62,422 nucleotides of DNA from a virus (IMGVR_UViG_3300026167_000001:1-62422); one strand, 5' to 3'. Counted from the first letter of the stretch, positions 1 through 62,422 are shown. The notes: a model not told the origin generated them from the sequence alone. Made by a program: numbers and translations.

Positions 1-16
1 TTAAAACCATAAAATC

Positions 17-394
17 ATGGAAATAATTAACTTAATCATCGCCGGCTTTATCATAATATTTATAATTATATTAATTTATAAAGGTAAAAAATACATTCTA
101 AAAAATATTGAAATATTGGATAAAACACAAGATAGAATAATAGGCCACATATCTGCAATAAATAAAACAATAGATCAATTAGAATGTAATCATGACGATG
201 TTAAAATACTTGATGTACGAAAAATTGATAAAACTGAAGAAAGAAACTCTTTTTATTTCATAGTAGAATTACAATGCAAAACTTGTGGATTGCATTATGA
301 TAAACCATTAGCAGATCTTAACTTTAAAGAACGCACCGAATATATGTCTTGGCGTAAAAACGAATTGGATAAGAAATTACCGCCAAGCTTATAA
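17..394 (+). CDS. hypothetical membrane-anchored protein
   Basis: 125 aa; hydrophobic N-terminal helix; CKTC motif; A-rich leader. Confidence 0.6.
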   Translation: MEIINLIIAGFIIIFIIILIYKGKKYILKNIEILDKTQDRIIGHISAINKTIDQLECNHDDVKILDVRKIDKTEERNSFYFIVELQCKTCGLHYDKPLADLNFKERTEYMSWRKNELDKKLPPSL

Positions 395-407
395 ATTTAA
401 GTCAACC

Positions 408-788
408 ATGAAAAAGAAAGAATTAATTCATTTAATAGAACTAATGATTTGTAAGTATGAAATTGCTATTAAAAGTGAGTATATAGAAATTACTTACACA
501 CCATGTCCTTTATGTAAATACACTACTAATAAGTATGAAGAAGGATTGGTTAATTGTAAAAAATGTATTTTACCTAATTATTTTAACTATCCTCATTCAC
601 AATGTCTTCATATGTACACATCTCCAAAAACAAGGAGTATAAGTTCTTGGCATTTAAGATTAAGATTTTGGACAGCAGTTTTAAAGGAAGTAAAACAAAT
701 AAATTACCCTGCATTCTTTACTAATTTATCTAGTATTAAAGAAAAACTACATGAAGTAGATAGAGAAGTTTGGTATAAAAGTAATTAA
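408..788 (+). CDS. hypothetical Cys-rich (possible Zn-binding) protein
   Basis: 126 aa; CPLC and CKKC motifs. Confidence 0.6.
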   Translation: MKKKELIHLIELMICKYEIAIKSEYIEITYTPCPLCKYTTNKYEEGLVNCKKCILPNYFNYPHSQCLHMYTSPKTRSISSWHLRLRFWTAVLKEVKQINYPAFFTNLSSIKEKLHEVDREVWYKSN

Positions 789-800
789 CCATATTAAAAC

Positions 801-898
801 ATAAAAGCTGATTAACTACACTTAAGAAAAGGTATATAATTAATTTATTGTTGAATCAGTGAGTTTTTATAATGAGTTTATGTTCAATCAGCTTTTAT
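801..898 (+). ncRNA. candidate structured intergenic RNA closed by 13-bp stem
   Basis: ataaaagctgatt (801-813) is the reverse complement of aatcagcttttat (886-898). Confidence 0.4.
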
Positions 899-930
899 TT
901 TACTTTGTCAACCAATTAAAAGTATTAAAT

Positions 931-1341
931 ATGAAAGAAAAAGATATCAAAAATTACAAATTAAGACAAAAAAATTGGGTAAAAGCCAATAATCTTAAAA
1001 TAGGTAATAAAGCCATGTTATTAAAACCACATAAAGGATATACCAAAGGGTGGAATATACCTTGGGTTTTAGATGAAAATGATGAAAAATATTTCAATAC
1101 CCCTTTAGAAATTACAAATATACACCCTAAAATGGGTATAGAAGTAATAATTCCAGAAGAAACAGTATTTAGTATTACTTATGTATTCGTATATTTACCA
1201 TATACAGTACTACAAAAAGTAGAAAATCATTACTGGGTAAAACCTAAAGGAGGTAACTATGACTGGGAAAAATTCCCAATAGAAATGTTTTGGAAGAAAA
1301 ATCCTAACTATTCGTATTCATTTGTCAACCCCTATGAATAG
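931..1341 (+). CDS. hypothetical protein (start moved from GTG 859 to ATG 931)
   Basis: ATG 931 follows a typical gtcaaccaattaaaa leader; the upstream extension lies inside the 801-898 stem. Confidence 0.6.
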   Translation: MKEKDIKNYKLRQKNWVKANNLKIGNKAMLLKPHKGYTKGWNIPWVLDENDEKYFNTPLEITNIHPKMGIEVIIPEETVFSITYVFVYLPYTVLQKVENHYWVKPKGGNYDWEKFPIEMFWKKNPNYSYSFVNPYE

Positions 1342-1438
1342 AGGTATATTTTGTTAAACGTAATTAGGCTACATGGATAACCTAATTAGCATATATGAAA
1401 AACTATATGCCAAAATACTACATTCCTAGCCAATGATA

Positions 1439-1482
1439 AAAGGGAGAGAACTGTACAGACTAAAAGCTTAATCTCTCCCTTT
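1439..1482 (+). terminator. stem-loop, probable intrinsic terminator
   Basis: aaagggagaga / tctctcccttt followed by T-rich tract. Confidence 0.5.
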
Positions 1483-1510
1483 ATTTTATAACTAATTAAT
1501 TAAAAATATT

Positions 1511-1741
1511 ATGTATTTAGAAATAATTTTAATGAACGCATTAAATACCTCATTATTATTAGCGGTATTTTTAGCCTTTTTAACTTCTCTTATTAATATA
1601 ATTATGAGTACAGTATCTGAAAAAAGGAAAGCAAACTATTTAAAAGAAGTATTACTATTAACAGCATTTATTGCCATAACCTATATTCTGTCAATATTAA
1701 CAATTTTAAAAGCAACCAATAATTTATATTTATTATGGTAA
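1511..1741 (+). CDS. small two-TM membrane protein
   Basis: 76 aa with two hydrophobic segments. Confidence 0.55.
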   Translation: MYLEIILMNALNTSLLLAVFLAFLTSLINIIMSTVSEKRKANYLKEVLLLTAFIAITYILSILTILKATNNLYLLW

Positions 1742-1752
1742 TAGATGTATTT

Positions 1753-1826
1753 GGCGATCACGACAGCCGGATTAGCTGTTTTAACGGGAAATAATACCGT
1801 CGGAGGTTCAAGTCCTCATTTCGCCG
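1753..1826 (+). ncRNA. degenerate tRNA-like element lacking a D-arm
   Basis: ggcga/tcgcc acceptor-like stem; acagc-cggatta-gctgt arm; acgg/ccgt variable arm; gagg-ttcaagt-cctc T-arm. Confidence 0.5.
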
Positions 1827-1866
1827 CAAATTAACCAAACTAATGATTAACTAAAACTATAAAATT

Positions 1867-2586
1867 ATGAAAAACAACAGAATTGCCCTTTTTAGCGTAT
1901 ATACGCTACTTTTATTAATTATAGGTATATTTATCTACATTGCTATTAAAGTTGAAGAATCGAGCTATAATACTACTTTAACGCTAGAATTAGATAAGTT
2001 AACCAATGAAGATGAAATTATTCAAGGTTGTACTTATGTAGAATGTAACTCAAAAGATTATTTAATTAAGGTAAACAATAAAATATTATCTATGCCTATA
2101 AGTACTACTAAAGTAATTCATGGATTAGATAATAGATTAATATTGTATGGTAATAGTGATCGTTTATTTGAAATAATATCAAAAATTAACGATAATAACT
2201 TAAATTTAATAAGATTAAAAAATTTATCAGTAACTTTAATTTTAAATAATCATGATTGTCTACATTATATCGGTAAAGAAACCACTAAATACCAAAGAAA
2301 TAGAAGTACAGAAATTATACACAGATTTAAAAAAACTAGTGGTAGCTCACACACTACAAAATATTTTAAAACAACTAAAGAATACAGAGATATTTATACA
2401 AATAGGTTCCTTACGAAGTATGGATTTAATAAGTATAGATGGTTTTCACGTATTCAAAACAGAAGAAACGAATTTAAAAATTTTAAGAACGATTTACAAA
2501 CCGGAAGATTTTTTACAGATGTACAAAAGAAGATACCCAATAAGAAAAAGGGTGAAAAAGTACAAATTAGCTGCAACCAATCCTAA
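1867..2586 (+). CDS. hypothetical membrane-anchored protein; C-terminal 111 codons overlap the next ORF
   Basis: 239 aa; N-terminal TM helix; leader ttaaccaaac...aaaattATG. Confidence 0.55.
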   Translation: MKNNRIALFSVYTLLLLIIGIFIYIAIKVEESSYNTTLTLELDKLTNEDEIIQGCTYVECNSKDYLIKVNNKILSMPISTTKVIHGLDNRLILYGNSDRLFEIISKINDNNLNLIRLKNLSVTLILNNHDCLHYIGKETTKYQRNRSTEIIHRFKKTSGSSHTTKYFKTTKEYRDIYTNRFLTKYGFNKYRWFSRIQNRRNEFKNFKNDLQTGRFFTDVQKKIPNKKKGEKVQISCNQS

Positions 2587-2620
2587 AAATTTAAAAAGAG
2601 ATTATGACAAACGTTTGTAA
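2252..2620 (+). CDS. hypothetical protein (overlapping, +1 frame)
   Basis: 122 aa; composition typical of this genome's genes; aatcATG start context. Confidence 0.55.
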   Translation: MIVYIISVKKPLNTKEIEVQKLYTDLKKLVVAHTLQNILKQLKNTEIFIQIGSLRSMDLISIDGFHVFKTEETNLKILRTIYKPEDFLQMYKRRYPIRKRVKKYKLAATNPKNLKRDYDKRL

Positions 2621-2625
2621 AACTT

Positions 2626-2708
2626 AAAAGTCTACACCTAGGGTATCAAAATTAACGGACACGAACGGAGGAAAGTCTGAAATAAGGCTTGTTTAAGTGT
2701 AGACTTTT
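2626..2708 (+). ncRNA. candidate structured RNA closed by 12-bp stem
   Basis: aaaagtctacac (2626-2637) / gtgtagactttt (2697-2708); inner aagtct/aggctt hairpin; T-run follows, so it may also terminate transcription. Confidence 0.45.
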
Positions 2709-2725
2709 TTAAATTTTCTAAAATT

Positions 2726-3244
2726 ATGAAACCGGAGTATAAAAAAAATCAAATTGTAGTAGTTACAAATAGTTGCGGTGGCAATATACCAGGGACTATC
2801 ACTAAAATAATTTTAAATCCTCTTGAAGGTAAATTGCTAGATAACGGAGGATATGTTAATGCATACAGCAGTGTAGTATGTGAAGGTAATACCCGTGGCC
2901 AACTTGACTTCCATAGAAAATATTGTAACAAAAATATTTGGGAAGAAATATATATCAGACCAGCTACTACACATGAAAAAATAGCCAGAAGAAAAGGTAT
3001 ATATTTACCTAAAGCAAGAAAAACTTTCAGCCAATTAACTTTAGGGGATACTATAATGATACAGCATAATCAGCATTTTATAGAGCTAAAAATAGATGCT
3101 ATTCACAGATTAGGTGCAAAAACATTAGATGTTGGTGCTAAACCAGTCAACCTTAAAAAAGAATTTAAAAATACTGCTATTAAAGAATATTATTTTTTAA
3201 CAGAAGATCAATTAATAATGTCATCTGCACCACCAATAAAATAA
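2726..3244 (+). CDS. hypothetical protein
   Basis: 172 aa ORF on the local coding strand. Confidence 0.6.
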   Translation: MKPEYKKNQIVVVTNSCGGNIPGTITKIILNPLEGKLLDNGGYVNAYSSVVCEGNTRGQLDFHRKYCNKNIWEEIYIRPATTHEKIARRKGIYLPKARKTFSQLTLGDTIMIQHNQHFIELKIDAIHRLGAKTLDVGAKPVNLKKEFKNTAIKEYYFLTEDQLIMSSAPPIK

Positions 3245-3294
3245 ATTCAGAATCTAAAGAAAATGGGTATAATTATATAATTATGCCTATATTT

Positions 3295-3386
3295 GGTCCG
3301 TTCGTCTAACGGTTAGGACGCCAGAAGCTTAACAGCATAAAAACTTTGAAAAACTGGAAATGTAGGTTCGAATCCTGCACGGACTA
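3295..3386 (+). tRNA. tRNA-Glu/Gln-like gene with ~20-nt insertion in the anticodon loop
   Basis: ggtccgt/acggact acceptor; D-arm gtct-aacggtt-aggac; ccag/ctgg anticodon stem around a 29-nt loop; gtagg-ttcgaat-cctgc T-arm. Confidence 0.75.
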
Positions 3387-3406
3387 CTAATTAAAACTAA
3401 TTAATT

Positions 3407-3568
3407 ATGAATGAGGAAAATAAATCAATAATTAAAAGAAAAGCAGAAGAATATTTTGAAGAAAATATGTCTGGAGAACCACTATGTCAAGACTCTGTCA
3501 TATATGATATGGCGCAATTCACTAAAGAAATATTAGAAGAATTTGGAATTAACACTGAAAAATTATAA
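3407..3568 (+). CDS. small acidic hypothetical protein (53 aa, below ORF-track cutoff)
   Basis: MNEENKSIIKRK...GINTEKL*, fills the gap with a typical A-rich leader. Confidence 0.5.
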   Translation: MNEENKSIIKRKAEEYFEENMSGEPLCQDSVIYDMAQFTKEILEEFGINTEKL

Positions 3569-3584
3569 CCAAAAACTATAAATC

Positions 3585-4793
3585 ATGGAATCAAAAAAAT
3601 TAGAATTTGATGAAACTTTATGGGAAGAAATATTAAAAACATCTAAATTCTTTGAAGATAAGAATAAAAAATTAACAGCAGCTTATCTAAAAAGACAGTT
3701 CCCATTTTTATCAGAACGTCATGCAGCATGTTATATATTTGCACTTAATAATAAAGATGCTATTGTACCAGATTGGTCAGTTAAAAATAATATTTCTGCA
3801 ATAAAAACAGATTTATATACAGAAAGAAAACGTGTAAAAGGTTTATTACAAGAAATAAATTTAGCTGATCAAAGATTAAGCTATATGTTTGCCTTAAATC
3901 ACACAAAAGGTTTACAGGAATCTATTAAAGTAACAGCAGATCCTGAAATGAAGTCAGAAAGTACTGCAATCGCTTTATGTGGAGATGTACATGCTGAAGA
4001 AACAGTCAAAAAAGAAGTAATGGATGGACTAAATGAATACAATTTAGAAACATTCATAAAAAGATTTACAAGATATTTTTCAAGACTTCTTTATGTAATA
4101 CGAATGCAACGTAAAGCAGAACATGAAATTAATAATTTGGTATTAACCTTTTTAGGGGATTTAATAACAGGTTATATTCATGAAGAATTAATGGAAAATA
4201 ACTCCCTGTCACCAACAGAAGCTGCTAACATATTATTAGATTTAATGACATCTGGTATTAAATTGTTAGCTAATGAAGGCGCTTTTAAAAAAATAATTAT
4301 CGTAGGAATACGAGGTAATCATGGTAGAACAAGTCATAGGAAAAAATTCGCAACCGGCTACAAAAATTCTTATGAATGGTTAATGTATAAAAGGTTAGAG
4401 AAAACCTTTAAAGATCATTTAACTGGATATGAAAATATCGAGTTTGTAATTCCTAAATCAGAATTTGCCTACATAGATATATATGATAAAAAATGGGGAT
4501 TTTCTCATGGAGACCATTTTAATTATATGGGAGGAATTGGAGGAGTTATGGTACCGCTTATGCGTTGGTTATCAAAAATTAATGATGTAATTGATGCAGA
4601 TATGAGAGGTATAGGTCATTGGCATTCATATATATCTCTACCAAAATGCCTTGTAAACGGTTCTATGATTGGTTATGCGCCATATGCTTTAGGTAAAGCA
4701 TTTGCACCAGAAGAACCTAAGATGCAATTACAACTACAAGATAAGAAACTTGGATTTACTGTCAATATACCAATATTACTTGAAGACTTTTAA
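3585..4793 (+). CDS. calcineurin-like metallophosphoesterase with N-terminal helical/coiled-coil region
   Basis: motifs GDVH, GDLI, GNHG, HGDH and GHWH in canonical order. Confidence 0.85.
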   Translation: MESKKLEFDETLWEEILKTSKFFEDKNKKLTAAYLKRQFPFLSERHAACYIFALNNKDAIVPDWSVKNNISAIKTDLYTERKRVKGLLQEINLADQRLSYMFALNHTKGLQESIKVTADPEMKSESTAIALCGDVHAEETVKKEVMDGLNEYNLETFIKRFTRYFSRLLYVIRMQRKAEHEINNLVLTFLGDLITGYIHEELMENNSLSPTEAANILLDLMTSGIKLLANEGAFKKIIIVGIRGNHGRTSHRKKFATGYKNSYEWLMYKRLEKTFKDHLTGYENIEFVIPKSEFAYIDIYDKKWGFSHGDHFNYMGGIGGVMVPLMRWLSKINDVIDADMRGIGHWHSYISLPKCLVNGSMIGYAPYALGKAFAPEEPKMQLQLQDKKLGFTVNIPILLEDF

Positions 4794-4797
4794 AATT

Positions 4798-4858
4798 TAA
4801 TCACTCTGTTATTAATACATTGTTAGGGACGCGGGTTCGATTCCCGCCGCCTCCACTA
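4798..4858 (+). ncRNA. ssrA: acceptor (3') piece of circularly permuted tmRNA
   Basis: ggacgcgggttcgattcccgccgcctccA is the canonical tmRNA 3' end; taatcactc and gttattaata pair with gagtgatta and tattaataac in the coding piece. Confidence 0.85.
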
Positions 4859-4864
4859 TTATAC

Positions 4865-4942
4865 ACACTTATACGTCTCAGAAGAGCATAGGAGCGACGG
4901 GCTGATAAACCGTGGTCGTTGGTTCAAGTCCAACTAAGTGTG
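4865..4942 (+). tRNA. tRNA-Ile(GAT)-like gene nested in the tmRNA intervening segment
   Basis: acactta/taagtgt acceptor; acggg-ctGATaa-accgt anticodon arm; gttgg-ttcaagt-ccaac T-arm; atypical enlarged D-arm and G discriminator. Confidence 0.7.
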
Positions 4943-4959
4943 TATATTTTAAAATATCA

Positions 4960-4994
4960 GTCTAACAGGATTGATTAACGATCGCCTGTTAGGC
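4960..4994 (+). ncRNA. hairpin in tmRNA intervening segment
   Basis: gtctaacagg / cctgttaggc. Confidence 0.45.
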
Positions 4995-5001
4995 AAGCCG
5001 T

Positions 5002-5125
5002 ATAATATCCTAATACTCATAAAGAGCGCCTCTTCGAGCATAAGATGTAAATTGCCCCGTTATACTATACGGATCTATAGACAGTTTTAATATTGTCCAC
5101 TAGACTTACTTTATTAGGATATTAT
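5002..5125 (+). ncRNA. multibranched RNA closed by 14-bp stem, in tmRNA intervening segment
   Basis: ataatatcctaata / tattaggatattat; inner ccgt/acgg, gaca/tgtc, tcta/taga and ctc/gag stems. Confidence 0.5.
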
Positions 5126-5130
5126 CCCAT

Positions 5131-5301
5131 GGGGGCGACCTGGTTTTGACCGATAATAATATTAATAACCGATTAGTAGTGAGTGATTATTCCTTAAACG
5201 GAAACTTTAATACACCTGTTATTCAACTTCTAAGAGAAGTTGCGTAACACGTAATCAGTACGAAAAACTGTTAGCAGGGATGTAAAAAGTCCCTGCTTTT
5301 T
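5131..5301 (+). ncRNA. ssrA: coding (5') piece of permuted tmRNA; predicted tag (A)GNFNTPVIQLLREVA*
   Basis: gggggcgacctggttttgac is the canonical 5' end; gggggcg pairs with cgcctcc (4848-4854) giving G3.U70; resume context taaac-GGA at 5200, stop 5245-5247. Confidence 0.85.
5273..5301 (+). terminator. intrinsic terminator
   Basis: agcaggga / tccctgct followed by T-run. Confidence 0.75.
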
Positions 5302-5321
5302 AACTAAAATTACAATTAACC

Positions 5322-5987
5322 ATGAATGATAAAAAAGAACCTTACATTGTATTTAATTTAAGTGAGGGCTGTTCTATTGAATTGAATAAAGCAGATAGAA
5401 AATTATTAGTGCCTGGATTAACTTCCAGTGACTTAGTATATGGACAAGCTCTATTAAGTTTACTAAAAAGACTTAATTTAGAATATAGTAAAAAATATCT
5501 GCTAACTGATGATGAAGATGCAAAAGCTAAACATCATTGGTTAACAGTCCTAATAGGAAAAATTGAAAATAAAAGAAAAGGCAGTATATCAAATAAAATG
5601 CCTAAATTAGTAAGTGCAAAATCTATTTCTAAGTATTTTGATTCATTAATAAAGGAATTTAGAAGTGAATTAAAAGAAATTAAAGAAGAACCCATAAAAT
5701 CTAAAATAGCTAATGAATTAGCACATTTAGATAATATTGAGGCTCACATACTTAATACATATGGATTCAGATTGCACGACATCTCTAAAGTAGACGAACA
5801 AGATCACCCTTATGTCTTGAATATCGTTAAAAAGAAAGTAAGGGAAATAATAGGGAATTTTAAAAAAAGTGGTGGTGAGGACAAAGATCTTACTGTAAAA
5901 AATATAATTACATATTATGTAAGAACAATACCACCTGCAGTAAATATTAAAACTTTAACAGAAATAGTTAAAGAAGAACTTAAGTAA
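5322..5987 (+). CDS. hypothetical protein
   Basis: 221 aa; caattaaccATG leader. Confidence 0.65.
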   Translation: MNDKKEPYIVFNLSEGCSIELNKADRKLLVPGLTSSDLVYGQALLSLLKRLNLEYSKKYLLTDDEDAKAKHHWLTVLIGKIENKRKGSISNKMPKLVSAKSISKYFDSLIKEFRSELKEIKEEPIKSKIANELAHLDNIEAHILNTYGFRLHDISKVDEQDHPYVLNIVKKKVREIIGNFKKSGGEDKDLTVKNIITYYVRTIPPAVNIKTLTEIVKEELK

Positions 5988-6039
5988 GTAAGGAAAAGGT
6001 GTGCTAAAATCTAATTATAACCAATTAAAAACAATAACC

Positions 6040-6972
6040 ATGGAAGACCAAAAGATTTTAAATACACCGATGTTACTAACAGCTATTGTAGAGCTGCTGA
6101 ATCTACAACAAATGGAAATCTCTGAATTACGACATGAAGGTAAGGATGATGAAGCTATTACTATGAAACATCATAGAAAAGAATTGCTAAGTAAAGCAAT
6201 TGAATTAGCTTTAGAAACTGTATCTACTCATGGAGTTTGTATTCCTGTTGAACTTGATACCAAAAAACTTTCTGCAGATAAAGAAAGTTATTCAAGACAA
6301 ATAAAGGAACAATTATCAAGACTGGAAAGTAAACCAGCTAAGAAAAAATTCACTGCGGATAAAAAAACTAAAATTCCAGCAACAGAACGCTCTTATTCAA
6401 ATGTTTATGAACAAGATCAAGTAAAAAATAAAATGGCTACTTTTTCCATTAAGAAGAATTTACAACCTGAAGATTTACTAAAAGATGATGAGGAGTCTAC
6501 TCCATTGAGTAGATTAGTAAGGAAATCTATTTCCCATATGTTACAATTAGGAAAAAGATTAGAGGCTGTAAATTATTTAACTAATTACATATTCATTTAT
6601 ATAGGAATGACTTCAAAAGAGGCACATTCTTTAATAAATGAATTAAAAGAAAAGTTCAATATTTTTGAACTGACTAAATTGAAGCCAGTAAACAAAAAAA
6701 GAGCGGTACCAAAAGGAAAAATAGTTTTTGCCGAAGTAAATACTTTTAAAAGTAAAGAACCTACTACAAAATATGTAATTTGGCCTGAAGACTCTAAAAA
6801 TAATAGCATATTTGACTTTGTACAAGATGAATTTATTTGCATGTCAGATAATATTATTAAATTTAGAGAAGTTAGCCAATTAGAGGAAGAAAAAGTGAAA
6901 AAACAGAGAGAAGAGTTTGTAGATAAAGTAATTGAAAAAACTAAAAAAAGGTTAAAAAACAATAAGAAGTAA
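6040..6972 (+). CDS. hypothetical protein (start moved from GTG 6001 to ATG 6040)
   Basis: taaccaattaaaaacaataaccATG leader. Confidence 0.65.
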   Translation: MEDQKILNTPMLLTAIVELLNLQQMEISELRHEGKDDEAITMKHHRKELLSKAIELALETVSTHGVCIPVELDTKKLSADKESYSRQIKEQLSRLESKPAKKKFTADKKTKIPATERSYSNVYEQDQVKNKMATFSIKKNLQPEDLLKDDEESTPLSRLVRKSISHMLQLGKRLEAVNYLTNYIFIYIGMTSKEAHSLINELKEKFNIFELTKLKPVNKKRAVPKGKIVFAEVNTFKSKEPTTKYVIWPEDSKNNSIFDFVQDEFICMSDNIIKFREVSQLEEEKVKKQREEFVDKVIEKTKKRLKNNKK

Positions 6973-6991
6973 TTAATAATATTAACCTAAT

Positions 6992-7019
6992 AAAGGCAGG
7001 GATAATTCCTTGCCTTTTT
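6992..7019 (+). terminator. intrinsic terminator
   Basis: aaaggcaggga / tccttgccttt followed by T-run. Confidence 0.75.
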
Positions 7020-7034
7020 AATTAATTAAAAGTT

Positions 7035-7529
7035 ATGAATAAGTACATACAAATTAATCAACAAATTGAAAAGTTAATTAATAGTTCTAAAAAAATTAAC
7101 ATAATTAAAAGATTGTTGCAAGAATCTGATAATTTTCAGAATCGTGTAGCTTCCATCGTTGGAATAAATGTGGCAGAAATTGGTTTATCACATTTAAAAA
7201 ACTCTTTAATTAGAAAGAAAAATGAGTACATTCACCAAGTAAATTATACGGCTAATACACTATTAGCTTTATTTAATGTGCCAGTTAAAGAATTTAATTT
7301 AAGTAATTTTGTTCTTGGTACTAAAGATTTACTTAATGGATATGCTGAAATAGAAGATTCTAAAGGTAATTTATGGGTACTCTCTTTAAATACAGGAGAA
7401 TTTATTAAAGAAAGTATACCAGAAGATGAAGAGTCTAGAGAAACATTGCCAAGCTACATTAAAGAACCATGTTCTGTACTATCAGAAAATGACGAGTATT
7501 TAATATTAATTAAATCTAACAACCAATAA
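7035..7529 (+). CDS. hypothetical protein
   Basis: 164 aa ORF. Confidence 0.6.
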   Translation: MNKYIQINQQIEKLINSSKKINIIKRLLQESDNFQNRVASIVGINVAEIGLSHLKNSLIRKKNEYIHQVNYTANTLLALFNVPVKEFNLSNFVLGTKDLLNGYAEIEDSKGNLWVLSLNTGEFIKESIPEDEESRETLPSYIKEPCSVLSENDEYLILIKSNNQ

Positions 7530-7557
7530 AAAAATTAAACTCGTTATGGTTGACAGA

Positions 7558-7641
7558 GCCGACTTGATCTAGGAATATGCATTTATTCATTTAGTGTTAT
7601 ATGCCTTGAAAGATCGTAGGGATCGTATCCCTAAGTCGGTA
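7558..7641 (+). ncRNA. tRNA mimic: acceptor stem + T-arm, one long hairpin replacing D and anticodon arms
   Basis: gccgact/agtcggt + A; taggg-atcgtat-cccta T-like arm; gatct/agatc closes a long irregular hairpin. Confidence 0.55.
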
Positions 7642-7658
7642 CAATATTACCCCCAACA

Positions 7659-7721
7659 GAATATCTAACTAGTAGTTTAGGTCCAAACTAGACTATGACG
7701 TGCCAATTTTGTTAGATATTC
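7659..7721 (+). ncRNA. candidate structured RNA closed by 11-bp stem
   Basis: gaatatctaac / gttagatattc; inner tagt-agttt / aaact-acta. Confidence 0.45.
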
Positions 7722-7729
7722 ACACAATT

Positions 7730-7879
7730 AGATGCTTATATACTTTTCAATGTAAATGCGTCTGTAAGTCCCTCGTGTAAAGCACTTGTGCATGTACACA
7801 TTAAAGAGCAAACACAGACTATATTTTTACATAAAAGTTAACAAAATTTGTCAAAATTTTTAATAACTATTAAGCATCT
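7730..7879 (+). ncRNA. 150-nt rod-like RNA with large asymmetric bulge
   Basis: nested pairs agatgctta/taagcatct, actttt/aaaagt, atgtaaa/tttacat, gtctgt/acagac. Confidence 0.5.
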
Positions 7880-7971
7880 TAGGTCGTCAGGTTTTGTTTT
7901 CACAGTACTTCCTGATTACCGGTTAACAAAGACAAATTGAAAAAAAAGAACTGTCATTTATTTCTACGCTC

Positions 7972-8140
7972 GTCACGAGAGCTACTAAGACATTCGAAAG
8001 AGTGGAATCGTGATACCCTTAAATGTAATTAATAATACAATGAGGCAGTCAGAGGGTTGGTGCTTTTTATAAGCAGTTGTATTATAATATTACATTATCT
8101 AGTGAGTAATTATTGCATGTTGTATATGCGAAATTACTTA
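7972..8140 (+). ncRNA. run of hairpins including a GAAA tetraloop stem
   Basis: gtcacga/tcgtgat enclosing cattc-gaaa-gagtg; aatgtaat/attacatt plus ataatacaa/ttgtattat; tgagtaatt/aattactta. Confidence 0.4.
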
Positions 8141-8177
8141 TCAATTATTTTTCATTTCATTTTATCAAGTAAATTAC

Positions 8178-8274
8178 TAACAGTATTACACTGTAAATTA
8201 GTACATAATTGTAATGTCTGTCTGTGTACGACTACGAAGTAGCTACAATTATGGAGAAAAAAAAAGAACTGTTA
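8178..8274 (+). ncRNA. structured RNA with A9-gaactgt 3' flank
   Basis: taacagt/actgtta closure; 10-bp inner stem cataattgta/tacaattatg. Confidence 0.45.
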
Positions 8275-8321
8275 CTTAAAAAATGAGAACAGTATTAATT
8301 AAAAAAAGTTTAAGTATTAAT

Positions 8322-8441
8322 TACTGATTGGTACTACAATCAACTATGGACTATCTTCAAGTCAGACGTTTGTAGACATAAAGATATAATAGGCCATATT
8401 GATACATATGTAACATGCTATACATAATGTACCAATCAGTA
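8322..8441 (+). ncRNA. structured RNA closed by 13-bp stem
   Basis: tactgattggtac / gtaccaatcagta; inner atcaa/ttgat, tatgg/ccata, tatctt/aagata, tatgta/tacata. Confidence 0.5.
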
Positions 8442-8455
8442 TTTTAAATCAAGTC

Positions 8456-8788
8456 ATGATGAAATATAAAGTGAACAGCATTGTAATTAATAAATCGGGT
8501 ATAATCATAGATATAACCCAAAAAAGACTAATAGGTAAGAAATTTTGGATTTTTAATAAGTACAAAACCAAAAGATTTTTTGCTTTTCGAATGTTTAGAA
8601 ACATTTCGATAAACCCTAATATATCATATACAGATTGGTTAATGATAGATAAGAATTCTGCAAATAAGAATTCAAAAGTGATTAATCCAAAGTATGTGAT
8701 AAAAAACCCCAAACTAATAAAAGTATTAAATAAAGTTTTATTAAAAACCAAATCAATAAAAAAAGTATCATGGAAAAAGGATATATAA
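8456..8788 (+). CDS. basic hypothetical protein
   Basis: 110 aa, Lys-rich. Confidence 0.5.
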   Translation: MMKYKVNSIVINKSGIIIDITQKRLIGKKFWIFNKYKTKRFFAFRMFRNISINPNISYTDWLMIDKNSANKNSKVINPKYVIKNPKLIKVLNKVLLKTKSIKKVSWKKDI

Positions 8789-9168
8789 AACCAGCCAATT
8801 TAAGTATTGGACTAGGAAAAGTTTTTATAGTGGAAGAAGAATTAGTAGATGATAGAATTTCAAGTGAATTTATTCATCATTATGCAAAAGAACTTCCATT
8901 AGATAATGGAATCGTAAGAAATCCTAAAAATGGAAATTTTATTCTCAACCCTTCTGTAGAAAAAGAAGAGGAGGATAATAATTCTTATGAAATATCTTCG
9001 GATTTTACAGGATTATTTTTAGATGAAAGAGACTGTAAAATGACTGCTTCAGCTTTAAACGACAAAGAATATAAAAAAGCTGAAAAAATGTATGATGAAT
9101 TGCTTGCTAAAGCTGATACTTTACAAGATACCATCATGAAGTTTTATAAAGACCTTAAAAAAGTCTAA
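8770..9168 (+). CDS. hypothetical protein
   Basis: 132 aa, acidic. Confidence 0.65.
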   Translation: MEKGYIKPANLSIGLGKVFIVEEELVDDRISSEFIHHYAKELPLDNGIVRNPKNGNFILNPSVEKEEEDNNSYEISSDFTGLFLDERDCKMTASALNDKEYKKAEKMYDELLAKADTLQDTIMKFYKDLKKV

Positions 9169-9195
9169 GTATTAATTTTTAAATTAAGTAAGAAA

Positions 9196-9438
9196 ATGGA
9201 CAAAAAATCTGAACCTGCAAAATTTAAAGGAATTGTAGTTTCCTACCCGGAAAAAAATGCTGGTTTTGGCTTTATTAAGCCAACAGGAGAAAATAGAGAA
9301 ATGGAAGAAATCTTTTTTCATAAAACAGCATTAGAATCCGAAGACATTACCGAAGGATGTAATGTAGAATTTCAATTAGGAAGTCACCCAAAAAACAAAA
9401 AAGGTGTTGTGGCTTTACATGTAAAATTAATAGGATAA
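9196..9438 (+). CDS. cold-shock domain (OB-fold) nucleic-acid-binding protein
   Basis: RNP1 GFGFI and RNP2 IFFHKTAL motifs, 80 aa. Confidence 0.85.
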   Translation: MDKKSEPAKFKGIVVSYPEKNAGFGFIKPTGENREMEEIFFHKTALESEDITEGCNVEFQLGSHPKNKKGVVALHVKLIG

Positions 9439-9478
9439 TACTTAAGAATAGATATTAACCAATAAAAATAACATCGAA

Positions 9479-9913
9479 ATGGACGACAAAACCAAAACTA
9501 AAAAAAATTCTTCTAATAAAAATCTCACAGACATTACACCGCTTCCTTGGAATATGAATTCAAAAATAGAGAAAGAATTAAATACCGAAAAAGGTGCAAA
9601 AGACTTAATCTCTGTTGTAGAAGAAAAAGTAAAGGAAGAAGAGAAAATTAGAAGAATTCCTATTTTAAAAGATTTTTACGATAAGTATCGTAAAGCTTTA
9701 GATGCTAATGAAAGTATAAAACCAGATTTACATCCTGGATATACTGACAAACTTATAGCCAGAGATAACGGAGAATTAATCTATAGTAAAGAAATGGCAA
9801 ATAAGAAACGAAATGCCATATCTAAAATAAACAACATGGTAAATGCCTATAACTCTTGGATTAAAACAGGAGATTGGGAAAAATTCGAAATATTTTGTAA
9901 TTCTTTAAAATAA
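9479..9913 (+). CDS. hypothetical protein
   Basis: 144 aa; ttaaccaa leader. Confidence 0.65.
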   Translation: MDDKTKTKKNSSNKNLTDITPLPWNMNSKIEKELNTEKGAKDLISVVEEKVKEEEKIRRIPILKDFYDKYRKALDANESIKPDLHPGYTDKLIARDNGELIYSKEMANKKRNAISKINNMVNAYNSWIKTGDWEKFEIFCNSLK

Positions 9914-9914
9914 G

Positions 9915-10271
9915 ATGAAATCTCAAAATTTAATAAACGTCGACGTATCTCCAGAAGAATTAATTTCTTCTATAGCTATACAGACACATATAGAAACTGT
10001 ATTAAGATTTGATAGAAATATACATGCTAAATATCATGATAAATCTGGAGATACTATTGGATGTGGATGTATTTACTGTGTAACTTTGCATAGATATTCA
10101 AATATTAAAAAACTTATACATAGAGTCAAAAATAGAATATTGGATGATAATTATATTTATCCAAAAAAAGAACTTGAAGACCTAGATAAGAATTATTTGA
10201 AAACTTTGAAAAACATATGTAAAAAAGTGAAAGCAGAGAAAGATAATTTAAAAAAACAATTAAATTTATAA
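9915..10271 (+). CDS. hypothetical protein, possible Zn site
   Basis: 118 aa; HH..CGCIYC-like cluster. Confidence 0.6.
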   Translation: MKSQNLINVDVSPEELISSIAIQTHIETVLRFDRNIHAKYHDKSGDTIGCGCIYCVTLHRYSNIKKLIHRVKNRILDDNYIYPKKELEDLDKNYLKTLKNICKKVKAEKDNLKKQLNL

Positions 10272-10450
10272 TGTCAAAACCAATAACTTTGGGTTTAAAA
10301 ACCTTTGATTTTTCACCTAAATTAGAATTTGGAGTACTAGAATATTCAACAAATTTTAATAGAATGGAAAAATCATTTGAAGCTAGAAAAACCAGAAAAA
10401 TAAGAGCTTTAAATAAAAAAGGTATTTATATAGACCCTGAATTAATTTAA
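10271..10450 (+). CDS. small hypothetical protein (59 aa, below ORF-track cutoff)
   Basis: MSKPITLGLK...IDPELI*, TAATG-coupled to the upstream stop. Confidence 0.55.
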   Translation: MSKPITLGLKTFDFSPKLEFGVLEYSTNFNRMEKSFEARKTRKIRALNKKGIYIDPELI

Positions 10451-10468
10451 CCAAAAACTATTATTGTC

Positions 10469-10876
10469 ATGAAATTAAAAATATTATTAGTAGTACTAAT
10501 ACTACTTTTTAGCACAAAATCTTATGCAGATTATGGTGCTTTAGAAAAAGATGACAATATAGAATTTGTAATTACTAAAACAAATGATTTAACTGCAGAT
10601 ATAGAGTATATTTATACTGATGTAGTTACTAATTATTTAGAAAAACCAAATTCTATAATGTCATATGTATTAAATAAAACCAATTATTTTTACAATAATC
10701 TATTAAGTAAGTTTATTATATTTAATACTAAAAAAGAAATAGTTGTATTTAATAGAAAGAATAAATACATAATTTTAAATAAAATATTAAATATTAGTGA
10801 AAATAGTAAAACAATTTATAATTATTTAATAAAGGAAATATTTGTAATAAATGTCTATGGCGGTAGATCGCCTTGA
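10469..10876 (+). CDS. secreted hypothetical protein
   Basis: signal peptide MKLKILLVVLILLFSTKSYA. Confidence 0.55.
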   Translation: MKLKILLVVLILLFSTKSYADYGALEKDDNIEFVITKTNDLTADIEYIYTDVVTNYLEKPNSIMSYVLNKTNYFYNNLLSKFIIFNTKKEIVVFNRKNKYIILNKILNISENSKTIYNYLIKEIFVINVYGGRSP

Positions 10877-10936
10877 CAATTTAAAATAAATTCCTCATCT
10901 GTAATATTATAAAATTTTTAACAAAACTATTTTAAA

Positions 10937-11452
10937 ATGAAACCAATACAACTTACTAAAGAAGCCATAAAGAAACTTTATTTCATTTTAAATACGTTGT
11001 TTCCAGAGTTTCAATCAATTGAAATATTTGACAAAGATTTACCACATGTACTTTTCAGTACAGTTCCAAAAAATAATTTATTAAGAATATTTGCATCTAA
11101 GTATGTAATTCAAAAATTACCTATTGCTGAATTATTTTTAAAAGAAATTCCAAAACGATTTTCAATTTATCAATTTAGGAATGATTCAATGATGCCAGTA
11201 TACTTTATTACAAGTTCTATACTAATTGCTGATAATCCACAACATTTAATAAATTATTTTTATGACAAATTGAAGGATATGCCTCCAGCTGGGGAACAAA
11301 AGTATTCAAATTTGATAAAGAAACTAAATAATTTGGAAACAACTATGAATGAAGAAAATTATAATCCTATCAAAGGGTTATTAAAATCACTTAGCCCTGA
11401 TGTAATAGGATCTTCAAAAATGTTTAAAGCATTTATAATTCATGAAGATTAA
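10937..11452 (+). CDS. hypothetical protein
   Basis: 171 aa ORF. Confidence 0.65.
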   Translation: MKPIQLTKEAIKKLYFILNTLFPEFQSIEIFDKDLPHVLFSTVPKNNLLRIFASKYVIQKLPIAELFLKEIPKRFSIYQFRNDSMMPVYFITSSILIADNPQHLINYFYDKLKDMPPAGEQKYSNLIKKLNNLETTMNEENYNPIKGLLKSLSPDVIGSSKMFKAFIIHED

Positions 11453-11462
11453 AAACTTATTA

Positions 11463-11563
11463 TGATACTATATATTAAAAGGGCCCAAAATAATATATAG
11501 TATTAACTCTCTTATTTCAGTTACCTGCACGCGGTAGAGAGTGCAAAGTACCAAAAACTGAAA
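11463..11563 (+). promoter_or_regulatory. long hairpin with GGGCCC loop, followed by a small pseudoknot
   Basis: tgatactatatatta/taatatatagtatta; tttcagtt/aactgaaa enclosing tgcac/gtgca with loop ggta pairing downstream tacc. Confidence 0.4.
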
Positions 11564-11636
11564 CTATTTATTGAAAGTAACGTAAAAGTTAATCTCTAAT
11601 AAATCAAAATATTATAGAAATAATGCACATAGCAAT

Positions 11637-12353
11637 GTGTTAGTATTAACTAAAATTAAAGTTATGAAACATGTTTTAATGGGTATTACACTAATGTTAT
11701 TATTAATTACTAATCAAGTAGTAGCTCCGGCTACTAGTAATAATTTGATTAGCGCTGAAGAAAAGTATGAGAATTTCTCAGTATTTAAAAATAAAAAAGA
11801 AATTCTTAAAGAAGTAGCTTTTATAAGCAATAATAATTTTAAACTGATTTCTAAATTAGATAGTAGTTTTATATTAAATGACTATGAAACTCAGCAAGCA
11901 TTAGTGGAACTATCTAATAAACTAAATGTTAGGCCAGCTTGGTTTTTAGCAACATTTTATCATGAAAGTAGAATAAGTACAACAGCTAAAAATCCTTATA
12001 CAAATGCAACTGGTTTAATACAATTTATGCCTAAAACAGCTGAATACTTAGGAACTACTACTACTCAGTTAAGTAAAATGAGTTTTATTGAACAATTCTA
12101 TTATATAGAAAAGTATATTTCATATTATAAAAATATATCTTCCTATGAAGACTTATATTTAGCTGTATTTTTTCCAATTGCTTTAAATAAATCAGATTAC
12201 TATATTATAGGTAAAAGTCCACCTAATAATAAATCTTATAAAAATATGAATTTTAGAGAAAAAACATATGTTTTAAATAAAGCAATGGATGTTAATAAGG
12301 ATGGTTTAATAACCGTAAAAGATTTTAAAAAATACGCAACAAATTTTGCTTAA
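11637..12353 (+). CDS. lytic transglycosylase (SLT-like) with N-terminal signal/anchor; true start probably MKHVLMG
   Basis: catalytic ES motif (HESRI), ATGLIQFMPKTA, C-terminal DVNKDGLIT. Confidence 0.85.
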   Translation: MLVLTKIKVMKHVLMGITLMLLLITNQVVAPATSNNLISAEEKYENFSVFKNKKEILKEVAFISNNNFKLISKLDSSFILNDYETQQALVELSNKLNVRPAWFLATFYHESRISTTAKNPYTNATGLIQFMPKTAEYLGTTTTQLSKMSFIEQFYYIEKYISYYKNISSYEDLYLAVFFPIALNKSDYYIIGKSPPNNKSYKNMNFREKTYVLNKAMDVNKDGLITVKDFKKYATNFA

Positions 12354-12357
12354 AAAT

Positions 12358-12383
12358 AAGGGCTACTCAAAGTAGCCCTTTTT
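12358..12383 (+). terminator. intrinsic terminator
   Basis: aagggctact / agtagccctt followed by T-run. Confidence 0.8.
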
Positions 12384-12404
12384 ACTCAACTTAAATAAAA
12401 AAAT

Positions 12405-12851
12405 ATGAAATTATCAGAAGCTTTGAAAATCAAGAAAGATATAGTAGAAACTCTTAAAGCAACCCAACGAACAATTATAAAATTAAGCTTTAGTAAAACT
12501 ACTAAAAACTCATTAGATATAAACACTTTAATAGAAAAACAAAGTGAGCTAAGAGAAATATTAGTTTCTTTAAAATTATCTATAAGAGAAGCAAACTCAG
12601 AAATTACAGAGTATATTTTTAAATTATCTGAATTGAAAGAAGAAAAAAAATGCTATGAAAAGATATTAGATGGTATGAATAATTCTAATGTTGATACTCC
12701 ATTTACGAAGGTAGAAATTACTGATAAAATAAAGAATATATCAGAAGAAATAGAAAAAATAAATGGTTATTTAAAAGAATTTAATGATTCTACAGAAATA
12801 GATATTGATTTATCAAAATATTTAGGAACTAAAATTACAAAAAAATCATAA
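12405..12851 (+). CDS. coiled-coil protein resembling the DIP1984-like family
   Basis: MKLSEALKIK start, heptad pattern, C-terminal N..TEI; family call from recall only. Confidence 0.55.
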   Translation: MKLSEALKIKKDIVETLKATQRTIIKLSFSKTTKNSLDINTLIEKQSELREILVSLKLSIREANSEITEYIFKLSELKEEKKCYEKILDGMNNSNVDTPFTKVEITDKIKNISEEIEKINGYLKEFNDSTEIDIDLSKYLGTKITKKS

Positions 12852-12852
12852 T

Positions 12853-14010
12853 ATGAGCTTAGAAAAAAATATCGCATTTCCAAATATTATAGTATATATT
12901 ACAGAAAATTATCCTACAGAAAAAGATGCTATAATTCAAACAAAATATTTAAAAAAATTAAATAACAGTACAGAAGAAATTCCTATTAGAATTGATTTAC
13001 TATCTAATAGACTATTAGAAGAATTTAAAGCTGATAACAATATCTTAGATATTAAGAAAGTATCATATAATGAAGTTTCTATAGGTAATAGGTATTTTGT
13101 ATATTTAAAAAAAGTAATTGAAAATAGCAAAGATAAAGAATTAATTAAAAATTATATAAATTCTAGAGCTATATTAAACAAATTAAAAGAAGTTAAATTA
13201 GATTATAAAGAAAATAATTCTAAAAGAGAAGCTCGTGGTATAGCTATAAATATTTCAGAAGTCGATGAGATATTGGATATAGAACGTAAAAAAGATTATA
13301 CATCTGAAATTATTAAAAATAATTCTAATTTAGATACAATATTTGATAGTTTATTTGATATTTCAAAAAATTATAATAATATGATTGCCGGAGTAAACAA
13401 TTCAATAAATAATTGGTCAAAATATTGTGCTATTATTTCAACCTCAGTTTCTTATTTTAAAGAAGATACTAACAATTTAATACAAGTTTTAAATAAAAAG
13501 GTAGTCAATAGTGTATTAAGTGCTTTATATAATATTAGTAATTTAGAAAGCGTTTTAAAAAAATTGAATTTAAAAATACCGGATAATGTAAATAAAAAAG
13601 AAATATTAGATAATTTTACTAATTATTTTACTCTAGATGGATTAGAATCTAAAGTAGAAGATCTTAACTTTAATAATTTTCTATATTTAGTACTCGATAT
13701 ATTAGAAAAAACTCTAATTGATGAAAGCAATATTAAATATATAAACGCTTCTAATAAAACAAAATCTGATTTAAATATAAAAAATTTTGATGCAGTTATA
13801 GACACACAAAAATATACTGATGATATTGAAATTAAATATAGTAAAAATAAAAAATCTTTTTATAAAAGCACTGATTATTTTACTGTATTTTTAATATTAG
13901 ATACTATTTCAAAAGTAATTAGCAAAAATGAGGAGCAAAATAAACAGTTTTTAAAAACTTTAAATAAAACAGACTTTACAGAAGAATTATTATTTTTATT
14001 TGAACAATAA
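12853..14010 (+). CDS. hypothetical Asn/Lys-rich protein
   Basis: 385 aa ORF. Confidence 0.6.
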   Translation: MSLEKNIAFPNIIVYITENYPTEKDAIIQTKYLKKLNNSTEEIPIRIDLLSNRLLEEFKADNNILDIKKVSYNEVSIGNRYFVYLKKVIENSKDKELIKNYINSRAILNKLKEVKLDYKENNSKREARGIAINISEVDEILDIERKKDYTSEIIKNNSNLDTIFDSLFDISKNYNNMIAGVNNSINNWSKYCAIISTSVSYFKEDTNNLIQVLNKKVVNSVLSALYNISNLESVLKKLNLKIPDNVNKKEILDNFTNYFTLDGLESKVEDLNFNNFLYLVLDILEKTLIDESNIKYINASNKTKSDLNIKNFDAVIDTQKYTDDIEIKYSKNKKSFYKSTDYFTVFLILDTISKVISKNEEQNKQFLKTLNKTDFTEELLFLFEQ

Positions 14011-14256
14011 ATGATAATGAAAGTAGTTATAAATAATACAAAGTACGAATGCACTTATAATAAACCAACTTATATATTAGAGTTGAAAAATAATTCAAAA
14101 CTACTTTCAGAAAATAAAAAATATAAATTCAAAATATTAAAAACTTGGTGTGAATTTATTAATAACAAGAAAAAAACTAAAGCATTAATAATAATAAAAA
14201 CAACTGATAAATTTTTACTAAGTGAGATTAAAAAAAGATATATAAGTACACCTTAA
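14011..14256 (+). CDS. hypothetical protein
   Basis: 81 aa, directly follows upstream stop. Confidence 0.5.
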   Translation: MIMKVVINNTKYECTYNKPTYILELKNNSKLLSENKKYKFKILKTWCEFINNKKKTKALIIIKTTDKFLLSEIKKRYISTP

Positions 14257-14267
14257 AACACCTTAAC

Positions 14268-14582
14268 ATGATTATTATTTTAAAAGAACAAAAAAAACGT
14301 AAAAAACGAGTGGCCGTATCTGGGCGACCGAAGGTAGAAAAAAAAGTTAGTTATAAATGTCCTTATGTGGATATTTGTGAGCATGCAGAAAAAGAAACAT
14401 GCTATTCGGTAAAAGATCGCAATTTAAAAACTGAAGTATGTTTTAGAGAACGTAAAAAAGTAAGCCCTGTTAATTTAGATACGGGACGTTCTATTAAATT
14501 AGGAACATTCGAAGAAGAAACAGATAATGCTGTAGAAAAATTGATGAATTCTGGAAATATCCAAATCTTCAAGCTTTATTAA
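14268..14582 (+). CDS. Cys-containing basic hypothetical protein
   Basis: 104 aa; four Cys (CPYVDIC...C...C). Confidence 0.6.
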   Translation: MIIILKEQKKRKKRVAVSGRPKVEKKVSYKCPYVDICEHAEKETCYSVKDRNLKTEVCFRERKKVSPVNLDTGRSIKLGTFEEETDNAVEKLMNSGNIQIFKLY

Positions 14583-14591
14583 AAAAATTAA

Positions 14592-14625
14592 TAAGCATGG
14601 AGATTAAAATATATTTCCATGCTTA
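14592..14625 (+). terminator. stem-loop upstream of polA
   Basis: taagcatggaga / tttccatgctta. Confidence 0.45.
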
Positions 14626-14638
14626 ATTACTATTTATT

Positions 14639-16534
14639 ATGATAAAGTTTATTAGTAATCAAAATGTTATTAATACACCATTCACTATAAGCACTATTTC
14701 AGAATTATTAGATTATTTTGAAAATAAAGAATTAATATCTTTAGATAGTGAAACAGAAGGATATGACCCACATACTTGTAATATCATATCTTTACAATTA
14801 GGTGATCCTAATGTACAATTTGTAATAGATTACACAACTTTATCAGAAAATGAAATACAAAAAATAAAATCTCTATTAGAGTCTGGCAAGACTATAATAA
14901 TGCATAATGCTCAATTTGATTTACGTTTTTTATTAAAACAAAATATTGACGTAAAAAATATATATGATACATTTCTAGCAGAATTAGTGCTATATACTGG
15001 ATATGATTATTCAGATTCCTCTAGTAAATATTATATCGGTACTTCTTTATATAACGTTGTAAAACGATATTGTGAAAAAGAACTTGATAAAAGTATTAGA
15101 GGTAAAATACATTATCTAAGACTTAATGAATCTGTAATTAAATATGCAGCCGAAGATGTAAAATATTTAGAAGAAGTAAGAGCTAAACAATTAAAATTAA
15201 TAAAAGAAAAAAACTTAGAAAATACTTTAGAATTAGAAAATCAAGTAGTTAGAGTATTTGCTAAAATGTCTTTTGACGGAATAAAATTAGATACTAACAA
15301 ATGGGAATCAGTTTATAAAATTACTGAAACTAATGTTAAAAATCTAACTAAAGAATTGGATAATATAGTATTATCTGAACCAAAGTTGAAAAAATTTATA
15401 CCAGAAGGATTTCAACAAAATTTATTTGGATTTGAAGAAAGAAAATTAAATATTAATTGGAAATCACCTATTCAAAAGTTGGAAATATTAAATGAATTAG
15501 GTATAAATATAGATAGTGTAGGAACTCCAATATTATCTAGATTAGTAAATAAGCATACAATAATACCCAAATTATTGGAATACTCTAAACAAGTAAAATT
15601 AGCAGATGCTTTTGGAAAAAAGTTTTTAGATTTTGTTAATAATAGAACAAAAAGATTACACATATCAGTTTGGCAAATATTATCAACTGGCAGAATATCT
15701 GTCAGTAATCCTAATTTAAATCAAATACCACGTAAAGGAAATTTAGGACCGGTAATTAGATCTGCTTTTGTAGCATCCGATGGCTATAAGATAATAGGTG
15801 GAGATTACTCAAGTTTTGAATTAGCAATAATTGCTGAATTTAGTAAAGATCCTATATGGGTAAATACTCTATTAAAAGACAAAAATTTACATTCTGAATT
15901 ATGTGCTAATACATTTAATATACCTATAAAAGATATAAATAATCCATTTCCTTACAATAAAGAAATAACTTATAGGGATGTTCAAAAAACTATAGATTTT
16001 GGATTAGCATACGGCATGTCTGAATTTAAATTATCTAATACTATACAAGTTAGTGTCAATAAGGCCAAAGAAATTATAAATAGTTTCTTTAATATGGTAC
16101 CACATGTTAAGAAATTTTTAACTATGCTTGGAAATTTTGGTAAAAACAATGGATACACAAGGACAGCTAAGCCTTTTAAAAGAATAAGGCACTTTCCAGA
16201 ATGGGAAGAACTAAAAAGAAATCCTAATCATCCAGATACTTTCAAAATTTTAGGAGAAATTGAAAGAAAATCTAAGAATACACCAATTCAAGGTACTAAT
16301 GCGGATATTATAAAATTGGCATTAATTAATACTCAAAAAGAAATTGATAAAAATAATTGGCCTGTAAGGATATTATTATCGATTTACGATGAAATACAAA
16401 CTGAATGTAGGGAAGACAAAGCAGAAGAATGGAAAAATAAATTACAGGAAATTATGATAAGTACTGCTAAGACAGTACTAAAAACTGTACCCGTTAAAGC
16501 AGACTGTGATATTTCTGATTATTGGAAAAAATAA
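14639..16534 (+). CDS. polA: DNA polymerase family A with 3'-5' exonuclease
   Basis: Exo I DSET, Exo II HNAQFD, Exo III YAAED; TGR..PNL; motif A DYSSFE, motif B R...KTIDFGLAYG, motif C IYDE. Confidence 0.95.
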   Translation: MIKFISNQNVINTPFTISTISELLDYFENKELISLDSETEGYDPHTCNIISLQLGDPNVQFVIDYTTLSENEIQKIKSLLESGKTIIMHNAQFDLRFLLKQNIDVKNIYDTFLAELVLYTGYDYSDSSSKYYIGTSLYNVVKRYCEKELDKSIRGKIHYLRLNESVIKYAAEDVKYLEEVRAKQLKLIKEKNLENTLELENQVVRVFAKMSFDGIKLDTNKWESVYKITETNVKNLTKELDNIVLSEPKLKKFIPEGFQQNLFGFEERKLNINWKSPIQKLEILNELGINIDSVGTPILSRLVNKHTIIPKLLEYSKQVKLADAFGKKFLDFVNNRTKRLHISVWQILSTGRISVSNPNLNQIPRKGNLGPVIRSAFVASDGYKIIGGDYSSFELAIIAEFSKDPIWVNTLLKDKNLHSELCANTFNIPIKDINNPFPYNKEITYRDVQKTIDFGLAYGMSEFKLSNTIQVSVNKAKEIINSFFNMVPHVKKFLTMLGNFGKNNGYTRTAKPFKRIRHFPEWEELKRNPNHPDTFKILGEIERKSKNTPIQGTNADIIKLALINTQKEIDKNNWPVRILLSIYDEIQTECREDKAEEWKNKLQEIMISTAKTVLKTVPVKADCDISDYWKK

Positions 16535-16556
16535 TTTAACTTAAAACTAACAAACC

Positions 16557-16892
16557 ATGGAAGACTTTTTTAAAACATTAGAAAAACAATTAGAGTTAAA
16601 TTTATTAGCTGACGTATTAAAAGATAATATTGACTTAAGTAATACAAAAAAAGTATTAAATTGGTTAAAATTATGTTCTAATATTGCAAGTATGCCTAAT
16701 TTAAAATTAATAGATTTAGAAAACTCTAGAAAACAATTTAATAAACGAATAAAAAATTCAGTATATTGGATAAGAGTATTTGAAGATGGCGAAGATGTAA
16801 AAGATCTAATAACTGAACGTAAAAAAAGAAATCCTGAATTTGCATATTTAGGATCTCTAATTAAATTAGAACACGAATTTAAAACAAAATAA
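16557..16892 (+). CDS. hypothetical protein
   Basis: 111 aa ORF. Confidence 0.6.
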   Translation: MEDFFKTLEKQLELNLLADVLKDNIDLSNTKKVLNWLKLCSNIASMPNLKLIDLENSRKQFNKRIKNSVYWIRVFEDGEDVKDLITERKKRNPEFAYLGSLIKLEHEFKTK

Positions 16893-16901
16893 AATTAATT
16901 T

Positions 16902-17480
16902 ATGAGGATAGAGGTAGATACTGAGTTACTATTTAAGTATAATATAACACCTAATCAGTTCATACTAATTTACCTCATCTCAAATGAATCAAAAGTACTA
17001 AAAGACTTTATAAATCTGGTAAATAAAGATGAATTAAAAAAAGATTTAGAAGTTTTAGAAAAAGTAAATTTCATACATAATTTAAATACTGACAATAAGC
17101 TAGATTTCTCTAATATAGTAGTCAGAGATGAATTCTTAAATTTAATTAATTTAAAAGTTGATTTATTTCAAGAATTATTAGACATCTACCCTATCAAGGT
17201 AAGACGTCCTGACGGTTTTTATGATTATTTAAAAACAGATTCAGCACGCTCTAGGAAGCGATATAATCAACTTATTAGAGGGAATAGACTAAGACATCAT
17301 AAGATCATAGAAGCTTTAAAATACGAGCTTAAAATAAGGCAAAAAGAGGGTTCTATGATGTATATGAAAAGATTACCAAAGTGGTTATCTTCAAGAGAAT
17401 GGGAAGTATTTGAAGAAAGAATGAAAGACGAAGAAAAGGAAGTAGAATCAATAGGTACATATGGTACCAATATAGAATAA
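16902..17480 (+). CDS. putative replication initiator / helicase-loader-like protein
   Basis: 192 aa directly upstream of DnaB; F..L...YP.K and KW motif typical of phage replication proteins. Confidence 0.5.
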   Translation: MRIEVDTELLFKYNITPNQFILIYLISNESKVLKDFINLVNKDELKKDLEVLEKVNFIHNLNTDNKLDFSNIVVRDEFLNLINLKVDLFQELLDIYPIKVRRPDGFYDYLKTDSARSRKRYNQLIRGNRLRHHKIIEALKYELKIRQKEGSMMYMKRLPKWLSSREWEVFEERMKDEEKEVESIGTYGTNIE

Positions 17481-17485
17481 GTAAT

Positions 17486-18735
17486 ATGCTAATAACACCA
17501 TTAAAGTACAAACATATTTCAGAGCCTACTACAGAAATATTAGAGTATATTGATAGTAGGAGGAAAGGACAAATCAGATCGTTAAAAACTAAATGGAGAA
17601 AATTTAACGATCAATGTATGGGTGGTATTGAACCTAATACTATTTATACAGTAGCTGGTATATCCGGTAGTGGTGATAGAATATTTATCAATTACTTTTA
17701 GATAGGAAATATGATAAATATAAAGAATATTGCCGTATTTATGAGGAATCATAAATATAATTATTGGGCAAAAACGGTGAAGGCTGAGATGCTAATACCG
17801 TGGTAAATTTAAAGATAACGAAAGGCTTTAAATCACCGTAACGCATAGGAAATGAACAAATATAATTTTCCCACGAGTGTCCAACATCCAGAACGGATGA
17901 AAATATATGCTGAGCTTACATAAAATGAAATGTAAGAAGTATTAGATAAAAAACTAATACGGTAACAATACTGAAATCTAGCTTTGTTAATAGCTTAGAA
18001 ACAGATTTATTTGATTTAAATAATAGAGATGAATTTGTTGTACTCTCCTTTTCATTCGAAATGCTAAGTTCAAAACAAGTAGGTAGAAAATTATCTTACA
18101 AATTAGAAAAAACAACACAAGAATTATATAGTGGATATACTAATTATAAATTATCCAACGAAGATTATAAAAAAGTACAAGAAACAGCAAAAGGTATTGA
18201 AAAATATCCAATATATTATGTAGATATGCCAGGAACAGTTGACGAAATACGCCATACTATTCTGGAATTTAGTAAGGAATCTTTTGTTAAAGGTAAAAGG
18301 TTAATAATTATGTTAGATCATACATTATTAACTAAAGGTAAATCCGGAGAAGCTGAAAGAAGCATATTAGCAAACCTGCAATATATGTTTATGGAAATCA
18401 AAAAGTACGATAAAAATACCATAATTCAGCTGAGTCAAATGAATAGAGATATTGAAGCTAAGGAACGCATTGTTAATAATGCAATGCATTTTCCTATGAG
18501 GAGAGATATTTTTGGGGGTGATAGTATCTTCCAAGCTTCTGACTATTTAATAGTACTACATAGACCAGAAATGTTAGGAATAACAGAATATGGCATGAGT
18601 GCATTACCAACAAAAGATTTAGTCTACATGCATTTCCTAAAAGTAAGGGAAGGAGAACCTAAAATACTTGTATTCAAAAACAACCTTAGGTATAACAGAA
18701 TTGATGAGCATGAATTAAATTCTGTTAATAAATAA
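17486..18735 (+). CDS. dnaB: DnaB-like (SF4) replicative helicase; exons 17486-17674 and 17974-18735 (316 aa spliced)
   Basis: joining the exons restores Walker A GISGSG|KSS in frame; FSFEM, IMLDH and LSQMNR SF4 motifs. Confidence 0.9.
17675..17973 (+). mobile_element. group I self-splicing intron (299 nt, no homing endonuclease)
   Basis: exon ends in U, intron ends in G; P1 ggt|gata / tattgcc with U.G at the splice site; P3 ttgggca/tgtccaa; P7 gcata/tatgc; P8 and P9 hairpins. Confidence 0.9.
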
Positions 18736-18767
18736 ATCTTAATTATTAATAATTAATTAATTTCATC

Positions 18768-19217
18768 ATGACAAAAAATAATAAAAACTCTTTCGTTATT
18801 GACATGTCTAAAACAATAACAAACGCAACAGCAGATTTTTACAAACGAGAATTTTTAAAGAATGCTCGTAATTTAGGATTATTCATTGCAGGAGAAGACA
18901 TTCCTCCAGTACTTAGTGGTATTGAAGAAGCAGGAATGGGAAACTTATTAACAGTAGGTACTGCAGATAATCATGACGTTGAATGGATTCGACGTCCACA
19001 ATTTGCATGTGAACGAGGTTTAAAACCAGTTTATGACATTGTTGATGACTGGAATGAAATTCAAGAAGCTTTAGTTAAATTCTATGAAGAAAAATACGGA
19101 TTACGAACTAAAGACGGAGCAAAAATAACAATTCACGACGGGTATGTAAAAGTAGGATACCACATTATTACTGATGATACTCTTGCAGAAGTAATTGCAC
19201 GAAAAATTGTCGGTTAA
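18768..19217 (+). CDS. hypothetical protein in replication module
   Basis: 149 aa ORF. Confidence 0.7.
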   Translation: MTKNNKNSFVIDMSKTITNATADFYKREFLKNARNLGLFIAGEDIPPVLSGIEEAGMGNLLTVGTADNHDVEWIRRPQFACERGLKPVYDIVDDWNEIQEALVKFYEEKYGLRTKDGAKITIHDGYVKVGYHIITDDTLAEVIARKIVG

Positions 19218-19274
19218 TAGAAAAGAATAAATAAAAAAAATTACCTTTTCCTTAATAATTCCCAAAAAATATAT

Positions 19275-19298
19275 ACCGGCATTAAGTTTGCCGGTTTT
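19275..19298 (+). terminator. intrinsic terminator
   Basis: accggca / tgccggt followed by ttt. Confidence 0.6.
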
Positions 19299-19349
19299 AT
19301 AAAATTTTATCATAATAAAAACTAAGGAATAACAAAAATTAAGGAAAAA

Positions 19350-20000
19350 ATGAATAGAGAATCATATCAAATAGCAATTGTAGGAGAATCCGGACGGGGA
19401 AAAACATATTCCTTTAGAAATATGGATTCAGAAACAACAGGCTATATTAATTTAGAAAATAAACCATTACCGTTTACTACAAAATTTAAACATTATAGTA
19501 GACCTAATAATTGGCAAGACTGCTATCAAAAATTGATAGAGTATGCAAAAAATGATGATATAAAAACCGTAGTATTAGAAAGTTTTTCTTCTTATATTGA
19601 TAGTGTATTAAAAACAGCTAGAGATACTAAAAAAGGTTTTGATATTTGGAATTTTTATAATGACGAAATAGGTAAACTATTATATTTATTAACAAAATAT
19701 CCTAAAGATATATTTATAACAGCTCATCCAGCATGGGTAGAAACTCCTGAAGGAGCTGTAGAAAAACGCATTGGAGTAAAAGGTAATGAATGGAATAAAA
19801 CAGGAGTAGAAAGAGACTTTACAATAGTTCTATTCGCTGATGCAAAATTATCAAATGATAACAAACGAGAATACTATTATACCCTAAATTCAGATGGAAC
19901 TACCACAGCAAAAACACCACCAGTACTATTTGAAGATGAAGAATCTATACCAAATGATGCTTCAAAAGTATTGGAAGAATTAAATAAAATGTTTAATTAA
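19350..20000 (+). CDS. AAA_24 / Sak4-like P-loop ATPase
   Basis: Walker A GESGRGKT, VVLES Walker B-like, ITAH, AKTP; adjacent to SSB-like gene. Confidence 0.8.
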   Translation: MNRESYQIAIVGESGRGKTYSFRNMDSETTGYINLENKPLPFTTKFKHYSRPNNWQDCYQKLIEYAKNDDIKTVVLESFSSYIDSVLKTARDTKKGFDIWNFYNDEIGKLLYLLTKYPKDIFITAHPAWVETPEGAVEKRIGVKGNEWNKTGVERDFTIVLFADAKLSNDNKREYYYTLNSDGTTTAKTPPVLFEDEESIPNDASKVLEELNKMFN

Positions 20001-20016
20001 TTAATATTATATAAAT

Positions 20017-20625
20017 ATGCCTAAATTTAAAATTAGTAAAGAAAATAAATTACAAGATCAAGGTAGTTCATTTATTGAAGCGGGAATTCATGAAGACTTA
20101 GAATTTGACAGAATTACATATAATGTATCTGCAAATGGTAATAAATTCTTAGCTTTTTATTTAAAAGACCTCTCTGGAGCAGAGGTATCAAAAACAGAAT
20201 GGGAACCTAAAGATGAAAATCCTGAAAAATTAAAAAATAAAGTAAATAACCAAATGATTAGAATCCATCACATACTTGTAGGATCAGGTGTGCTGAGTGA
20301 GATTAATATTGAAGCAGATGATTTCGAAGAATTCGCCAATAAATTAATTGATTTAGTAGGCGATAAATACAAAGATGTTAAAATTAGAGCCAAGGTAGTA
20401 TATGACGATAATAACTACACAACTTTGCCTAATTACACTAAATATATTTGGATTGAACCAATGTCTATACCTAAAGAAAAAAGTAAAATAAGAATACTAG
20501 GTATAGATAGAATGGAAAGAATAAGACCAGATGACACATCTAGTCAAAGTAATCCATTTGAAAGTGTAGATACATCTGAATCAGAAAAAGACAATAATAA
20601 GGATAAAAGCGATTTACCGTTCTAA
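20017..20625 (+). CDS. putative single-stranded DNA-binding protein
   Basis: acidic tail ending DLPF; lies between ATPase and primase. Confidence 0.65.
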   Translation: MPKFKISKENKLQDQGSSFIEAGIHEDLEFDRITYNVSANGNKFLAFYLKDLSGAEVSKTEWEPKDENPEKLKNKVNNQMIRIHHILVGSGVLSEINIEADDFEEFANKLIDLVGDKYKDVKIRAKVVYDDNNYTTLPNYTKYIWIEPMSIPKEKSKIRILGIDRMERIRPDDTSSQSNPFESVDTSESEKDNNKDKSDLPF

Positions 20626-20647
20626 ATATCCTCAATATATATATATC

Positions 20648-20672
20648 AAGGGGTAGTAAAATTCTACCCCTT
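20648..20672 (+). terminator. stem-loop / terminator
   Basis: aaggggtag / ctacccctt. Confidence 0.6.
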
Positions 20673-20688
20673 ATAATTTTATCAGTAT

Positions 20689-21675
20689 ATGACACTATAC
20701 GACACAAAAAATATAAAACCTGTAACTGAAGAAAATATTTTAAGTAAAACTACAGAATATGATATATTTTCATATTACTTAGGACACAGTTTTATAGTTA
20801 ATTCTAAATTTAATAGCCCACTAAGAAAAGATAAAAATCCTTCTTTTGGTATATTTGTATCTAAGATAACAAATTCTTTATTATTTAAAGACCAAGGTAT
20901 AGGAGAAACTGGAAATTGTTTTAAATTTGTACAATTAATAGAATCTTTGAGCACCTATAAAGAAGCATTAGAAAAGGTAAATGACGATTTAAATTTAGGA
21001 CTATTAAATAGAAGCAAAAAAGGTATAGATGTAAAATATAATTATAAATCATCTAGAACCAAAATAGAAATAAAGACTAGATATTTCACAGAAAATGATG
21101 ATGAATATTGGAATCAATATAATATATCTAGAGAGACATTAAAACAATATAAAGTAAAACCTATATCATATATATGGGTTAATGACACTCTTTTACCTTG
21201 GAGATATTCAAAAGAATACCCCATGTATGCATATCAAGTTTATAATAAATTTAAAATATATAGACCAAAGAATGCAAATAAGGAAAAATGGCTTACTAAC
21301 TGTACTTTATACGATGTTCAAGGTTATGAACAATTACCAAAGTCTGGAGAATTACTTATAATAACAAAGTCATTGAAAGATGTAATGGTATTAAACGAAT
21401 TAAATTATACTTCAGTATCTGCAAATAGCGAAAACTCTGTAATACCTAAAAAAATAATGTATGATTTAAAGAAGAGATTTAAAAATATTATTATATTCTT
21501 TGATAATGATAGTAGTGGTATAAAAGGAGCTGAAGAATTTTGTAAAACTTACAATTTAAATAGTATAAAAATAAGTACAGATAAAAAAGTAAAGGATATA
21601 AGCGATTTTATAAAAAAATATGGTAAAAAACAAACTGAAGAATATTTAAAAAAATTATTAACAAATGATAAATAA
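20689..21675 (+). CDS. dnaG: DNA primase (DnaG-like, Toprim), crAss type
   Basis: SPLRKDKNPSF N-terminal domain; ITKSLKD, FDND..G and KDISD Toprim motifs. Confidence 0.85.
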   Translation: MTLYDTKNIKPVTEENILSKTTEYDIFSYYLGHSFIVNSKFNSPLRKDKNPSFGIFVSKITNSLLFKDQGIGETGNCFKFVQLIESLSTYKEALEKVNDDLNLGLLNRSKKGIDVKYNYKSSRTKIEIKTRYFTENDDEYWNQYNISRETLKQYKVKPISYIWVNDTLLPWRYSKEYPMYAYQVYNKFKIYRPKNANKEKWLTNCTLYDVQGYEQLPKSGELLIITKSLKDVMVLNELNYTSVSANSENSVIPKKIMYDLKKRFKNIIIFFDNDSSGIKGAEEFCKTYNLNSIKISTDKKVKDISDFIKKYGKKQTEEYLKKLLTNDK

Positions 21676-23710
21676 TATAAACTTCTACAAATCATTACAG
21701 TCGGATTATGAAAAATCTACAAAAATTATTTACTTAAATCCTTTAAATGATATTTTATTAAAAATAAAAAAATCTGAAAAAGGTAGTAGTAATAAAATAA
21801 TTAAGGCGTTACTTCCAAATGATCAATATTTAATAAAGAAATCTTATATAAATGATGATCACCCTAATTTTATAAATATAAAAAGAAAGAAAGATGGGTC
21901 TTTAATGATAAGTTATTTAACTATTAAAGATGTAAAATCTAAAATATTAAATAAATATATTAAAGATAAATTTAAATTATTATTAAAGGATGATTTTAAT
22001 ATCAGAAAAATACTCTCAAATAAAGAAGATTTATCTGTAAGAACTTGTATTTCATATAATAATGTACTTAGTAGTAAATTGTATACTTTTAGAAACTTTA
22101 GACCATCTGAAATTTCAGAAGATAGATATTTTAGTTATTTAAGTAGTATGTATATAAATATGTATGAAGAACTATCTAATATTATACATACCAATACTAA
22201 AATACTTTATAGTATTAATGAAATGCAAAAAAATAATTTTATCTTGTTAAAGATACTATACAATAGTATTATTAACGATACAAATTATATTGAAGATGTT
22301 AAAGAATATTATGGATTAAATTCTAAGGAAACTAAATATATAAATTCCAAACTTGATAGTAAATCATTTGAATTATTAAACTTACTAAAAAATATAAATT
22401 TATACAAAGATTCTTCTATTAGAAAACAAATTAAACCCGGCAAGTTCATTATAAAATTATTTAATAAAGGAATTTATAAACCTACAGAAATAGAAGATTT
22501 CGTAGAACTATTATCATCAGAATTTATTGATATTTCTAAAGATGATATAAAAATAGTTAGAGGTCCAGCTATACCTTATTATTATAATGAAATAAATTGT
22601 TCATACTATAAAAATTACAATAAAAAACGCAATAATGCGTCTTACTCAACACTGGATTTATTACAAGGTACTATAAATAATCAAGAAGATGGTGCGCAAG
22701 TAGAAAATAATTTAGGTGGGGGACAATTACATAATAGTTGTATGCGTCACAATAGTTGTACAGACGAACAATTAGATTTATATGTAGATAATCCAGATAC
22801 AATAGGGATGTTGATTTTATTTGATTATGATAAAAAAGTTGCAGGTAGATGTATAATTTGGACAGATGGTAAAACTAATATGTTTGATAGAATCTACGCT
22901 GATAACAATTCTACAAGACATAAAATGTATAAATGGTTATTAAACAATAACTACATTAACGTATCTAACAGTAATAAAAATTATAGCGGACTTAATAATA
23001 ATAACAAAACAACAGGAATTCCTATAAAAAATTGCATCTATGAAAAGTATCCATATTTAGATACATTTAAATATATAGATTTAAAAAATAAGAAATTATT
23101 AACTTATCATGAAATGGATAGTTATGAATCTGATAAATATTTATATTCAATAAGTAGTGGGGGACTTTCAGAGGTAACTAAATATTATACTACTAGTAAT
23201 TTGATGGCTGAAAAACTGAATACAACAGATTATATAAATAATACAATAAGAAATTATAATCAAAAAAATAAGAATATTAAAAATATATTAAAAACTGAAG
23301 AATCTTCAATATTTAAAATTAAATTACATAGATATGCAGAAAATTCTGAAGATGATATAATAGATTATATTCATATATATAGCTGGAATATGAATAATAC
23401 AGATAGAATGACTAAATCTTTAAAAAATAATGAAATACCTAATGGTATATCTGTTCTAAAATATTCTATAAGAAATGGTACTATTACAAGCAAAAAACAT
23501 AAAGTTGATAAAACGTACAAAAAAACTATTGAAAAATTAGGTATCATTAATGAACAAAATAATTTAAAATCTAATAAATTAAATAAAGAAGATGCCAATA
23601 AAGCTCTTGGAAATTTAATGGGTGAATATTACGATAAACACGTTAAATATAGTCCATCTTTTATAGATTTACCTAGGACATATATGAATTCTTTTGGCCA
23701 AATATTTTAA
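21665..23710 (+). CDS. large hypothetical protein with SCM / GR..W / DRIY / PY.DT motif domain
   Basis: 681 aa; motif-like core SCMRH, GRCIIW, FDRIYA, YPYLDTF within Asn/Lys-rich sequence. Confidence 0.65.
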   Translation: MINNINFYKSLQSDYEKSTKIIYLNPLNDILLKIKKSEKGSSNKIIKALLPNDQYLIKKSYINDDHPNFINIKRKKDGSLMISYLTIKDVKSKILNKYIKDKFKLLLKDDFNIRKILSNKEDLSVRTCISYNNVLSSKLYTFRNFRPSEISEDRYFSYLSSMYINMYEELSNIIHTNTKILYSINEMQKNNFILLKILYNSIINDTNYIEDVKEYYGLNSKETKYINSKLDSKSFELLNLLKNINLYKDSSIRKQIKPGKFIIKLFNKGIYKPTEIEDFVELLSSEFIDISKDDIKIVRGPAIPYYYNEINCSYYKNYNKKRNNASYSTLDLLQGTINNQEDGAQVENNLGGGQLHNSCMRHNSCTDEQLDLYVDNPDTIGMLILFDYDKKVAGRCIIWTDGKTNMFDRIYADNNSTRHKMYKWLLNNNYINVSNSNKNYSGLNNNNKTTGIPIKNCIYEKYPYLDTFKYIDLKNKKLLTYHEMDSYESDKYLYSISSGGLSEVTKYYTTSNLMAEKLNTTDYINNTIRNYNQKNKNIKNILKTEESSIFKIKLHRYAENSEDDIIDYIHIYSWNMNNTDRMTKSLKNNEIPNGISVLKYSIRNGTITSKKHKVDKTYKKTIEKLGIINEQNNLKSNKLNKEDANKALGNLMGEYYDKHVKYSPSFIDLPRTYMNSFGQIF

Positions 23711-23729
23711 AAATTTATGATTAAAAATA

Positions 23730-24995
23730 ATGTTTAATTTAGGACTATTAATAAAAACTTTATCTGTGCAATCGAAATCTAATGACGATTCTAACATGAT
23801 AAAGTTTGTGAAAAATTTCTTATCAAAAAATAAAATAAAATATAAGGAAGATACATATGGAAATATATATGTTACTAAAGGAAAAAGCAAATCTTATGCC
23901 TGTGTAGTAAGTCATATGGATACCGTACATCCTATGATAGATAAAGAATATTTTAAAATATTTAAGTTAAAGGATATACTTTATGCTATGAATGTAGAAC
24001 TGGGAGAACAAGTTGGTATTGGCGGAGATGATAAAGTGGGAATATATATAACTTTACAACTATTAAAAGATTTAGATAATATAAAAGCCGTATTTTACAG
24101 AAATGAGGAAATAGGTTGTTTAGGATCTAAACATTCTATACAACATGAAAAATCTTTTTATAACGATTGTAATTTTATTTTACAATGTGATAGAAAGTAT
24201 AAAAGTGATTTTATAACTAGATCTGGTGGAACTAAAATGTGTAGTACTGACTTTATAAATTCTGTAACTCCTTATATGGAGAAATATGGATTTAAAGAAG
24301 AGACGGGAATAAGTACAGATGTAGATAAATTAGTAAAAGGAGATGTCGGAATATCGTGTGTTAACATAAGTTCCGGGTACTATAGACCCCATACTGATAC
24401 TGAAATAGTTAAAATTTCAGAAGTACTAAACACATTTAATTTTGTAACTGATATAATAAATAATTTAGGTAATACTAAATTTGAATACAAATATGTACCA
24501 ACTCCCACATATAGTAATTTTGGAAATTCATTTACATATCCAATAAGTAGGAAAATATATTTTGATAAAATAGTACCAAAATACATATATCAAAATATTA
24601 AATTGTCTAAATATCCAGAATTTAATATTATAAATAGTAATAAAAATGAAATTGAAAATTCCTATGAATATTCTTTAAAGGATGAAGAACAACTAATACC
24701 AGTAAAAGGTATTAATTGTAACATTTGTAAAAGTAAAGATACAATGATATACTATCCTAAAGATGATATATTCATGTGTAAAAAATGTGGCAAAATATTA
24801 AACGATGATACGAATTTAAAAAAGAATGAACAAATAGATAATTTATATCACAAACTGAAAATAACTTCTAAAGGAGAAGATTTTGTTTTTAATAATTTAG
24901 CAGTTTGTTGGATTAAAAAAGATGATTCCGAATGGAGTTCTGTATTAGGCTCATATATGCCTTTAGATGAAGATAGATATAAATTAGCTTATTAA
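23730..24995 (+). CDS. M20/M28-clan zinc peptidase with C-terminal Zn ribbon
   Basis: SHMDTV, GGDDKVG, NEEIG, QCDR, YYRPHT; CNIC...CKKC. Confidence 0.85.
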   Translation: MFNLGLLIKTLSVQSKSNDDSNMIKFVKNFLSKNKIKYKEDTYGNIYVTKGKSKSYACVVSHMDTVHPMIDKEYFKIFKLKDILYAMNVELGEQVGIGGDDKVGIYITLQLLKDLDNIKAVFYRNEEIGCLGSKHSIQHEKSFYNDCNFILQCDRKYKSDFITRSGGTKMCSTDFINSVTPYMEKYGFKEETGISTDVDKLVKGDVGISCVNISSGYYRPHTDTEIVKISEVLNTFNFVTDIINNLGNTKFEYKYVPTPTYSNFGNSFTYPISRKIYFDKIVPKYIYQNIKLSKYPEFNIINSNKNEIENSYEYSLKDEEQLIPVKGINCNICKSKDTMIYYPKDDIFMCKKCGKILNDDTNLKKNEQIDNLYHKLKITSKGEDFVFNNLAVCWIKKDDSEWSSVLGSYMPLDEDRYKLAY

Positions 24996-24999
24996 AAAC

Positions 25000-25026
25000 A
25001 TACCTACTTAAGTTGTAGGTATTTTT
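25000..25026 (+). terminator. intrinsic terminator
   Basis: atacctac / gtaggtat followed by tttt. Confidence 0.65.
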
Positions 25027-25038
25027 ACTACTAAATTT

Positions 25039-25452
25039 ATGAGTAAAAAGAAATCTAAAAATAAAAAAGTAAAAAATGCTACTCCATTATTTTATGATGG
25101 TATAAAATTTAAAAGTAAATTAGAAGTATACTGTTATAATAAATTAAAAGAAAATAACATAGAAGCTCCATATGAAGAAAATACTTTTGTAATAATTGAT
25201 GCCTTCGTATATAATGATGAGAAAGTAAGAAAAATGACATACAAACCTGATTTTGTAGGTAAAGATTTTGTAATTGAATGTAAAGGAAAGGCTAATGATG
25301 CTTTTCCATTGCGTTGGAAAATTTTTAAACGCTATTTATTTGATAATAATTTAAATTACAAATTATACTTACCTAGAAATAAAAAGGATGTAGATGCAGT
25401 CATTGAAGATATAAAAAATCATTATAATGACAGAAAAACAGTATTACAGTGA
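25039..25452 (+). CDS. PD-(D/E)xK endonuclease (DUF1064 / T7 endonuclease I-like)
   Basis: GIKFKSKLE, YKPDF, IECKG. Confidence 0.8.
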   Translation: MSKKKSKNKKVKNATPLFYDGIKFKSKLEVYCYNKLKENNIEAPYEENTFVIIDAFVYNDEKVRKMTYKPDFVGKDFVIECKGKANDAFPLRWKIFKRYLFDNNLNYKLYLPRNKKDVDAVIEDIKNHYNDRKTVLQ

Positions 25453-26413
25453 AAAGAAAGTATCTAGTACCTCATTAAAATGGTTTGAAGATGAATCTCC
25501 TTGGTATTTTAAAAATATGCTAGATAAAGAAATAGTACAAGAAAAATTAAGTTGGTTCGATACTGGTAGACAAATACATATGTCTATTTTAGAACCAAAA
25601 GAATTTGACATTAACTATATTTATTTAGATTATAAAATACCAAAAAGTGAAAATCAAAAGAAATTCTGTGAAATTTATATAGATAATATAAATAAATATA
25701 CAGATAAAGAAAGGAGAATACTATCTTATGAACGATCTTATAACGCTGTTGGTAAATCCGAAGATAAGATAAATAAAGAATCTGAGAAACTATATAATAC
25801 CTTACAGAGTTATATAAAGTACTTAGAAAAATCGAAAGAGTATAAAGAGGTACTAACTAAATCAAAATGGAAATTAATACAAGATTTAAAAAAAGAAGCT
25901 TATAATCATAAGAAAGCAAGACAATTATTATTAGTGGAAAATGATTTAGCTAATGTAGAAGAGTATAATGAAATACCAATATTTTGGGAATATAAAACTA
26001 TTGAAGGAAAAACAGTTCCTTGTAAGTCTATGTTAGATAGATTAGTAATAGATCATGATACTAAAACTATTAAATTAATAGATCTAAAAACTACTAGTAA
26101 TTTAGGTACTTTTCATAAATCTGTAGATAAATACAAATACTACAGACAATTAGCTTTTTATTGGAAAGCTGTTGAATATGAATTTAAAGACTTGCAAGAT
26201 TATAAACGAGAAAATTATATAATAGCGCTACGAACTAAAGAATTACCAGAATGTAAAGTATTTGAAATATCAAATAATTTAATAGAATTAGGCAATGAAG
26301 AAATTGAAAACCTAATGAAAGATATTTCGTGGCATTTTGAAAACAACTTCTGGAAATATTCAAGAGAGTATTATGAAGGAACAGGAGTTGAAAAATTAAA
26401 AGAAGAAAATTAA
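25427..26413 (+). CDS. PD-(D/E)xK exonuclease (RecE / DUF3799-like)
   Basis: SSTSLK, G..IH..ILEP, E...CKSMLDRL, IDLKTT, YYRQLAFY. Confidence 0.8.
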   Translation: MTEKQYYSEKKVSSTSLKWFEDESPWYFKNMLDKEIVQEKLSWFDTGRQIHMSILEPKEFDINYIYLDYKIPKSENQKKFCEIYIDNINKYTDKERRILSYERSYNAVGKSEDKINKESEKLYNTLQSYIKYLEKSKEYKEVLTKSKWKLIQDLKKEAYNHKKARQLLLVENDLANVEEYNEIPIFWEYKTIEGKTVPCKSMLDRLVIDHDTKTIKLIDLKTTSNLGTFHKSVDKYKYYRQLAFYWKAVEYEFKDLQDYKRENYIIALRTKELPECKVFEISNNLIELGNEEIENLMKDISWHFENNFWKYSREYYEGTGVEKLKEEN

Positions 26414-26414
26414 T

Positions 26415-26972
26415 ATGCACGTAAATACATTCAAAAAGTTAATTGAGTTAGGTAATTCTCAAAATAATACATTAAGATTTTTAATGCCTTTAATTTACGA
26501 ACAAGGTATAAACAGTGATAACACTGTAACGGAACCTTTTATCGGCGCTTATATTAAAGATGCTAAAAATAAAGAATATGATGATAAATTATTATTAGTT
26601 TATGATAGTAAAAATGAACTTACAAATAAAGTTAGTGAGGTACTTACTAAATCTAAACATTATTTAGAATCTTATTCTAATGAAAATAATAAATTAAAGG
26701 TATTCGTATTTGATATACCTGAAAATAAACAACCAATATTAGAATTATTTAAAGAGGGTAAATACACACAATTCCCTTCATTATATAAAACTAATATAAT
26801 GAAATTTTGGAATTTGGAAGAAGGTGACGATATGTTTACATATATACTATATGGTGTAGACGAATCACAAATGAACAATAATGTAACAGAACTTACAGAA
26901 GAAGAACAAAAAGATACCATAGAAAACGAATTATGGCCTATTCCAGATATGTCAAAAGAAACATTAAAATAA
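26415..26972 (+). CDS. hypothetical protein
   Basis: 185 aa ORF. Confidence 0.7.
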   Translation: MHVNTFKKLIELGNSQNNTLRFLMPLIYEQGINSDNTVTEPFIGAYIKDAKNKEYDDKLLLVYDSKNELTNKVSEVLTKSKHYLESYSNENNKLKVFVFDIPENKQPILELFKEGKYTQFPSLYKTNIMKFWNLEEGDDMFTYILYGVDESQMNNNVTELTEEEQKDTIENELWPIPDMSKETLK

Positions 26973-27174
26973 TAAAAATAACTCTACAAAACACATTAAA
27001 TAAACAGACATGAATAGCTTATTAAGATTCACGATGTAAAGTACTAAGATATATACGCCTTAGTTGAAGTTTATAAAGAAAGCTGTTAGGTATACTGTAA
27101 GATGAAAAAGGGTTTATAGTAGTCTTACTTAATACGAAAGTGCAAACCAGAAACCCTGAGTAGAGTTATTTTTA
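26973..27174 (+). ncRNA. ~200-nt pseudoknotted candidate ncRNA closed by 15-bp stem
   Basis: taaaaataactctac/gtagagttattttta; taaac/gttta, actaag/cttagt, gtaaga/tcttac with loop agggttt pairing downstream aaaccct; tac-gaaa-gtg. Confidence 0.6.
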
Positions 27175-27182
27175 AAACATTA

Positions 27183-27286
27183 ATGCAAGACTATTCCTGA
27201 ATCCTCAGACAGTTGAGGTAGTTGTCGAAAGACAAAGCAACTGCTCCCACCAATGACAGGATGAAAAGGAGCATGATGTCTTGCAT
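27183..27286 (+). ncRNA. ~100-nt pseudoknotted candidate ncRNA closed by 9-bp stem
   Basis: atgcaagac/gtcttgcat; cctca/tgagg; ttgtc-gaaa-gacaa; tgctcc/ggagca whose loop cagga pairs upstream tcctg. Confidence 0.6.
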
Positions 27287-27333
27287 AAAATATTGGTTTG
27301 GTTAAGTTAAGTTGGTTAATTAGAAAGCCCACC

Positions 27334-27420
27334 GAGGGTAGGTAATATCATAAATTATAATATCCTTCCATAATAGTGTCAATTTGTTTTGTCCATTCAA
27401 ATTGATACTTTCCTACCCTC
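27334..27420 (+). ncRNA. structured element closed by 9-bp stem
   Basis: gagggtagg/cctaccctc; inner agtgtcaatttg/caaattgatact. Confidence 0.45.
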
Positions 27421-27450
27421 ACCTTTTTAACCTTATTAAAACAAAAATAA

Positions 27451-28167
27451 ATGAATTGGAGAGAACAATTAAATAGTACAAATACTGAAGAAATTAAAAG
27501 ATATGGCCAATTGAAAACTTGGTACCCTTATTTAAAGGATGAATTTACTAAACCTTATATGAGGCGTATATCTGCTAAAATAGCCAATTATAAGCAAAAT
27601 GAGGGACTTTTATGTCCAAGTAAGGGAAATATATTCAGAGCATTCAGAAAGTGCCCATATGAAGCCGTAAAGCTTGTTATTTTAGGTCAAGATCCATACC
27701 CTGGTAAAGGAATTGCAGATGGGTTAGTATTTAGTACTAAAAATAAAGAAACGCCTAAAAGTTTGAAAAATATATTTAAAGAATTAACTAATGATTTTCC
27801 AGACATAAGATTATTAAGTAATTCTTTGGATAATTGGGCAGAACAAGGTGCGCTACTTATTAATACTGTATTTACTACGCATGCCGGAATATCTAAAGCG
27901 CATATCAATTATGGATGGGAAATACTAACTAATAAAATATTAGAATTACTGAATAATCATAATAATTCTATAGTATTTATGCTGTGGGGAAATGATGCTA
28001 GAAAATATAAAAGTAAAATTACAAATAAAAAACATTTAATATTAGAAGCGGTACACCCCAGTCCTTTATCAGCAAATAGAGGATTTTTTGGATGCAACCA
28101 TTTTAAGAAAGCTTATAACTTTATTAAAGATAAATATAATTATGACTTTGATTTTTCAACAAAATAA
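27451..28167 (+). CDS. ung: uracil-DNA glycosylase, family 1
   Basis: GQDPY, WAEQGALLIN, LWG and HPSPLS motifs. Confidence 0.95.
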   Translation: MNWREQLNSTNTEEIKRYGQLKTWYPYLKDEFTKPYMRRISAKIANYKQNEGLLCPSKGNIFRAFRKCPYEAVKLVILGQDPYPGKGIADGLVFSTKNKETPKSLKNIFKELTNDFPDIRLLSNSLDNWAEQGALLINTVFTTHAGISKAHINYGWEILTNKILELLNNHNNSIVFMLWGNDARKYKSKITNKKHLILEAVHPSPLSANRGFFGCNHFKKAYNFIKDKYNYDFDFSTK

Positions 28168-28179
28168 CACATATTAACA

Positions 28180-28941
28180 ATGATTACAGAATCAAATACT
28201 TTATTAAATAAATATATGGATACTGTTTCAGTAAGTAAAAACGTAGCTTATAAATTTTTAGAAGATATTATAAGTCAAATGGTAGATCCATATGGTTTAT
28301 TGTATGAAGACGGTACTTTAGAGTTTATATATGAACCTAGAGGTACTTCAAAGATGTTTAAAAAAATATTATCAACTAATTTCAGCGAAATACTTTCTTT
28401 TTTAGGTATAAAATTTCCTAAACCAGATGAATATAGAATGATAAAAGTGAGAGATTTATATGACTGTGTAATAAACAGCAGGTCATTTAATCCTGATATT
28501 TATAATTTACAAATACTAAATACTGATATTCCATTTGAAAATACTTTGGAAAGAAGATTAAGATATTTCTTTTACAGTCGTACTAGAAAAATAAAAGAAA
28601 AAAATTCTGATAGAGATTATTTCTTATATCCTATAGATGATATATTAGTAAACGAAATAATTAATTATAATTTTCCAGATAAAAAAATAAAAAAATTCAT
28701 AAATGCACTAGAATTAAAATATTTTAATAATTCCTCACTTACTTATTTAGGGCCAAGTATTATAATGACTTGGATACCAGAATTAAGAGATAAAAGAGTA
28801 CAAGATATAAACAATCTTGCTAATGCTTTTAAAGAACATATTAATATAATCTACAAAAAAGATTATTCAGAATATGTAGAAGGTGTGGATGATAAAGAAC
28901 TTAGAAACGAATTTATACAATTTTATATCGACACTAAATAA
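28180..28941 (+). CDS. hypothetical protein
   Basis: 253 aa, last + strand gene. Confidence 0.65.
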   Translation: MITESNTLLNKYMDTVSVSKNVAYKFLEDIISQMVDPYGLLYEDGTLEFIYEPRGTSKMFKKILSTNFSEILSFLGIKFPKPDEYRMIKVRDLYDCVINSRSFNPDIYNLQILNTDIPFENTLERRLRYFFYSRTRKIKEKNSDRDYFLYPIDDILVNEIINYNFPDKKIKKFINALELKYFNNSSLTYLGPSIIMTWIPELRDKRVQDINNLANAFKEHINIIYKKDYSEYVEGVDDKELRNEFIQFYIDTK

Positions 28942-29002
28942 ATTAAAATATACGATTTCATGATTGACAGGGGAGTGGTTACCCCGCAAGTTTGGTTAAT
29001 TG

Positions 29003-29043
29003 AAAAAGAAAGGGCAGCCTTAATGACTGCCCTATCTTTATTT
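29003..29043. terminator. bidirectional terminator between the convergent modules
   Basis: agggcag/ctgccct hairpin with A-rich tract on the left and T-rich tract on the right. Confidence 0.75.
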
Positions 29044-29060
29044 GTATGTTTATGTAGTAC

Positions 29061-32000
29061 TTAATTCTTAAACCAATGCATTTGGTTTTCTATATTTAAT
29101 AATCTAGGTATTTGTTTAGCAACTGGTACCATATTAATAAAATATTTTTCCATCTTCATATGATCTTTCCAAGGACCTGTTTTAAATCTTGTCCAAGGTC
29201 TATCATCATCTAATGGATTAAATGCTAATTCTACCATTCTAATAGTATTTTCTATTATAGACATAGCTGCTGCAGGAGATTTAAGTATTCTCATTGCTTC
29301 TATAGGATTACTAAAGAAAAACAATTCTGACCTTAATCTTAAAAACTGATATGCAGCATGACTATAAAAAGCTTGTTTAGTTTCATCATCTTCATCACCA
29401 GCTAACTTTACAAACAAATTACCTAATATAAATGCTAATACCAATGCTATTGTTTCTGTAACTGTTCTCTTGATATTGGCTCGTTCTAAAGTTGTTAGTC
29501 CTTTTAAATAAGCTTTAGCGGATTCATGTTTAAAAGCATTAGCATCTTTAAATAGCCTACCTAAAAAATTATTAAGTAATATACCAGCTGTTTTACCAGC
29601 AACTCTACCAGTAGTAATATAAGACCCTTCTGTAAAGAATTCGCCTATTTCATTATATTTAAAAGCTCTAGAACCATCACGATTTTTACGTTTACTAACT
29701 TCCCAGCGTCTATTCATTCCTGGTATTACAAATTTTCTAAACATATAACCCATTCTGCCTAATGCAAGTCGTTGTAAAGCAATTTTACCTAATTGAGAGT
29801 ACTCACCATGCATTCTAGATAGAATACGTTTCATTCTTAATCCTATAATGTTTACCTCTTCTTCAGTTAGTTCAACTCTCTTGTCTAATACTAATTCACC
29901 TTTATCATTGACTGAATATGCATCCAATAAACTTAGCTCTTTTCCATCTTTATCTTTTATAATATTACCTTCAGAGTCTCTAGCTTTAATATAATCTAGC
30001 ATGGCCATCATTGCTCTAGTTTGCATCATATGCTCACCAGCATGAGAAGTAAAGAATAATGTATTAGTCATCATCATTCTAGAGAATTTAGATGATTTTC
30101 TCATAGCATCGTCACTACCATAATCATTTAATACATCAAATCTTTCAGCTAATAAGTTAACTTTATTTTCTGGTTTTCTAGATCCTATATCGCCTAATAT
30201 GCCAACTAAATTTTTAGCATATTCCCTAGAAGCTTTCCTATAATTTTTCATAGTATAGAATTCGCCAGCAAAAGATTCTGCTATTTGCATAGTCTCCCCC
30301 AGCATTGTATTAGCAGTACCTTGAACGAAGTTAATACCTAGCATATTAAGTGCTGTAAATCTATTTAAAGCATCTGCTGCTTTAGCTTTATCTATACTAG
30401 ACCCAAATACAGTCCAAGTACCTTCATCTTTGGCCATTTTACCATACACAACGGATTCCACCCAATCGCCTAATTGTGCAGCTATTAATGATGAAGCTCC
30501 TGATTTAGTTAACTCCCTGTTAATAAGTGCTTTATTAGCATTTTTAATTGGATTTGCATGATTATCTAATTTAACTATATCTCTATTGTCTATTAAAAAT
30601 TTAGTAAGCTCTAAATCTGATAAAACTTCATTAGTATTTTTATATGTAACACCCATTTTATATCTATTATAATATATAGATGCTATATCAAATGATTGAT
30701 CGTCAACCGGTATTTCATTACTGTAAAATACAGGTAAGAATAATTTAGGATTATTACTTTCATCAACTAATTCCATTATTTCTCCACCTGCCATTTCACC
30801 TTTTTCTACATCATAAGGTTTTAAAGATACCCATTCACTAGTTATTTCTTTAGTAGATTTGTATAGACCTTGTCTAGATTGTAATCTCTCTATAAAACTT
30901 TTAGCAATTCCTGGTAATCTAGTACCTAATCTATGTTGATAGGGTAAAACTTGATCTATTTCATTATTTGTTTCTACAATAAAATCATAGAATTTTATCC
31001 TAGGATCAGTTTGTACACCATCTACTAACCCACGTTTTCTAAGTGATTGTAATTCATCCCATTGTGGATTGTGCCAATTTGTAATACTTTTTTCCCATAT
31101 TATTTGGCCTGAATTTTTAATTTCTTTTACTTTTCTACCTTCTTTAACAGGGTCTCTAAAATTCCATATATTTTGAGAAATCCATTTTTGAATATATCCA
31201 GCTGCTTGATGTTCATTACCTTTAAGTACCTTACTTAAATCTTTTTCAGCGTACCTAGATTTATCATTTTCTACGACTCTTTCAAATTCTTCATAAGTTA
31301 ATATGCCGCCATCCATAAGTTCTTTCATATAATCATACTTTGCTTGATTAAGATCCTTATGATGAGTAATAATATTCATTTTTCTGTACTTATAAAGAAC
31401 ATTTTCTTTAGCAGTTTCATTCATTCCTTCAAGTTCATTAACCATTCGTTTAACTCTCTCATATTCAGTTTTAAAACTGCTCCTAAATTTATCTATATAA
31501 TGCCCAGTTAATTTACCATCTTCATCTCTTTCTAACATAAAACTATAGAAGGATTCTTCAGATTGATTGGCCTTTTTATTTTGATAATTTTCTAAATCTC
31601 TTAATAAACCAACTAATTTATCCCTATATTTAAGTCCTTCTAATCTAGAATTTTCTAATTGCAATGCATATGATTTTACTAACGTACTGATAACCATGTC
31701 ATCAGAATTAAGTACAGTATCAGCCCATCTGGCTATATAAGATATATCAAACGCACCTTTTTCTAGTTCAGCTTTAAATATAGCAGTAGTACGATCTTCA
31801 ATAGTTCCTTCAAATTCTTTCATTCTATTTGAAATATACGTATTCATAGATATATCAGCTTTTTCTTTATCTGATAAATTACGCCATTCTCTTTCAAATA
31901 TAAGCCTATATTCAGATTTTATTCTAGTACTTTTTTGTGCAAATTTATCTACTATAACATTCCTACCATCTTCTAATATAAACTGATCTATTTCATCAAT

Positions 32001-33710
32001 TTGATCTGATGTATTACTTAATTGTTTAAGTATTTTCTTAAGTTGTTCATCATCAACATCTGAATGCCTATCTACAATAGTTTTACGAATTGCCTTAACG
32101 ATTCTAAATCCATTAACATAATCAGCCCACTGTATTAAATGCTTGGAGTCTATTGCTTCTTTATCTCCCTTTTTATAAGCTTCTCTAGCTTTTTTAAAAC
32201 GGTTATAAACACTATTAATTTGGCTAACAGCCAAAGCACTAAAATCTAATAATACATCTAAATCAGATTCTTCACTCTCCAGTACTTCTAATCTTTCTCT
32301 AAGTTCAGCAATCTTTTCTTGATTGTCTCTACGTTTATAAATTTTTATTTTATTTTGTATAGAATCTATTGCTTTTAAACGTAATTCATTTTCTTCAGAA
32401 GATATTGTAAAAGTCTCTTCTATATATTTAGGTACTTTACCAATAACTGTTTGTTTTTCAGCTTGTTCAGGATCATCTTCTTCAGGGTTCTTTTTCTTAT
32501 CACGTTGTTCATAAGCTTCTCTAGAAGGTCTATTAGTACGTTCTATATACTGTTCACCAACAACCATATTAGCTAATCTTCTAACAGTTGATTTTTCTAT
32601 TTTAAGTACTTGTTTAACACGTCTAAAAAAACGCATTAACCACCTTTGCCATTTAGGTCCTTTTTCAGCTATTTCTCGTTCGTTGAATATCTTAGCAACT
32701 TCTTCACCAATAGCTTGTGCTAATATCTCTTTTTTAAGTTTATGATTAGTTATATCTTCAGCTAAATCAGGATATCGTTCTAATACCCTTTTTTCTATTT
32801 TTGAGCCCTCTAATTGTTTAAGGCCTTGTTGTACTAAGGTATTATTTAAACCCCCTATTAAATCGACTAATAAGTGCCCAAATTCGTGCCCTAACGTATC
32901 TCTAGTCATTAGATTAGGATTAACTCTTATAACAGAACCACCAGCCTCTAAAAGGCCTAATTGGGGTATATTAATGTCTTCTATTACTTGTCTGACTTCA
33001 GGAAATACATTGAGCATTATCTCTTTTTGTCTATTAAATTCTTCCCTATACTTATTAGATTCTTTTACTCTAGGCTGTAAAGGCTTAGAATCACCGGCTC
33101 TTTGCTCATATTCAGTACTTTGTCCTTGTTTTAATAAATTATTTGGATTATAAGGTACTGTAGTTTGAATTCTAGTAGTCTTTTTATTTCTAATATTTGT
33201 CGGCTCAAATTTAAAAGTACTAAATTTAGCTTCAGGAGAATATTTACTATAAAGATCTTTAACTTTTTGAGTAGCTTTTTTCGGATAAAATCCTATTTTC
33301 TTTTTAACCCATTTTCCTTTATCATTCTTCTCCCAATCTTGAACAAGCCCTTCTCTATTTTCAATACCCCATACAAATGGATTATGAGTATCTGTCATTA
33401 ACTCCCACTCGCCTTCTCTATTTTTATACATAGTGAGATCATCTGATAGCTTGTCATTTTTTCTCATTTGATTAAACAAATCAGAAGGTACCTTTTTAAA
33501 AGATGGTTTTTTATACTTATCAGCTGTAGAAATGGATTTAATGTCAGATTCTGTAACCATATTTTCCAATTCATTAATTGTAGGAAATCTGGTTTCATTA
33601 TTCTTATATTGCCACAAAGCTACTTTAACCCTTAATATATGAGGATTATAAGTAGACTTTTTTTGCAGTTCTTTAAATTCTGGATGATTTGTATTTATAC
33701 AATGTAACAT
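29061..33710 (-). CDS. large virion (ejected) protein with zincin-like motif
   Basis: 1549 aa; HEFGH (32874-32888) plus downstream KEILA; position next to the virion RNAP as in crAss-like phages. Confidence 0.75.
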   Translation of the reverse strand: MLHCINTNHPEFKELQKKSTYNPHILRVKVALWQYKNNETRFPTINELENMVTESDIKSISTADKYKKPSFKKVPSDLFNQMRKNDKLSDDLTMYKNREGEWELMTDTHNPFVWGIENREGLVQDWEKNDKGKWVKKKIGFYPKKATQKVKDLYSKYSPEAKFSTFKFEPTNIRNKKTTRIQTTVPYNPNNLLKQGQSTEYEQRAGDSKPLQPRVKESNKYREEFNRQKEIMLNVFPEVRQVIEDINIPQLGLLEAGGSVIRVNPNLMTRDTLGHEFGHLLVDLIGGLNNTLVQQGLKQLEGSKIEKRVLERYPDLAEDITNHKLKKEILAQAIGEEVAKIFNEREIAEKGPKWQRWLMRFFRRVKQVLKIEKSTVRRLANMVVGEQYIERTNRPSREAYEQRDKKKNPEEDDPEQAEKQTVIGKVPKYIEETFTISSEENELRLKAIDSIQNKIKIYKRRDNQEKIAELRERLEVLESEESDLDVLLDFSALAVSQINSVYNRFKKAREAYKKGDKEAIDSKHLIQWADYVNGFRIVKAIRKTIVDRHSDVDDEQLKKILKQLSNTSDQIDEIDQFILEDGRNVIVDKFAQKSTRIKSEYRLIFEREWRNLSDKEKADISMNTYISNRMKEFEGTIEDRTTAIFKAELEKGAFDISYIARWADTVLNSDDMVISTLVKSYALQLENSRLEGLKYRDKLVGLLRDLENYQNKKANQSEESFYSFMLERDEDGKLTGHYIDKFRSSFKTEYERVKRMVNELEGMNETAKENVLYKYRKMNIITHHKDLNQAKYDYMKELMDGGILTYEEFERVVENDKSRYAEKDLSKVLKGNEHQAAGYIQKWISQNIWNFRDPVKEGRKVKEIKNSGQIIWEKSITNWHNPQWDELQSLRKRGLVDGVQTDPRIKFYDFIVETNNEIDQVLPYQHRLGTRLPGIAKSFIERLQSRQGLYKSTKEITSEWVSLKPYDVEKGEMAGGEIMELVDESNNPKLFLPVFYSNEIPVDDQSFDIASIYYNRYKMGVTYKNTNEVLSDLELTKFLIDNRDIVKLDNHANPIKNANKALINRELTKSGASSLIAAQLGDWVESVVYGKMAKDEGTWTVFGSSIDKAKAADALNRFTALNMLGINFVQGTANTMLGETMQIAESFAGEFYTMKNYRKASREYAKNLVGILGDIGSRKPENKVNLLAERFDVLNDYGSDDAMRKSSKFSRMMMTNTLFFTSHAGEHMMQTRAMMAMLDYIKARDSEGNIIKDKDGKELSLLDAYSVNDKGELVLDKRVELTEEEVNIIGLRMKRILSRMHGEYSQLGKIALQRLALGRMGYMFRKFVIPGMNRRWEVSKRKNRDGSRAFKYNEIGEFFTEGSYITTGRVAGKTAGILLNNFLGRLFKDANAFKHESAKAYLKGLTTLERANIKRTVTETIALVLAFILGNLFVKLAGDEDDETKQAFYSHAAYQFLRLRSELFFFSNPIEAMRILKSPAAAMSIIENTIRMVELAFNPLDDDRPWTRFKTGPWKDHMKMEKYFINMVPVAKQIPRLLNIENQMHWFKN

Positions 33711-33721
33711 AAATATTTATA

Positions 33722-36700
33722 TTAAAATGGTGGGCAGTAAATAGTTTCCCAAATTAAAGCTTGTTGTTCTTCTTTAGTAAGTTCATTAAACTCCTGCATA
33801 CTTATACCAGGCATATTACCTGCTGTTTCTAAAGCTTCTAACCACGCTTCCCAACTAGGTTCTATAGATTCATGACCTGTTTCAGCATCAGTTATAAATG
33901 GAGACTCTTCTTGTTGTTCATTTAAAACATCAAAATCTGTTTCTATATCTATATCATCATTTATCAACCCTTCTACCTCCATAGGCCAAGCCGTAACTAA
34001 TTTACCAGTATTAGTTTTAAATTGCGGTAATCTAGTTTCTATTTTCTCTAACCATTTGCCTTCATTAGTTTGTTTACCACCAATACTAACCATTTCTGTC
34101 TCACCAGTAACAGTGGCTTCAAATGAATTTTTATAAGTATCGTATTTAATACGTACTTTTCTACCTTTATTATCTCTAGCTAAATCTTTTACAGTATAAA
34201 ATGATCCTTGTGTTGCTTTTATATCAGAAATATTTTCTAATCCTAAAAACTCCCTCAAATTGACTATTTCATTAGCACTAACTTCTATATTATCATCTGA
34301 TTTTAATTTAGCAGAAATTTCAGCATTACTTATATTAGAGTATTCTTCAGCCTCTAAAGCTTGTAATAATACATTGTATACAGTATTACCTAATCTATCA
34401 CGAATTTCTATGCGTTCTTCTGCTTTAGTACGTTCTCCTTTTCTATTATTATCAACCTCTTTCATTGCCTCTTTACTAACTTTATCATTAAGTACAAATC
34501 TATATTGAGTATTATTAGCTTCTAAATTGTCTAAAGTATTCTTAACAACTTTTAGTTCTGATATATCTACAGGTGTAAATTCATCTACTTTATTATCTAA
34601 AAATTCTTGTATTCTTTCGTTAGTACCTTTTAATTGCGTGTATATATTATTAGATTTTATAATAGATTTTGATAAACCATATTCCTTAATAGCAAATCCT
34701 TTTTTATAGTAACCTTTTTTACTAGTTATTCTATATATAGGATCACCATTTTTATTTCTACCTATATATCTATATAATATTGTTTCACCTGTATGAGTAC
34801 TAGCAAAATATGGTGCATATATAGGATTATTATACTCATCATACCCTCTAAATAAATCTGAATTTTCATTATGTATAAAACTAAGTATAAAAATCTTACC
34901 TTCTCCAAAGGACTCATCTATAGAAATACCCTCAAATGAATCTACTATAGGAACTAATCTTTTAGTTGATTCATTAGAAGCTTTATGTCTAATCCAAGCA
35001 TTTTTAAATAAATCATCTAACATCAAAGAGAGTTCAACAGAACCTTCTTCACTATTTAAATTGTTTAAAGTCTGCCTAAAAAATTCGCCAAATCCTATAT
35101 CTTCTAAATAATCAGTAGGCATATACTCAAAAAATGAATACATATTTCTAGATAACCCTGAAGAATAAAATGCATATAATACTAATCCTCTGCCTAATTT
35201 TCTAACAGTTTCATCTTCGTGATATATTAAATCAGACCATGATCTGCTCAAATCTTCTTTATCCCATTTCTCTTTTATACTACTATTTTGTACTCTAAGT
35301 TTGTCTGGAACATCTGTTTCTTCAGAAAATTCTGCTTGAATTGTTTGTATTAATCTATTTCTTCTTAATTCTGGGTACTTATCTAATAATTCATTTTTTC
35401 CTACTTTAAGTTCGTATATATTATTAACTAACCCTTTTTCACTAAAAAATAATTTCTCTACTTTTTTATAATCCATTCCAAGACCATTATCTTCACCAGT
35501 AAAAAATTGGGAAGATACCATAGAAAACATTTCATCTTCTAAATAAGAAATTAAAGTAGCGTCATTAGTATATTTATTACCTGTCAGCTCTAATACTTTA
35601 GATAAAACACTTTTAAACGCTCTAGTATTAGTCACTGTTAAACCACCAAATAATTGCTCAGATAACCCTATACTATTTTCATAGTAAGTACCGAGAAAAG
35701 TGTCATTAAATATTTCAAAGGCGCCGTCTATTGCATTTGTATCAAATACCTTATCGTAAGTATTAGTAAATGCTTTCATTTCAGCATTATTCTTACCGTA
35801 TCCTTTAGTATCGGTTCTAGATGCCATAACTAATTCATTTAAGTAATTAGCTTGTTTATCTAACTCTTGAAATAATTCTAATATTTTTAATTGTGTTTTA
35901 TAATATTTGGCATCTTTTGTAGTATTATTATCAATACCATTTATAAGGGTTTCCATATCCCATAAACTATCAGGTAATTTTATATTCCTACTTTTTTTAT
36001 TTTCTTTATACAGAGCGTTTTTAAATAACTCTTCATATTTTTTTCTAACTGCAGTACCTGGGTTAGTTTTAGAAGTTACTAATCTACCTGATTTTAAAGC
36101 AGCCTTATAAGTTAACTCCTTCAATATAGGTTGTGCTAAGAAGTAAAAAGTTTTTTCTCCAACACCTGATCTAATTAATAAATTGGTTATTGAATATGTT
36201 CGTTTATTTACATTTAGATCAAATATATAAGGATCTTTAGCAATATCCACATGTGCATTAATAAGAGCTGATAACCAATCTAGTATATAATTACCTTCAG
36301 AATCTTTTATTCCAGATAAATCTGTATTTCTCTTAGAATTTACATTACCTATTTGTATATTAGTTTTCAATCCTAAACCTACTATTTGACCTAATATATG
36401 ATGTACATTATTAAGTGCAAATGGGCCAATTCCAAGTTTCCCACCGGAATATTTTCGTTTAACTTCTTCTTGATATTCTGGAGATAATTCATATAAACTA
36501 GGAGTAAGCTCTTTCTCTAAACCTTCTAATTTCCTAATATATTTAGATATATCTTCAACCATTGAAGTAGATGCATCTAATGGAGTAGTCATATTAATAA
36601 AACTATACTTACTTCTTAATATAATCATATAAGCATCTAAAAGTTTATTTTCAACAGCTTTAGAAGTATTTTGTTCTATTAATGATCTTTGACTAAAGTC

Positions 36701-39700
36701 TTTTAAATTCTGTTTAACCCATCTGGTAATTATTCTATCAATTGCTTTTTCTCGTATATCTCTAATTCGACGAATAGTTTTATTTCTATCGTTCATCATA
36801 TCATATAAAGCACTTTTTAATTCTTTAGCGTCTAATAAGTCATCTCTCCACAGTTCTTCATTTTCATAATCTAAATCTATATATTCTTCTAATTCACCTA
36901 TTTTTAATTTCAATTCGTCAATTTCAGATTTAGTCATTTCATTTTGAGCAGCTTCTTCACGTATTCTTAATGAAATGCGCTTATTTATTTCGCCTATTTC
37001 ATCGCTTAATATCTCTTCTGCATATTTTCTAGCACGTTCCTCTGTAGTACTATTATTATCATCTAAATAAGGTGTTTTTACAACATCTGTAATTTCTTTA
37101 CCAGTCTTATCATAATTATATCTAACAGCATATAACTTATCAATATCAAAGTCAGATCCTGTAAGCGTGGTAAATTCTGCAGGAAGTATAATAACGTCAC
37201 CAACATTTTCTGGTAATAGTCCAACAACTTTCATATATGAAACAGAATTCATACCCTGTGTAGGAATACGATAACCTATTATTTCTGGATTATTTTCTAC
37301 AAATTTTTTCTTTTCTTCAAAAGAAAGTTCTGAATAATTTGGTATTATATGCTTAAACATATTTATAGATACTATACATTCCATAGGCATAGTATCGCCT
37401 GTTTCTTCATTAGTTCTATAGAATTTTAATTCGTTAGTACCATTTTCAAACCAATCAACTTTATTCTCAAAATTATCTATATTTTTATCTGAAACAGTTT
37501 TTAATCCAAAATTAGACATTTGAATAAATGAACCGCCTGGAAGCATTAAATCTACAGCATGCTTATTTATCATAGATATAAACCTACTATAAATCCATTT
37601 TCTTTCCGGTAATGCGTCAAATGGAAGTTTTATTTTACCATCTTCTATAATCAGAGCTCTTACAATATTATCAGACATTCCAGATTTTCTAGCATCTTCT
37701 CTAAGCATTTTTAGTAACTTAGAAGAATCTAATTTACCACCTTCTATAGTAACGCCTAATTTCTTCAATAATCTTTCTTTACCTTTTTCTGATAAAGCTG
37801 ATACTGATTCCATTACAGTATTTATAAGATCTTGTCCAGACACTCCCTCTTTATAGGTAGCATTTTTATCTATATTAGACATTATAATTTTCTTAACCTG
37901 AGTACCAAATAATGTATCTTCAGATAAATGTGGGTCGGTAACTAGCTGTTTTCTTAAGTACTTAAATTTTTGAGGGTGATATTCTAAATCACGTTCATTA
38001 AAATCGGTAATTTCAGTTTTAAACTCATCTCTATAATAATTAAATCTACCCATATTACCCACTTTAACAGCCGTATCATGTTTTATAGCTTGTATAGATT
38101 CTTTATCAGTATAGTCATAAAGTGTATTACCGTCTTTATCTACTTTTTTACGAGCCCCCATTCTATCAGCCAAACGTTCTAAATCAGTACCTTCTACAAC
38201 ACGTCTAAATAATGGAGCCATAGACATTTTATCAAAAATAGGTACGCCTAACCCATCTCTATATTGAATTTCAAAATATACAGTTTTAAGTACAGGCATA
38301 ACTAAATCTAATGCCTTCTTTTCGTCCTCAACACTAGGTTTTTCTTCAGATTCTAATATATCAAAAGCTTCTGACATTTCATCAGTAAATTCTCCCCATC
38401 TAATCATTAATGATTTAGCCATACTTGGGGAAATGTATACTTGAGCGTCTGTAGGATCTGTTTTTCTATAATTTTTTAAATTCTTCTTAACTAATTTATC
38501 TGCAACATCTTCAGTAAGTCCTTCTGTTTCTACATAATATTTTAAATGCCTTTCATATAAAGAATTATAGTACACAGAATCTATTTTATCAGTATTTAAT
38601 GTAGCTGCATTATAAGTGTATTTACCATACAATTCATGATCTTCTGAAAAATTAGTTCTAGTATTAGTACCAGTAGATGTGGCTACAGAAATTCGTTTCA
38701 CTTTATCAGCATTTATTTTTTTAGATGTGTCACCTTTATAAAAAGCCACATCGCCAGAAAATATCATCTCTGTCTCTATACCTGCTGCTATAGTATTTGC
38801 AGTATAATCCGCTAAAGTTTTATAAATAGCGGCTATTGTAACGCCATTATAATTCTCTTTAGATAATTTTTTTAATTTTTCAGAATCAAGTAGTTCGTTG
38901 GAAACTATGGAATTATTATTACCGGTATTTATTATACCTAATTTACCAACCATACTTATGGTATTATCAATATTTCCTTCTAAAGCATTTATTATTTTTT
39001 CCCTTACTTTAGTAAAACCTTCTTTACCATTAAATACTTTGAAGTGTTGAAATTTAGTACCGTTACCAGCATATTTACCATTTCTGTACTTAAATATTTT
39101 ATAAAGCCCCCTATCCATTTTTTCATAATAAATAGCGTCGCCTTTATTATTACTTATCTTATAGTGGAAATTTTCAACTAATCTAGAAGTATCTATAGCA
39201 CCTTTATTATTAAAAGCTGCTTCTATTTGTTCTTTAGCTAATTCTATTCTTTCATTTTCAGCTTCAGCATACTGCATTAACACATTTACAACTTCTGAAT
39301 TGGGATCTATAGATATATTACCAGAATCATCTACATTTATATCACAAGATAAAGGATCTACGCCTTTATATAAATAATAAGTACGCCTATCGGCTAAAGT
39401 AGGCATTGGCAACATACCATTTTGTATAGCTGTAATTTTAAGTAGTATGTTTTCTATATCATTTAATGATGTATATTCTCTACCTGAATCAGCTGCATTT
39501 AGCTGTATAAATCCTGAAAACGTATTAATACCAAAATTTCTACGTTTAGTCGGTGATATTTTAAGACTATTTAATATATAAGATTTAGATGAATATACAG
39601 AACTTAACATTTCATCTAATTTCTCTGGATTACTATTCAATTCCCTTATTATATCTGTAACATAAGTATTTTGTGTATAAGAATAATAAGCATTACCACC

Positions 39701-42700
39701 CGGACCTAATACTGTAGAAGACATTTCTTCAGGTTTAGTAAGAATATAAGCTTGCGCTATCTCATCTATTACCTTTTCATCAGTAAATACGTCTTTACCA
39801 GTTAATGTCTTTTTACCAACTTTAATTACTTGGCCTTTAGACATTTTAACTAGAGAACTTTTATCTGAAAATAAATTAGCTACATCTTTTAATACAAATT
39901 CTGAAAAAGCCTCTTCCCTAGTCTGAACACCCTTTTTAGATGCTAATATTGTATTAAGTACTGTATTATCTAATGGTATTGCTAATTCATTAAATATATC
40001 TATTAAGTTATTAAAATGCTTATCAAAGTTTTCAATAGTACCCCTTTTACCATAAGCTCTGGCATCCGGTAAGATGTCTTTAAATCTATCAGATAAATTT
40101 TGTATTTTTTCTTCAGATAGTTTTCTGTACTTACCTTCAAACATATTACTATCATAGAATATTTCATTCCATTCCCTTACTAACTTCTTAGATACCTTTT
40201 GAACATCAGTACTCTGAAAATTAAATACCGGCTTGCTATCGACTAATTCATAAGTTATATCTATAAATTTGTGTTTAGCAGACTTTAAACTCACTTCAAA
40301 TTGAGTTCTAAGTAATTCACCTTCTTCCGATAATCTTTTGTATAATGTTTTATAAGGCGCATAATTTTCACCCATTTTATTTAAAAAATCCATCATTTCA
40401 TACGCATCTTCAAAATTATGAAGATCATTTAGAAGTCTATTAAATGTCGGATTAAAATCTACAAAGGAAAACATTCCTGTAAAATCATCCCTACCTTCTG
40501 GTAAAGTCATTACCATTAATTTAACAGCTGATAAAATATTATCTTTAATATCTGTTTCATATGGTGCTTCATCATATCTAACTAAATCTAGACCTTTGTC
40601 TAAATCATCTAATTCATCTAAATTTTTATATACTTTTAATTGTGTTAAATAACTTTCAGACAGTCTAACAAATTCATCAAAATTATCTAATATGGCATCA
40701 AATACTTCTACTTTACTAGTATTACCCTCTGCTTCAAATGCTCCACGTAATTCAGCTATTTTAGATTTTACATTGCTATATTTAATATTAGATAAATCGG
40801 TTAACGTATGAACATTATTTAAAGCAAATGACAAATATACAATATTTTTAGTAATAGATCTTATTTGCTCTGCCGTAAAATTAGTAGTGTCTCTAAGAAA
40901 TGTTATACCATCTTTTCTATATAAATCAGAATCATACTTTGGTTTAGCATTTTTAAATTCACCTTTATTTATAGCTTCAAATACTTTTTCTATTTCAGTA
41001 TCTGATAATATATCAAATTCAGATTTATTAAACCACTTAATCAAATTATTCCATAAATCCTTAAAGAAGTCTGCTATTTTTTTGGGTAAACTACGTTCAG
41101 CTTTTGCTTTATTTTCAGTTAAAACATAATTTCTAAATTCTTCAGCTAATTTCTCTTCAACTTGTCTATCTGAAGCATTCTTTAAATTATAACGTTTTCT
41201 AGCAGGATTATATAATGATTGCCTTTGTTCTTCAGTTAAATAACCTAATGATACTCTGTGAAAAGCTTCATGATATAAAGTACCCTCTTCTGCTACATTA
41301 GATAATAATATAGCATCTTTAGTCAATGCGCCAAACCCTACTTTACCGTTTATATTGATTAAACCATCAACTAATTGTACAGAATCGTCAGAAAGCCGCT
41401 TTTTAAGCCATTTAAGCTCTTTTTTAGTATCCGCTAGTGTATAACGTTTACCAGCTAGTGAACGTTCCCTAAATGGGCTTAATTCATCTAATATGTCGTC
41501 TGAAGACTTTTTAGAGTCTTCCTTAGGCTTTTCTTCTGCAATTTCAGGTTTTATCCTAGGAGTATCTTCAGCTCTAGTTTTATAATTGTAAGGATTCATT
41601 ACAACTACAGGAGCATGAAATGGTAATCCTGGAGTTAAATCTGTTTTAATAAGACCGTTGCTTATTACAAATGAATCATATAATTGACCGCGTTTACCTT
41701 TAAGACTGCCTATTTTAAAGTCTTTCTTAATCGGGCGTGCCAATTTTTTACCTACTATGACATAATTTTTTCTAGTAGTTGCCCATGTAATAAATTGTTC
41801 TATGTCCTTATCTGTACGTTTTTTAGGATCTATAGCCAATTTACCGTTCTTACCAAAATAAATTACTTTATTTTTTACATATAGTTGCTTATCTAATAAA
41901 TAAGGTATAGGAGTTTCTTTATTATCTTGCCTAGTAAAATTCTCACCTTCTAATACAAGTAACTGTATTACTTCACCAACCGTTAAGTTTTCAACTTCAT
42001 CTCCTGGATATACTGTACTTCTACCACCTTTTGAATCATATGCTACTATTAATGCTTTTAATAATATTTTAGCATGCTCCCTAGATAATTTAGTAGGATT
42101 AAGCATAACTGGGAAAAGCTCCCCATTACAAGTTTCTTTAGTTGCATAAAATATAGAACCTGGACTAGGGGCACCTATTGAAGGAATTACATTATCAGTA
42201 CCATCAACTATAGTACTTGTATTATTAGAAATAGATAAACGCATATCCTTCAAAGGTTCTTTGAATACAGCCGTTAGTTTAGAATTTCTATTAGGATCTG
42301 ATGGAGATACCGTATTAGGATGGCCCATTGTTTTACTTAAATCCTCTATACGTAATTTTTTACCTTTAAATAAGTCTTTTAGCAATCTTCGCCTAACACC
42401 TCTAGCTTCTATCCATAATTCACGTTTATATTTTATTATGGCATCTTCTCCTTGTTCAGCTATTTTCTTAGGTATTCGTACATTCCACCAATTAGATACA
42501 TGATAATATAAAGGTTTGCCAGGAACTTTATTTCCCTCAGCATCTTTCATTACCATTCTAATAGGCAATATATCTACTAAATAACCAAATTCTGTATCAC
42601 TACCTGCTTCTAATAAAGAATCTAGTTCTTCATCAGTTAAATTACCCTCTTGAATACGCTTCATTTCCTTAGGATATTTTTTCCAAGGGTCTTTCTCAGT

Positions 42701-45700
42701 CTGTGTTTCTGGATAAGTTAAATCTGATGCGAAAGTTACTTCTAAATATTTACCCTTTAAACTATTTTCAGGTTTAGATACCCATTCATCAAATTCTGAA
42801 TTCTCTTCATACTGATAAGATACAGCATCTGCAACTGCCCGCAATCCACTTTCAGGTAATGTAGCATCTGGTTGTTTAACTCCGGATATTTTTAATTCGC
42901 CTTTACTAACTGGATCTAATCCTTCTAAAGTATCTTTAGGCCTATCTTGCCTACCAGGTGTAGTATCATCAAAAGTCTCTTCTGCTTGTCTTTCAGAAGC
43001 ATCTTCTGCTTTATCTTCTAATATATCAGATTGTTCCTTAGGTGATTCTATGCCCTGTTCATCTGTTTCTTGCGCCTCTTTTGCTCGTTTTGTTTCAGAG
43101 CTTGGTACTTCTGCTGCGGACTTAGATTCATTAATTTCCGCTGGAGTTGCGGATTCAATAATGTCATTAATTGAGTTAAGTTCATCTTTTAATTCTTTTT
43201 TATTAAGTTTATCACCTTGAAAGTCTAAAGTTTTAACTAAATCAGCAAAATTTGCTAAATTATCATTTAATTCCTTATGAAATACTTCTAATATTCTGTC
43301 ATTAAGTGTCTTAAAGTAACCTTTGCCTGTTTCAGGATTAATAACACGCCACATGCCATCTATATTATATACAGCATATCGTTTACCTGTATTAGATTCT
43401 GGGTCTTTTACATAAATAAAATCTTCATTGCCTTCTTTAATAATACCTAATACGTTATTCCTAAGTTCTTCAATCGTATAAATAGCATTAGCTAAGTCAT
43501 ATACTAACAAAGGATTGGTTATAGACACCAACTTATTATCGTTGTTACGCAATCTAATTTCTACAGGGTTACCATTTTTATCCTCTACTATAGCATCAGT
43601 AGGAATGTAATTAGTATTTTTAAGTTCAGTACCATTAACTGATAATTTATTATGCTCTACTACTTGTACATCAAATGCAAAATTCTTAAATACCCTTATA
43701 CCATTTTCTTTAAGGGTGCCAGACAATTCGCCTAATTTGACCTTATTACCATTAATATCTGTAAATATAATATTTTCATCTGTACGACTTAATTCACCTA
43801 CTTTACCATTATATATAATCGGTATAAAATCTATTAATATATAGTCCTCTAATAAATCTGATATAGACATTTCATCATATTGAGGATCACCATATTCTTC
43901 TAACAGTAATTCATTTACAGCATCTGTACTTAGCCCTTCTTCAGTAGTAGATAGTATTTCTTTTATTCTATCTTTTATAATAGATTTATAAGATTCTTTT
44001 CTATTAGATCTATTCTCTACTTCAGTTTCTACATCATCTATAGTACCCTGTTTTAAAGTAGTTAATTTTTTAAACTCTTCAAATTCTTCAGTACTCATAG
44101 GAATTTCATAATCAGTAGCTACACTTTTAACTATATGCAGATCATCTTTTTTACCGGTGTATTCAAATTCGTCACCTTTTTCGTCTACATAAACATTACC
44201 TAACGGCTCTATATCACCAGTTTCGACATCTTCTGTAGAAAATCCCCTATCTTGAAATTCTGTTGAAGAAAGTACCTCTAACTCACCCGTCTCTAAATCT
44301 CGTACTCTATGCTTTTTATTTCTATAGCCTATATAATTATATCGTTTACCTTCTCTATCTGTAAGTATAGATGGCTCTGTTTCAGCTTTTGGTTTTTCAG
44401 GCTCTTCTTCTGTAGGTATTTCTGTAGTAGATTCTTTATCTTTTTCAGATTTATCTTTCAACTTTTGATCAAGCTTATCTATTTCGGATTTATAAGCTGC
44501 ATAACCTTCTTTTTGTTTTTTTGGACTTACAATATCTTTAAATCTATCTTGAGATTCAGAAATAAGTGTATTAACATCTTCTAAAACCTTGTTAAGCTTT
44601 TTAAGTCTATCTTGATTTAATTTAAAATCTCTAGTATCAGATGTTTCTATTTCAGCTATTTCTGCTTCTAAGTCATTCTTTTTATCAGCCCAAAAATTTT
44701 GATTAACAGCCTCCATGAAAGAACTAATAAGAAGTCTGTTTTTAAATTGATTAGATGTTTTAGTGCCGTCTTCGAATTCAGGAAATGCTAAATAATTATT
44801 TGCTATAGAATCATATATTTTTTTATATAAATCTGCTCTATTTTTGTATTTAAATTTTAAATCATCTACAGTATCTTTATCTAAATAATTGCCTGTTCTT
44901 TCTAAATCTTCTACTTCTTGTTGAGCATATAAATCTATTTGATTTTTAAGATGCTTAAGGCCATCTTCCTGCGAAAGGAAATTTAAAGCTAAACTAGCAA
45001 ATCTCTCTTCCCTTAAAAATTCAAACATTGTCTCATTACCAGCTTCTGCTGCAGCAATTGAGTACCCAATATTAGATAAAGTGTTTATAGTACTATTAAA
45101 TGCCTGTTCTATTTTTCCGTAATCTAATTTAGGCGTTGGTCTATCTTGTGTTTCATCTAATACTACAGCACCAGTTTTAGAGTCTCGTTCATAAAAATCT
45201 TGTATTTGATTTTCATAACCTGCCAAAGTTAGCCCCATAATAGTTTGTGTAGAACGTAACCCAGCTCTTTCTGCTTTAGCTTTTTTAACACCGCCATAAC
45301 CACCTGGTATAAGACCTATTAATGAACCTAATACAATAGATTTTTGACCTTCATCAGTGAATAAGTTATTAAACATATTACCTACTATCCCAGTAAGTCT
45401 ATCCCTATCTTCTTTACCTAAAGCTAATTTTTCTTCATAATCTGCTGCGGCTAATTGGATATTTTCTTCCCATAGACCTTCTGAGGCCATTGATAATCCA
45501 GCTTTTTTAGCAAAAATTCCAGCTAAATCTTTTGTAGATAAATCTTTTAATTCTTCTTTTATTAATTTACCGTCTTTAAATATACCTGATAAATTAGATC
45601 TAGAAGATTTAAAGGGCTTAAAAAACATACTATTGGTAATCATATTAGGAACCATTAAAGCTCCTACATTAGTCCAAAAAGTATTCATAGCAGATTTAGA

Positions 45701-46570
45701 AGCTTCTTCATTAGAAAGGCCTTTAGCCATTAAACTTTTTTTAACTTCTGATGCTTCAATACCTGCCTCACCAACAGAATTAAATAAAGACATTGTAGCA
45801 ATATCTAAATTGGTAACTAGCCCTCTTATATTTTTAGTAGCTGGATTTATAACATTACCTGTTTTAACTGCCTTATTAAGTTTTGAAAATGTTTTAGATA
45901 CTTTAGATAATGCGCCAATTCCTCTCATAGCAGCTCCTACACCTGCAGACATTAAATAAGCAGATGCTAAAAAAGCCACACCATCTACCATATCATCCAT
46001 CCAAAATCCAAATGTAGACATTTGCTGTAAGATATTACCTTCTAAATATTTTCTAGTGTGGTGTATAGGTAAATTTTCTTTTATTATATCTTCTTCTATA
46101 TTAGAAAAAACTTCTGATATAGCATTATCTAACATATTATCCCAATTGCCTGATAATAGACCTTCTGGAAAAGATCCTATATATCCAGCCATAGTACCTA
46201 ATTTAGTAATAGTAGTACCGGCAAGTCTTAAAGCACCATTTCCTAATTGCTGACCTACTGATTGCTGTTGGGCTTTATATTCTATAGGATCTTGCCATGG
46301 AAGATACCCTTCTAGATATTTATCATATTTTAACCCATGCATCATATTACCACCTTCGGCTATGTATACATTTTTAGAAGCTCCCTCATATAAATCAAAT
46401 TTTCCTACAGATTTATTTTTTTCTGCCAACAATCTATCGAACTCTCTATTTATCAATTCTTTAGATTTAGTACCTTCTGGCTGATCAAATACGTTTAATC
46501 CAGAAACATTTTGTTTTTTTAAAGCTATTGTATCTTCTAATTGCTTTAAATTACTATTTTTATTAGGCAT
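33722..46570 (-). CDS. giant virion-packaged RNA polymerase polyprotein (crAss-type double-psi beta-barrel RNAP + zincin domain)
   Basis: 4282 aa; GSDFDIDK (DFDID 37139-37153), YRIPTQ, TDPTDAQ, HEAFH (41258-41272) plus EEKLAEEF. Confidence 0.9.
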   Translation of the reverse strand: MPNKNSNLKQLEDTIALKKQNVSGLNVFDQPEGTKSKELINREFDRLLAEKNKSVGKFDLYEGASKNVYIAEGGNMMHGLKYDKYLEGYLPWQDPIEYKAQQQSVGQQLGNGALRLAGTTITKLGTMAGYIGSFPEGLLSGNWDNMLDNAISEVFSNIEEDIIKENLPIHHTRKYLEGNILQQMSTFGFWMDDMVDGVAFLASAYLMSAGVGAAMRGIGALSKVSKTFSKLNKAVKTGNVINPATKNIRGLVTNLDIATMSLFNSVGEAGIEASEVKKSLMAKGLSNEEASKSAMNTFWTNVGALMVPNMITNSMFFKPFKSSRSNLSGIFKDGKLIKEELKDLSTKDLAGIFAKKAGLSMASEGLWEENIQLAAADYEEKLALGKEDRDRLTGIVGNMFNNLFTDEGQKSIVLGSLIGLIPGGYGGVKKAKAERAGLRSTQTIMGLTLAGYENQIQDFYERDSKTGAVVLDETQDRPTPKLDYGKIEQAFNSTINTLSNIGYSIAAAEAGNETMFEFLREERFASLALNFLSQEDGLKHLKNQIDLYAQQEVEDLERTGNYLDKDTVDDLKFKYKNRADLYKKIYDSIANNYLAFPEFEDGTKTSNQFKNRLLISSFMEAVNQNFWADKKNDLEAEIAEIETSDTRDFKLNQDRLKKLNKVLEDVNTLISESQDRFKDIVSPKKQKEGYAAYKSEIDKLDQKLKDKSEKDKESTTEIPTEEEPEKPKAETEPSILTDREGKRYNYIGYRNKKHRVRDLETGELEVLSSTEFQDRGFSTEDVETGDIEPLGNVYVDEKGDEFEYTGKKDDLHIVKSVATDYEIPMSTEEFEEFKKLTTLKQGTIDDVETEVENRSNRKESYKSIIKDRIKEILSTTEEGLSTDAVNELLLEEYGDPQYDEMSISDLLEDYILIDFIPIIYNGKVGELSRTDENIIFTDINGNKVKLGELSGTLKENGIRVFKNFAFDVQVVEHNKLSVNGTELKNTNYIPTDAIVEDKNGNPVEIRLRNNDNKLVSITNPLLVYDLANAIYTIEELRNNVLGIIKEGNEDFIYVKDPESNTGKRYAVYNIDGMWRVINPETGKGYFKTLNDRILEVFHKELNDNLANFADLVKTLDFQGDKLNKKELKDELNSINDIIESATPAEINESKSAAEVPSSETKRAKEAQETDEQGIESPKEQSDILEDKAEDASERQAEETFDDTTPGRQDRPKDTLEGLDPVSKGELKISGVKQPDATLPESGLRAVADAVSYQYEENSEFDEWVSKPENSLKGKYLEVTFASDLTYPETQTEKDPWKKYPKEMKRIQEGNLTDEELDSLLEAGSDTEFGYLVDILPIRMVMKDAEGNKVPGKPLYYHVSNWWNVRIPKKIAEQGEDAIIKYKRELWIEARGVRRRLLKDLFKGKKLRIEDLSKTMGHPNTVSPSDPNRNSKLTAVFKEPLKDMRLSISNNTSTIVDGTDNVIPSIGAPSPGSIFYATKETCNGELFPVMLNPTKLSREHAKILLKALIVAYDSKGGRSTVYPGDEVENLTVGEVIQLLVLEGENFTRQDNKETPIPYLLDKQLYVKNKVIYFGKNGKLAIDPKKRTDKDIEQFITWATTRKNYVIVGKKLARPIKKDFKIGSLKGKRGQLYDSFVISNGLIKTDLTPGLPFHAPVVVMNPYNYKTRAEDTPRIKPEIAEEKPKEDSKKSSDDILDELSPFRERSLAGKRYTLADTKKELKWLKKRLSDDSVQLVDGLININGKVGFGALTKDAILLSNVAEEGTLYHEAFHRVSLGYLTEEQRQSLYNPARKRYNLKNASDRQVEEKLAEEFRNYVLTENKAKAERSLPKKIADFFKDLWNNLIKWFNKSEFDILSDTEIEKVFEAINKGEFKNAKPKYDSDLYRKDGITFLRDTTNFTAEQIRSITKNIVYLSFALNNVHTLTDLSNIKYSNVKSKIAELRGAFEAEGNTSKVEVFDAILDNFDEFVRLSESYLTQLKVYKNLDELDDLDKGLDLVRYDEAPYETDIKDNILSAVKLMVMTLPEGRDDFTGMFSFVDFNPTFNRLLNDLHNFEDAYEMMDFLNKMGENYAPYKTLYKRLSEEGELLRTQFEVSLKSAKHKFIDITYELVDSKPVFNFQSTDVQKVSKKLVREWNEIFYDSNMFEGKYRKLSEEKIQNLSDRFKDILPDARAYGKRGTIENFDKHFNNLIDIFNELAIPLDNTVLNTILASKKGVQTREEAFSEFVLKDVANLFSDKSSLVKMSKGQVIKVGKKTLTGKDVFTDEKVIDEIAQAYILTKPEEMSSTVLGPGGNAYYSYTQNTYVTDIIRELNSNPEKLDEMLSSVYSSKSYILNSLKISPTKRRNFGINTFSGFIQLNAADSGREYTSLNDIENILLKITAIQNGMLPMPTLADRRTYYLYKGVDPLSCDINVDDSGNISIDPNSEVVNVLMQYAEAENERIELAKEQIEAAFNNKGAIDTSRLVENFHYKISNNKGDAIYYEKMDRGLYKIFKYRNGKYAGNGTKFQHFKVFNGKEGFTKVREKIINALEGNIDNTISMVGKLGIINTGNNNSIVSNELLDSEKLKKLSKENYNGVTIAAIYKTLADYTANTIAAGIETEMIFSGDVAFYKGDTSKKINADKVKRISVATSTGTNTRTNFSEDHELYGKYTYNAATLNTDKIDSVYYNSLYERHLKYYVETEGLTEDVADKLVKKNLKNYRKTDPTDAQVYISPSMAKSLMIRWGEFTDEMSEAFDILESEEKPSVEDEKKALDLVMPVLKTVYFEIQYRDGLGVPIFDKMSMAPLFRRVVEGTDLERLADRMGARKKVDKDGNTLYDYTDKESIQAIKHDTAVKVGNMGRFNYYRDEFKTEITDFNERDLEYHPQKFKYLRKQLVTDPHLSEDTLFGTQVKKIIMSNIDKNATYKEGVSGQDLINTVMESVSALSEKGKERLLKKLGVTIEGGKLDSSKLLKMLREDARKSGMSDNIVRALIIEDGKIKLPFDALPERKWIYSRFISMINKHAVDLMLPGGSFIQMSNFGLKTVSDKNIDNFENKVDWFENGTNELKFYRTNEETGDTMPMECIVSINMFKHIIPNYSELSFEEKKKFVENNPEIIGYRIPTQGMNSVSYMKVVGLLPENVGDVIILPAEFTTLTGSDFDIDKLYAVRYNYDKTGKEITDVVKTPYLDDNNSTTEERARKYAEEILSDEIGEINKRISLRIREEAAQNEMTKSEIDELKLKIGELEEYIDLDYENEELWRDDLLDAKELKSALYDMMNDRNKTIRRIRDIREKAIDRIITRWVKQNLKDFSQRSLIEQNTSKAVENKLLDAYMIILRSKYSFINMTTPLDASTSMVEDISKYIRKLEGLEKELTPSLYELSPEYQEEVKRKYSGGKLGIGPFALNNVHHILGQIVGLGLKTNIQIGNVNSKRNTDLSGIKDSEGNYILDWLSALINAHVDIAKDPYIFDLNVNKRTYSITNLLIRSGVGEKTFYFLAQPILKELTYKAALKSGRLVTSKTNPGTAVRKKYEELFKNALYKENKKSRNIKLPDSLWDMETLINGIDNNTTKDAKYYKTQLKILELFQELDKQANYLNELVMASRTDTKGYGKNNAEMKAFTNTYDKVFDTNAIDGAFEIFNDTFLGTYYENSIGLSEQLFGGLTVTNTRAFKSVLSKVLELTGNKYTNDATLISYLEDEMFSMVSSQFFTGEDNGLGMDYKKVEKLFFSEKGLVNNIYELKVGKNELLDKYPELRRNRLIQTIQAEFSEETDVPDKLRVQNSSIKEKWDKEDLSRSWSDLIYHEDETVRKLGRGLVLYAFYSSGLSRNMYSFFEYMPTDYLEDIGFGEFFRQTLNNLNSEEGSVELSLMLDDLFKNAWIRHKASNESTKRLVPIVDSFEGISIDESFGEGKIFILSFIHNENSDLFRGYDEYNNPIYAPYFASTHTGETILYRYIGRNKNGDPIYRITSKKGYYKKGFAIKEYGLSKSIIKSNNIYTQLKGTNERIQEFLDNKVDEFTPVDISELKVVKNTLDNLEANNTQYRFVLNDKVSKEAMKEVDNNRKGERTKAEERIEIRDRLGNTVYNVLLQALEAEEYSNISNAEISAKLKSDDNIEVSANEIVNLREFLGLENISDIKATQGSFYTVKDLARDNKGRKVRIKYDTYKNSFEATVTGETEMVSIGGKQTNEGKWLEKIETRLPQFKTNTGKLVTAWPMEVEGLINDDIDIETDFDVLNEQQEESPFITDAETGHESIEPSWEAWLEALETAGNMPGISMQEFNELTKEEQQALIWETIYCPPF

Positions 46571-46589
46571 ATTAATAAATTAAATATTT

Positions 46590-48635
46590 TTATCTTCCTT
46601 CTTCTTCTAATACTGCATTTTTAAATTTAATCCAAGCATCTTCTATAGAATCTTTGGATCTAATATTTAAACCTGTATTACTAGATATTATATATTCAGT
46701 TACTTTATTACCATCAGATCCAATATTAACTTCCATTTTAGGAGTTACTTTTATATTATCTATTCCCAGATCAAAAGTAGTTCCTATACCATCATGGGCA
46801 TACTTATATGAAGATATTAAATGATCCTCAGCTTGTTCTTTTTCAGGATTACCCATATCTACATAATATTGCTTACCATTTATATTAACTGCCTCTAAAT
46901 CTGCTGCATAAGGATTATCAGCCGGCACTTCACCAGCATAAGTAACAGATATTTCAGAATTTTTAGGTAGCCCCAACTCATTAATTCTCATTGGAGTACT
47001 GCCTTTAGATGGGTCGTATATTTTTAAATCTGAAATTCTACCGCTTTTAATAATACCCTCATCATCTGTTATAATTGTAGTATTTCCACTTCCAGAGGAC
47101 TTTCCAAATAAAAATTCTGTTTTTTCTCCTAAATAATTATTAGTTTCTTCAATAGAACTAAATAAAGGTATAGCTGCTTCTGGAGCATATGGAATTTCAG
47201 AATAAAAATTTATTTGATAATCTATAAAAGATTCCCAAATATCTTTATTTAATCCCTCTTTTTCATATTGTTTAGACATTTCAGAATCATTAGAAAGCAT
47301 TATATTTAATGCATTTTTTTCTGAAGAATCTAGTTCATTAAGCTCTGGTACAGATTTTCTTAATTCTGCTTTAATTGGTGATGTAAGAGCTTTAGATAGC
47401 CTAGCAGCCATACCAGCGCCTGTAGCTGTTGGACTTTTAGAACCCAAAACAGAGAAAGATCCAAATGATATAGACAATGCATTTTCTAAATCAGCTATTT
47501 CTGATAATAATTCTCGATCTGACATATTTTCTATTCCCTTACTTTCCATAATTTGTGACCTTATAGAAGACATAGCGCCATCTATTAAATCACCCATTCC
47601 TGGTGATAAGCGAACTAACTTAGAAAAAGAGTCAAATAATCCACTTTCTTTATACATTTTTTCTAACTTTTTAGATTTTACAGTATCGCCTATTATACCA
47701 ACTTCTCTAAAATACCTTAAATAATCATTAGGATTTTCAAACTTTGATTTTCTACCGCCGCCTTTAATACCTTCTTCTGTTGTATAACCAGAATACTTAG
47801 GTATTAATTTAGAAGCTGCATCAATATATATAGCATTTTCCATATCTCTAAGACTGACTTCTTCTTTCAATTCTGGATCTAGATTATCATATTTAAATTG
47901 AGCATCTCTTCTTAATTGTTCTCCAGCATCACTCATATAAAAAGCAGTTGGAATACCATTCTTCAATCCATAACCATCCTCTGTAATATCAATACCTAAT
48001 ATGTTAGCCACTAATCTAGGATCTACACCTTCTCCACTTGTAGTTGATATCCACTCACCTGTGATTCTATCTTTCTTATAACCAGATGGCATGAAATTAT
48101 CAGAATATTCCTCTAATCTTTTTTGATAGTCTACATATTCTGGAACAGAAGGTTCTGACAACAATACCTCTTCACCATTTTCTGAAGCGAGCGCTGCATT
48201 TTGCAATTGTTTCATTAAAGGCCATCTATTTTGAATAGGAGCAGAATCATCATAAATTGCTTTTTTATACAGAGGTTCCATTTTTGCATTATGAGCAGCA
48301 GCTTTCCAAAAAGGATCTGATTTAATATCTTTTACTAATCGGCCTAATTCTAAATTAAATTCAGGTGATATAGTATCCATACCTGAAGAAGTTTTTTCTC
48401 TTAACTCGCCAAGTCTTGCTCTTGTTTCCTCTAGTTTTTGTTCGGCGGATTTTTCTTGAAAAGAAGCCCTAGGTAATGTTTCTGCAAATTCAGCTGTATC
48501 AGCTAAATTTTGAACATTCTGTTCATACTTATTTTGCATTAATCCTGTAGTAGCAGCCAGCTCTTTAAAAGGTAAAGGCTGATAAGTAGGCTGATATACA
48601 TGTTGCGTAGGTCTAAAATATTTACTGATTGCCAT
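46590..48635 (-). CDS. virion cargo / ejection protein
   Basis: 681 aa; YQPTYQPLPF start; position upstream of RNAP as in crAss-like phages. Confidence 0.6.
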   Translation of the reverse strand: MAISKYFRPTQHVYQPTYQPLPFKELAATTGLMQNKYEQNVQNLADTAEFAETLPRASFQEKSAEQKLEETRARLGELREKTSSGMDTISPEFNLELGRLVKDIKSDPFWKAAAHNAKMEPLYKKAIYDDSAPIQNRWPLMKQLQNAALASENGEEVLLSEPSVPEYVDYQKRLEEYSDNFMPSGYKKDRITGEWISTTSGEGVDPRLVANILGIDITEDGYGLKNGIPTAFYMSDAGEQLRRDAQFKYDNLDPELKEEVSLRDMENAIYIDAASKLIPKYSGYTTEEGIKGGGRKSKFENPNDYLRYFREVGIIGDTVKSKKLEKMYKESGLFDSFSKLVRLSPGMGDLIDGAMSSIRSQIMESKGIENMSDRELLSEIADLENALSISFGSFSVLGSKSPTATGAGMAARLSKALTSPIKAELRKSVPELNELDSSEKNALNIMLSNDSEMSKQYEKEGLNKDIWESFIDYQINFYSEIPYAPEAAIPLFSSIEETNNYLGEKTEFLFGKSSGSGNTTIITDDEGIIKSGRISDLKIYDPSKGSTPMRINELGLPKNSEISVTYAGEVPADNPYAADLEAVNINGKQYYVDMGNPEKEQAEDHLISSYKYAHDGIGTTFDLGIDNIKVTPKMEVNIGSDGNKVTEYIISSNTGLNIRSKDSIEDAWIKFKNAVLEEEGR

Positions 48636-51511
48636 TATTCTCCTTGTTTTGTTTTTTTATCTCTTTGTAATATCCTTATTATATCTTGGTATTGATTATT
48701 AGTTAAATCACCTAAATCAAAAGCTGAAGCATAAGAATCTAATACAGAGTATAAACCAGCATCATTAGATTTAAGATTTCTTTCTGATAACATATTAGCA
48801 GCACTACCAGCTAATTGGTCTAACCCTGTACTTAAAGCCTGTTGTTTAGCAGCTCTAGCTTGTGCATTATAATCATCTACATTTAACTTAGTAGCAGCTT
48901 CTTGAGCTCCCATATTAGCCAATATTTGAGCATCTTGACCACGCCATTGATTTTCCATATTTTGTTTCTTAGCATAAGCTTGAGCATCTGCGCGCATTCT
49001 ACCACCAGATAATGCCCCATAGTTACTTAATAAATTACCAACTCCTGGAGCTACTTGTCTAACATTTCTTTTGGCAGTTTGATAAGCTAATTCATTAGCC
49101 TCTAATTCTGGTCTTATATTATAGCGCCTATCTTCTAAATCACGCATTATCCTACCAGTATAAGGATTTCTATAATCAGAATAATCTAATTCATCTGTTT
49201 CACCAAATATTCCTTGGTACATATTATAAGCAGCTGGAGCTAATTGGGCGGCAGTTCCTAAATAATCGCCTGTTCTGCCCCAATCTAAATTTAATCCTCT
49301 GCCCCCAGTATCCTCATCTACAATATTAATATCTCCATTTTGAGGTACTTCTGTACCACTCATATAATCATTCATATTAGCTACTTCTGATCTATATAAG
49401 TCATCGTAATTAATATCATCTTCATAAGAAGGACCTTGATATCCTGAAATAGATTTAGCAGCATCTGGATCTGTAGCGTACTTATAAAGTGCTGGACCTG
49501 TAGCCCATTGTTCTGGTTTAGAAGTATCTCCTACCCAATTATTTTTACCACTATATACTTGATTCCAATAAGACATTACAGAATCTAGATCTGTACTAAT
49601 TGTATTTTGACCAAAATACCCTGGTTCTTTAGCTGCAAATTTCACAAAATCTTCCGCTAATGTAGGATCTGGTTTAGTAGATCGCATCCATTTTAGTACT
49701 TCTCCACCATCTGGATATTTAGGCACAGTACCACCTTTAGCATAAGTATTAGTGCTCTGAGAACCATTTATCATTTTTTGCACTTCTTGTTGTTGAAGTA
49801 ATTCATCGAATTGTGCTTGTACTTTATCTAACATTTTTTTAGCTGTAGCTTTTGCTATTCTTGTTTTATCAGAACTTTCAACTATAGAATTATATTTTTC
49901 ATATTTTTCCTGTAAAGTCTGCCCTAATTCTTTATAACTTTTACCGTTGTATTTACCTTTCATTTTACCTAATATTTCGGTACCTTCTGGCAATGATAAC
50001 TTAATACCGCCATCTTTATGGCCAGGTGTATTTTCTGGAACTTCGTCTATATCACCATTTGGTTTTCTATATACCTCGTCAGTCTCCAATTCAGCATTGG
50101 GTCTATTCATTGCTGGATTATAATTTGTATATGAGGATATACCGCCATTTGGATATTCCATGTATTTATCCCATACATCGGAATCTATAAGAGGAGATTC
50201 AATAGTTTTTGTTGTATCAGATTTATTTTTAAAAGTCCTATAATAATTAACTGGAACTCCTTTGGTAGAATCTTGAACAAATGTAGCTCCTGTATATCCA
50301 TGAGTTGCCATATCTGCAGGACCTAAATATCTTGTACTATCATATTTTTGCACATCACTTGGTATTAAATTAGTATCCTTAGATAACGTTATACCTAGAG
50401 CACCATATAGGTCTATAATCTTTTTTGGATCATATTCTACAGTACCACCATTAGGATATGTAATAGTTGGTTTATAAGAAGGTTTTGGTGTATTTGCTCT
50501 CATTGCTTCTCTTTTTAATTTCTCAGCTTCATCTCGTCGCTTTTCTGCCTCTTCCTGTTCCTTATCAGCTTCAAATATTCCCGCTAATCCAGGTAATAAA
50601 GCAGCGCCTATTCTTTCTTCAGTACTGTATTCATCACTCAATGCAACATTTAAATTCTGAGCTGGATCTAATAATCCAGTTTCTAAACTACTGGCAAATT
50701 TATTATAATCTTGATTTTCCGCAATACCATATTCATCATAATCTATACCTGTTTCTAAAGCAGATCCTCCTAATTGCGATACTCCACTAATTGCCGCACC
50801 CCAAGGGCCCGCAGAACCTACCAAATCTTGGGACCAACTTGACCCACTATCAGTATACATTTGTTGTTCATCTGTTTTACCATATTGATCTATTAAAGAG
50901 GAACCTACAGAACCTATTGCTCCGGCAGCACTCATAGCACCAGAGGCATTAAAATCTCCATATTGAGTATTGCCAAAATTACCCTGTTCACCAAAATCTA
51001 AAAAATTAGAATTTTTAGAATTGCTAGGATTGGAAATACCGGTTTTAGAATATTTTGAATTTAATTCTGGAATATTTCCGTCATAAGCATAATTAGAATT
51101 ATATATCTTAGTTACAGTTCCTGGAACATCATTCCATCTATAATTAGGTGCTATTGTATTATATCTATCTGTCAATATATCATAAGTATCTATACTAGGA
51201 GTTTCTGCCTGTAATGCACTTAATGGCACTGTATTATTAGTGCCATATGTATACTTGGGTATAGTACCACCATAAGCATACTTTTTATTATTCTTCAATG
51301 AAGGGTATTTCTTATATACCTTTGATTTAACATCAGATCTTCCATGTAGCCCAGCTAACCTAAGAGCATCAACTGCATCTGCTTTTGTTGATATAGGATA
51401 TTTCCTGCCTTTACCAGCAAAATCCTTAGATTTAACTGAAGGATATGCTTTTGTTTTATTTTTACCTTTTGGGTATCTATCTTTAGAACCTTTTAAATTC
51501 TTTTTAGCCAT
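48635..51511 (-). CDS. virion cargo / structural protein with YxxGG repeats
   Basis: 958 aa; AELETDEV..GHKDGG domain; Gly/Ala-rich segments; YAYGG, YPNGG x2, YAKGG, YPDGG. Confidence 0.65.
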   Translation of the reverse strand: MAKKNLKGSKDRYPKGKNKTKAYPSVKSKDFAGKGRKYPISTKADAVDALRLAGLHGRSDVKSKVYKKYPSLKNNKKYAYGGTIPKYTYGTNNTVPLSALQAETPSIDTYDILTDRYNTIAPNYRWNDVPGTVTKIYNSNYAYDGNIPELNSKYSKTGISNPSNSKNSNFLDFGEQGNFGNTQYGDFNASGAMSAAGAIGSVGSSLIDQYGKTDEQQMYTDSGSSWSQDLVGSAGPWGAAISGVSQLGGSALETGIDYDEYGIAENQDYNKFASSLETGLLDPAQNLNVALSDEYSTEERIGAALLPGLAGIFEADKEQEEAEKRRDEAEKLKREAMRANTPKPSYKPTITYPNGGTVEYDPKKIIDLYGALGITLSKDTNLIPSDVQKYDSTRYLGPADMATHGYTGATFVQDSTKGVPVNYYRTFKNKSDTTKTIESPLIDSDVWDKYMEYPNGGISSYTNYNPAMNRPNAELETDEVYRKPNGDIDEVPENTPGHKDGGIKLSLPEGTEILGKMKGKYNGKSYKELGQTLQEKYEKYNSIVESSDKTRIAKATAKKMLDKVQAQFDELLQQQEVQKMINGSQSTNTYAKGGTVPKYPDGGEVLKWMRSTKPDPTLAEDFVKFAAKEPGYFGQNTISTDLDSVMSYWNQVYSGKNNWVGDTSKPEQWATGPALYKYATDPDAAKSISGYQGPSYEDDINYDDLYRSEVANMNDYMSGTEVPQNGDINIVDEDTGGRGLNLDWGRTGDYLGTAAQLAPAAYNMYQGIFGETDELDYSDYRNPYTGRIMRDLEDRRYNIRPELEANELAYQTAKRNVRQVAPGVGNLLSNYGALSGGRMRADAQAYAKKQNMENQWRGQDAQILANMGAQEAATKLNVDDYNAQARAAKQQALSTGLDQLAGSAANMLSERNLKSNDAGLYSVLDSYASAFDLGDLTNNQYQDIIRILQRDKKTKQGE

Positions 51512-51517
51512 AATTTA

Positions 51518-54500
51518 TTATCTATAAAATATTCTGTATTTTGTATTAATATAAGGAACTGTAAATCTATTGTCATTAGTATTATTATAAGTAAAATCTA
51601 ATACTAAAAAATGATCCCTCATTCTAGATTTAAATAGATTACTATTACCTAAATTACTATTATCAAATATATCTGGATTGGTTTCAGGATCCTCAGTAAC
51701 ATCGTTCCTAGCAATATGAAATGACCACATTCCTTTTTTTCTAGATATATTATCACCAAAAACAAGAGGTATTTCATCTGTATTTTGATAACTATCGTAA
51801 GCCTTATATGATTCAAAAGTATCTGTAAAATCAAGTACGCCCGAATTATTATATGAATATGATGGATAATTAATACCGTCAAATACTTTCATATGATCCA
51901 TATCAGAATTAACTAATGTTAATAAAGTACTGTCATTATATATGCCATAAAATGTACCGTAATTAGAATTAGATGTTCCATGCATATATAGATGGTCATT
52001 ATTTCCTGATGATATGATTTTATCACGAACCCTAAAATACCTAGATGGTAAATACGTATAGAATCCTGTAAAGGAATCTGTTAATTCATTATACACTAAT
52101 GTAGTACCATTTGCATTGCCTTCAAATAAACTTATTAATATTTCATCATATTTAGGGTCATATTCAATTATAGCATTATCAAAATCACCATCATTTAAAT
52201 AAGATTGTACCCCTTTTAATTTAGACAGCCTTTCAATATATTCACCATTATATCTAGCTATAGTATTTAATATAGAATCGTACCAATATATACCCCTAGG
52301 AGCATTTACTATATTAAATGTATTAGAGTTACCTATATTAGTAGACAAATAATCAAATCTAGTTAGTACAGATCCAGTACCTAATACCAGTGAACCTGGA
52401 TTATTATCTGTAATAAGTGATCTAGGATCAACATTTGTAAGTCCTACAGCACTAGGTTGCCAAAATAACAGATTATTATTATAATTCATAATATTTGTTA
52501 TTTCACCATAACCACCATCTACGTCTATAAAATTATTTGGTAAAAACTTTAACCAACTGTCTGAAGATTCCCCATTAAATTTTCTTTCAGAAACTATTAT
52601 TCTAGTATTAAAAGTACTTAATTCTTGAAAATCATCACCAGCAGGTCTAGGAAAATATTTTTTAACTGTATTTTCTTGCGAATATACTGTATTATATTGA
52701 TATAATGCAGAGTACCCAATATCTGGATCGCCACCTTCTGTGATATTTTGATAAGAATCATAATCTATAGTACGATATACTTTAGAAAAACAGTCATCAT
52801 GTCTTAAAGATAAATTAATTGAAGATTCTACAGGAAATATAAAATTAAGAAATACACAATTGTCATCCCTACTATAATATAATGCAGTATGATCATACAT
52901 ATTTATAAACGTATCGCCATGTACAGCATTACAATAAGTAGTTTCTAACGACCCTGGTATATCCTGTACTTCACTAGCGCTTATATATTCAATATTAGAT
53001 CTAGAAAAATAATCAGGACCGCCATATTGAGATTCAAATATATGACGTCTATATATTCCATATTTTATCATATTATAACTTCTTTGACCACTAGATGGTA
53101 AATGTTCTAATAAATCTTCAGCAACATCTAACATTAAAGCAGTGCTCATCCCAGCTCGTTCGCCGTTATAGGCATAATCTGTGTAAAAGGTATTACCATT
53201 TATATTATTAGATTCTGTAGTATTTAAATAACTTAATATTTTGCCATCTAATACACTTAAATTATTATAAGAATAACTAGAGTCACTGTAAGAAATTCCA
53301 TAAGAACTTCTGTATTTCGCATTAAAATCCTCTCCATTTGCCCCATTTGGGTCTAATCCTTTTAATAAAGTCCCACCTAATTCATGTAATTCTAAATAAT
53401 CATTATTAATAGGTGAAAAATCTTTATAAAAAGATATTTCTGGAGATATGAATTCTACAAGATTAGATTTTGCCTCTATTGTATCTACTTCAGTAGCATG
53501 ATATGGTTGCATAGCATCGGTTATTTCCTCGCCTGCTCTATGTCCTGTTGGTCTAACTAATCCACTTAATATAACCGTTCTATCTTGAGGAGTCCTTTCT
53601 GCCCTAACTATTTTATAAGCCGTAGCACCATCTGGATAATTTCTAATTTCAAATTTGGGGAATAGTGCTTTAGTTTTTGAACCATTACTAGGATCTGCAT
53701 TTCCAACATACCAATCGCCCATAGATGGAGTAGATGATTCGCTACCATCATTTATACCAGGCATTCTTATATCACCTATCCACTTAACTGTAGACTCCCT
53801 ACCAAATTTATCAAAAAATACTATACCAAATCTATATATTTCATCTCTTTGATAACTTCTATGCTCTGCAGTATTTTGAGGATTAAAGTAACCATTATAT
53901 CCCCCTATATCTTCTACAAGATTATTAGAATCAAAATTGGTATATACTCTAAAACTTTCAGGTGCTTCATCTATATATAATTCCTCAAAATCAAATGTAT
54001 AAGAAATATTTTTACCTGTACCGCCTAAATTACCAGATGCACCATATTTAAAATTACCTAAATAATCACTCCTAGTATCAGTATCTTCAGCTGCTCTCCT
54101 ACTACCATCATATTCTGTTACATTATATAAATTTTCTAAATCTGCATTTTCAGGTATATTCCAATCAGTACCACTTGTTATAGGAGTTCCATCGTATTCT
54201 ACTTTATCCCAAGTACCATCTGTATATACAAAATAAACATCGCCATTAGATTCTACTAATCTAGCCTTAGCTGGAATTTCAGTAGTTTCCATACTAGCAG
54301 ATGTATATGTATAAGAAATATCCACATTGGATAATGTAGCACTTAACAAACCATCTGGTTCTGGCATTCCTGATGATGAAATATCACCATCTACATTAAC
54401 AACAAATGAGAGTGTTCCAGTTGCACTATTATAAAATATAGAAGTATATGTTATAGAACTTCCAGAAAAAGAAAAGGGCTCTGCGCCTAATCCATCGTAT

Positions 54501-55819
54501 TCACCATAAAAACTAGTACTAGAATCATGATTAGATACTCCAGTAATATTGGTTAAATTAGAAATACCCATGACAGAACCAATATTTTGTATAGTAATTT
54601 CTACAGAACTATTAGATTCTATAATCATAGTAACAGCACCATCTGATAAATTAAAAGTTTCTATAGAAGTATCTGATACTGTTGTAGTTGTAGTAGTAGT
54701 TTCTTGTCCACCTTTAGTAAACCTATAAGCTCTAGCATCATAATCTTCCACATCAAAATTATTCTGTTTTATATTTGCTATAAATAAGAAGTTTTTAGCA
54801 GCTGCTATATCTTTAGCTTTATATAAACCACTAATTGCTGTAAATTCCTCTAAAGAATATGATCCCACATAGCCTGATCCATTATCTGTAAATAGTACAG
54901 TACCTGAACTACTAATTCCTTGTTCTGTAACTATATTAATAACCGGTACTTGATTATAACTCTCATAATGTATAGATACTATTCTAACACTGTCATACTC
55001 TGAATCGCTTAAATCTATTTCAAATGATAAAGATTTACCTGTATATTCTCCTTCTGGAGATCCCTTATATTCACTTGAAGTAGCTCTAGATTCAGAAGAG
55101 CTAGTTATATGATATAATCCTGTAGCAGGTGCAAAAGAAGTTTCTGACCCGCTCCTATTATATAATTGGTACGAATACTGAACCATACCAGCTTTAAGAT
55201 TACCACCACCTATACCCGTTAATTTCAAATTTGCCATATCAAATTCGGATACAGTATTGAAATATTTAGCGCTTACATATATATTATCAGCACTTCTTAC
55301 TTCTTTATCACTAGTTAAATATTCGCCTATATTAGCATATCTAAGATAATTATTATAATCTACCCAATATATCTTTTCTATATTATCATTTTCTTTTCTA
55401 GCTACTACTTTTAGAGTATGATCCAAAGATAAATTCATTTTATTTTCAGTATCCTTACCCAGATCACTCCAAAGTAATTCCATATTAGTAACTTCTTCAT
55501 CTATTATGGTAGCTCTAAATATTCTTGTAGTATTTGAATTATCATTATAAGTAAAAAATATTAAATAATTATCTAAAGAAGCACCACCTACTATAACTTG
55601 ATCAAGATCTATAGATCCATTTATTTCAATAGGGTAATTACTTCTATTATATATTTCACTGTTTCCCTTAACATTTTCTAAAATACCTATAGTACTATTC
55701 TCGCTAGTAGATATTCTAAAATTTTTAGCATCTCTATAAGATTCTTTAGGCATGTAAAGATTACTAATATCTTTATTCATCCCTTTGGAAAAAGTGTTTT
55801 TATGTACTTTTGTAGGCAT
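51518..55819 (-). CDS. tail muzzle / stabilization protein (crAss-type)
   Basis: 1433 aa; NTFSKGMNKD start, YQRDEIYRFGIVF, WLKF..NF.DVD..YG.I, SRMRD. Confidence 0.8.
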   Translation of the reverse strand: MPTKVHKNTFSKGMNKDISNLYMPKESYRDAKNFRISTSENSTIGILENVKGNSEIYNRSNYPIEINGSIDLDQVIVGGASLDNYLIFFTYNDNSNTTRIFRATIIDEEVTNMELLWSDLGKDTENKMNLSLDHTLKVVARKENDNIEKIYWVDYNNYLRYANIGEYLTSDKEVRSADNIYVSAKYFNTVSEFDMANLKLTGIGGGNLKAGMVQYSYQLYNRSGSETSFAPATGLYHITSSSESRATSSEYKGSPEGEYTGKSLSFEIDLSDSEYDSVRIVSIHYESYNQVPVINIVTEQGISSSGTVLFTDNGSGYVGSYSLEEFTAISGLYKAKDIAAAKNFLFIANIKQNNFDVEDYDARAYRFTKGGQETTTTTTTVSDTSIETFNLSDGAVTMIIESNSSVEITIQNIGSVMGISNLTNITGVSNHDSSTSFYGEYDGLGAEPFSFSGSSITYTSIFYNSATGTLSFVVNVDGDISSSGMPEPDGLLSATLSNVDISYTYTSASMETTEIPAKARLVESNGDVYFVYTDGTWDKVEYDGTPITSGTDWNIPENADLENLYNVTEYDGSRRAAEDTDTRSDYLGNFKYGASGNLGGTGKNISYTFDFEELYIDEAPESFRVYTNFDSNNLVEDIGGYNGYFNPQNTAEHRSYQRDEIYRFGIVFFDKFGRESTVKWIGDIRMPGINDGSESSTPSMGDWYVGNADPSNGSKTKALFPKFEIRNYPDGATAYKIVRAERTPQDRTVILSGLVRPTGHRAGEEITDAMQPYHATEVDTIEAKSNLVEFISPEISFYKDFSPINNDYLELHELGGTLLKGLDPNGANGEDFNAKYRSSYGISYSDSSYSYNNLSVLDGKILSYLNTTESNNINGNTFYTDYAYNGERAGMSTALMLDVAEDLLEHLPSSGQRSYNMIKYGIYRRHIFESQYGGPDYFSRSNIEYISASEVQDIPGSLETTYCNAVHGDTFINMYDHTALYYSRDDNCVFLNFIFPVESSINLSLRHDDCFSKVYRTIDYDSYQNITEGGDPDIGYSALYQYNTVYSQENTVKKYFPRPAGDDFQELSTFNTRIIVSERKFNGESSDSWLKFLPNNFIDVDGGYGEITNIMNYNNNLLFWQPSAVGLTNVDPRSLITDNNPGSLVLGTGSVLTRFDYLSTNIGNSNTFNIVNAPRGIYWYDSILNTIARYNGEYIERLSKLKGVQSYLNDGDFDNAIIEYDPKYDEILISLFEGNANGTTLVYNELTDSFTGFYTYLPSRYFRVRDKIISSGNNDHLYMHGTSNSNYGTFYGIYNDSTLLTLVNSDMDHMKVFDGINYPSYSYNNSGVLDFTDTFESYKAYDSYQNTDEIPLVFGDNISRKKGMWSFHIARNDVTEDPETNPDIFDNSNLGNSNLFKSRMRDHFLVLDFTYNNTNDNRFTVPYINTKYRIFYR

Positions 55820-55820
55820 A

Positions 55821-56759
55821 TTATGTATGTCTTATATGTTCTTGTTGATTCAAATATTGATAAAAACTATTACCAGCATTTACAGGTGGAACTAATCTAA
55901 GCCAAGTATCTTTAAATGATTCTATCTCATCTAATGATTTAAAACTCAATGATTTGTTATAAGCCTGCTTAACATAAAAATTCCATGAGCTTTTAGCATC
56001 ATAATACACAGCATCTCTGACTCTACCCATACGCCAATCTATATATGTTAACTTAGTAACTATATACCAATAGGCGGCTTCAATAAATGATGGATCATCA
56101 GGTATCATAGGATACCCATATTTATCTGTAGGAATTGCCCTGTAAGCAATCATAAGATAGCCATTTTTAGCATTGGTCTTTATGTAGCCAGGAACTATTT
56201 TATACTCTAATTGATAAGGATTAACCGTACCACCAGAAGTTGTTGTATTAGGAAACTTATCTTCTCTTAATAAGTTATTAAGTAATGACTTAAGTTCTTC
56301 TTCAGTATTTAATTTTTCCAAAGCTTCATCATAAGTTATATCATAAAGTTCCATTGTTAAACGTACTAAATCATCAGTACCCTTAACATAAGTTGGTACG
56401 TTATTATCAGTATTGTAAGTATCTTCAATTTCACTAGTTAATTGATGTCTAGTAGAAAAACTACCAGTAGCATATTTCATAGGATAGAATTGTTTAGAAT
56501 ACTTATTATCTGCATAAGCTACTTGAATAACACTGTGACAATCTTTAGGTAAATTAGCTTGATAGTTATTTATACTTGTAAGTTCTAAACCATCCTTACC
56601 TGTTATCTTAATGTTATAAAATTCAAAAGCGCCTATCTTTTCAACAGCTTCTGCGCACCATTCCATCATATCTGTAATAGGTATATTATCTTCTGTAATA
56701 CCTAAATCAGCATATACTTTTGCTATTACTCTATGACATGATATTAAGTGATTTACCAT
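55821..56759 (-). CDS. tail ring / tubular protein
   Basis: 312 aa; EW..EA..KIG and Y.AIPTD..GYPMIPD motifs; crAss tail synteny. Confidence 0.65.
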   Translation of the reverse strand: MVNHLISCHRVIAKVYADLGITEDNIPITDMMEWCAEAVEKIGAFEFYNIKITGKDGLELTSINNYQANLPKDCHSVIQVAYADNKYSKQFYPMKYATGSFSTRHQLTSEIEDTYNTDNNVPTYVKGTDDLVRLTMELYDITYDEALEKLNTEEELKSLLNNLLREDKFPNTTTSGGTVNPYQLEYKIVPGYIKTNAKNGYLMIAYRAIPTDKYGYPMIPDDPSFIEAAYWYIVTKLTYIDWRMGRVRDAVYYDAKSSWNFYVKQAYNKSLSFKSLDEIESFKDTWLRLVPPVNAGNSFYQYLNQQEHIRHT

Positions 56760-56764
56760 TTTAT

Positions 56765-57235
56765 TTAATTTTCAAAATAATCTATAATATTGTTTTTTAT
56801 ATTATAAGCTAAATTACGCTTATTTGACCTAGTTGGTATAAATCTATAAAAGCTTTTATGAGGCACAACACTTTTAAGTTTATCCCACTTAAACATGTAT
56901 TTATAACCTTCACTATGTTCATTTAAATGAAATATAGGTTTGCCATATTTTTGTGTCAATTTAAAATCTAAAGAGTATCTTTTATTCCTACTTAAACTAG
57001 AATCTAATTTTACTACTCTAAGATCTCCTAATCTATAAGGCATTTTAAATACATCCGCTTTGTTTATAATATTATCCGCTACTATTTTAATATAATCTTT
57101 TACTATATCTAAGTATTCCTCATATTCAATATGATAAGGACTATTTTCCGCTTTATCAGATATATAGTCCTCATAACAATCTTTTAATGTATACGGATTT
57201 TGTACTTTATTTCTACCTCTGCCGTAAAATGCCAT
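56765..57235 (-). CDS. IHF/HU-like structural protein of the crAss tail module
   Basis: FKMPYRLGDLRV, HLNEH..GY.Y.F.W, YRFIPTRSNKR.LA. Confidence 0.65.
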   Translation of the reverse strand: MAFYGRGRNKVQNPYTLKDCYEDYISDKAENSPYHIEYEEYLDIVKDYIKIVADNIINKADVFKMPYRLGDLRVVKLDSSLSRNKRYSLDFKLTQKYGKPIFHLNEHSEGYKYMFKWDKLKSVVPHKSFYRFIPTRSNKRNLAYNIKNNIIDYFEN

Positions 57236-57930
57236 TATCTTCTAAGGTTTTGACTGTATTTAACATCTTCAGTATTTGGCGAAACGCCGTGATCTGAATC
57301 ATTTTTATCATCAGAGAATGATTGAGCTTCTATACCTAATTCTTTACTTAATATAAGTTGTTTAAGTGTGACTACTTTATCTATAGGTAATGGATAATTA
57401 CTTCTATAATCTTCATCATTAAAAGATTCTATCTCTAAAGGATTTTCAAATACTCCTCTAAGATTTATATATTCTAATAATTCATTATTGTGAACATATA
57501 GATATTGATTTCTTAAAAAAGCTATTTTATCCTTACCAGTATATTTTCTATGTTTTTGTAATTGAAACCTATTATAAGGAACTAATTGTATTTGATCCCC
57601 TAATATAGTACCTATATAAACTATCCCAGATTTATGATTTAAATCTAAAGTTTTAGGCAACTGCTCTAAAGTTCTAGTTATATAAGAACCTGATTCAACA
57701 TCATTATCTTCAGATGTTTGCACCATTTCTAATTGAAGATCTGATATTTCTTGTACATAATCAGGATTAATCATTTTATTTTTATCTAAATCTCTCTTCA
57801 ATAAAAATGCCCTATACTGATGTACCCAATCTTCTAACTGCCTTTTAGATATAGGCTCACTTTGACTTACACTAGATCCTCTAATTATAAGTAATAAATC
57901 CTGTACTATTTTATCTAAACTTACTCCCAT
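57235..57930 (-). CDS. tail ring / tubular protein
   Basis: 231 aa; QYRAFLLK, RGVFENP, YPLP; crAss tail synteny. Confidence 0.65.
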   Translation of the reverse strand: MGVSLDKIVQDLLLIIRGSSVSQSEPISKRQLEDWVHQYRAFLLKRDLDKNKMINPDYVQEISDLQLEMVQTSEDNDVESGSYITRTLEQLPKTLDLNHKSGIVYIGTILGDQIQLVPYNRFQLQKHRKYTGKDKIAFLRNQYLYVHNNELLEYINLRGVFENPLEIESFNDEDYRSNYPLPIDKVVTLKQLILSKELGIEAQSFSDDKNDSDHGVSPNTEDVKYSQNLRR

Positions 57931-58682
57931 TGTATTGCTATATTTGATGTTATTGTAGATTTTGGATCTTCATTATGTACTGTAGATTCATATTCATAAG
58001 GTAACCAAAATTTCCAATTAGGTAAAAATGTAACTCTGGTACCATCATTTTTAACTCTGTACCTATCTATTAATATATTTAAATTAGTTCTATATTTATA
58101 AGATATATCAGGCCTATTAACTTTTATATTATCTAAATTTGTAGCATCTATCTTTATAGTATCTATATCTATATGCCAGTGTTTAGTATCTATAGGTGAA
58201 AATTTTACATTTATATTCTCTAACTTATCTAATACTATAGTATCTAACATAGTTTCAGTACTATCAGAAGCTTCTAACCCAGTCATTATAATAGTCTCTA
58301 AATTATCTATTTCAATATTTAGATCTTTAACTATTTTATCCATTTTAATAAGCTTCTTTTCATAATCACTTAATAAATTTGAATCTTCTTTAAGTTTAGC
58401 TCTTGCCCTACGTAATTCACCTTTAGTAGCAAAATATAAATTAGATTGACTAACTAATTGTCCATTAACAATACGTAAAGCATTCTCCTTAGCTGTTATA
58501 TTCTTATCAAGCCTTGTAATTTCTTTATTAGCCTCATTTAAGGCATAACTAGTACCAATTGTAGCTAATACAGCAACTATTAGTAAAATGTCTTTAAATC
58601 GCCTAAAATAGGCCTTTATTTTGTTTATCATAACATTATTATTTTTCAGATGGTCTATTAGTTTCGCCAAATATATATACAT
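57921..58682 (-). CDS. putative i-spanin-like protein (TM + coiled coil); true start probably MINKIK
   Basis: N-terminal TM then coiled coil; in the lysis cluster. Confidence 0.45.
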   Translation of the reverse strand: MYIYLAKLIDHLKNNNVMINKIKAYFRRFKDILLIVAVLATIGTSYALNEANKEITRLDKNITAKENALRIVNGQLVSQSNLYFATKGELRRARAKLKEDSNLLSDYEKKLIKMDKIVKDLNIEIDNLETIIMTGLEASDSTETMLDTIVLDKLENINVKFSPIDTKHWHIDIDTIKIDATNLDNIKVNRPDISYKYRTNLNILIDRYRVKNDGTRVTFLPNWKFWLPYEYESTVHNEDPKSTITSNIAIQWE

Positions 58683-58833
58683 ATACTGGAGAATTTAAAG
58701 CTGCTAATCCTATACCTAAATCTGATAAATCTACCCCCTTATATATACCTAGTATAAACATAAGAAAATTAATAGCCAATGAACTCACAGCTACTCTAAA
58801 TCTCCTACTTTTTGGTATTTTCATCTTCTTCAT
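58639..58833 (-). CDS. putative holin
   Basis: 64 aa; basic N-terminus, two hydrophobic segments; near endolysin. Confidence 0.5.
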   Translation of the reverse strand: MKKMKIPKSRRFRVAVSSLAINFLMFILGIYKGVDLSDLGIGLAALNSPVYVYIFGETNRPSEK

Positions 58834-58966
58834 ATTTACTAAATTTTGTTTCCAAATCTGAAGCTACAGTTTCTATGTACACATACATTTTATAATTTTC
58901 CAACATGTAGAGTCTATTATTCATTGCGTCTTTAACAATTCTCCTTACAGATTTTTTATTGGGCAT
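58805..58966 (-). CDS. small hypothetical protein (53 aa, below ORF-track cutoff)
   Basis: MPNKKSVRRIV...DENTKK*, fills the gap and overlaps both neighbours slightly. Confidence 0.4.
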   Translation of the reverse strand: MPNKKSVRRIVKDAMNNRLYMLENYKMYVYIETVASDLETKFSKYEEDENTKK

Positions 58967-59435
58967 ATTCTTCATAAATAGTTTTATCGTTTACTTTTTT
59001 AGCTCGTAGTATCTGATTCCTATTATTACCTATATTATAAGATACATGAACCCAACCTGGATTTTCATCAGTACCAAATTCATATATTAATTGATCAAAA
59101 GGTAAATTATCTTTGATGTAATCAAATATTTCTTTATTATTAGGAACACCCTCATAGCCATCGTTATCTAAATCTATAGCCGCCCCTTCATTTGCCATGT
59201 GCTGTGAATTATCCGCACCGCCGATTTCTTCATTTAACTTTTCAGACCTGAAAAAACTAGCTATATATATAGGACTACCACCTAAAGCTTTTCTTAAAGG
59301 TTCGAATATCACTTCGGCTAATAACCTCATGTTACGTAATTGTAAGTCATTAGGTTTGTTTTCTATGCCTTTTCTTTTAGCAGTATAACTATTTGTTGCT
59401 TCCTTATATGTTATATGATCAGATATTCTAGACAT
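58956..59435 (-). CDS. endolysin, peptidase M15A family
   Basis: SFFRS..LN..IGG..NSQH..G.AIDL and WVHVSY Zn-binding motifs. Confidence 0.9.
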   Translation of the reverse strand: MSRISDHITYKEATNSYTAKRKGIENKPNDLQLRNMRLLAEVIFEPLRKALGGSPIYIASFFRSEKLNEEIGGADNSQHMANEGAAIDLDNDGYEGVPNNKEIFDYIKDNLPFDQLIYEFGTDENPGWVHVSYNIGNNRNQILRAKKVNDKTIYEEYAQ

Positions 59436-59688
59436 TGAACATTAATTTAAGCACAACAGATACGGCTACAGATGCTATAGTTCCTACAGTAGCGGCTGCA
59501 CCCATCATTTTCCATTTAATTACATTTAGGTTAAACATATCTTTTTCAAGATCTTCAACTCTTTCTACTAAGCCTTTTCTATTATATTCAGTGCCTAATA
59601 AGTAATCTTTAATGTCTTGAACAGAACTTCCTAAATCGCTTATATCTTTTATTAGTTTTTTAAGTTGTTGAGTGGATATTTCTTCCAT
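59428..59688 (-). CDS. small coiled-coil + C-terminal TM protein (holin/XhlA-like)
   Basis: 86 aa; GLVERVEDLE then hydrophobic tail; directly upstream of endolysin. Confidence 0.5.
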   Translation of the reverse strand: MEEISTQQLKKLIKDISDLGSSVQDIKDYLLGTEYNRKGLVERVEDLEKDMFNLNVIKWKMMGAAATVGTIASVAVSVVLKLMFNV

Positions 59689-59720
59689 AGTAGTTTATTA
59701 TCTATATATTTTTAAATAAT

Positions 59721-60119
59721 TTATAGTTCTCGTTTTAAAATTACTGTGTTCAAATCAATCTCAAATAAATCCGCAGGTCTTAGGTTTCTGTAATACTTAA
59801 CCGTCTCATCTTCTTTAGTCCTTTTTTCTCCTGCTTCTCCAATTTGTTCTTCCGTTGCAACTTCCTGATAAAGGTCAAGATAATCAGTGTGTTTATATCC
59901 TTTTGCTGCTGCTTTGCGGTTATATACTGATTTTAGTGCGCCAAGATATTGAAATAAATCCCTGTTAAACGGCTTATATCCATTGTCGTGCACCCATAAG
60001 ACCATTTCATTAATCTTAGCGTAGTATTCTACATCATAGTTAGCTTTCAAGCTGTTAAGCTCTGTTTCGCTAATTGCAGATGTGTTTATACGTATTTCTA
60101 TTCCTAATTTTCTGCTCAT
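59721..60119 (-). CDS. hypothetical protein, possible fibre accessory
   Basis: 132 aa; downstream of fibre gene, shares its less AT-rich composition. Confidence 0.55.
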   Translation of the reverse strand: MSRKLGIEIRINTSAISETELNSLKANYDVEYYAKINEMVLWVHDNGYKPFNRDLFQYLGALKSVYNRKAAAKGYKHTDYLDLYQEVATEEQIGEAGEKRTKEDETVKYYRNLRPADLFEIDLNTVILKREL

Positions 60120-60138
60120 AATATTTTATTTTTTAGAT

Positions 60139-60270
60139 TTACGGAATATAGCAGAGCCGCGCCCCGAAATACGCATACGTAGTCGACGCCGAGATATTCG
60201 AGTACAGGTAAGCGAACCCCGCAGTCGAGCTATTATGCGCAAGACCACCGCGAAGAACGGCACGCCAACC
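60139..60270 (-). repeat. DGR variable region (VR); template repeat not in window
   Basis: abrupt GC-rich stretch; A-free scaffold codons (GCG, TCG, GGG, CGG) alternating with NNY codons. Confidence 0.7.
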
Positions 60271-61863
60271 AGAGTTTAATCCTGGTGTATAGAAATAGTC
60301 GCAAAAATATGTTGCACTATTTCCGGCCGCTACTTTAGGTGTTATAATTCCATAGTTATCGTGATGAGCATATTGCAAATAACCGTTGCTTGTTGGCAGT
60401 TCGCTTCGTTTAGTATAATTACTTTCTGTCCCGTCATCAAAATTAGCAGGTGTTTCGCAGGTGTAAAAGTCGGATGTGGCGGCTCCATGATTAACAGAAG
60501 CACCGTCGCACAATTCCCAAATGTCGCCAAATGGATTTTCAACACCCCGGTACCTGTTTACTTTTACTACTTCGTCAACTCCTGCACCGCCAAAATTGTT
60601 AATTGTATAATCCGTTTCGCCACTATTGTTTCCTAAATTGTTCGATGAACCACAAGGAACAAGCGGATAATAACTATTAAAGTTACTCCAATCGGTTGAG
60701 TTTACAGTTGTTGTGCCATTGCCCAAACCACCTTGTTTATATCCTTCGGCTGTAAGATCTGCAACAACTGCCTTTTGAGAGTTAAGCGTTGCAAATTCGA
60801 TAAAAAACAACTCATATAATAACATCGAGTGTTTCCATGTAATTACATTCCACTTATATTCTTCGGAAACAATATTGCGGGCATAACTTCTAAAATCAAT
60901 TAAAGAAGTGCGTGTTGCAGGCTTGCCCAATTGTGTTGCATCTGTACCGTCTAATGTATCGTCGTTATTGCCGCCGCGGTATTCGGCTGTATCATTAACA
61001 ACTGACCACATCTTAATAGTTCCTGTTCTATTTAATGCGGCCTTATATGCTCCTACATAAAATTTATTTATCTTTTGGAAATCTGAATAATAATGCCAAC
61101 TTATTAATTTGAAATAATGCCCATTACCTGTAAAATCAGTTTTACGATAATACTCTCCTACTTCATCCATCACATTACCATCTGCGCCAGTTAAATCGCT
61201 TGCTGTACCATCTGCTTTTTTGCTCCAATCATTCTCATCAAGATAATAATTAACCGAACCATCTGCATTTTGTAAACATCCTTTTATTTCTTCCTGAACT
61301 GGTAAAGATACATGATACTCCATTCTCCCTACTCTTTCCCTATCTGGGTCAGAATCATTCTCATTAATTAATATACCATAGTAGAATATTGAGCAATGAT
61401 TAAGAATTTTACTTAAATTGTTACCTGTTAACTGACTTTCATATATAAATAGTTTGGTTCCGTCATAATTCATAAAGAATACTTCATCTAAAGTATCTCT
61501 AATCATTTGAACTTGTAATTTATAATAAGTAAAATCAGTTAATTTCCAATGATACCTCGTTGCTTCACTTGTATCATCATAATAAATATTAACATAAGGA
61601 TAGTCGTAATATTCTGGCAGTCCGTAAGCATTGCCTACATAGCTGCCCTTATCAAATCTTGCATCTTCCAACACCGAAAAATCCCAAATAGTATCAAGTC
61701 CTATTCCGCTTACTTTGGGTATGCCTGTACCTATTGATGTGCGGAGGTATGTTGTTCCTTCTTCTTCGTAAGGTTGATTATAGACAATTACCTGAAGATC
61801 TTCTTTAGGATATTTATTTATATTATTACTAGTTACTAAACTATTACCTAAACCTAATTGCAT
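60139..61863 (-). CDS. tail-fibre / receptor-binding protein with CLec-type C-terminal domain (DGR target)
   Basis: YRGVENPFGDIWE..DG and WRAVLRGG...AGFAY...S.....GARL, typical of Bacteroidota-phage DGR targets. Confidence 0.8.
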   Translation of the reverse strand: MQLGLGNSLVTSNNINKYPKEDLQVIVYNQPYEEEGTTYLRTSIGTGIPKVSGIGLDTIWDFSVLEDARFDKGSYVGNAYGLPEYYDYPYVNIYYDDTSEATRYHWKLTDFTYYKLQVQMIRDTLDEVFFMNYDGTKLFIYESQLTGNNLSKILNHCSIFYYGILINENDSDPDRERVGRMEYHVSLPVQEEIKGCLQNADGSVNYYLDENDWSKKADGTASDLTGADGNVMDEVGEYYRKTDFTGNGHYFKLISWHYYSDFQKINKFYVGAYKAALNRTGTIKMWSVVNDTAEYRGGNNDDTLDGTDATQLGKPATRTSLIDFRSYARNIVSEEYKWNVITWKHSMLLYELFFIEFATLNSQKAVVADLTAEGYKQGGLGNGTTTVNSTDWSNFNSYYPLVPCGSSNNLGNNSGETDYTINNFGGAGVDEVVKVNRYRGVENPFGDIWELCDGASVNHGAATSDFYTCETPANFDDGTESNYTKRSELPTSNGYLQYAHHDNYGIITPKVAAGNSATYFCDYFYTPGLNSGWRAVLRGGLAHNSSTAGFAYLYSNISASTTYAYFGARLCYIP

Positions 61864-61865
61864 AA

Positions 61866-62147
61866 TTATTGAGTTATATAAGCTTTTAAATACCCTGAAC
61901 CTGTAATAGTTATTGAACTACATACAATAGGTACAAACTCACCTTCGTTTAAAAAATCAGATAACTCTGTATCAGATGTTACAGCTGAACCGTTTATATA
62001 CATTTCCTGTATTGGTTCTACTTTAATACTGTCAGGTTTTATAGCTCCTACTGAAATGCCATAAAAAGTACCTTCAATAGTATTAGCACCGCTAATAAAA
62101 TGAATACCGCTGTTAGCAAACATTTTATTCTTTATTTCTCTATCCAT
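61866..62147 (-). CDS. small tail-associated hypothetical protein
   Basis: 93 aa, beta-rich; directly upstream of the fibre gene. Confidence 0.55.
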   Translation of the reverse strand: MDREIKNKMFANSGIHFISGANTIEGTFYGISVGAIKPDSIKVEPIQEMYINGSAVTSDTELSDFLNEGEFVPIVCSSITITGSGYLKAYITQ

Positions 62148-62148
62148 T

Positions 62149-62421
62149 TTATGTTTCTTTAATAAAATTCACATTATAATGCGTACCGCATATTTTATTT
62201 ATATGTGTAACAATGTCTTGCATCTCATCTCGCGTGAAAAAGTTTTCAGTGTTATCATCTGTTACACTTTCTTCTTCTAAATCATAGGATTCCATTATCT
62301 CCATATACGCAATTAATAGCTCTAAGTTAGTAATATCGTTGCAAATACCAGTTTTACCTATAGCTAAATAATTTGCTAATTTCTCACCTTTTTGAGACGC
62401 TATATATTGTATTTGTAATTT
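62149..62421 (-). CDS. partial ORF (5' end outside window)
   Basis: open frame KLQIQYIASQKGEKLANYL...NFIKET* running to the window edge. Confidence 0.55.
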   Translation of the reverse strand, partial: KLQIQYIASQKGEKLANYLAIGKTGICNDITNLELLIAYMEIMESYDLEEESVTDDNTENFFTRDEMQDIVTHINKICGTHYNVNFIKET

Positions 62422-62422
62422 G

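Follow-up and report, generated by a model that had tools for sequence, protein, structure and literature searches.

The RNA elements of the window, a stretch of 62,422 nt covering part of a crAss-like phage genome (58% complete by the CheckV estimate), are best read as a mixed set of several independent kinds, an explanation to which we assign a probability of roughly 0.6. The set would consist of a permuted tmRNA, tRNA-derived genes without a normal decoding arm, one member of a phage RNA family (E1), a self-splicing group I-like intron in a helicase gene, a 926-nt chain of stem-closed hairpins to which no role is assigned, and ordinary terminator hairpins (Table 1). An initial annotation of this DNA had proposed an RNA toolkit aimed at the translation apparatus that may operate as a coordinated rescue, decoy and regulatory system. 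A link between part of the set and translation is plausible, because the tmRNA is real, the tRNA-like elements derive from tRNAs and the E1 family occurs in tRNA arrays of other phages, but coordination found no support, and the elements differ in origin and distribution.

Table 1: Coordinates of RNA elements and neighbouring protein genes in the window.
Feature	Position	Strand	Basis
Terminator-like hairpin, 10-bp stem AAGGGAGAGA/TCTCTCCCTT, then T-rich tail	1440..1481	+	Sequence; z -4.26 (folding window 1382-1481)
tRNA-like #1	1752..1826	+	Fold, z -1.85
Stem-closed element, 10-bp closing stem AAGTCTACAC/GTGTAGACTT	2628..2706	+	Fold, z -2.1
tRNA-like #2, putative Bacteroidota-type tRNA-Glu body	3295..3387	+	Rfam tRNA, ARAGORN -i
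Metallophosphoesterase, putative SbcD/Mre11-like exonuclease of replication block	3585..4793	+	PHROG 284, Pfam Metallophos
tmRNA acceptor piece	4808..4858	+	Rfam alignment, two-strand fold
tmRNA intervening segment, 272 nt	4859..5130	+	Sequence, folds
tRNA-like #3	4863..4943	+	Fold; within tmRNA intervening segment
tmRNA coding piece	5131..5297	+	Rfam alignment, two-strand fold, terminator scan
Non-coding stretch, 926 nt, about 10 stem-closed domains	7530..8455	+	Fold z-scores
tRNA-like #4, three-way junction	7558..7640	+	Fold; within 7530-8455
Cold-shock domain protein, 80 aa	9196..9438	+	Pfam CSD
Putative ORF-less intron, 299 nt, DnaB-family helicase gene	17675..17973	+	Translations, relatives, covariation
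E1, pseudoknotted phage RNA family member	26973..27174	+	Model R1
Stem-closed element, CAAGAC...GTCTTG	27186..27287	+	By eye from sequence
Stem-closed element, GAGGGTAGG...CCTACCCTC	27323..27421	+	By eye from sequence
G+C-rich hairpin between convergent gene blocks	29012..29032	.	Sequence

The permuted tmRNA recognized in the initial annotation was confirmed by a match of 4808-5247 (+) to the Rfam model RF04321 (61.5 bits, E 1.8e-09; gathering score 47 bits) and by a two-strand fold of its pieces, which gave a 7-bp acceptor stem and a 16-bp helix between the pieces. In the acceptor stem 5131-5137 pairs with 4848-4854, including G5133·U4852, the G3·U70 alanine identity pair. The acceptor piece supplies the 5' strand of the helix joining the pieces, the T arm, the 3' side of the acceptor stem and the discriminator A; CCA is not encoded, and CUA stands there. 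The coding piece comprises GGGGGCG as the 5' side of the acceptor stem, the other strand of the inter-piece helix, a putative 15-codon tag frame (GNFNTPVIQLLREVA followed by a stop, 5200-5247), the end of which coincides with the tag end of the RF04321 model, and an intrinsic terminator at 5273-5297 detected by the terminator scan; the resume codon was read as GGA from the alignment alone. The intervening segment contains tRNA-like #3 (z -3.29), a 9-bp hairpin near 4962-4993 that was recognized by eye, and an element closed by a 14-bp stem (5002-5125; z -3.72). ARAGORN missed the gene in its default run on the window. Among 37 related or pattern-matched loci scanned with Rfam, two tmRNA matches were obtained (L018, L021), both of the standard type and neither reaching the gathering score, and no permuted tmRNA; in a limited literature search, none of the tmRNAs retrieved was reported from Crassvirales. 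We regard the gene as real, two-piece and working-looking. By analogy with its family, the RNA would most likely be excised from a longer transcript by host tRNA-processing enzymes, be charged with alanine and then work with host SmpB in freeing or tagging ribosomes stalled during infection. An SmpB gene was not found in a six-frame search of the window, which is weak evidence because the record is only 58% complete.

The four proposed tRNA or tRNA-like genes held up as cloverleaf or three-way folds, not as tRNA genes. ARAGORN called none of them by default (0 genes in the window) and only #2 with introns allowed, as tRNA-Phe(gaa) with a 20-nt intron. None of the four combines normal arms with a normal anticodon loop of 7 nt. 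Ordinary tRNA genes were rejected, as against the Rfam tRNA model RF00005 (cut-off 29 bits) #2 scored 30.0 bits under lax filters only and with a 29-nt insert (3295-3386), #3 scored 23 bits (4885-4934), and neither #1 nor #4 had a match, #1 not even at E ≤ 10 when 3 kb were searched with lax filters. The cloverleaf of #1 displays an acceptor stem of 5-6 bp, a 5-bp D stem, an anticodon stem ACGGG/ACCGU that contains a G·A mismatch, and an anticodon loop AAAUAAU without U33; it was called by ARAGORN only at the 80% threshold, and a 94%-identical strain carries a 1-nt deletion at 1771 in its D loop. Its T loop, GGUUCAAGUCC, is also that of #3. Element #2 possesses the acceptor, D and T arms of a Bacteroidota-type tRNA-Glu, with 29 nt replacing the anticodon loop; without 20 nt (3325-3344) it forms the stem CCAGU/ACUGG with the loop UUGAAAA (anticodon GAA). 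A 24-mer of #2 is shared by at least 120 bacterial contigs, and ARAGORN placed a tRNA-Glu at this 24-mer in 77 of the first 80 loci listed (L087-L166). In the closest relative (L022) #2 is absent upstream of the exonuclease gene, which is 83% identical. Element #3, with a 12-bp closing stem and the loop CUGAUAA, resembles tRNA arms (best match 84% identity over 37 nt) and is missing from strains X5 and X6 (~98-99% identical), where eight letters stand in place of 4857-4954; it appears to be a dispensable insert. Three of the tRNA-likes have kept intact acceptor and T arms. The tRNA-likes derive from tRNAs: one has a tRNA-Glu body, and another two have arms in common and may be paralogues. Most likely they would persist as acceptor/T-arm mimics that direct the cutting of long transcripts by RNase P and RNase Z, unless they are simply in decay.

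E1 was matched with 44.4 bits (E 1.2e-07) by R1, a model of its family built in the present analysis, and shows a 15-bp closing stem, the conserved motifs GCUGU, GAAAAAGGGUUUAUAGUA and CAGAAACCCUG, and a pseudoknot. The family motif, ~120 nt long and pseudoknotted, was found in 96 viral contig stretches; no Rfam family matched it, and blastn with one family member against 50,697 GenBank phage records gave no match. A tRNA lies within 300 nt of 45 of the 90 elements, in all 45 cases on the same strand and in many only 1-7 nt apart. In the family structure 89.1% of cells are paired versus 74.2% in shuffles, none of 500 shuffles reaching the observed share, and both sides change in 22 of 32 pairs; slid controls attained 55% at most. 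Compensatory changes are seen in the closing stems of the L002 and L006 relatives. The family is a conserved, covarying RNA, widespread in phages and apparently unnamed, which takes a tRNA-like slot in tRNA arrays of other phages. In the window E1 lies between an ORF of no assigned function and the UDG gene, not next to a tRNA, so the tRNA-array context may not apply here. RNase P RNA, suggested by a possible likeness to its P4 region, was considered and rejected (RF00010 and RF02357; none of five records including the window matched at E ≤ 10).

The gap at 17675-17973 falls inside the Walker A motif of the helicase, between ..GISGSG and KSSF.., with the 5' exon ending in T and the intron in G. 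The gene is uninterrupted in 10 of 11 relatives (10/10 from IMG/VR); the remaining one, cr118_1, has an insert of 337 nt at this position, which matches the gap by nhmmer (E 8e-27) and shows compensatory changes at 14 of 62 predicted pairs. The gap was rejected as a separate structured element, and a self-splicing, group I-like intron without ORF is proposed, with splicing predicted and the group assigned without a match to RF00028 (E ≤ 10, Rfam scan including lax filters). Two checks suggested in the initial annotation gave a divided result: the Rfam scan recovered the permuted tmRNA and left the intron, E1 and tRNA-likes #1 and #4 without a match, and covariation in relatives was found for the E1 family and the intron, most elements not being conserved there.

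It is unlikely that tmRNA, tRNA-likes and structured RNAs jointly rescue ribosomes, decoy anticodon nucleases and regulate via small RNAs. All RNA elements do lie on the gene strand (+) in the early/replication region, the replication context being given by PolA, DnaB, primase, UDG and PD-(D/E)XK nuclease domains; #3 sits physically within the tmRNA gene, the E1 family is tied to tRNA arrays, and the cold-shock protein reported from the early region was verified close by (Pfam CSD, 35.5 bits, cut-off 27, E 9.2e-09). Phage tRNAs can counter anticodon nucleases, and the tRNA-likes keep acceptor and T arms with altered anticodon arms, as a decoy might. However, such a decoy would be expected to retain the target anticodon loop, which #1 and #2 do not, and the parts do not travel together across strains and relatives. 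The arm pattern common to #1 and #3 had 0 further matches in IMG/VR, and neither an SmpB gene nor a tRNA repair or ligase gene was seen in PHROG, Pfam and six-frame searches of the window. The metallophosphoesterase is present as annotated, its product matching PHROG 284 'exonuclease' (E 5.4e-41) and scoring just under the cut-off of Pfam Metallophos (20.8 versus 21.5 bits), but it encodes a nuclease of the crAss replication block and is a DNA-side gene; MPP is named among the conserved crAss replication genes (Yutin 2021, PMC7886860). In one RNA library (X16) no discrete small RNAs were seen among contigs of low depth (2-7) covering mostly coding parts, and a 126x peak at the T arm stems from other organisms.

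We likewise doubt that, apart from tmRNA and intron, the elements are functionless, that is, dead tRNA genes, lost-gene remnants and transcription stops. This would agree with the failure of the tRNA-likes against tRNA models, the dispensability of #3, strong variation of the accessory region among relatives and 11 terminator-like sites versus 4.7 expected in the terminator scan; the hairpin at 29012-29032 is likely a two-way terminator (28982-29081: z -3.4 on the plus and -3.5 on the minus strand). Most elements are also without relatives: in 757 kb + 804 kb of phage loci nhmmer matches were confined to the intron, E1, the T arm and tRNA-like bodies, with none for 2628-2706, 27186-27287, 27323-27421 or 7530-8455. 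This lack of conservation is weak evidence, because the genomes compared are only distantly related (exonuclease identity 31-56%) and lack synteny. Against decay stand the conserved, covarying E1, the intact acceptor and T arms, and the stretch 7530-8455, which folds with z -6.55 on the plus and -4.40 on the minus strand versus -0.58 and -2.69 for coding controls of the same length and is kept at ~98.5-99% identity in two other strains, as are its flanking genes. Its domains include, besides tRNA-like #4, 7659-7720, 7729-7882 and 8321-8443 (13-bp closing stem). It holds no ORF ≥ 62 aa under table 11; with TAG=Q the longest has 81 aa, and with table 4 the single frame extending into the stretch is one of 135 aa on the minus strand. 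Plain decay is also hard to square with a compact lytic phage keeping 926 nt of non-coding hairpins and three broken tRNAs, which leaves room for unseen function. The stem-closed elements of the initial annotation are largely upheld by this stretch and by z-scores of -1.5 to -4.2 for single elements, values biased by boundaries picked by eye; over 27186-27421 window z-scores are mostly weak (~0 to -4.1). Antisense copies of a leader motif, in contrast, were not recovered: exact k-mer counts revealed no intergenic-specific repeat, and the guessed motif AAACTAATTAA had 16 matches at ≤ 1 mismatch versus 16.5 expected.

Least probable is an action of the stem-closed elements as DNA, either as small inverted-repeat mobile elements or as replication or packaging signals: the closing stems, 9-15 bp long, form perfect inverted repeats, whole modules were gained or lost between strains (4857-4954, 3396-3422, 5287-5301), the minus strand also folds better than shuffles and E1 occurs in non-homologous contexts, but G·U pairs occur in the E1 family and its placement is strand-specific, the plus strand of 7530-8455 outfolds the minus strand, domain searches of the window showed no transposase near the elements, and cumulative GC skew rises steadily over 1-28000 without a turning point at 8 kb. 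For a mixed set of independent RNAs, a common thread could be their release as stable RNAs by tRNA-processing enzymes of the host, made possible by the closing stems.

Core genes of crAss-like phages carry group I self-splicing introns (Yutin 2021, PMC7886860). The helicase intron differs from those described there in having neither endonuclease ORF nor RF00028 match and resembles them in splitting a core replication gene at a single precise position, in its sporadic distribution, in a 5' exon ending in U and an intron ending in G, and in a conserved, covarying intron RNA. With permuted tmRNAs (RF04321) the tmRNA shares the order of acceptor piece, intervening segment and coding piece, the G3·U70 acceptor stem and T arm, a putative tag frame ending in hydrophobic ..VA, and early-region placement. 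Known phage examples include OM43 phage Melnitz and pelagimyophages (Buchholz 2022, PMC9004378), another lineage than the crAss-like phage studied here; the present gene departs from them in its long intervening segment with an optional tRNA-like insert, in having no attached riboswitch and in not being called by ARAGORN. Among phage tRNAs and tRNA pseudogenes (RF00005), the arms of #2 match Bacteroidota tRNA-Glu, whereas default tools reject all four tRNA-likes. Phage T4 species 1 and 2 are small stable RNAs among phage tRNA genes, with function not known, which are released by tRNA-processing enzymes. The E1 family may be likened to them as small RNAs among phage tRNA genes. At one locus (L263) an E1 element, a pair of tRNAs and the 3' domain of GOLLD stand in a row. 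The Rfam GOLLD model matched one of 20 E1-bearing loci, elsewhere than E1, and ROOL none of the 20. GOLLD and ROOL are large phage RNAs near tRNA islands (Kretsch 2025, PMC12286853); at ~120 nt versus the 600-800 given for them, the E1 family is far smaller, and it too is found in phage tRNA islands, on the strand of the tRNAs.

The initial annotation, in which the RNAs of the early region were read as one coordinated system, was largely right in what it observed, but its unifying interpretation is without support: the region is a mosaic in which a two-piece tmRNA, whose tRNA-like insert is optional, lies alongside genes derived from tRNAs, an intron, one representative of the E1 family (pseudoknotted relatives of the stem-closed element E1), terminators and a hairpin array. 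The E1 family matters more than the tmRNA; it is a widespread RNA family of tRNA arrays and is apparently unnamed. The proposed antisense copies of a leader motif were not recovered, as no such motif was found and a guessed motif occurred at chance level. Homologues and covariation, suggested as a check, were obtained for the E1 family and the intron, and not for the stretch 7530-8455 or the arms shared by tRNA-likes #1 and #3.

With its 62,422 bases the window is the entire record for this genome (CheckV completeness 58%). Crassvirales helicases share 55-59% identity with the helicase encoded here. The (+) strand genes extend up to 28941, those of the (-) strand begin at 29061, and the (+) strand block constitutes the replication module (see table). 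The cold-shock protein and the metallophosphoesterase that the initial annotation placed in the early region are indeed encoded there; however, the latter is uninformative on RNA, because the metallophosphatase is among the conserved crAss replication genes according to an excerpt of Yutin (2021, PMC7886860). The late block holds one ORF of 4282 aa, then ORFs of 1549, 1433, 958 and 681 aa. In a 94%-identical strain (sequencing run X11) 202 bases at 2717-2920, the start of ORF 2726-3244, are swapped for 201 different letters, and the strain of run X5 carries two intergenic additions, 231 letters at 3396-3422 directly after tRNA-like #2 and 383 letters at 5287-5301 directly after the tmRNA terminator. 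The RNA library X16 covered parts of the window at a depth of 2-7 and left the tmRNA body and 7325-8500 uncovered, from which no inference was drawn.

Features of the window, with positions, strand where assigned, and main characters
Feature	Position	Character
SbcD-like metallophosphoesterase	(+) strand block	
Cold-shock domain protein	(+) strand block	
SLT lysozyme-like protein	(+) strand block	
Family A DNA polymerase	(+) strand block	
DnaB-type helicase	(+) strand block	
AAA_24 ATPase	(+) strand block	
DnaG-type primase	(+) strand block	
M28/M42-like peptidase	(+) strand block	
DUF1064	(+) strand block	
PD-(D/E)XK nuclease	(+) strand block	
UDG	(+) strand block	
tRNA-like #1 (predicted fold)	1752-1826(+)	loop AAAUAAU
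tRNA-like #2 (predicted fold)	3295-3387(+)	Bacteroidota tRNA-Glu body: acceptor stem, D arm, T arm
Permuted tmRNA	4808-5247	
tmRNA acceptor piece	4808-4858	T arm present; 3' end ..CGCCUCCA-CUA
tRNA-like #3 (predicted fold)	4863-4943(+)	loop CUGAUAA, 12-bp closing stem, aberrant D arm
tmRNA coding piece	from 5131	5' end GGGGGCG
tmRNA frame	5200-5247	GGA..UAA, = GNFNTPVIQLLREVA*; end coincides with tag end of Rfam model
Intrinsic terminator	5273-5297	3' of tmRNA
ORF	6001-6972	two relatives only, both unnamed
tRNA-like #4 (predicted fold)	7558-7640(+)	three-way junction without T loop
Helicase, first ORF	17486-17701	C-terminal ..AGISGSG, then stop
Helicase, second ORF	18061-18735	frame 5' of ORF reads KSSFVNSL.. 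starting at 17974
E1	26973-27174(+)	15-bp closing stem; opens gap 26973-27450
1549-aa late ORF	29061-33710	no match in PHROGs
4282-aa late ORF	33722-46570(-)	
Tail protein	60139-61863(-)	36% identity to counterpart of crAss-like phage cr55_1

The permuted tmRNA was borne out, with 61.5 bits against an Rfam cut-off of 47, as the sole family in the window at gathering score, and by a predicted joint fold of its two pieces that contains a 7-bp acceptor stem including G5133·U4852 and a 16-bp helix of 5154-5169 with 4808-4825. ARAGORN missed the gene. A six-frame search of the window found no SmpB, which is weak evidence because the record is incomplete. Two-piece tmRNAs are already known from phages, accounting for 53 of 133 distinct phage tmRNA forms, mostly of marine phages, in an excerpt of Buchholz (2022, PMC9004378); our literature search on tmRNA in Crassvirales and permuted tmRNA in phages found no report from a crAss-like phage. 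The tmRNA region had no blastn match in GenBank phages, and a permuted tmRNA reached the Rfam gathering score in 0/37 other loci, comprising exonuclease-gene neighbourhoods of relatives together with L018 and L021 from a T-arm pattern search. These two hold standard tmRNAs truncated by the locus ends, and a 31-mer of the T arm matched standard tmRNAs only. The pattern of the coding-piece 5' end had a single, unrelated match on L074, a G+C-rich viral contig that carries a tmRNA-like gene, short at some 130 nt (L074:6591-6725(+), GGGGGCGAUUUGG.. to ..CGCCUCCACCA) and tRNA-like fragments downstream of it, where ARAGORN makes no call.

Four tRNA-like folds are predicted, in agreement with the initial annotation, yet they are not normal tRNA genes, and the tRNA-derived genes of the window cannot decode normally. 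At least 120 bacterial contigs share a 24-mer with tRNA-like #2; in 77 of the first 80 loci (L087-L166), ARAGORN placed a tRNA-Glu at this site. The anticodon loop of tRNA-like #2 is replaced by 29 nt, and its score with the Rfam tRNA model, reached under lax filters only, was 30.0 bits (cut-off 29). With introns allowed, ARAGORN reported a 20-nt insert and the anticodon GAA; without 3325-3344, a perfect 5-bp stem was read by eye. We know of no mechanism by which bacteria or phages would splice out such an insert. In L022, whose exonuclease is the nearest relative (83% identity), the DNA at the position of tRNA-like #2 is unrelated. tRNA-likes #1 and #3 have in common the T loop GGUUCAAGUCC and an anticodon stem ACGGG/ACCGU that contains a G·A mismatch. 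Pattern searches returned 0 other matches in IMG/VR for these shared arms and 0 for tRNA-like #2 with variable loop, although zeros from gapped patterns may be unreliable, since the first gapped E1 pattern also gave 0 where the crAss-like locus L002 should match.

The parent of #3 may have been an initiator-like tRNA-Met or a tRNA-Asn, weak matches pointing to the former in bacteria (best 84% over 37 nt) and to the latter in phages. tRNA-like #3 sits within the intervening segment of the tmRNA, and 4857-4954 are swapped for 8 letters in the 98-99%-identical strains of runs X5 and X6, whose contigs retain only 25-27 letters left of the joint because the assemblies break at the T arm. The intervening segment can thus accept a tRNA-like module, which bears on the processing of two-piece tmRNAs.

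About a dozen stem-closed elements had been annotated; E1 and some ten domains in 7530-8455 stood, whereas several further hairpins are terminator-like and one element is the helicase intron. From the two helicase reading frames it follows that Walker A is interrupted by 299 nt, T being the last base of the 5' exon and G the last base of the insert. The halves are contiguous in 10/10 IMG/VR relatives, and phage cr118_1 carries a 337-nt insert at the identical site, with two helicase CDS in GenBank. Both inserts are homologous (nhmmer E 8e-27) and have 62 predicted pairs in common, 14 of them with compensatory changes. As the Rfam group I model does not match the insert, it is termed group I-like. 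Rfam group I introns occur in relatives' loci at L008:9919-10149(+) and L031:5378-5690(+), and a type II hammerhead ribozyme lies in a crAss-like relative at L013:188-257(-) (56.7 bits, cut-off 37). The intron and the missed tRNA calls mark places where routine pipelines split genes or leave gaps in crAss-like genomes.

The stretch 7530-8455 has no ORF above 61 aa in table 11, and hidden genes under TAG=Q or table 4 were discarded, all (+) strand ORFs being at most 81 aa. Its predicted fold of about ten stem-closed domains had z -6.55 on the (+) and -4.40 on the (-) strand, against -0.58 and -2.69 in two coding controls. In the strains of X5 and X6 the stretch is kept, with about 98.5-99% identity. 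Searches of 757 kb + 804 kb of phage loci turned up no relative, and its flanks, considered as exons of a single gene, had no homologues. It may represent processed stable RNAs or DNA-level repeats.

By blastn and nhmmer, E1 has relatives in L002 and L006, both distant crAss-like loci; their closing stems show compensatory changes, and the ORFs on either side are not homologous. A degenerate pattern of the E1 3' core matched at least 96 IMG/VR stretches, where a rough, uncomputed estimate expects a handful by chance, on contigs of 4 to 271 kb (80 of the 96 matches). A closing stem was placed for 93 elements, mostly 113-130 nt long; among the 90 other than the window, L002 and L006 copies, 45 have a tRNA within 300 nt, on the same strand in 45/45, and many lie only 1-7 nt from it. 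The pattern-derived loci (L225-L320) show pseudoknotted RNAs of about 120 nt inside phage tRNA arrays, e.g. L225:3893-4017(-). In L263 an E1-family element, two tRNAs and a GOLLD 3' domain (257 bits) stand in a row on one strand (E1/GOLLD locus, 758-1169(-) and 1961-2081(-)).

Four nested helices and a pseudoknot were tested on 33 distinct sequences: 89.1% of cells were paired, against 74.2% in shuffles, of which 0/500 reached 89.1%, and both sides vary in 22/32 pairs. Slid controls stayed at or below 55%, over which the structure had an advantage because it was drawn from the same 33 sequences. One pair of the pseudoknot is AU in 16, GC in 15 and GU in 2 sequences, without unpaired cells, and six further pairs of the pseudoknot are invariant. 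A model from the alignment with the window left out matched 27065-27173 (44.4 bits, E 1.2e-07), its second-best window match having E 0.86. RNase P RNA was ruled out, as two covariance models did not match. Rfam at gathering score gave only tRNAs and one GOLLD in 20 E1-bearing loci, all at other coordinates, blastn of a member against GenBank phages gave no match, and no such motif was found in the literature, including the excerpted text of PMC12286853; a prior description elsewhere is possible.

Tentatively, with a probability of about 0.4, E1 would belong to a class of undescribed, widespread phage RNA, a pseudoknotted fold some 120 nt long whose core is nearly invariant, that replaces a tRNA in arrays, is freed by tRNA-processing enzymes and acts on tRNA or the translation machinery as a ribozyme or mimic. 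If so, E1 would have as its companions here anticodon-altered tRNA bodies and a two-piece tmRNA, and phages would, more generally, fill tRNA-shaped slots with cargo other than tRNAs. The E1 family joins GOLLD and ROOL among the phage RNAs tied to tRNA islands, and its small size makes biochemistry easy.

Follow-up and report, generated by a model that had tools for sequence, protein, structure and literature searches.

What occupies more than 900 nt that contain no credible gene, in an otherwise gene-dense phage genome, is the question raised by positions 7530-8455 of the window analysed here (the whole 62,422-bp IMG/VR virus record), and the most probable answer, at roughly 70%, is a plus-strand locus that encodes structured non-coding RNA. 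The record has an estimated completeness of 58% and a G+C content of 28%, with genes on the plus strand up to approximately 29 kb and on the minus strand beyond. It encodes an exonuclease (3585-4793), a family A DNA polymerase (14639-16534) and virion proteins, one ORF among the latter being 4,282 aa long. In a comparison with 50,697 phage records, the polymerase is nearest to those of crAss-like phages (28-29% identity), and DNA near-identical to the 62-kb fragment is present in soil, sediment and brine metagenome runs; because of this polymerase kinship and these metagenome matches, the source is treated as an environmental, distantly crAss-like phage. The ORF-free island sits in the replication-gene module defined by the exonuclease and polymerase genes, between a 164-aa ORF (7035-7529) and a 110-aa ORF (8456-8788), both on the plus strand, and the island's strand matches that of every neighbouring gene. 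Searches of Pfam and PHROGs returned no match for either flanking ORF, and an AlphaFold model of the 164-aa protein, built from 6 sequences with pLDDT 78, resembled no PDB fold at E ≤ 0.001 (best E 0.19). G+C is 0.335-0.343 in 7401-8000 vs approximately 0.24-0.29 in the flanks, and a similar rise is seen at the phage's own tmRNA gene, a two-piece gene detected as an Rfam tmRNA_permuted match at 4808-5247, outside the island and 2.3 kb upstream of it. Elsewhere in the window, a 299-nt insertion (17675-17973) splits the Walker A motif of a helicase-like gene; a candidate conserved non-coding element upstream of 18061 was rejected, being exon sequence of the same split gene.

The absence of a credible ORF claimed in a preliminary description of this locus was confirmed under each reading considered. 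Under genetic code 11, the only ORFs of at least 30 aa inside 7530-8455 are of 30, 31 and 61 aa, two of the three starting with TTG. Alternative genetic codes were rejected, as reading TAG as Q or TGA as W gives no credible frame; with TAA read as Q the longest frame is 101 aa, with recoded stops. The counterpart of the island in L017, a related metagenome contig, has no ORF longer than 47 aa. Indels of 1, 2, 5 and 6 nt, some of them in A-runs, separate the window from L017 or from strain variants, and A-run length differs among strains. Because indels of lengths not divisible by three and changes in A-run length are tolerated, the island appears to be non-coding.

Hairpin stability by itself does not set the island apart from neighbouring genes. 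The fold energy of the whole island is -215.5 kcal/mol on the plus strand (z -6.55) and -207.5 kcal/mol on the minus strand (z -4.40; 20 shuffles each). The locus had been described as nine consecutive folded units, and against 200 dinucleotide shuffles per unit on the plus strand six of these stood at z ≤ -2.8 (7558-7641, 7659-7721, 7730-7879, 8022-8096, 8103-8140 and 8322-8441) and a seventh, 7972-8014, at z -2.22, whereas 7902-7954 (z -0.19) and 8178-8274 (z -1.05) were at chance level, the first of these two having been mis-drawn across a conserved hairpin that spans 7882-7920. Across 150-nt windows of the first 30 kb the mean z was -1.1 (sd 1.4), with 60 of 398 windows below -2.5. At the 926-nt scale, in a comparison of the island with 11 other windows, the island scored z -7.7, and four of those 11, coding windows that start at 5400, 6100, 8800 and 9800 and range from -5.2 to -8.7, scored -6.9, -6.0, -5.2 and -8.7, respectively. 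Perfect inverted repeats of at least 9 nt number 5 in the island vs a mean of 1.7 per 926 nt (approximately threefold), and 7% of windows match the island's count. The traits that do distinguish the island, apart from stability, are the absence of ORFs and the raised G+C of its left part. Fold z-scores alone misled in this genome, and comparative analysis alone separated the island from coding DNA. A reading without any function, in which the region would consist of chance hairpins of AT-rich DNA, or of decayed genes or a mobile insertion, finds support in this commonness of equal stability scores, in the two of nine units at chance, in the high variability among relatives of the interval bounded by the exonuclease gene and the ORF 16902-17480 homologue, and in the right half being the most strain-variable part among the substitutions listed.

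The comparative analysis was based on L017, a contig of 1,302 nt found by a scan anchored on the upstream 164-aa ORF. The L017 ORF shares 67% protein identity (110/164), 72.8% DNA identity and 64% identity at third codon positions with that ORF, and the 445 nt 3' of it align along 7530-7972, the contig stopping at approximately 7972. The covariation test covers 7545-7972 in these two divergent sequences, and the consensus structure was derived from the same two. On the plus strand, RNAalifold gave -77.1 kcal/mol and 112 pairs, comprising 81 unchanged pairs, 12 with a change on one side (all via G-U), 19 with changes on both sides and none broken. Class-keeping column shuffles (n = 100) gave -30.0 ± 4.6 kcal/mol (minimum -41.5) and 6.1 ± 2.4 compensations (maximum 16), and a fresh set of shuffles (n = 60) gave -31.1 ± 5.0 kcal/mol and 6.1 ± 2.2 compensations (maximum 13). 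The minus strand reached -47.8 kcal/mol, with 73 pairs and 8 compensations. Expressed as z-scores, the plus strand stood at -9 to -10 for energy and +5 to +6 for compensations (-9.1 and +5.9 beside the coding controls), and the minus strand at -3.3 and +0.9. The coding controls, two adjacent stretches at 0.69-0.70 identity, gave energy z-scores of -0.6 and +0.2 and compensations equal to those of shuffles. When the 3' partners were slid by 1-3 columns, 0-2 compensations remained and 36-47% of cells were paired. The pairing of the left half is of RNA type and strand-specific, and it relies on G-U pairs, which become A-C mismatches on the other strand. Overall conservation is not above that of coding sequence (74% identical aligned columns in the island vs 72.8% in the upstream gene). 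Compensation beyond both shuffles and coding controls, as generically expected of a structured non-coding RNA, was found for 7545-7972 in two sequences. The homologue search and covariation analysis proposed in the preliminary description thus yielded both a relative and compensated pairing, and its view of the island as structured RNA rather than coding DNA is upheld for the left half, 7545-7972, by strand-specific compensatory covariation that is absent from adjacent coding DNA.

A scan of all column pairs identified four helices with at least 5 contiguous pairs and at least 2 compensations, all within local hairpins, and no long-range helix or pseudoknot candidate with at least 2 compensations in the window/L017 alignment. 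Of the 19 pairs with changes on both sides, 17 fall in the first three units. This comparison shows, at the level of sequence, that 7558-7920 comprises four autonomous, conserved plus-strand RNA domains under selection, as follows.

7558-7641, plus strand: domain 1, a three-way junction of 84 nt (29 pairs, z -3.57)
7558-7565/7633-7640, plus strand: closing helix of domain 1
7566-7570/7611-7615, 7571-7577/7600-7606 and 7580-7583/7593-7596, plus strand: long arm of domain 1
7618-7623/7627-7632, plus strand: short hairpin of domain 1
7659-7721, plus strand: domain 2, a bulged hairpin of 63 nt (19 pairs, z -4.65)
7660-7669/7711-7720 and 7672-7680/7688-7696, plus strand: closing helix and inner hairpin, respectively, of domain 2
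7730-7879, plus strand: domain 3, a branched hairpin of 150 nt (43 pairs, z -2.81)
7730-7737/7872-7879, plus strand: closing helix of domain 3, invariant
7742-7756/7826-7838, 7760-7765/7814-7819, 7772-7778/7798-7808 and 7782-7784/7793-7795, plus strand: long interrupted hairpin of domain 3
7843-7849/7855-7861, plus strand: small hairpin of domain 3
7882-7920, plus strand: domain 4, a hairpin of 39 nt (7882-7891/7911-7920) with an apical stem (7894-7897/7902-7905)

None of the 29 pairs in domain 1 is broken, with 7 changed on both sides and 5 on one side via G-U. Domain 2 has changes on both sides at 4 of its 19 pairs and G-U pairs that are possible on the plus strand only; its inner hairpin is one of the four helices recovered by the scan of all column pairs, and its 7-nt loop GUCCAAA and 3' bulge UAUGACGUGCC are invariant. 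In domain 3, changes on both sides were observed at 7 of 43 pairs, and the segment UGUAAGUCCCUCGU (7763-7776) is invariant, with 7766-7771 forming an unpaired internal loop and the remainder lying in helices 12 and 13/14. The sequence of domain 4 is nearly invariant (z -2.84 for 7880-7925) and its 13 pairs never vary; because the pairs are invariant, its pairing is neither supported nor opposed by covariation. Across 7558-7920 approximately 30% of positions have changed while pairing was kept, and the linkers between domains are short and variable in both length and sequence. As the supported helices are all local, the structure fits a modular string of domains, which could belong to a small-RNA operon or to one large RNA, the two options put forward in the preliminary description. 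The reading without function is already contradicted for the left half by these sequence comparisons, given the 19 compensated pairs with none broken, the energy z-score of about -9 to -10 and the lack of signal in the coding controls; further, at least one relative keeps the neighbouring genes, with 67% protein identity, and no protein-like frame is retained in the island. That reading is accordingly considered very improbable for the locus as a whole.

Conservation is not evenly distributed along the 1.3-kb window/L017 alignment, and peaks at the following junction.

7462-7566, plus strand: ultra-conserved junction that runs from the end of the 164-aa coding sequence through its stop codon (7527-7529) and 37 nt into the island, reaching the base of domain 1

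In sliding windows of 50 columns this stretch stands at 0.90-0.98 vs 0.52-0.86 elsewhere, and 7529-7566 is identical in the window and L017. The conservation of 7462-7566 is partly explained by that of the protein C-terminus, which is also conserved, and the junction may in addition be a candidate promoter, leader or recognition site. The leader motif does not recur elsewhere in the window beyond chance (18 matches at up to 3 mismatches vs 19.3 expected). Upstream of the 164-aa ORF lies a conserved hairpin resembling an intrinsic terminator (6995-7022); a consensus scan, which also missed 6995-7022, found no terminator-like site inside the island. No internal promoter was identified in the island, in which a sigma-70-like match lies at 8399-8428. 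The consensus of the Bacteroidota-type -7 motif is TAnnTTTG, and this motif showed no enrichment between genes, as 3 of its 18 sites lie outside genes, where 15% of the sequence is found, and the island has no site.

Several of these observations bear on the possibility that the island is a cis-acting mRNA structure, i.e. a long intercistronic spacer whose hairpins control the processing, stability, translation or antitermination of the flanking genes. The island shares its neighbours' strand and lies between two small conserved ORFs, the consensus scan gave no internal terminator-like site, 14 nt separate the last hairpin from the ATG at 8456, and conservation is highest precisely where the upstream gene has its stop codon. 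Coding windows from 5.4 to 10.7 kb also out-fold shuffles, as if the whole transcript were structure-rich; however, adjacent coding DNA had no conserved structure in the comparative test. More than 500 nt also separate the covarying domains from the next start codon downstream. Early mRNA of phage T7 carries single intercistronic hairpins of approximately 60 nt that are processed by RNase III, and the island resembles these in being conserved and placed between genes of a polycistronic phage transcript. It differs from them in having at least four domains over approximately 360 nt, followed by approximately 480 nt of predicted structure, and in its invariant loops, and a multi-domain structure of 400-900 nt with invariant loops greatly exceeds known processing or stabiliser sites such as those of T7. 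A cis-acting role for the island is thus regarded as unlikely.

The right half of the island (7972-8455, approximately 480 nt) differs from the left in the evidence available, as L017 ends at approximately 7972 and the homologue evidence here is at strain level. A short A-rich motif occurs once in each half, and the right half contains five further predicted structures.

7940-7960, plus strand: A-rich motif, copy 1, AAAAAAAAGAACTGT(C/T)A(T/C)TTA, kept in L017
8258-8278, plus strand: A-rich motif, copy 2, AAAAAAAAGAACTGT(C/T)A(T/C)TTA
7972-8014, plus strand: hairpin predicted from thermodynamics only (z -2.22; -11.3 kcal/mol on plus vs -5.0 on minus)
8022-8096, plus strand: hairpin predicted from thermodynamics only (z -3.37; -18.0 kcal/mol on plus vs -12.6 on minus)
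8103-8140, plus strand: hairpin predicted from thermodynamics only (z -5.22; -13.2 kcal/mol on plus vs -6.6 on minus)
8204-8253, no strand assigned: inverted-repeat hairpin, 10 bp perfect, with arms 8204-8213/8244-8253, inside 8178-8274
8322-8441, no strand assigned: inverted repeat with branched fold, 13 bp perfect, with arms 8322-8334/8429-8441

The A-rich motif forms a direct repeat (D2) of 21 nt at 90% identity, in which A-run length varies, and its 12-mer core occurs in the window at 7942 and 8260 only and once in L017. Strain indels fall at both copies (a 1-nt deletion at 7940 and 2-nt deletions at 8257 and 8278), and contigs from run X5 break and branch at 8187-8309. A tandem duplication of approximately 315 nt, hinted at by two repeat spacings, was rejected, as the halves have no convincing alignment beyond the A-rich motif, and no k-mer enrichment in the island was left after correction for multiple testing. 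The hairpin at 8103-8140 and the T-rich tail at 8141-8165 could act as a weak terminator. Strain variants were available from runs X5, X6 and X12, which are approximately 1-2% divergent, and the substitutions among those listed number 11 in 484 nt of the right half vs 6 in 442 nt of the left. One of these variants, G8242A, breaks a predicted pair of the 8204-8253 region. Measured against the plus-strand fold, the 17 listed substitutions decide nothing on pairing, because 8 are unpaired, 6 keep their pair and 2-3 break it.

The composition of the right half introduces a further alternative, that the island is a DNA-level element, either a replication origin or a promoter/operator, above all in the AT-rich stretch 8060-8455, where inverted repeats and A-tracts would act as DNA. 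The location within the replication-gene module is in keeping with such an element, as are the baseline G+C of the right half (0.27-0.29), its A8-A9 runs, the 10- and 13-bp inverted repeats and the sigma-70-like match, which is contained in the 8322-8441 structure. That structure folds slightly better on the minus strand (-38.5 kcal/mol, z -4.84) than on the plus (-33.9 kcal/mol, z -4.59), and the 21 nt at 8302-8322 are repeated shortly before the gene at 9196. Against this, the window contains no iteron family, its repeats being short and in no more than two copies, cumulative GC skew has no inflection at the island, and promoter-like matches in 4500-9500 are fewer (21) than the shuffle mean (27.6). 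The pairing of the left half is moreover strand-specific and reliant on G-U pairs, as expected of RNA. A DNA-level element is judged quite unlikely as an explanation of the island, although an origin in the right half is conceivable, and 8322-8441 itself may serve as a 5'-UTR structure or as an operator at the DNA level and could function on either strand. The right half is probably a mix and may comprise a continuation of the RNA, the control region and 5' leader of the next gene, or both.

Whether the RNA belongs to a described family was addressed with Rfam. No family was assigned to the island by cmscan, either in the window at gathering threshold or in 7300-8700 at E ≤ 10, nor to L017 at E ≤ 10. 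The matches seen at E ≤ 10 in the island and L017 (LhrC, mir-255, ceN70, MIR9560, minus-strand group I, snoRNA and plastid models) were rejected as noise. The preliminary description had compared the island with the large phage-associated RNAs GOLLD and ROOL while noting no evident similarity to them, and it had proposed the Rfam search; the lack of similarity was borne out, as neither model matches the window or L017, whereas the comparison stands for scale and phage setting. GOLLD and ROOL RNAs are several hundred nucleotides long, multi-stemmed and of unknown function, and are often found in phages or prophages beside tRNA-type genes, with ROOL being rich in junctions and pseudoknots (Weinberg et al. 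2017, PMC5737381). The island is similar in scale, in its phage setting and in having a tRNA-type gene nearby (the tmRNA at 4808-5247). It departs from ROOL in its serial local hairpin domains joined by variable linkers, with one three-way junction and local hairpins as the only supported elements, and from both families in its distribution, a narrow phage clade vs several phyla. The island also resembles phage clusters of small stable RNAs, such as tRNA arrays and tmRNA, in its back-to-back self-folding modules, its position on the gene strand and its raised G+C in an AT-rich phage; however, ARAGORN predicted neither tRNA nor tmRNA genes in the window, and 7300-8700 had no Rfam tRNA or tmRNA match. 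Domain 1 recalls a tRNA in its acceptor-like closing helix and T-arm-like hairpin, but reading of its sequence shows a 3-5-nt loop and no CCA.

Known RNA classes may nonetheless be missed by Rfam in so divergent a phage, and the island could in that case be a self-splicing intron or another known ribozyme. Rfam appears insensitive in this genome because the insertion at 17675-17973 scores only 15.1 bits (E 0.2) against the group I model, and within the island there is a weak group I match at 7794-7943 (11.4 bits, E 8.3). This match sits on the minus strand, the wrong one for an intron in the surrounding genes, no P3/P7-type long-range helix is supported, and neither Intron_gpII nor group-II-D1D4 matched the island or L017 at E ≤ 10. 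The flanking ORFs are complete genes, the stop being kept in 6 homologues and the start in 3, and there are therefore no exons to join around the island. An intron or missed ribozyme class is considered extremely improbable.

The distribution of the island appears to be narrow. Distant-mode blastn of 7400-8600 against the 50,697 phage records gave no match. Fifteen IMG/VR loci (L002-L016) have the exonuclease at 31-54% identity and lack the window's content from approximately 4.8 to 16.9 kb, except for the polymerase; blastn of the island against them returned nothing above chance, and the conserved island motifs had only chance near-matches there. Three DNA patterns searched over IMG/VR gave 0 matches each, and one pattern searched over prokaryotic genome contigs gave 3, which were rejected as chance since none scores at the matched site (best 8 bits, E 1.8, elsewhere). 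Applied to 13 sources, a covariance model of domains 1 and 2 (R1) recovered only the two training sequences and one match at E 2.9, and found none in five whole viral records of relatives. Scans of IMG/VR anchored on the proteins of ORFs 7035, 8770 and 8456 gave no relatives, and the flanking proteins are rare: in a set of 5.8 billion proteins, the upstream ORF is represented by 6 clusters, with homologues such as P0002 (88%), P0003 (65%), P0005 (63%) and P0006 (56%), and the downstream ORF by 3, with homologues such as P0008 and P0009. On these sequence searches, the island is known from a narrow phage clade, with no member found beyond it. Two of the exonuclease-bearing relatives, L005 and L007, were observed to contain a different, equally large island with the same kind of conserved-structure signal. 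Among open-access articles searched by keyword, no paper was found linking crAss-like phages with GOLLD, ROOL or such structured non-coding regions.

Taken together, the comparative evidence indicates that the island is a new structured-RNA locus, well supported for 7558-7920. The RNA would be made within a rightward transcription unit beginning downstream of the conserved terminator at 6995-7022, or alternatively from a promoter in the junction at 7462-7566. It would then fold domain by domain during transcription and may act in trans, either as an intact molecule or as domains freed by endonucleolytic cleavage, with the invariant loop GUCCAAA, the bulge UAUGACGUGCC and the internal loop within UGUAAGUCCCUCGU as possible recognition surfaces for protein or RNA partners. 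A bolder and rather doubtful extension treats all 0.9 kb of the island as one large multi-domain RNA, of a new class specific to environmental crAss-like phages; such an RNA would act on host translation or RNA surveillance, or as a decoy against RNA-sensing defence.

To our knowledge, very few families of large structured RNA are known from phages, and the island would be a further family, with no sequence kinship to GOLLD or ROOL. The phage also encodes a cold-shock-domain RNA chaperone (9196-9438), and if the single-RNA interpretation were true, a large RNA would be expressed beside this chaperone and the two-piece tmRNA. Considered with the different island of L005 and L007, such RNAs would then be a recurrent, fast-evolving organ of this phage group. 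If confirmed, the locus would supply small domains, tractable and clearly covarying, for work on structure and binding, and would suggest that compact phage genomes spend approximately 1% of their length on fast-evolving RNA machines.

Coding DNA within window positions 5400-10700, the region that surrounds the ORF-free island (7530-8455), was itself unusually stable when folded, with coding windows lying 34-49 kcal/mol per 926 nt (the island length) below their dinucleotide shuffles (z of -5 to -9), and 926-nt windows outside 5400-10700 gaining only 8-26 kcal/mol over theirs. Conserved structure was nevertheless absent from the two coding stretches compared, despite the stability excess in this region. 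Across 6500-9500, nearly every difference from the near-identical strains in three metagenome sequencing runs was a transition (40/40 in X5, 47/48 in X6 and 13/13 in X12), an unusually extreme bias; the more distant metagenome contig L017 showed many transversions relative to the window.

Several further features were located on the record:
4808-5247, + strand: two-piece (permuted) tmRNA gene
5273-5297: terminator-like hairpin, 3' of the tmRNA gene
6995-7022 (about 323-352 in L017): conserved hairpin resembling an intrinsic terminator (GGCAGGG...CCTTGCC, then a T-run)
8302-8322 and 9157-9177: 21-nt repeat, 20/21 identical, the first copy inside the island
17675-17973, + strand: 299-nt insertion in a helicase-like gene (exon 1 ends at 17674; exon 2, 17974-18735)

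The Rfam model tmRNA_permuted scored the tmRNA gene at 61.5 bits, above its gathering threshold of 47. The gene comprises a canonical T-arm/acceptor piece, a coding piece (GGGGGCGA...) and ~300 nt of intervening sequence, and was missed by ARAGORN. The hairpin that follows it was the sole terminator-like site called in a consensus scan of 4500-9500, which did not pick up the hairpin at 6995-7022. The latter separates the 323-aa ORF from the 164-aa ORF and includes a pair that changes from G-U to A-U between the window and L017.

The insertion at 17675-17973 interrupts the Walker A motif (GISGSG|KS) of the helicase-like gene, a motif that is unbroken in relatives, and the sole Rfam match was Intron_gpI (17727-17914, 15.1 bits, E 0.2). 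The insertion probably represents a small group I intron, so the apparent ORF-free gap around it, made up of exon and intron, was rejected as an RNA gene.

The second copy of the 21-nt repeat falls just upstream of a cold-shock-domain gene (9196-9438), and the repeat may represent a promoter or leader motif common to both sites. An 83-nt stretch is 77% identical between window 27103-27183 and 5220-5300 of the relative's locus L003 and falls in ORF-free gaps on both sides (26973-27450 in the window), which makes it a possible additional conserved non-coding element.

Two other relatives' loci, L005 (781-1500) and L007 (1-690), have in common an ORF-free stretch of ~700 nt with no sequence relationship to the island in the window. 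The consensus fold of this stretch had an energy of -100 on the + strand and -98 on the - strand, compared with -47 ± 5 for column shuffles, and it contained 21 compensated pairs against 10 ± 3 in shuffles (maximum 20). The stretch is a candidate for a second large structured island in the phage group, and may be read from either strand.
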